17,728 nt of DNA from Bdellovibrionota bacterium (GTDB taxonomy: Bacteria > Bdellovibrionota > UBA1018 > UBA923), in the NCBI GenBank assembly GCA_040754655.1, contig JBFMCE010000081.1, forward strand, positions 1 through 17,728, written 5' to 3'. Both the position numbers and the translations under genes were made by a program. The notes beneath the pieces were generated by a model. That model had not been told where the DNA came from, searched no databases, and saw nothing but the letters and a program-made list of their open reading frames with translations. The number at the start of each line of letters is the position of its first letter. Positions within the stretch are counted from its first letter, which is position 1. Of the stretch, positions 1 to 17,728 are shown one piece after another.

Positions 1-637
1 CTGCTGGATCGATGGCGCCTAGAGAGCAGAGTGGGTCATTTAAGAACTTGAGCAAACCTTGCCAATAACTTTTTCCTACTAGAACCACGGGGAAGTTTTT
101 CATTTTACCCGTCTGGATAAGAGTTACGACTTCGAAGAACTCATCGAGCGTACCGAAGCCACCAGGCAAGACAATGAAAGCGTGAGAATATTTCGCAAGC
201 ATGAGCTTGCGGACAAAGAAATAGCGAAACTCTATCCACCGGTCGAGAAAGCCGTTGGGTCGTTGTTCCTTTGGAAGAGTGATGTTACAGCCAATTGATT
301 TCCCGCCAACGTCTTTAGCGCCTCGATTCGCGGCTTCCATGAGTCCGGGGCCGCCACCCGTCATGACCGTAAATCCCTTTTTTGCGACTTCTCGGCCGAT
401 ATCGCGGGCGAGCTGATAGTAGGGATGGCTTTCAGATGAAAATCGCGCTGATCCAAATACGGTTATACATGGGCCGACGAAATGAAGGGTTCGAAATCCC
501 TTGATGCACTCAAAAAAAATTCGGAGGGCTCGCTTGAGCTCTGAGAATCGAGAATGCCGACCCTCGAGAAAGTGTCTTTCTTCTTGGTCCGACGAACTCT
601 TTGCAAATCGACTTCTGTTTAGTGTGAAGGCGTCCAT
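1..637 (-). CDS. LOG family protein (TIGR00730-type Rossmann-fold nucleotide phosphoribohydrolase), 3' end truncated by window edge
   Basis: Not in ORF track. Manual translation from ATG at 637 is open to base 1: MDAFTLNRSRF...CITVFGSARF...VMTGGGPGLMEAANRGA...GCNITLPKEQRPN...FRYFFVRKLML...LPGGFGTLDEFFE. Contains the LOG signature PGGxGTxxE and TGGGPGxMEA. Confidence 0.93.
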   Translation of the reverse strand, partial: MDAFTLNRSRFAKSSSDQEERHFLEGRHSRFSELKRALRIFFECIKGFRTLHFVGPCITVFGSARFSSESHPYYQLARDIGREVAKKGFTVMTGGGPGLMEAANRGAKDVGGKSIGCNITLPKEQRPNGFLDRWIEFRYFFVRKLMLAKYSHAFIVLPGGFGTLDEFFEVVTLIQTGKMKNFPVVLVGKSYWQGLLKFLNDPLCSLGAIDPA

Positions 638-651
638 ACCTAGTATGGAAG

Positions 652-667
652 AGCAACGAACATGCCA
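652..667 (-). promoter_or_regulatory. sigma54 (RpoN) -24/-12 promoter of the LOG gene
   Basis: Minus strand TGGCATG-TTCG-TTGCT; GG(666,665)-N10-GC(654,653); one mismatch to consensus TGGCACG-N4-TTGCW; intergenic and correctly oriented. Confidence 0.85.
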
Positions 668-706
668 GGGTTCCCGAGCACGAGATCGTCGGAATTAACG
701 AAAATA

Positions 707-723
707 TGGGACAAATCAGCCCA
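707..723. promoter_or_regulatory. Putative enhancer (bEBP binding) site, proximal, LOG promoter
   Basis: TGGGACA-AAT-CAGCCCA; resembles the motif at 8561 and 13172; begins 41 nt upstream of the first G of the promoter GG. Confidence 0.6.
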
Positions 724-738
724 ACGTGAGGGCTTGAC

Positions 739-755
739 GGAGACTATGGATCCTA
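739..755. promoter_or_regulatory. Putative enhancer site, distal and degenerate, LOG promoter
   Basis: GGAGACT-ATG-GATCCTA; 9/14 match to TGAGACA-N3-TGTCCCA; 73 nt upstream of GG, the same offset as the distal site at the ccoI promoter. Confidence 0.35.
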
Positions 756-778
756 TTGGCCGCTGCTGGGGACGCCGA

Positions 779-1528
779 TCATTCATCCTGCCCCTTGTGC
801 ATGGGGCACTCACTTGGAGCTGACTTTTTATCTATGGCTTGTTCTTGTCCGCGCTCAAACACAAGCGGATATGACCTTAGGCCAACGGAGAACAAACCAA
901 CAGCAATTAAAATCAGTCCCGACAGACCTGGGACACTTCGACCTATTGGTTGGAAAACTTTCTTAATCAAGAGCGAGCTTAGCGTAAGCGCTGGAAGCGT
1001 TCCTAGCCAAAATAGAAGTAACACCAGCGCGCCGCTGACTGCACTTTGGGAAGCAATGCCAGCCAATACAAACGTAAAGAGCCAACCGCAGGGAAGAAGC
1101 GCCGTAAGGATCCCAAGTGAAAAAGATCCCACGTTTGTTCCGCGCTTCGCGCTCGCTTTATTCAACAAATAAGCATGGCTACTGCTCAAGGCGCTAGGGA
1201 GCTTTATGTGCAACGGTCTTTTCAGCAGAATTCTGAGACCAAGAAAAATAAATGTACAGCCGAGAAGAATGCTGCTGAAGATCGAGAGAGCTCGAAGTGA
1301 AGATGAGCCGAGTAAAGCAGAACCCATAAATCCGGAGAATGCACCGAGAGCGCAATATCCAAGCAATCTTCCGAGATGATAAAAGCCCAACGCGAACTTG
1401 TCGCGTGCGGCAACCATGACAAGTCCGCCACACATCGAAACACAATGGGCGCTTCCGAGTAAACTTGCGGTGATCACTGCCATTGGAATCACTGCTTTTG
1501 TGACCGGATCAGAGATATGGTCCAACAA
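779..1528 (-). CDS. DsbD_2 / TauE-SafE-like multi-TM protein of cbb3 oxidase clusters (probable assembly or metal/thiol handling factor)
   Basis: Motifs GSAHCVSMCGG, YHLGRLLGY, LLPCGWL, FWLGTLP; about 6-7 hydrophobic segments; overlaps the 3' end of ccoG. TTG start at 1528 or 1525 (GAGGTG lies 7 nt before 1525). Confidence 0.85.
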   Translation of the reverse strand: MLDHISDPVTKAVIPMAVITASLLGSAHCVSMCGGLVMVAARDKFALGFYHLGRLLGYCALGAFSGFMGSALLGSSSLRALSIFSSILLGCTFIFLGLRILLKRPLHIKLPSALSSSHAYLLNKASAKRGTNVGSFSLGILTALLPCGWLFTFVLAGIASQSAVSGALVLLLFWLGTLPALTLSSLLIKKVFQPIGRSVPGLSGLILIAVGLFSVGLRSYPLVFERGQEQAIDKKSAPSECPMHKGQDE

Positions 1529-2966
1529 GCGTCACCTCTTCTTTCGTCATAACTTGAGAATCGCTGTGATCGGACCGCGTAACAACTACTCCGATCACAG
1601 CCTTACCCTGACTGAGCAACTCTCTATCGAACTTGATGAACACTTCTGTCGTCATCTTTTGACCGGGAGAGAGTTCCAGTTGACTCATTGCTCCTATAAT
1701 TTCTATGGCGTGGGCCTTTGAGCCTTCCACCGCAAGCTTGACCCTGATGGGCTCGAAAGTTTGATTCGACAGTTCCACCTTGAATCGATTGGCGATCTTT
1801 CTCTTCCCATCGATATGCCCAAGATCTTGATACGGGACGTCATTAGGACGGACCAGAAGAAGCTCGACATCAGATCGACCTCTAACAGTCGCAATCAGTC
1901 CTATCGCCACCGCGAGTACGAGCAAGAAGTAAACAATGGTTCGTGGACGAATAAAGCTTGTCTTTTGGCCATGCATGGCCACTTCTGTCGCGTAACGAAT
2001 CAAGCCTCGAGGTTTTTTCAATCGCTCCATCACGTCATCGCAGGCGTCGATACACGCCGTGCACGCGATGCATTCGAGTTGCACGCCTCGCCTGATATCG
2101 ATTCCAGTCGGGCAAACCTGAACGCATCGATAACAATTTACGCAGTCGCCGGTTTTTTCTTGAGATATATGCGTCTGCTTTCGAGGCTCTCCTCTTTTTT
2201 CATCGTATGAAATCACGAGAGAATGATTGTCCATGAGAAGAGACTGAAACCGACCATAAGGACAAACGACGGTGCAGAATTGCTCCCTGAACCATCCGAA
2301 ATCGAATAGAAGAAGGCCGCTGAAAGCAGCCATGAAAAGAAAACTTCCGAAATTTTCACCCGGCGTGCGTCTTATGATCTGCCCTAGATTTTGCGCTCCA
2401 ACAAAATACGCAAGAAAACTATGGGAAATGACTAAAGTAACGCCAAGAAAGAGAGACCACTTGAGTGCCTTTTTCCAAACCTTGTCGCCACTCCATCCGC
2501 CGGCATCGAGTGCTTTTCTTGCGACGGCATCACCTTCAACAAATCGCTCGATTCGTCTAAAAACATTCTCAATGAACACGGTCTGAGGGCATGCCCATCC
2601 ACACCACGCTCTGCCCCAAACAGCCGTAATAAAGGCGATCGAAAGAGCTGCTCCCCCGAAGACGAACACAAGCATCGGAGCGTCATGAGCCCAAAACGTC
2701 AGTCCAAATATGGCGAATCGCCTGTTTGGAATATCGAGTAGAACGGACTGATAACCCCCGATATTAATCCATGGCAGAACGAGAAAGATCAAAATCAAAA
2801 AAACTTGAACGACGTTGCGATATTTTTTGAAGCGGCCAGTAACGTCGGATGGATACACATAGACCCGCCGTCCTTCTTTATCGCTGGTTGTAAGCCGATC
2901 TTGTGGAAGGTCCTTTGGATTAAGAATTTGCGAATCTGGTTTTGAGTTCTTAATGCCACCATCCAT
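1509..2966 (-). CDS. ccoG: cbb3 oxidase accessory protein CcoG/FixG (membrane 4Fe-4S protein)
   Basis: GRAWCGWACPQTVF, REQFCTVVCPYGRFQ, CVNCYRCVQVCPTGIDIR, ECIACTACIDACD; TM helices; C-terminal beta-rich domain; position after ccoP. Confidence 0.96.
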   Translation of the reverse strand: MDGGIKNSKPDSQILNPKDLPQDRLTTSDKEGRRVYVYPSDVTGRFKKYRNVVQVFLILIFLVLPWINIGGYQSVLLDIPNRRFAIFGLTFWAHDAPMLVFVFGGAALSIAFITAVWGRAWCGWACPQTVFIENVFRRIERFVEGDAVARKALDAGGWSGDKVWKKALKWSLFLGVTLVISHSFLAYFVGAQNLGQIIRRTPGENFGSFLFMAAFSGLLLFDFGWFREQFCTVVCPYGRFQSLLMDNHSLVISYDEKRGEPRKQTHISQEKTGDCVNCYRCVQVCPTGIDIRRGVQLECIACTACIDACDDVMERLKKPRGLIRYATEVAMHGQKTSFIRPRTIVYFLLVLAVAIGLIATVRGRSDVELLLVRPNDVPYQDLGHIDGKRKIANRFKVELSNQTFEPIRVKLAVEGSKAHAIEIIGAMSQLELSPGQKMTTEVFIKFDRELLSQGKAVIGVVVTRSDHSDSQVMTKEEVTLVGPYL

Positions 2967-2975
2967 AAGCTGTTT

Positions 2976-3542
2976 CTAGTCCTTGTACTCCTGTCCTTGG
3001 GGTTCTTTGCCACCTGGCGGGTTTGTCCCTTTGATCGACTTGATATAGGCGGTCACGGAGTAGAGTTCTTCTTCAGAAAGAATTGGTCCCCAAGGAGGCA
3101 TTCCCTTTTCTGGAACGCCTTCTTTTACGACCTGGGCAATAGCCGTGACTTTTCCATCGCCATGGAGCCAGAATTTGTCGGTAAGATTGGGGCCAATGCC
3201 GCCTCCGCCAGCGCCGCCGTGGCAAGAAGCGCATCGCATTTGGAAAACAGCCTTGCCTTTGCCGGTGTGCTCGGGACTCTTGTAGAAAGCCGTGAGCTTT
3301 GCTTCATTGAGAGATGGCTTTTGCGGCGCTGAATACTTTTTAGATTCGATGGCAGCCATTTCTTGATCGAATTCTTCTTGAATCGACACTCCACTGCCGA
3401 ATTCGTAATGGTAGTAATAGATCACACCGAATACGACCGTGACGTAAAAGAGGATCTTCCACCATCGCGGGAGCTGGTTATCGAGCTCGACGATTCCGTC
3501 ATACACATGCTTTTCGTCGCTATCATCTTGATGTGAGCTCAT
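2976..3542 (-). CDS. ccoP: cbb3-type cytochrome c oxidase subunit III, short monoheme form
   Basis: FixP_N motif HVYDGIVELDNQLPRWW, one TM helix, single CASCH heme site followed by GPNLTD and KGMPPW; SD GAGGAGG upstream; ATGA overlap with ccoQ. Confidence 0.94.
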   Translation of the reverse strand: MSSHQDDSDEKHVYDGIVELDNQLPRWWKILFYVTVVFGVIYYYHYEFGSGVSIQEEFDQEMAAIESKKYSAPQKPSLNEAKLTAFYKSPEHTGKGKAVFQMRCASCHGGAGGGGIGPNLTDKFWLHGDGKVTAIAQVVKEGVPEKGMPPWGPILSEEELYSVTAYIKSIKGTNPPGGKEPQGQEYKD

Positions 3543-3706
3543 TTTCGATCCTCCTCTAGCGGTAACACGCTAAGCTTCGCGTAAACTGGTTCACCCGACT
3601 TGCGAAACACCCAAGCTAAGGCCCCGCAAAACACTGCGAAGAAAATCAGAAGACCGATGCACGTTAGCCAAGGCATCGAAAAGTTCGCTAATACTTGCGC
3701 CTTCAT
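3539..3706 (-). CDS. ccoQ: cbb3-type cytochrome c oxidase small subunit CcoQ (55 aa)
   Basis: Not in ORF track. MKAQVLANFSMPWLTCIGLLIFFAVFCGALAWVFRKSGEPVYAKLSVLPLEEDRK; single TM helix and C-terminal LPLEE; ATGA overlaps with both ccoNO and ccoP; SD AAGGAG. Confidence 0.9.
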   Translation of the reverse strand: MKAQVLANFSMPWLTCIGLLIFFAVFCGALAWVFRKSGEPVYAKLSVLPLEEDRK

Positions 3707-5832
3707 TGTGCTTCTCCTTTCCCAAGCCGTTGCAGATACGCGATGAGAGCGACGATTTCACGTTCGGCCATTCCTTTAGGAATACCTTGTGCCTCAAGTT
3801 GACTTGCGATCTTATGTGCCTGTTCGCGAGCGAGTTCCTCTGCATGTTCGATTTCGGCGTCGCTATACGGCACGCCCATGCCTCTCATGACTTGGAGTTT
3901 CTTCTTGAGCGACCTAAAGTCTGCCTTATCGCGCACAAGCCACGGATAGCCTGGCATGATCGACTTCGGTGTTACTTCACGCGGATCGATCATGTGCCGA
4001 AAGTGCCAGAGGTCAGGATACTTGCCGCCGAGATTCGCGAGATCTGGTCCGGTACGTTTTGATCCCCACTGGTGGGGATAGTCATACATTGAATCTTCCG
4101 CCTTTGAGTGTTTTCCATAGCGCAAGACTTCTGAAGGAATAGGCCGCACCATTTGCGAGTGGCACGTGTAGCAACTTTCTCTGACATAGATATCGCGGCC
4201 CATAAGCTCGAGAGGCTTGTAGGGTTTGGCCTTCGAAGTCGTACCGACGTAGTTATGTGCCATTAAAGTTGGCATAATTTCGATGATGCTACCGACAAGC
4301 ACTGCGAGAAGCGTAAGCACTGTGAAGGTGGTGGGTAACGCTTCGAGAATGCGATGCGGACGTTTTTCCAAGAGCTTCGTGTAATCAACCTTCAAAGGTT
4401 CTGCGGTCTGCGGCTCGTCAGCGACTTTTGGCGCGCGCTTGATCGTCTTGTACAAGTTGTACGCAAGCATGCCGAAGCCGATGAGATAGAGCGTTCCTCC
4501 TATTGCGCGCAGCCAGTAGAGAGGGACGATGCGAATCACGGTCTCCACGAAATCCGGATACACGAGCCTGCCTTCAGCATTCACCGCGCGAAGCATGAGC
4601 CCTTGAGTGATGCCCGCGACCCACATCGAGAGAATGTAGAGAATGATTCCCAAGAAGCCGGTCCAGAAGTGGGCATTGGCAAGACGCGTGCTGTAAAGCT
4701 CGGTCTTCCATACCTTTGGAACGAGATAATACAACATGGCTGCGATTAAAAACCCGTTCCAGCCTAGTGTTCCGCCGTGGACGTGGCCTACGATCCAATC
4801 GGTATAATGCCCAAGAGCGCTCACTGATTTGATTGAAAGAAGCGGTCCCTCAAAAGTGGCCATGCCATAGAATGTCAGTGCCGCAACAAAGAACTTTAAG
4901 ATAGGTTCTGTGCGAACGCGGTTCCAAGCTCCACGCAAAGTTAAAAGACCGTTGATCATCCCGCCCCAACTCGGAGCGATCAGCATTACGCTGAATACCA
5001 TTCCTAGGGTCTGCGCCCACTCGGGAAGAGCTGTGTAAAGAAGATGATGAGGGCCTGCCCAGATATAAATGAATACGAGTGACCAGAAGTGAATGATCGA
5101 GAGTCGATAACTATAGACGGGTTGGCCTGCGGCTTTAGGAACGTAGTAATACATGAGCCCTAGAAATGGCGTGGTCAAAAAGAAAGCCACGGCATTGTGT
5201 CCATACCACCATTGCACGAGAGCATCCTGAACGCCGGCATAAACTGGATAGCTTTTGAGGAACGACACCGGGATCTCGACGGAATTCACGACGTGCAGAA
5301 CGGCAACCGTGATAATCGTGGCGATGTAGAACCAGATCGCGACATACATGTGTTGCTCGCGGCGTCTCCAGATGGTTCCCATGAAGTTCACGGCGAACAC
5401 GACCCAAACAAGCGTGATCGCAATATCGATCGGCCACTCAAGCTCGGCGTACTCCTTGCTCGTCGTGATCCCAAGCGGGAGCGTAATGGCGGCAGCCACA
5501 ATGATGGCTTGCCATCCCCAGAAGTGGATGCGACTTAGCGTATCGGAATAAAGCCTGGTTTTTAGAAGCCTTTGGCTTGAGTGATAAATTCCGGCGAAAA
5601 TCGCGTTTCCACCAAAAGCGAAGATGGCAGCATTCGTATGAAGTGGTCTTAATCTCCCGAAAGTGAGCCAGGGAAGATTGAAGTTTAGGCGCCAACTCGA
5701 AAGTTGAAACGCGATGAAGACGCCCAAAAGAAGGGCAACCAGTCCCCAGATGATGGTGGCCACAATGAATTTTTTCACCACGTCGTCGTCGTAAAAGAAT
5801 GTCTCTGTTTTATTCTGAGCTGGCGAATTCAT
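3703..5832 (-). CDS. ccoN: cbb3-type cytochrome c oxidase fused subunits I/II (CcoN-CcoO)
   Basis: CcoN motifs GRLRPLHTN, KEYAELEW, QWWYGHNAVAF, YIWAGPHHL, GHVHGG; in-frame CcoO with CYTCHSQMVRP, WGSKRTGPDL, SIMPGYPWL, ALIAYLQRLG; SD GGAG upstream. Confidence 0.98.
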   Translation of the reverse strand: MNSPAQNKTETFFYDDDVVKKFIVATIIWGLVALLLGVFIAFQLSSWRLNFNLPWLTFGRLRPLHTNAAIFAFGGNAIFAGIYHSSQRLLKTRLYSDTLSRIHFWGWQAIIVAAAITLPLGITTSKEYAELEWPIDIAITLVWVVFAVNFMGTIWRRREQHMYVAIWFYIATIITVAVLHVVNSVEIPVSFLKSYPVYAGVQDALVQWWYGHNAVAFFLTTPFLGLMYYYVPKAAGQPVYSYRLSIIHFWSLVFIYIWAGPHHLLYTALPEWAQTLGMVFSVMLIAPSWGGMINGLLTLRGAWNRVRTEPILKFFVAALTFYGMATFEGPLLSIKSVSALGHYTDWIVGHVHGGTLGWNGFLIAAMLYYLVPKVWKTELYSTRLANAHFWTGFLGIILYILSMWVAGITQGLMLRAVNAEGRLVYPDFVETVIRIVPLYWLRAIGGTLYLIGFGMLAYNLYKTIKRAPKVADEPQTAEPLKVDYTKLLEKRPHRILEALPTTFTVLTLLAVLVGSIIEIMPTLMAHNYVGTTSKAKPYKPLELMGRDIYVRESCYTCHSQMVRPIPSEVLRYGKHSKAEDSMYDYPHQWGSKRTGPDLANLGGKYPDLWHFRHMIDPREVTPKSIMPGYPWLVRDKADFRSLKKKLQVMRGMGVPYSDAEIEHAEELAREQAHKIASQLEAQGIPKGMAEREIVALIAYLQRLGKGEAQ

Positions 5833-5860
5833 GTCGTTTCACTCCATGGAACGTCCTGTT

Positions 5861-6019
5861 TCATCGCTTTGTCCTTTCAAGTTCATCTTCCAAGAAAATC
5901 CGGTGAGCGGGCGTTTCGAGGTCATCGTATTGCCCCTTGGATGTCGCCCAAAGATAGGCAGCGACAAATCCACATGAGATCAAAAGTGCTAAGGGAAGAA
6001 GTATTGCCAAGATGGTCAT
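5861..6019 (-). CDS. ccoS: cbb3 oxidase maturation protein CcoS/FixS (52 aa)
   Basis: Not in ORF track. MTILAILLPLALLISCGFVAAYLWATSKGQYDDLETPAHRIFLEDELERTKR; hallmark WAxxxGQYDDL; ATGA overlap with ccoI; GGAGG upstream. Confidence 0.95.
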   Translation of the reverse strand: MTILAILLPLALLISCGFVAAYLWATSKGQYDDLETPAHRIFLEDELERTKR

Positions 6020-8490
6020 TTTCCTCCCCTTTCTCGAAGAGCCTCGCGAAGCTTCCTTGTTCCGATCAGAGTAGAGCCGAATACAGTAAACGCGCTGACT
6101 GGCATCAAAAGCGCGGCAAGAAGAGGCGTCATATGGCCGCTGGCAGCCGTAACTCCGCCAACAAGGTTGTAAGCAAGTGAGAATGCGAAGTTTCGATGGA
6201 TGAGGCTCATGGTCTCTTTAGAGATGACGACAAGCTTTTCAATGTATCGTACGCCTGGGTGAGCGATGTAGACATCGGCAGCGCGAAGACTGACGTCCAT
6301 GCTTCCGTGTACAGCCACGCCGACGTAGGCACTCGAGAGTGCCAATGCGTCGTTTGCGCCGTCACCAGCCATGAGGCACGGTTCATGATTTTTTACAAAA
6401 CGACTTTTGTATTCCGGGGTTGCTACTGAAAAGTGACGATTCGTAGCTATCCCGATGGTTTCGCCAACATTTCGCACCACTTCGGGATCGTCGCCCGAAA
6501 GAATGAAAGAGTTGAGCCTGAACCTATTGAGCTCATCAATGGTCGTCTTTGCATCGACTCGAATTTTATCTCCAAGGAGAGCGGTCGCGATGAGCTTTGT
6601 TTCGCAGTAAACGCCAATTCGCGTTCCGACGCTCGCCGTATTTGTGCGATCGATTTCTTTCAATGATCTCACTTCATAGAATTGACCATTCACAAGCCCG
6701 GATACGCCTACGCCAATTTCCTCCTTAAAAGACGCGACGGGCAGCGAGGTGCCCGAGCCACGCGTTTTCAGAAACTGCACCAAGCTCTTCGCGACCGGAT
6801 GCTTTGATTGCTCTTCTAGAGCCACCACGATGTCGGCAATTTCTCGATGCAAGTGTGAGGTCTCTTTCCATTCAAGCACTTCAAATTTTCCATATGTCAG
6901 CGTTCCCGTCTTATCGAGGACCACGTTCTTCACTCGGGCCACTTTTTCGAGAATCTCTGCCCCGTTTATAAGAATTCCGGCTCGAGCAGCTTTTTTTAGC
7001 GACAAGCTCATCGCTAATGGGGTCGCAAGCGCCAAAGCGCAAGGACAAGTCACTATGATCAATGCCAGAGCTCTATTGATTCCATCCGAGAAATCCGCAC
7101 CTAATCCAAATACGATCGCAGCTCCGACAAATACGGCCGCTAAGAACCACTTTGAGACACGATCTGCGGCAATCACGATAGGAGCCTTTTTCAGACCGCC
7201 TTCTTCGATTTGTTTTAGAATCCGGCCCAGACGAGTTTGTCGCCCTAGTGCCGTGACCTTGATCTGTAGAACATCACTTTCATTCAATGTTCCGGAGTAC
7301 ACCTGGCTACCAGGGCAAACTCGATGCGGCGAAGATTCTCCGGTCAACAGTGACGAGTTGATGGCGCTGGTCCCACTCTGAACAGTTCCATCCACTGGGA
7401 TGACGTCGCCAGGGCCTACTTCAACAAGATCGCCTGGAAGCAGAGCCGCTGTATTCACTTCGACGATCGCGGCGGCCTTCACATCCAATCTCTTTGCCTT
7501 TGAGGGCAAAAGAAAATGATAGAGGTGTGACCCGCCAAGGTTGCGTTGCTGAATTCGTCTTAAGACGTAGCGACTTGAGAGCAAAAGAAAGACTAGAGCA
7601 GAGATCGAATCGAAGTAGATGTGATCCGTTTCATTTCGTAGATTGAATGCGCTGACGACTGCCCCTAGAACTATGGCAAGGATGACCGGAACATCTATCG
7701 ACAACGTCCTTGAGCGAAGCGACGCAATAGCGTTCTTGTAAAATGGAGCTGCGCTGTAAAACAATACGGGAAGAAACAGGGCAAGGCTGAGATAACGAAA
7801 ATAACGGGCAAGATCTCCGGCAAGACCAGCGTAGAGTGCGACTGCGAGAAGCATGATGTTGCCAGAACATGCTGCTGCAACACCGATGCGCATAAGCCAA
7901 CTACGGTTCTCAGCATTTTGAAGCTCTGAAGCCTTTTCATCGCTCTCGATGGGGTGTGGCCGGTATCCAAGCCATGCGAGCTTTTCGGCAGCTTTGGCAA
8001 ACGACCCACCAGGCGCAACCTTGATAGAAGCGACCGACTTTCCTAGGTCAAGCTTGGCTTCCTTGACATCAGGAACAATCTCTGGGAGCTTTTCAATGAG
8101 CCAAATGCAAGCAGCGCAATGCACGCCCTCAACGAAAAAGTCGATCTGAGGATCTTCTAACCCACGAGCATACTTTTCTCTGAAGACTGAGTCATCCAGG
8201 TAGCGATATTCAATGGCGTCGCCCCCGCCAGGTTGAATCTGCCGATCATTGTTCTGCTTCAGCTGGTAAAATCTCGACAGCCCACTGGATTGGAGAAACT
8301 GGTAAACCGTTTTGCAGCCGAGGCAACAGAATACTGGACTCGTCTCTCGAATATCGACTCGGTCTAAAACCTCTTTCCCGCAATGTGTACAAAATGCGGT
8401 CTCAAGCTTCGAATGAGGCTTTGATCTCGAATACGTAACTACCAATCTCTTTTTTCTCGTCTCTTCTTGAGACACTGATCTTGCGCTCAT
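6016..8490 (-). CDS. ccoI: P1B-type copper-translocating ATPase CcoI/FixI
   Basis: N-terminal CTHCG...FCCLGC domain, HMA motif HCAAC, LTGES, TCPCAL, DKTGTLT, HPVA, GDGANDA, AYN and LMPVS; heads the cco cluster. Confidence 0.95.
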   Translation of the reverse strand: MSARSVSQEETRKKRLVVTYSRSKPHSKLETAFCTHCGKEVLDRVDIRETSPVFCCLGCKTVYQFLQSSGLSRFYQLKQNNDRQIQPGGGDAIEYRYLDDSVFREKYARGLEDPQIDFFVEGVHCAACIWLIEKLPEIVPDVKEAKLDLGKSVASIKVAPGGSFAKAAEKLAWLGYRPHPIESDEKASELQNAENRSWLMRIGVAAACSGNIMLLAVALYAGLAGDLARYFRYLSLALFLPVLFYSAAPFYKNAIASLRSRTLSIDVPVILAIVLGAVVSAFNLRNETDHIYFDSISALVFLLLSSRYVLRRIQQRNLGGSHLYHFLLPSKAKRLDVKAAAIVEVNTAALLPGDLVEVGPGDVIPVDGTVQSGTSAINSSLLTGESSPHRVCPGSQVYSGTLNESDVLQIKVTALGRQTRLGRILKQIEEGGLKKAPIVIAADRVSKWFLAAVFVGAAIVFGLGADFSDGINRALALIIVTCPCALALATPLAMSLSLKKAARAGILINGAEILEKVARVKNVVLDKTGTLTYGKFEVLEWKETSHLHREIADIVVALEEQSKHPVAKSLVQFLKTRGSGTSLPVASFKEEIGVGVSGLVNGQFYEVRSLKEIDRTNTASVGTRIGVYCETKLIATALLGDKIRVDAKTTIDELNRFRLNSFILSGDDPEVVRNVGETIGIATNRHFSVATPEYKSRFVKNHEPCLMAGDGANDALALSSAYVGVAVHGSMDVSLRAADVYIAHPGVRYIEKLVVISKETMSLIHRNFAFSLAYNLVGGVTAASGHMTPLLAALLMPVSAFTVFGSTLIGTRKLREALRERGGK

Positions 8491-8504
8491 TCAATAGATA
8501 GTAT

Positions 8505-8520
8505 TGCAGGGCCTATGCCT
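8505..8520 (-). promoter_or_regulatory. sigma54 -24/-12 promoter of the cco operon
   Basis: Minus strand AGGCATA-GGCC-CTGCA; GG(8519,8518)-N10-GC(8507,8506); intergenic; same distance to ATG (16 nt) as the LOG promoter. Confidence 0.75.
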
Positions 8521-8560
8521 GCGAATCACCCACATGAAATCGCATAGATAGATGAAGCTT

Positions 8561-8577
8561 TGAGACGAATTGTCCCA
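8561..8577. promoter_or_regulatory. Putative enhancer site, proximal, cco promoter
   Basis: TGAGACG-AAT-TGTCCCA imperfect palindrome; 42 nt upstream of GG. Confidence 0.7.
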
Positions 8578-8585
8578 AGGCAAAC

Positions 8586-9356
8586 TTAGTATCGGCCAAA
8601 CTGTCTCAAGTCGAATCTAAGTTCCGCGTAGATGGCGGCATGATCTGAGAGGCTACTCCAAACGCCATCTGTAAGAATTTTCGCTTCTTCGACAGAGAGC
8701 TTTCGGCAATAGATTCTGTCTAACTTGAAAACAGGAAGCCAAGAGGGGAATGTTCGAGCATGGCTCCCTTGTTGTTTTAGGAACGCTTCTTCAAGATTAA
8801 GTTTCTTTTTGAGTATGGGTGACGCTCTCTCCTGCCAATCGTTGAAATCACCGCCGACGATGAGAGGAGCATTTCTTGGAACAAGCGATTCAATTCTCTT
8901 GCATAGATGATTGATTTGGATTTTGCGGCCTGCTTCGAATAGTCCGAGATGCAGGCAAATTGCATGAACCTCGGTGTCGACTTCGGGAATTTTGATTGTC
9001 GCATGTAAGATGCCGCGACTTTCGAGGCGATTCGTGGAGACATCGATGTTTTCGAAAGACGTGATTGGATATTTGCTAAGAATAGCGTTTCCATGGTGGC
9101 CTTCGGTATAGACCGCGTTTTTTCCGTACGCGAAATGAGGCCAAAGTTTGTCTGCAAGAAATTCGAACTGTGAAACGGTTGGCCAGTCTTTGAGTTTGTT
9201 CTTGTGTGTTTCATGGTGGCCTATGACCTCTTGAAGAAATACGAGGTCTGCATGCACAAGTTCAATGGACTCTTTAATTTGCTTCAAGATGAAATTGAGA
9301 TTAGTCGCGCTGAATCCCTTATGAATATTATAAGATAAGACTCGTAGAGTACGCAT
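8586..9356 (-). CDS. ybhP: Endonuclease/exonuclease/phosphatase (EEP) family protein, YbhP-like
   Basis: SYNIHKG, DLVFLQEV, QFEFLAD, AYGKNAVYTEGHHGNAILSKYPI, GDFNDW, TFPS, LDRIY, LSDH; adjacent to clsB. Confidence 0.92.
   Translation of the reverse strand: MRTLRVLSYNIHKGFSATNLNFILKQIKESIELVHADLVFLQEVIGHHETHKNKLKDWPTVSQFEFLADKLWPHFAYGKNAVYTEGHHGNAILSKYPITSFENIDVSTNRLESRGILHATIKIPEVDTEVHAICLHLGLFEAGRKIQINHLCKRIESLVPRNAPLIVGGDFNDWQERASPILKKKLNLEEAFLKQQGSHARTFPSWLPVFKLDRIYCRKLSVEEAKILTDGVWSSLSDHAAIYAELRFDLRQFGRY
8592..8608. promoter_or_regulatory. Putative enhancer site, distal, cco promoter (inside last codons of ybhP)
   Basis: TCGGCCA-AAC-TGTCTCA (reverse complement TGAGACA-GTT-TGGCCGA); 31 nt from the proximal site and 73 nt from GG. 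Confidence 0.5.
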
Positions 9357-9357
9357 T

Positions 9358-10488
9358 TCAAATCCAATACCTAAAGAAGAGTAAGATTTGACCTGCTATG
9401 CGTTCTCTCCAAGAGCGTTGTCTCCAGTCGGTGATGGAAACTTCTTTTGATTCTTTCAAGTCTCTTTCGAATCGATGAGCCAATGCTTCTGTCGACTTGA
9501 CGGCAGTCAAAACGACGTCGACCTCCAAATCATGGATGATGCTTCTATGATTCAAGTTCGTTGTGCCGACGGTAGCCCAATCATCGATCAGCAGCGTCTT
9601 TGCATGTAAAGGAGCGGGTAGATATTCGAAAATCTTTACGCCAGCCGTGAGCAAGCCGAAGTAAAGGGCCGAACTGATCCAGCGGATAAAAAAGACGTCA
9701 GACTTTCTTGGCACCAGCACTTTCACATCCACATTGCGCCTCGAGGCGGCCTGCAGAGCGCGGCGCAGCCGTTGTGGAGGAACAAAATATGCATTTGTGA
9801 CCCAGACCCGATGGTTTGCTGTAGAGATTTTTTTGAGTAGGTCGCGATAAGCGATTTTGCGAGCTCTGTAGTTCGAATTCAGGCGCACAAGATTTAAGGC
9901 TATCCATCGTCGGAATTTTCGCCAACGCTTTTTGGGATGAAAGGCATGCCGCGGACTCCATGCTTTTTGCCAGGCTTGGCCAAATGCGCACAAAAAATCT
10001 TGAACTCGAGATCCTTCGACAAAAACTCCGGTGTCTCTCCAAGACATGTGGGCGGCGCTAATGTTCATGCCACCGGTCCATGCTTTTTGCCGGTCGACAA
10101 CGCAAACCTTGCGATGGTTTCGTTCATTCATCGTTGAAATGCGCTTAAAAAATTTAGTGAGGGAAGGATGCTTTTCAAAGTAGGGACTTAGCGCACTAAG
10201 GGGCATCGGATGATAAATCCTAGCCTCTACTCCTGCTTTGAGTAGAGGCCGCAGAAAATCTCTAGCCCAGTGAGGCGATCCAAAACCGTCGACCATAACT
10301 CGGACATGCACGCCACGGCTCGCCGCTGCTTTGAGCTGGTTTGCGATTCTGCGGCCCAGTTCATCATCGTTGAAAATATAGGTCTCAAGGTCTATGGAAT
10401 CTTCGGCGGCAGCGAGATGTTCTTCAAGATGTGAGAAGAACCGCTTTGTTTCAAAAAAGACTTCTTCTTTGATCCAAGGTTTTAACAA
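9358..10488 (-). CDS. clsB: Cardiolipin synthase, ClsB-like (PLD family, no N-terminal TM helices)
   Basis: Two HKD motifs (HRKVCVVD...GGMN; HAKTLLID...GTTN), plus LETYIF, VDGFGS, WRDT and NAYFVP. Start reassigned to TTG at 10488, overlapping the nnrS stop and giving 376 aa; the 10929 start would overlap nnrS by about 450 nt. Confidence 0.88.
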   Translation of the reverse strand: MLKPWIKEEVFFETKRFFSHLEEHLAAAEDSIDLETYIFNDDELGRRIANQLKAAASRGVHVRVMVDGFGSPHWARDFLRPLLKAGVEARIYHPMPLSALSPYFEKHPSLTKFFKRISTMNERNHRKVCVVDRQKAWTGGMNISAAHMSWRDTGVFVEGSRVQDFLCAFGQAWQKAWSPRHAFHPKKRWRKFRRWIALNLVRLNSNYRARKIAYRDLLKKISTANHRVWVTNAYFVPPQRLRRALQAASRRNVDVKVLVPRKSDVFFIRWISSALYFGLLTAGVKIFEYLPAPLHAKTLLIDDWATVGTTNLNHRSIIHDLEVDVVLTAVKSTEALAHRFERDLKESKEVSITDWRQRSWRERIAGQILLFFRYWI

Positions 10489-11660
10489 TGTTCCGCGCTT
10501 TCTTCTTTGTCTTTTGATTGGAAAATTTTCGTCATGAAGATAGAGCCCCATATCGTGAGACCGAGAATCCAGCAAACGGCGGCGTAGGTAAGGTGGCTCT
10601 GATAAATCGCGGGAGTGAGTGGTGCTGCTGCTCTGGTCAACGCGGCAAGAACGATAAAAACCGTGGCGTAGCGTATGGCCTTTGAGCGTTCTTCGAGTTC
10701 TGTGTCGTGACCACCATGAGAAAGGATTACGCGCGATGCGATCATGAGAGTCATGAGGCCAAATCCGCCGATGAAGGTCAGATGGAGAAAATGTGCCCCA
10801 TAAGCAGGCAAAGCGGCATTTCCCAGTAGTCCGAGAAGCATCAGCCAACAAGAGAACCAGAGCCCCCAGCTGAGGCGTGTCCTTTCGCGTGGCAAACGAT
10901 GAATCTTCCATGCGCCAATGGCAATCCATGTACAGGCAGCCGCGCGAAGACCACGACCCAAAATCGTGTTCGCAAAAACTTCGATAGGAAACGAAACAGC
11001 GAGCGCTATGACGTTGATCCAGATGAATTTGGGAATTGCTTGCATGAAGGCCGCGGGCTTCTCATTAGGTTGGCTGATTTGAACCTTCGGAAGTTCGGCC
11101 CAGCCAAGCAAAGCGGGAATTAGACGGCTGCCAACGCCTAGAACAAGACTTAACATCATGCCGTGAAGATAAAAAAGCCTGCCAAGGAGTATGAGCGAGC
11201 CTGTGACGATTTGAAAATCTGCCAATATTGAGATCACTATTCCGAATAAGCCTGAAATAAGTCCGAATCCGACGAAAAGAAATGGTGGCGGAGGATCAAA
11301 GCTCCGGCTCCGGAAGCGACGCAATCCAAAGCTGATGAGACAAATGAGGCCAAGTGCCGTGGCGACATGAATAGCATTGGATTTTTCAAAGAAACTACTC
11401 GTCAGGACGGCAACACCAATACCACCGATTGTGAAGAGTTCGCCTGTCGTCGCGATGTCGCTTCCTGTAAAGCGAGGTACGGCGGTCACCAAGAATCCTG
11501 AAGCGAAACAAAATAGGAACCCACCCATCATGACGTCGGCGTGAAGTGTTCCAGGATAGCTATGGAACCAGTCGAAAGCGAAGCCAATCCAAAGTAGGGC
11601 ACCCCAAATGCTGAGGCAAAGCCCGATTGGGAAGAGTAATTTGTAAGGATTCGATCTCAC
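10482..11660 (-). CDS. nnrS: NnrS family membrane protein (NO-stress response)
   Basis: PYKLLFP, LHADVMMGGF...GFLVTAVPRFTG, GSRLIP, HLTFIGG, RVILSHGG; about 12 TM segments; GTG start overlaps the regulator stop (GTGA). Confidence 0.88.
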   Translation of the reverse strand: MRSNPYKLLFPIGLCLSIWGALLWIGFAFDWFHSYPGTLHADVMMGGFLFCFASGFLVTAVPRFTGSDIATTGELFTIGGIGVAVLTSSFFEKSNAIHVATALGLICLISFGLRRFRSRSFDPPPPFLFVGFGLISGLFGIVISILADFQIVTGSLILLGRLFYLHGMMLSLVLGVGSRLIPALLGWAELPKVQISQPNEKPAAFMQAIPKFIWINVIALAVSFPIEVFANTILGRGLRAAACTWIAIGAWKIHRLPRERTRLSWGLWFSCWLMLLGLLGNAALPAYGAHFLHLTFIGGFGLMTLMIASRVILSHGGHDTELEERSKAIRYATVFIVLAALTRAAAPLTPAIYQSHLTYAAVCWILGLTIWGSIFMTKIFQSKDKEESAEHC

Positions 11661-13090
11661 GAGTCTTCAGGAAAATCCGCAGGCTCTTGCTCATCTCCCG
11701 TAAGGAGGCCGTATTCCCTCTCCTTGCGATAAAGGGTCCTGCGATTGATGCCCAAGATTTGGGCAGCTTTGTCTTTCCTGCCTCCGGTTTTCTCTAGCAC
11801 AAGCTCCATGTAGCGTTTTTCAAGAACTTCAACCGTCGGAAAATCTGAAGTGGCTGCACCAAAGAATTGATCGGCCGTAGCGACGTCAGACGTGGGGACA
11901 TCTTTGTCATCGATAAGCGATTCGGAACAAAGCACCACGGCGCGTTCGACGATGTTTTCGAGTTCGCGTACGTTGCCTTCCCACTTCGCGTTGACCAGCT
12001 TATTCATCGCGCTCTTCGTAAAGCCGGTAGCTTTCGAACCATTAGCAGCCGAATATTTGCGCAAGAAATGCTCTGCTAAGATCGGAATGTCCTCTTTGCG
12101 GTGGCGAAGCGGCGGAATGACGATCGGGATCACGCTTAAACGGTAATAAAGGTCTTCACGAAAGATGCCTTGTTTGATTCCGGCCTTTATGTCCTTGTGG
12201 GTTGCCGCGATGATTCGCACATCGATATCTTTTGTGGTGTTGGCGCCCACAGGACGAATCTTTCGCTCCTGAATCACGCGCAAGAGCTTTGCTTGCAGCG
12301 AGGGGTTCATGTCTCCGATTTCATCAAGAAATAGAGTTCCGCCTTCGGCCTCTTCGAATAATCCCTTTTTCTGCTGAACGGCACCCGTGAATGAACCTTT
12401 CGCATGCCCAAAAAGCTCTGACTCAAGAAGGTTCTCTGGGATCGCCGTGCAGTTGATGGCCACGAAGGGTTTGTCCTTGCGAGGGCCAGCATTGTGAATC
12501 GCCCGCGCGACCATTTCCTTGCCTGTTCCGCTCTCGCCCGTGATCAACACGTTGGCGTTGGCCTGTGAAACGCGGCTCACGAGGTCAAAGACCTCTTTCA
12601 TGCCTTGGCTTTTTCCGATGACGTCGCCAAGCGACCAAGATCGTTTGACTTCTTGGCGCAAGACCAAGTTGTCGCGAGACAGCTTTCTGTATTCGAGTGC
12701 TCGATCAGCGGTGACTCGCATTTCGGTGAGCTTGAACGGTTTGACGATGTAATCGTAGGCACCACGGCGAATAGCTTCGATTGCGGATTCGATGCTTCCG
12801 AACGCGGTAATAAGAATCACGGGTACTTTTGGGCAGATCTGCTTTAGCCGTTCCGCGAATTCCATTCCATCCACGTGGGGCATGTTGATGTCTGAAATAA
12901 TCAGATCAACACTTTCGTGTGGGATCTCCACTTTGCTGTCCGTCGCACCTGCTCCAAACGCGCGAAGCGCATCTGTCGCCAATCCAAAGACTGAGGTTTG
13001 AAAGCCTTCGGCTGAAAAGAAATCCTTCAGCAGAAGCCGCAGCTCTTTGTCGTCGTCGACGATTACGATATGGCCCTTGTGATCCTTCAT
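11657..13090 (-). CDS. sigma54-dependent response regulator (NtrC/AtoC/ZraR family: REC - AAA+ - Fis HTH)
   Basis: REC (IVDDD, IISDINMP, ITAFG, KPF), Walker A GESGTGKE, ESELFGHAKGSFTGA, Walker B FLDEIG, FREDLYYRL, WEGNVRELEN, HTH AAQILGINRRTLYRK. Start taken as ATG 13090 (GAGGAG 7 nt upstream), not GTG 13108. Confidence 0.96.
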   Translation of the reverse strand: MKDHKGHIVIVDDDKELRLLLKDFFSAEGFQTSVFGLATDALRAFGAGATDSKVEIPHESVDLIISDINMPHVDGMEFAERLKQICPKVPVILITAFGSIESAIEAIRRGAYDYIVKPFKLTEMRVTADRALEYRKLSRDNLVLRQEVKRSWSLGDVIGKSQGMKEVFDLVSRVSQANANVLITGESGTGKEMVARAIHNAGPRKDKPFVAINCTAIPENLLESELFGHAKGSFTGAVQQKKGLFEEAEGGTLFLDEIGDMNPSLQAKLLRVIQERKIRPVGANTTKDIDVRIIAATHKDIKAGIKQGIFREDLYYRLSVIPIVIPPLRHRKEDIPILAEHFLRKYSAANGSKATGFTKSAMNKLVNAKWEGNVRELENIVERAVVLCSESLIDDKDVPTSDVATADQFFGAATSDFPTVEVLEKRYMELVLEKTGGRKDKAAQILGINRRTLYRKEREYGLLTGDEQEPADFPEDS

Positions 13091-13171
13091 GAGACAGCTC
13101 CTCTCCACATCCTGCTACAAGGCAGTCCTGCGGACTGACGTACGTCTCGGGCTCCTGCCCTCGACGCCTCT

Positions 13172-13188
13172 TGAGACAAAATGTCCCC
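13172..13188. promoter_or_regulatory. Putative bEBP binding site upstream of the regulator gene
   Basis: TGAGACA-AAA-TGTCCCC, 13/14 match to the recurring motif. Confidence 0.7.
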
Positions 13189-13192
13189 TGTA

Positions 13193-13209
13193 TGAGACAT
13201 TATTACCAC
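13193..13209. promoter_or_regulatory. Second putative bEBP binding site upstream of the regulator gene
   Basis: TGAGACA-TTA-TTACCAC; perfect left half-site, 21 nt (two helical turns) from the 13172 site. Confidence 0.55.
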
Positions 13210-13235
13210 ACAAGGCCCTCTAACTATAGAGAATC

Positions 13236-13814
13236 TTAGTGCTTTCCTATAGATACAGCAGGGATTGTGCCAAGGTGCTCCAAGAGGGTCTCGAAGCGTT
13301 GAGCGAAGGCTCGAACCTCGTCCCAGTTCGTGTATTCGTAATCGCGGCTGGTGTCGGTATCACCGCCGGCTTTGCCTGCAATGTTCTTCATCAAGAGCTT
13401 CTTGAGCCAACCGTATTGGGAATACTTGAGCGCTCCAGCGAAGATGGTATGTAGCTCTGGGCTCCAACCTGCCTCGCGAAAGAAGTTTGCGACAATCTCA
13501 GCTTCCTCACGCTTTGCTTTGAGGTTCTTTTCTAGGATTCCAAGGCACACCGAAAAGAATGCCGAAGGTTTTCCGTGAATAAATACGAAATTTCTTCCGA
13601 CCCATTTTCGAAGTGCTTTATCGAATTTTCCTATGTGCACGGAAGAGCCAACGATAATGGCGTCGAATGCTTCGAGTTCCTTTCCTGTTGGTGCTTCAGA
13701 GGCAGGAAAGGTACGAACTCGGTGGCCCTTGCTCGAGATCTCTCGGGCAAGAGTTTCGGAGATCTTCGCGGTCTGTCCTTCAGTAGTTCCATAAACAATA
13801 AGTACGTGTGCCAT
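13236..13814 (-). CDS. hemG: Flavodoxin-domain protein, HemG-like menaquinone-dependent protoporphyrinogen IX dehydrogenase
   Basis: IVYGTTEGQTAKI (FMN P-loop), VGSSVHIGKF, AFFSVCL, FAGALKYSQYGW, DTSRDYEYTNWDEV; SD GGAGG. Confidence 0.85.
   Translation of the reverse strand: MAHVLIVYGTTEGQTAKISETLAREISSKGHRVRTFPASEAPTGKELEAFDAIIVGSSVHIGKFDKALRKWVGRNFVFIHGKPSAFFSVCLGILEKNLKAKREEAEIVANFFREAGWSPELHTIFAGALKYSQYGWLKKLLMKNIAGKAGGDTDTSRDYEYTNWDEVRAFAQRFETLLEHLGTIPAVSIGKH
13257..13272 (-). promoter_or_regulatory. Candidate sigma54 promoter for the regulator-nnrS-clsB-ybhP unit, embedded in the hemG 3' tail
   Basis: Minus strand TGGCACA-ATCC-CTGCT; GG(13271,13270)-N10-GC(13259,13258); followed by TATCTAT, which also follows the ccoI promoter. 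Confidence 0.6.
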
Positions 13815-13817
13815 GAT

Positions 13818-14288
13818 TCATCCCTCCAAAAGGCTTCTGAGCATCCACGCTGTTTTTTCGTGAAGCTGCATGCGTTGAGTAAGAAGATCTGCTGAGGCTT
13901 CGTCGCTCGCTTTCTCTACAGACGCGAACGCAGAGCGCGCTGTTCGAATGACGGCCTCGTGGCCTTCGACAAGTTGTTGGATCATCTCGCGTGAATTCGG
14001 AACGCCATCGGGCTCTTTGACTGACGTGAGCTTCGAAAACTCTTTGTAAGTAGCCGGAGCATAGACTCCAAGAGCGCGAATGCGTTCGGCGATCAGATCT
14101 ATTGCCGTCGAGAGTTCAGTATATTGTTGCTCGAACATCAAGTGCAGCGTCTGAAACATCGGACCTGTGACGTTCCAATGAAAGTTGTGCGTTTTCAAGT
14201 AAAGGGTGTATGAGTCCGCCAAAAGCTTCGACAGCTCTCCTGCGATTGTTTTTCGATCATTCTCTGAGATTCCGATATTGATTGCCAT
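13818..14288 (-). CDS. dps: Dps family DNA starvation/stationary-phase protection protein (156 aa)
   Basis: [47 protein letters not shown]; start taken at ATG 14288 (AAAGGA upstream) rather than 14303. Confidence 0.97.
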
Positions 14289-14315
14289 ATAAGTTCCTTT
14301 CATTTGATTTTACGG

Positions 14316-15374
14316 TTACGGAGTAATTGCGACTTTCAGCACGCCGTCTCTTTGATGAGAGAACAGCTCATACGCTTCTTGAATTTCGTCGAGCTTGAAC
14401 CGATGAGTGACCATTGGTCTAAGATCAACAGACCCGGCGCTCACCACTTCCATGAGTCGTCGCATTCTTTCTTTGCCGCCAGGGCAAAGAGTCGCGTGAA
14501 CTTTGTGGTCACCAAGACCTGCTGCAAAGGCATCGAGCGGCAGAGTCAGTTTTCCGGAATAAACGCCTAAGCTCGAGAGAGTGCCGCCTGGTCTCAGTGA
14601 ACGAAGACACGATTCGAACGTTTGCTGCGATCCAAGCGCTTCAATGGCGACATCCACTCCCCGATTTGAAGTCAGTCTTATGATCTCTTTTACAGGATCT
14701 GTTTTTTCGTAATTGATGATGTCGGTCGCGCCCATGGCTTTCGCCATTTCGAGGCGACGTTCGAGGTGGTCAACGACGATGATGCGCGAGGCTCCGCGCA
14801 AGCGAGCGCCAGCTGTTGCGCAAAGCCCAATGGGGCCTTGAGCGAAAACAGCGACAGTATCACCAATTTTGATGCTGCCGCTTTCGGCGCCGCCGAAACC
14901 AGTGCTCATAATGTCAGGACACATGAGCACTTGCTCGTCAGTCAGGTGATCAGGAACAGGACTCAAGTTCGCCTGGGCATTTGGCACTAAGACGTATTCC
15001 GCTTGGCAACCATCGATCGTGTTTCCAAAACGCCAACCGCCCATCAAATGGCCGCCGCATTGTGCCTGAACCCCATCAAGGCAAGGGTTGCATTGGCCGC
15101 AGGGAGTAATTGCTCCAGCGATGACCCGTTGACCGATCTTGTATCCACTCACCGCGGAGCCCAGTTCAGCAATAACGCCGACAGGTTCATGCCCAACGGT
15201 AAGACCTGGTTTAACGGGATATTCGCCTTTGAGGATGTGAACATCGGTTCCGCAGATAGTGGTGGTTGTGATGCGAATCAGGGCGTCTGTGGGACCGACT
15301 TTCGGAACGGTTTTTTTTTGAATTTCGATCAAGCCTGGTCTTACAAATACCGCGGCTTTCATTGTCTTATCCAT
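14316..15374 (-). CDS. Zn-dependent NAD(P) alcohol dehydrogenase (MDR family)
   Basis: TICGTDVH, GHEPVG, structural Zn CGQCNPC...C, CPDIMSTG (Asp as third catalytic ligand), AQGPIG. Start uncertain: 15374 (GGAG 6 nt upstream), 15362 (ATGA overlap) or 15386. Confidence 0.92.
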   Translation of the reverse strand: MDKTMKAAVFVRPGLIEIQKKTVPKVGPTDALIRITTTTICGTDVHILKGEYPVKPGLTVGHEPVGVIAELGSAVSGYKIGQRVIAGAITPCGQCNPCLDGVQAQCGGHLMGGWRFGNTIDGCQAEYVLVPNAQANLSPVPDHLTDEQVLMCPDIMSTGFGGAESGSIKIGDTVAVFAQGPIGLCATAGARLRGASRIIVVDHLERRLEMAKAMGATDIINYEKTDPVKEIIRLTSNRGVDVAIEALGSQQTFESCLRSLRPGGTLSSLGVYSGKLTLPLDAFAAGLGDHKVHATLCPGGKERMRRLMEVVSAGSVDLRPMVTHRFKLDEIQEAYELFSHQRDGVLKVAITP

Positions 15375-16633
15375 ATTTCTCTCCATGCCTTTTCTAATTT
15401 TTCTCGCTCTTCCGGATGCGCGATCGAGATCAGCGCTTTAGCTCTTTGAGCCAGTGTCAGGCCGTAAAGATCAACAACTCCGTGCTCGGTAATCACGTAA
15501 TGGACGTGAGCGCGTGTCGTGACGACACCGGCACCTTGCTTGAGCATCGGAACAATTCTTGAAATGCCTTTTCTGGTCTTGCTCGTAAGGGCGATAATCG
15601 GTTTTCCGCCGATGGAAAGCGAAGCACCGCGCATGAAATCGATTTGTCCGCCTGCGCCCGAGATCACTCGAGGCCCAATCGAGTCAGCGCAGACTTGACC
15701 AGTCAGATCAATTTCGACGGCAGAGTTTATGGCAACGACCTTTGGATTTCTCGCAATATTGATGGGGCTGTTCACATATCCAACGTCGAGCCCGACGACA
15801 CTGGGATTATCGTGGACGAAGTCGTAGAGTCTCTTTGACCCCATGATGAAGCTAGAAACGGTTCTTCCCGGGTGCATTTTCTTTTGTGAGTTATCGACAA
15901 CGCCACAACGAATTAATTCAAGGGCTCCATCGCTCCACATCTCAGTATGAATTCCCAGATGACGATGCCCCTTGAGTTCGGCCAGGACTGCATCGGGAAT
16001 TGTCCCGATGCCCATTTGTAAAGTAGAGCCATCTTCAATAATTCCCGAAGCGAAGCGACCGATAGCGGTTTCTTCAGCAGTCGGCGGAGTTCGTTTCACT
16101 TCTGGCAGCGGACTATCGACTTCGATGGCATGGTGAATTTGGTCTACATGGATAAATCCGTCTCCATGAACCCGAGGCATCTGTAGATTAATTTGCGCGA
16201 TGATCACTTTCGCTGCGTCGACAGCGGCTCGTGCGGCGTCTACGCTCGTGCCCAGCGTGCAGAACCCGTGTTGGTCTGGCGGTGACACTTGAATGAGAGC
16301 CACATCGATCGGGACTTTTCCAGATCGAAGAAGCTGCGGAATCTCAGATAAGAAACAGGGGATATAGTCGACATGGCCTGGGTCGAGTTTTTCGCGCATG
16401 TTGGCGCCAACAAAGAATGCCGAAACTTTAAAGCTCGCTCGATATGCAGGGTCTGCGTATTTCATTTCACCTATGGTGTGAAGATGAAAGAGCTCGACGT
16501 TCCGCAGACGAGAAGCATCTTCCACTAGAGCCTTGAGAAGGCGGCTCGGAGTCGCTGCGGCGCCGTGTACGAAAATGCGCTGATTTGATTGAATGGCTGC
16601 TATAGCGTCTTTGGCATTCTGATACTTCTTCAT
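15359..16633 (-). CDS. Acetyl-CoA hydrolase/transferase family (4-hydroxybutyrate CoA-transferase-like)
   Basis: QVSPPDQHGFCTLG, TLQMGIGTIP, LGIHTEM (catalytic Glu), INSAVEIDLTGQVCADSIG, SGAGGQIDFMRGA, ITEHG, LISIAHP. Confidence 0.95.
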   Translation of the reverse strand: MKKYQNAKDAIAAIQSNQRIFVHGAAATPSRLLKALVEDASRLRNVELFHLHTIGEMKYADPAYRASFKVSAFFVGANMREKLDPGHVDYIPCFLSEIPQLLRSGKVPIDVALIQVSPPDQHGFCTLGTSVDAARAAVDAAKVIIAQINLQMPRVHGDGFIHVDQIHHAIEVDSPLPEVKRTPPTAEETAIGRFASGIIEDGSTLQMGIGTIPDAVLAELKGHRHLGIHTEMWSDGALELIRCGVVDNSQKKMHPGRTVSSFIMGSKRLYDFVHDNPSVVGLDVGYVNSPINIARNPKVVAINSAVEIDLTGQVCADSIGPRVISGAGGQIDFMRGASLSIGGKPIIALTSKTRKGISRIVPMLKQGAGVVTTRAHVHYVITEHGVVDLYGLTLAQRAKALISIAHPEEREKLEKAWREIWIRQ

Positions 16634-16635
16634 GC

Positions 16636-17664
16636 TCAGCTAGCCTTTACCACGCGGTTCACGTGAGTCTGAGCGCGCACTTCATTGACGAGCCGGTGAT
16701 GCTTTTCAAATTCTTTGATGTTCATCAGCGTCGTTGTTGCGATATTTGCCAGTGCTTCGCAGGTAAGAAACGCTTGATGGGATGTGACTAAAACATTCGG
16801 AAAGGTGAGAAGTCGGGCTAGGACGTCGTCCTGCAAAACCTTATCAGACAAGTCTTGAAAGAATACTGCCTCTTCTTCTTCATAAACGTCAAGACCAGCG
16901 GCTCCAAGTGATCCATTTTTGAGGGCGAGAATGAGCGCGCGGGTATCAATCAAGGCTCCTCGCCCGGTATTGATGAGAATCGCTCCTCGTTTCATTTTCG
17001 CGAAAACAGGCTCATCGATGAGATGATTTGTTTTTGGAGTCAGGGGTATGTGCAGCGAGATAATGTCGGATGCCTGATAAAGCTCGTTGAGACTTACGTA
17101 TTCAACTCCATACGTTTTTGAGAGAAACGCGTCCGGCTCTACGTCGTAGGCCAGAACGCGGCATCCAAAGCCTTTCATGATGCGCGCGAAAACCGAACCT
17201 ATTTTTCCAGTGCCAATCACGCCCACAGTTTTGCCGTGGATATCGAAGCCCACAAGCCCATCGAGGCTGAAATTAGACTCACGAACACGCTCATAGGCGC
17301 GATGGATCTTCCGATTCAGGGCGAGCAAGAGTCCCACGGCGTGTTCTGCTACGGCGTAGGGAGAGTATTCAGGAACTCTGACGATAGGAAGTCCGAGCAT
17401 TGCGGCGGCATCCAGATCAACATGATTGAAGCCCGCTGATCGTAGGGCGATGATACGGGCACCCTGGGCTTTCAATCGAGTCAGCGTCTTCTCGTTCAAT
17501 TGGTCGTTCACGAAAGCACAGATAGCGTCGTAGCCCTTTGCCAAGGCCGCGGTCTGTTCATTCAGGCGCGGCTCAAAAAAGGTCAGGTCATGACCAAACT
17601 CTTTGTTTGCTTGCTCGAAGAAAGGCTTTTCAAATTTGTGTGCGCTAAAGATGGCAGTCTTCAT
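16636..17664 (-). CDS. ldhA: D-lactate dehydrogenase, fermentative LdhA-type 2-hydroxyacid dehydrogenase
   Basis: CAFVND, LRSAGFNHVD, RVPEYSPYAVAEH, NFSLDGLVGFD, GTGKIG, INTGRG, LDVYEEE, TSHQAFLT. Confidence 0.93.
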   Translation of the reverse strand: MKTAIFSAHKFEKPFFEQANKEFGHDLTFFEPRLNEQTAALAKGYDAICAFVNDQLNEKTLTRLKAQGARIIALRSAGFNHVDLDAAAMLGLPIVRVPEYSPYAVAEHAVGLLLALNRKIHRAYERVRESNFSLDGLVGFDIHGKTVGVIGTGKIGSVFARIMKGFGCRVLAYDVEPDAFLSKTYGVEYVSLNELYQASDIISLHIPLTPKTNHLIDEPVFAKMKRGAILINTGRGALIDTRALILALKNGSLGAAGLDVYEEEEAVFFQDLSDKVLQDDVLARLLTFPNVLVTSHQAFLTCEALANIATTTLMNIKEFEKHHRLVNEVRAQTHVNRVVKAS

Positions 17665-17677
17665 GAAGCTATTAATT

Positions 17678-17693
17678 TACAAATAGCGTGCCG
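17678..17693 (-). promoter_or_regulatory. sigma54 -24/-12 promoter of the ldhA operon (TTGT variant at -12)
   Basis: Minus strand CGGCACG-CTAT-TTGTA; GG(17692,17691)-N10-GT(17680,17679); strong -24 box; 15 nt from the -12 base to ATG. Confidence 0.72.
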
Positions 17694-17710
17694 ACAATTT
17701 TTATATTTAA

Positions 17711-17723
17711 ATTCAAATAGTTA
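17711..17723 (+). promoter_or_regulatory. IHF-like binding site upstream of the ldhA sigma54 promoter
   Basis: ATTCAAATAGTTA, one mismatch to WATCAANNNNTTR, preceded by an AT tract (17696-17710). Confidence 0.55.
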
Positions 17724-17728
17724 CAATA

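Follow-up and report, generated by a model that had tools for sequence, protein, structure and literature searches.

The window, by which is meant the whole stretch of DNA analyzed here (positions 1 to 17,728), is one entire contig (C81) of a 90% complete genome, that of an uncultured bacterium of the Bdellovibrio phylum, in which rpoN is present. All 17 of its genes are found on the minus strand and form four units, in agreement with a preliminary description of four co-oriented units. Inside a unit, neighboring genes overlap or are no more than 28 bp apart, and the units are separated by 95–145 bp. The gene identities hold in Pfam and NCBIfam profile matches. Unit 1 begins with a D-lactate dehydrogenase-like 2-hydroxyacid dehydrogenase (ldh, 16636..17664; Pfam 2-Hacid_dh, with NCBIfam D-LDH below cut-off) and continues with a CoA transferase of the acetyl-CoA hydrolase/transferase family (15359..16633; PF02550 and PF13336), a putative zinc-binding alcohol dehydrogenase family protein (adh, 14316..15386; ADH_N, ADH_zinc_N), a Dps-like ferritin protein (13818..14303; below the Dps equivalog cut-off) and a HemG-like flavodoxin that is a candidate protoporphyrinogen dehydrogenase (13236..13814; NF008316 at 133 bits against a cut-off of 142, Flavodoxin_5). 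The following unit opens with a REC-AAA+-Fis sigma-54 activator (11657..13108, probable start ATG 13090; PF00072, PF00158, PF02954). Its stop codon is overlapped by the gene for an NnrS-family membrane protein (10482..11660; PF05940, 121.5 bits), after which come a ClsB-like cardiolipin synthase (9358..10518, start at about 10488–10518; two PLDc_2 domains, NF008427 and TIGR04265 below cut-off) and an endonuclease/exonuclease/phosphatase protein (8586..9356; PF03372), which we take to be a YbhP-like partner of ClsB. The cco unit encodes a CcoI-type P1B ATPase (6016..8490; TIGR01525 over cut-off, PF12156), CcoS (5861..6019; TIGR00847 over cut-off), the fused CcoNO of a cbb3 oxidase (3703..5832; NF011053, 1214 bits, over cut-off), CcoQ (3539..3706; PF05545), a monoheme CcoP (2976..3542; FixP_N and Cytochrome_CBB3), CcoG (1509..2966; TIGR02745 over cut-off) and, last, a DsbD_2-family membrane protein (779..1528; PF13386). 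A second heme-copper oxidase, A-type-sized, is encoded elsewhere in the genome. Unit 4 begins with a LOG-family protein (2..637; TIGR00730) that is cut by the contig end.

A minus-strand sigma-54 site precedes the first gene of each unit. These sites are CGGCACGCTATTTGTA at 17678..17693 before ldh, TGGCACAATCCCTGCT at 13257..13272 (score 16.7) inside the hemG 3' end for the activator's own unit, AGGCATAGGCCCTGCA at 8505..8520, 30 bp before the ccoI ATG, and TGGCATGTTCGTTGCT at 652..667 (score 17.4), before LOG and then probably the PAS kinase gene on contig C119. Three of the four carry GG at −24 and GC at −12 with ten bases between them. The earlier statement that a sigma-54 element precedes each unit is thus correct for the presence of the elements and incorrect in form for the ldh site, which reads GG-N10-GT rather than GG-N10-GC. 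With a consensus-based matrix (one column relaxed after the ccoI-position analysis), no minus-strand site in the window other than these four reaches a score of 10, and four sites scoring at least 13.1 compare with a genome average of 1.0 per 17.7 kb (both strands). Because the genome contains 18 sigma-54 activators, assignment of the sites to the activator of the window rests on linkage and profile.

To define the enhancer, a motif was derived de novo from relatives (96 upstream regions), with this genome left out. The result is the palindrome TG(G/A)GACA-WWW-TGTC(C/T)CA, which is found 48–51 bp upstream of three of the window sigma-54 sites and downstream of the activator's own site. In unit 4 it lies at 706..724 (score 16.4), 48 bp upstream. 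The cco unit has a proximal copy at 8560..8578 (score 21.1, 49 bp upstream), the top enhancer match of the genome, and a distal copy at 8591..8609 (score 14.3, 80 bp upstream). The two ldh enhancers, 51 and 72 bp upstream of the sigma-54 site, are located on contig C65 and are common to a divergent MBL/beta-CASP gene there. In the activator unit, a strong copy at 13171..13189 (score 18.3) and a weak copy at 13192..13210 (score 8.2) lie 92 and 71 bp downstream of the sigma-54 site and correspond to +90 and +70 classes in orthologs. The window promoters are the top genome-wide matches of the motif learned from relatives, and the five best pairs of enhancer and sigma-54 site in the genome are on C81 and C65. 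On its own, the enhancer matrix shows no genome-wide enrichment (54 hits scoring at least 12 vs 90–214 for permuted matrices), and the counts were therefore restricted to copies paired with a sigma-54 site.

Within the order, 64 of the 116 genomes encode an ortholog of the activator. Sixty loci were taken from 58 of the 63 other ortholog-bearing genomes, together with 20 hand-picked long-contig loci from 66 matching genomes outside the order. Enhancer–promoter pairs at 35–110 bp are observed at 39 of 64 loci of the order and at 17 of 20 untrained loci from other orders. The scan for RpoN sites here and in orthologous loci proposed in the preliminary description recovers the four window sites and, overall, pairs at 56/84 orthologous loci, vs 0/75 at unrelated activator loci; permuted enhancer matrices give 0–2 pairs. 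Spacings within pairs follow a period of about 10.5 bp (R 0.46, n = 151; untrained set R 0.62, n = 57), such that the enhancer lies within about 100 bp of the sigma-54 site and in helical phase with it. These results support the existence of a dedicated enhancer to which the REC-type activator is predicted to bind. In the activator itself, the phospho-acceptor Asp, the Walker A and B motifs and a GSFTGA loop were located; this loop variant can be active, as in PilR. Upstream of the activator orthologs, a sigma-54 site scoring at least 10 is present at 30 of 79 loci, and 33 of 83 upstream regions have neither such a site nor the enhancer (one short locus was left out of this set).

Among 34 other regions upstream of ccoI, 10 have their best sigma-54 site at −28 to −33. 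Of the genomes that encode the activator, 26 of 41 show an enhancer–promoter pair ahead of ccoI; the pair is missing from all 10 genomes lacking the activator and from all 7 tested genomes carrying an FNR-like gene. Removal of one genome (L383) with no real upstream sequence reduced this set from 52 to 51. The Fisher values of 0.0003 and 0.004 for these comparisons are overstated, since kin are not independent. No pair is found within 1.5 kb of ccoI in 15 of the 41 activator-bearing genomes, 13 of which have at least 300 bp of upstream sequence. Based on the conserved position of the ccoI promoter, the dedicated enhancer and the tracking of that enhancer with the activator across genomes, the earlier proposal that one REC-type activator drives the cbb3 operon through sigma-54 promoters is supported as a prediction, and with more force than the preliminary description could give it. 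A contrary reading, that the sites are fortuitous or answer to a different one of the 18 activators while the operons use sigma-70 promoters, could appeal to the roughly 213 genomic sites that score at least 13.1 and to the lack of GC at −12 in the ldh site. This reading is extremely improbable given the fixed position before ccoI, the helical phasing and the absence of pairs where the activator was not found. Moreover, the window contains 4 sigma-70-like sites vs 14.2 expected from shuffles, none of them at the head of a unit, and TTGTA is present in 4 enhancer-paired sigma-54 sites of relatives.

The ccoNOQP genes are usually controlled by FNR, FixK or Anr and by FixLJ (also cited in PMC11841059). 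The output here is the same, a cbb3 oxidase with its assembly genes, but sigma-54 apparently takes the place of sigma-70. No Crp HTH domain over cut-off is found in the 90% complete genome. TTGAT-N4-ATCAA does not occur in the window and looser versions match coding DNA only, which bears out the earlier report of no FNR box in the intergenic regions. Among 20 FNR-like proteins of relatives, 18 have an N-terminal C-x2-C-x8-C cluster, and the corresponding genes adjoin ccoI in 13 and a CBS gene in 14 cases. In some relatives, among them genomes of this order, an FNR-like protein apparently occupies the same regulatory slot. Because 11 of the 20 genomes also retain the activator, this exclusion holds at the ccoI promoter and not genome-wide. 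A search of the FNR-linked ccoI promoters of relatives gave no clear FNR box, only two-mismatch hits.

The locus had been described as self-contained, whereas the regulon runs on into both adjoining contigs, C65 and C119, which hold the ldh enhancers and three further units and add the gene for an MmoS/Aer-type FAD-PAS kinase as well as CBS and USP proteins and a monoheme cytochrome. The ends of C81 and C65 overlap by 19 bp. On the other side, the last 49 codons of LOG open C119, the start of which matches residues 206–254 of an 80%-identical LOG (E 1e-12). This split is visible with three of four close homologs; it is not demonstrable with two distant homologs or with a broad HMM (E 0.064, second-ranked). 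After the LOG end follows the gene for a histidine kinase (C119:259-1395) with a PAS-HisKA-HATPase architecture. The best match of its PAS domain is MmoS (3EWK, E 3e-50), followed by Aer (8DIK) and NifL (2GJ3). In addition to Trp W80, which presumably has a role in flavin-PAS domains, alignments to 3EWK and 8DIK show that the His, Asn and Arg of the FAD pocket are kept (H63, N95, R126). The available part of one source identifies all three structures as FAD-PAS sensors and names these pocket residues (PMC9668731). The kinase thus retains residues named for the low-potential FAD pocket, with flavin binding predicted (PMC9668731), and differs from MmoS, Aer and NifL in being a minimal PAS-HisKA-HATPase protein beside a sigma-54 response regulator. 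The flavin-PAS Trp and Asn are retained in 56 of the 69 nearest kinases, and several of the 13 without the pair are receiver–kinase hybrids.

Among the 80 loci of relatives, the recurrent genes are those for the kinase (69), CBS (46), the monoheme cytochrome (43), USP (37) and ccoI (26). In contrast, dps (1), adh (1), hemG (2), LOG (2), clsB (8) and ldh (10) are peripheral, and nnrS lies closer than about 10 kb to the activator at 0 of 80. The LOG promoter is not conserved, with a sigma-54 site scoring at least 10 at 0 of 24 LOG homologs. The synteny search proposed in the preliminary description finds a recurrent core of genes, with nnrS, dps, adh, hemG and LOG outside it, and a fixed gene set is not supported. 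As judged from gene content, nnrS, dps, adh, hemG, clsB and LOG are apparently lineage-specific recruits to a core of kinase, activator, CBS, USP, cytochrome and cco genes. Comparable hypoxia sets of USP, CBS, Hsp20 and fermentation-type enzymes belong to DosR of mycobacteria and to the Burkholderia low-oxygen-activated locus, the regulators of which are unrelated to this activator and not known to be sigma-54 dependent. The peripheral status of nnrS, dps, adh, hemG and LOG also weakens the NO label given to the locus earlier. A regulon responsive primarily to NO would suit the overlap of nnrS with the activator gene, the enhancer–promoter pair within 1.5 kb of 7 of 29 nnrS loci elsewhere in relatives, a multicopper oxidase among the targets and the cytochrome c'-like bundle of the core monoheme protein (Z 9.6, below the trusted level for helical bundles; no Foldseek match at E 0.001 or better). 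It is nonetheless very improbable, as nnrS is never near the activator in the 80 loci, 3 of those 7 nnrS genes follow their own Crp/Fnr-family gene, and the activator has a receiver instead of a GAF domain, with the NorR model far below cut-off. This genome has no match to the Crp-like protein that neighbors nnrS in relatives.

The preliminary description knew of no account of this arrangement, but a published system, NmpRSTU of Myxococcus xanthus, places a cbb3 operon headed by ccoI under sigma-54 control in hypoxia (PMC11841059). According to the available parts of that paper, sigma-54 and an NtrC-type regulator control a P-type ATPase–cbb3 operon and CBS and USP genes, and the NmpR regulon shows 6.5-fold hypoxic induction, with a role at low oxygen proposed (PMC11841059); a second source, likewise available in part, treats NmpRSTU as an oxygen-utilization system (PMC6211767). 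As far as these parts extend, both systems have an NtrC-like REC-AAA+-HTH activator and sigma-54 promoters with paired enhancers, and their targets, by site prediction here, include a P-type ATPase-first cbb3 operon, CBS, USP, their own signaling genes and a heme-synthesis gene (hemG-like here, hemN there). This shared logic, including autoregulation, together with palindromic boxes of similar span and a few loci with receiver–kinase hybrids resembling NmpS, would be expected if the activator were a diverged ortholog of the NmpRSTU regulator rather than a separate recruitment. Several differences make such orthology quite unlikely. The box is TGRGACA-W3-TGTCYCA here and GCGCA-N5-TGCGC there, and no GCA-N5-TGC core is found at the four window promoter regions. 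The recognition helices are unlike (INRRTLYRK vs ISQRKIQY) and the activators probably fall in different clades. A single, putatively FAD-type PAS kinase takes the place of a relay of protoglobin kinase, hybrid kinase and phospho-sink; the pair of protoglobin kinase NmpU and hybrid kinase NmpS is not matched here, and protoglobin (PF11563) is not found in the 90% complete genome. Finally, the own promoter is here predicted to be served from downstream sites and the genes are clustered with the regulator. In the activator trees (FastTree; IQ-TREE on 33 of 95 rows), the AU test rejects a single clade of Bdellovibrionota activators and NmpR-like proteins (p 0.018), where the NmpR-like proteins are the protoglobin-adjacent clade best fitting NmpR's primer-derived peptides and M. 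xanthus NmpR itself is outside the tree. The nmpR gene, sought by its published primer, was not found in the 401 genomes searched, a sample that may hold no Myxococcus. A term search of a sigma-54 regulon survey gave no mention of Bdellovibrio or cbb3 (PMC12316311), and no paper on this Bdellovibrionota system was found in a literature search outside of which most subscription journals lie.

Taken together, the locus is proposed to be part of a low-oxygen (respiratory redox) regulon that is governed by a two-component system, depends on sigma-54 and is typical of many Bdellovibrionota, a reading of the genomic evidence to which we assign a probability of roughly 0.7. We infer both the signal and the regulatory sign of this regulon. 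In the proposed mechanism, the soluble PAS-HisKA-HATPase kinase would bind FAD like MmoS and Aer and sense the respiratory redox state. When oxygen or electron flow drops, it would phosphorylate the receiver of the activator, which would then bind the observed palindromes, whole helical turns from the sigma-54 sites. This binding would open the promoters of the cco operon, the ldh–CoA transferase–adh–dps–hemG unit, and LOG with the kinase, as well as those of MBL, CBS, and the monoheme cytochrome with USP on the next contig. At its own promoter, the activator is predicted to act via the downstream enhancer sites, with either sign. The same wiring might instead answer to general energy or growth arrest, such as dormancy or starvation between prey; FAD-PAS domains sense the state of electron transport and not O2 itself, as stated in the available part of one source (PMC9668731). 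Core targets such as CBS, USP, Hsp20 and Dps belong to the generic proteins of dormancy, and ccoI is linked in only 26 of the 80 loci. Such a cue is unlikely, considering that in relatives an FNR-like protein with a Cys cluster takes over from the enhancer at ccoI and CBS, that the sister clade of the activator adjoins globin-coupled kinases and that cbb3 is a high-affinity oxidase.

The concept of sigma-54-controlled cbb3 is already published, so the surprise is moderate; the enhancer, the predicted sensor and probably the regulator clade differ here. A wider proposal is advanced tentatively, at a little short of even odds: that this is a phylum-wide Bdellovibrionota low-oxygen master switch, recruited independently of NmpR, in which an FNR-like protein can stand in for the FAD-PAS kinase and the activator at the cbb3/CBS module, and vice versa, and in which the activator switches on its own gene through downstream enhancers in helical phase. 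Such a switch would be the principal circuit through which these predatory-lineage bacteria respond to oxygen. Independently of that proposal, the regulon as predicted indicates that sigma-54 control of cbb3 extends beyond Myxococcus and that, inside a single order, it can trade places with FNR at one and the same promoter, which makes a clean example of one regulator replacing another. Its proposed kinase, activator, binding site and target list give a concrete, testable account of how Bdellovibrionota handle low oxygen.

All 17 window genes lie on the minus strand, in four units: ldh, CoA transferase, adh, dps and hemG-like; the activator (REC-AAA+-Fis), nnrS, clsB-like and EEP (an endonuclease/exonuclease/phosphatase protein); ccoI, ccoS, fused ccoNO, ccoQ, ccoP, ccoG and DsbD_2; and LOG. 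Roles in fermentation, oxygen-independent heme synthesis and cardiolipin synthesis are putative, being taken from family names alone. The assembly (3.78 Mb, 196 contigs, 90% complete) contains rpoN, 18 strong sigma-54 activator matches and, on contig C4, a second heme-copper oxidase; no Crp HTH above the cut-off was found in this 90%-complete genome. The activator is 62–69% identical to its closest titled relatives, from Bdellovibrionales-labelled MAGs. The four sigma-54-type elements of the preliminary description, whose observation was largely right and whose interpretation was right in part, are all found where it placed them; three are GG-N10-GC as described, and the ldh site is GG-N10-GT. 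Scored with a matrix built from the consensus, one column of which was relaxed after ccoI upstream regions were examined, these are the sole minus-strand window sites reaching at least 10; the genome background is 1.0 site scoring at least 13.1 per window length on both strands. Three of the four lie 29–30 bp before a start codon, and of 34 other sequences upstream of ccoI, 10 have their best site at −28 to −33. Predicted transcription starts are only 3–5 nt ahead of the ccoI, LOG and ldh ATGs (window 8490–8520, 637–667 and 17664–17693), which leaves no space for a Shine-Dalgarno sequence; with these putative start codons, the mRNAs are possibly near-leaderless.

EM motif discovery was applied to 96 sequences taken upstream of ccoI or activator orthologs, none of them from the window's genome, and yielded an enhancer palindrome, TG(G/A)GACA-WWW-TGTC(C/T)CA. 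In the window's genome the best copy precedes the sigma-54 site of ccoI by 49 bp, and further window copies precede the sigma-54 sites of ccoI (80 bp) and LOG (48 bp). The adjoining contig C65 has three further sigma-54 sites with copies ahead of them, at 48, 50, 40 and 61 bp. Enhancer-sigma-54 pairs at 35–110 bp spacing occur in 39 of 64 loci of the organism's order, 17 of 20 untrained loci outside the order and 2 of 20 Myxococcota loci; none was found in 75 loci of unrelated activators (0/74 without locus L029, in genome G426, flagged unpublished), and permuted matrices gave 0–2. The spacings group at about 37, 48, 58, 69, 79, 90 and 101 bp. This period of ~10.5 bp (R 0.46, n = 151; untrained loci alone, R 0.62, n = 57) is expected of an activator touching sigma-54 polymerase. 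Many paired targets lie outside the training set, including 28 CBS and 15 USP promoters.

Of the order's 116 genomes, 64 have an activator ortholog, and a less strict threshold gave 122 among 401 genomes sampled from the phylum; those placed in a tree form a single clade (support 100). In 26 of 80 activator loci, ccoI lies within ~10 kb. Among 51 genomes with ccoI, 26 of the 41 that carry the activator have a pair within 1.5 kb upstream of this gene, versus 0 of the 10 that lack it, kin not being independent. Most of these regions belonged to the training set; in untrained regions with at least 300 bp upstream, the counts are 4/10 versus 0/7. Upstream of the activator itself, a sigma-54 site scoring at least 10 is present in 30 of 79 Bdellovibrionota loci, and in 24 of those 30 the enhancer is downstream of the site, at +60 to +102 (+71 and +92 in the window). 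The phasing of these downstream enhancers (R 0.76, n = 37) makes looping-mediated activation likelier than a simple roadblock, the regulatory sign being putative. Enhancers downstream of the promoter are known from a small number of activators (FlrC, FleQ and RocR). Neither element was found in 33 of 83 activator upstream regions examined.

The window had been described as self-contained; the cluster instead spans three contigs and includes a sensor kinase. The right ends of C81, the contig that the window spans in full, and C65 overlap by 19 bp, as do 23 other contig-end pairs in the assembly; this overlap puts two enhancers ahead of the ldh sigma-54 site, at 51 and 72 bp. These are shared with a divergent MBL/beta-CASP gene on C65, beyond which lie a CBS gene, a secreted monoheme protein and a USP. 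On C119, the other adjoining contig, the left end holds the last 49 codons of LOG, followed by a gene for a 378-aa PAS-HisKA-HATPase kinase. Its eight closest orthologs in genomes matching at the threshold that gave 64/116 activator orthologs (G111, G067, G029, G110, G028, G084, G023 and G021) are all on the activator's contig. The cluster is compact, though split over three contigs, with its own sensor. Across 80 activator loci, each at most 20 kb and many shorter, nearby genes are the kinase (69), CBS (46), monoheme protein (43), USP (37), ccoNO (28), MBL (17), Hsp20 (13), ldh (10), clsB (8), CoA transferase (3), hemG (2), LOG (2), dps (1), adh (1) and nnrS (0).

The secreted 385-aa monoheme protein (C65:16967–18124; L201:15264–16421, minus strand) has an invariant CxxCH and no Pfam match. 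Its predicted structure (pLDDT 86) offers leads only: at the N-terminus a four-helix bundle like cytochrome c' (Z 9.6), at the C-terminus TPR repeats (Z 10.8). Two families with no Pfam match, one secreted and of ~250 aa (L156:6434–7174; 11 predicted promoters) and one of ~119 aa (L125:11296–11655), are each near the activator in 20 of 80 loci. The genome's second-best enhancer copy (C119:213–231) lies 37 bp ahead of the kinase start, away from any sigma-54 site, and is possibly a repression site; comparable sites precede 3 of 18 kinase homologs. Another copy (C119:2543–2561) is flanked by a Na/Ca exchanger and a cation P-type ATPase, and weak sigma-54 sites accompany it on both strands. Just past this ATPase, an integrase fragment and a ParA-like ATPase (C119:5658–9070) suggest a mobile element at the cluster edge. 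C65 also carries an open reading frame of 2,262 aa whose start resembles a signal peptide (C65:3387–10172) and, adjoining the regulon, a persulfide-detoxification-like operon (C65:11786–15718) of an ArsR-family regulator, two rhodaneses, an MBL-fold protein, TauE and an MFS transporter.

The kinase PAS domain best matches MmoS (E 3e-50), then Aer and NifL, and retains the His, Asn and Arg assigned to a low-potential FAD pocket in PMC9668731. The full FAD-PAS signature is present in 22 of the 69 nearest kinases; Trp and Asn are kept in 56 and not in 13. The order's 116 genomes include 20 with an FNR-like protein, nearest Fnr or FixK models yet below cut-off, and 18 of these 20 proteins bear C-x2-C-x8-C at the N-terminus. 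The FNR-like gene adjoins ccoI in 13 of 20 and CBS in 14, and the activator is retained in 11. In the ccoI genomes, the enhancer pair at ccoI is present in 0 of 7 with the FNR-like gene versus 26 of 44 without; this swap gives independent support for oxygen as the signal. No clear FNR box was found at FNR-linked ccoI promoters. Nitric oxide, also proposed as a signal, is disfavored by the absence of nnrS near the activator in all 80 loci of relatives. Elsewhere nnrS lies within 1.5 kb of an enhancer pair in 7 of 29 cases, three of them behind a Crp/Fnr-family gene, so NO handling is a peripheral arm of the regulon. In those three relatives (L351, L353 and L355) the Crp/Fnr-family gene is immediately upstream of nnrS and next to an enhancer-sigma-54 pair, so that the activator may act there on an NO-responsive regulator in a cascade.

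The novelty first claimed was overstated, as NmpR of Myxococcus xanthus is already known to work in a similar way. According to PMC11841059, seven promoters are bound by NmpR at GCGCA-N5-TGCGC, among them the promoters of hemN, of a USP, of the P-type ATPase-cbb3 operon and of NmpR's own operon, which a CBS gene heads; the mxan_4236 promoter shows sigma-54 dependence and 6.5-fold hypoxic induction. The gene overlap may be larger than these promoters show. The Bdellovibrionota system works alike but fails the GCGCA-N5-TGCGC box test and the sensor test. An AU test separates its activator clade from NmpR-like proteins (p 0.018), which stand in for NmpR by protoglobin-kinase synteny and likeness to peptides derived from the primers of PMC11841059. 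The activator's sister clade (support 90/81, not starred) adjoins protoglobin kinases in Myxococcota genomes, and at 2 of its 4 loci the Bdellovibrionota enhancer palindrome recurs, 46 bp away from a sigma-54 site. At four Myxococcota loci (L286, L288, L296 and L299), sister-clade activators adjoin globin-coupled kinases with CBS, USP and cco, and one also has the monoheme protein; these constitute a second globin-sensed sigma-54 system, apart from the NmpR-like clade. The Bdellovibrionota system is a variant of already known sigma-54 control of cbb3 oxidase, with another box and another sensor.
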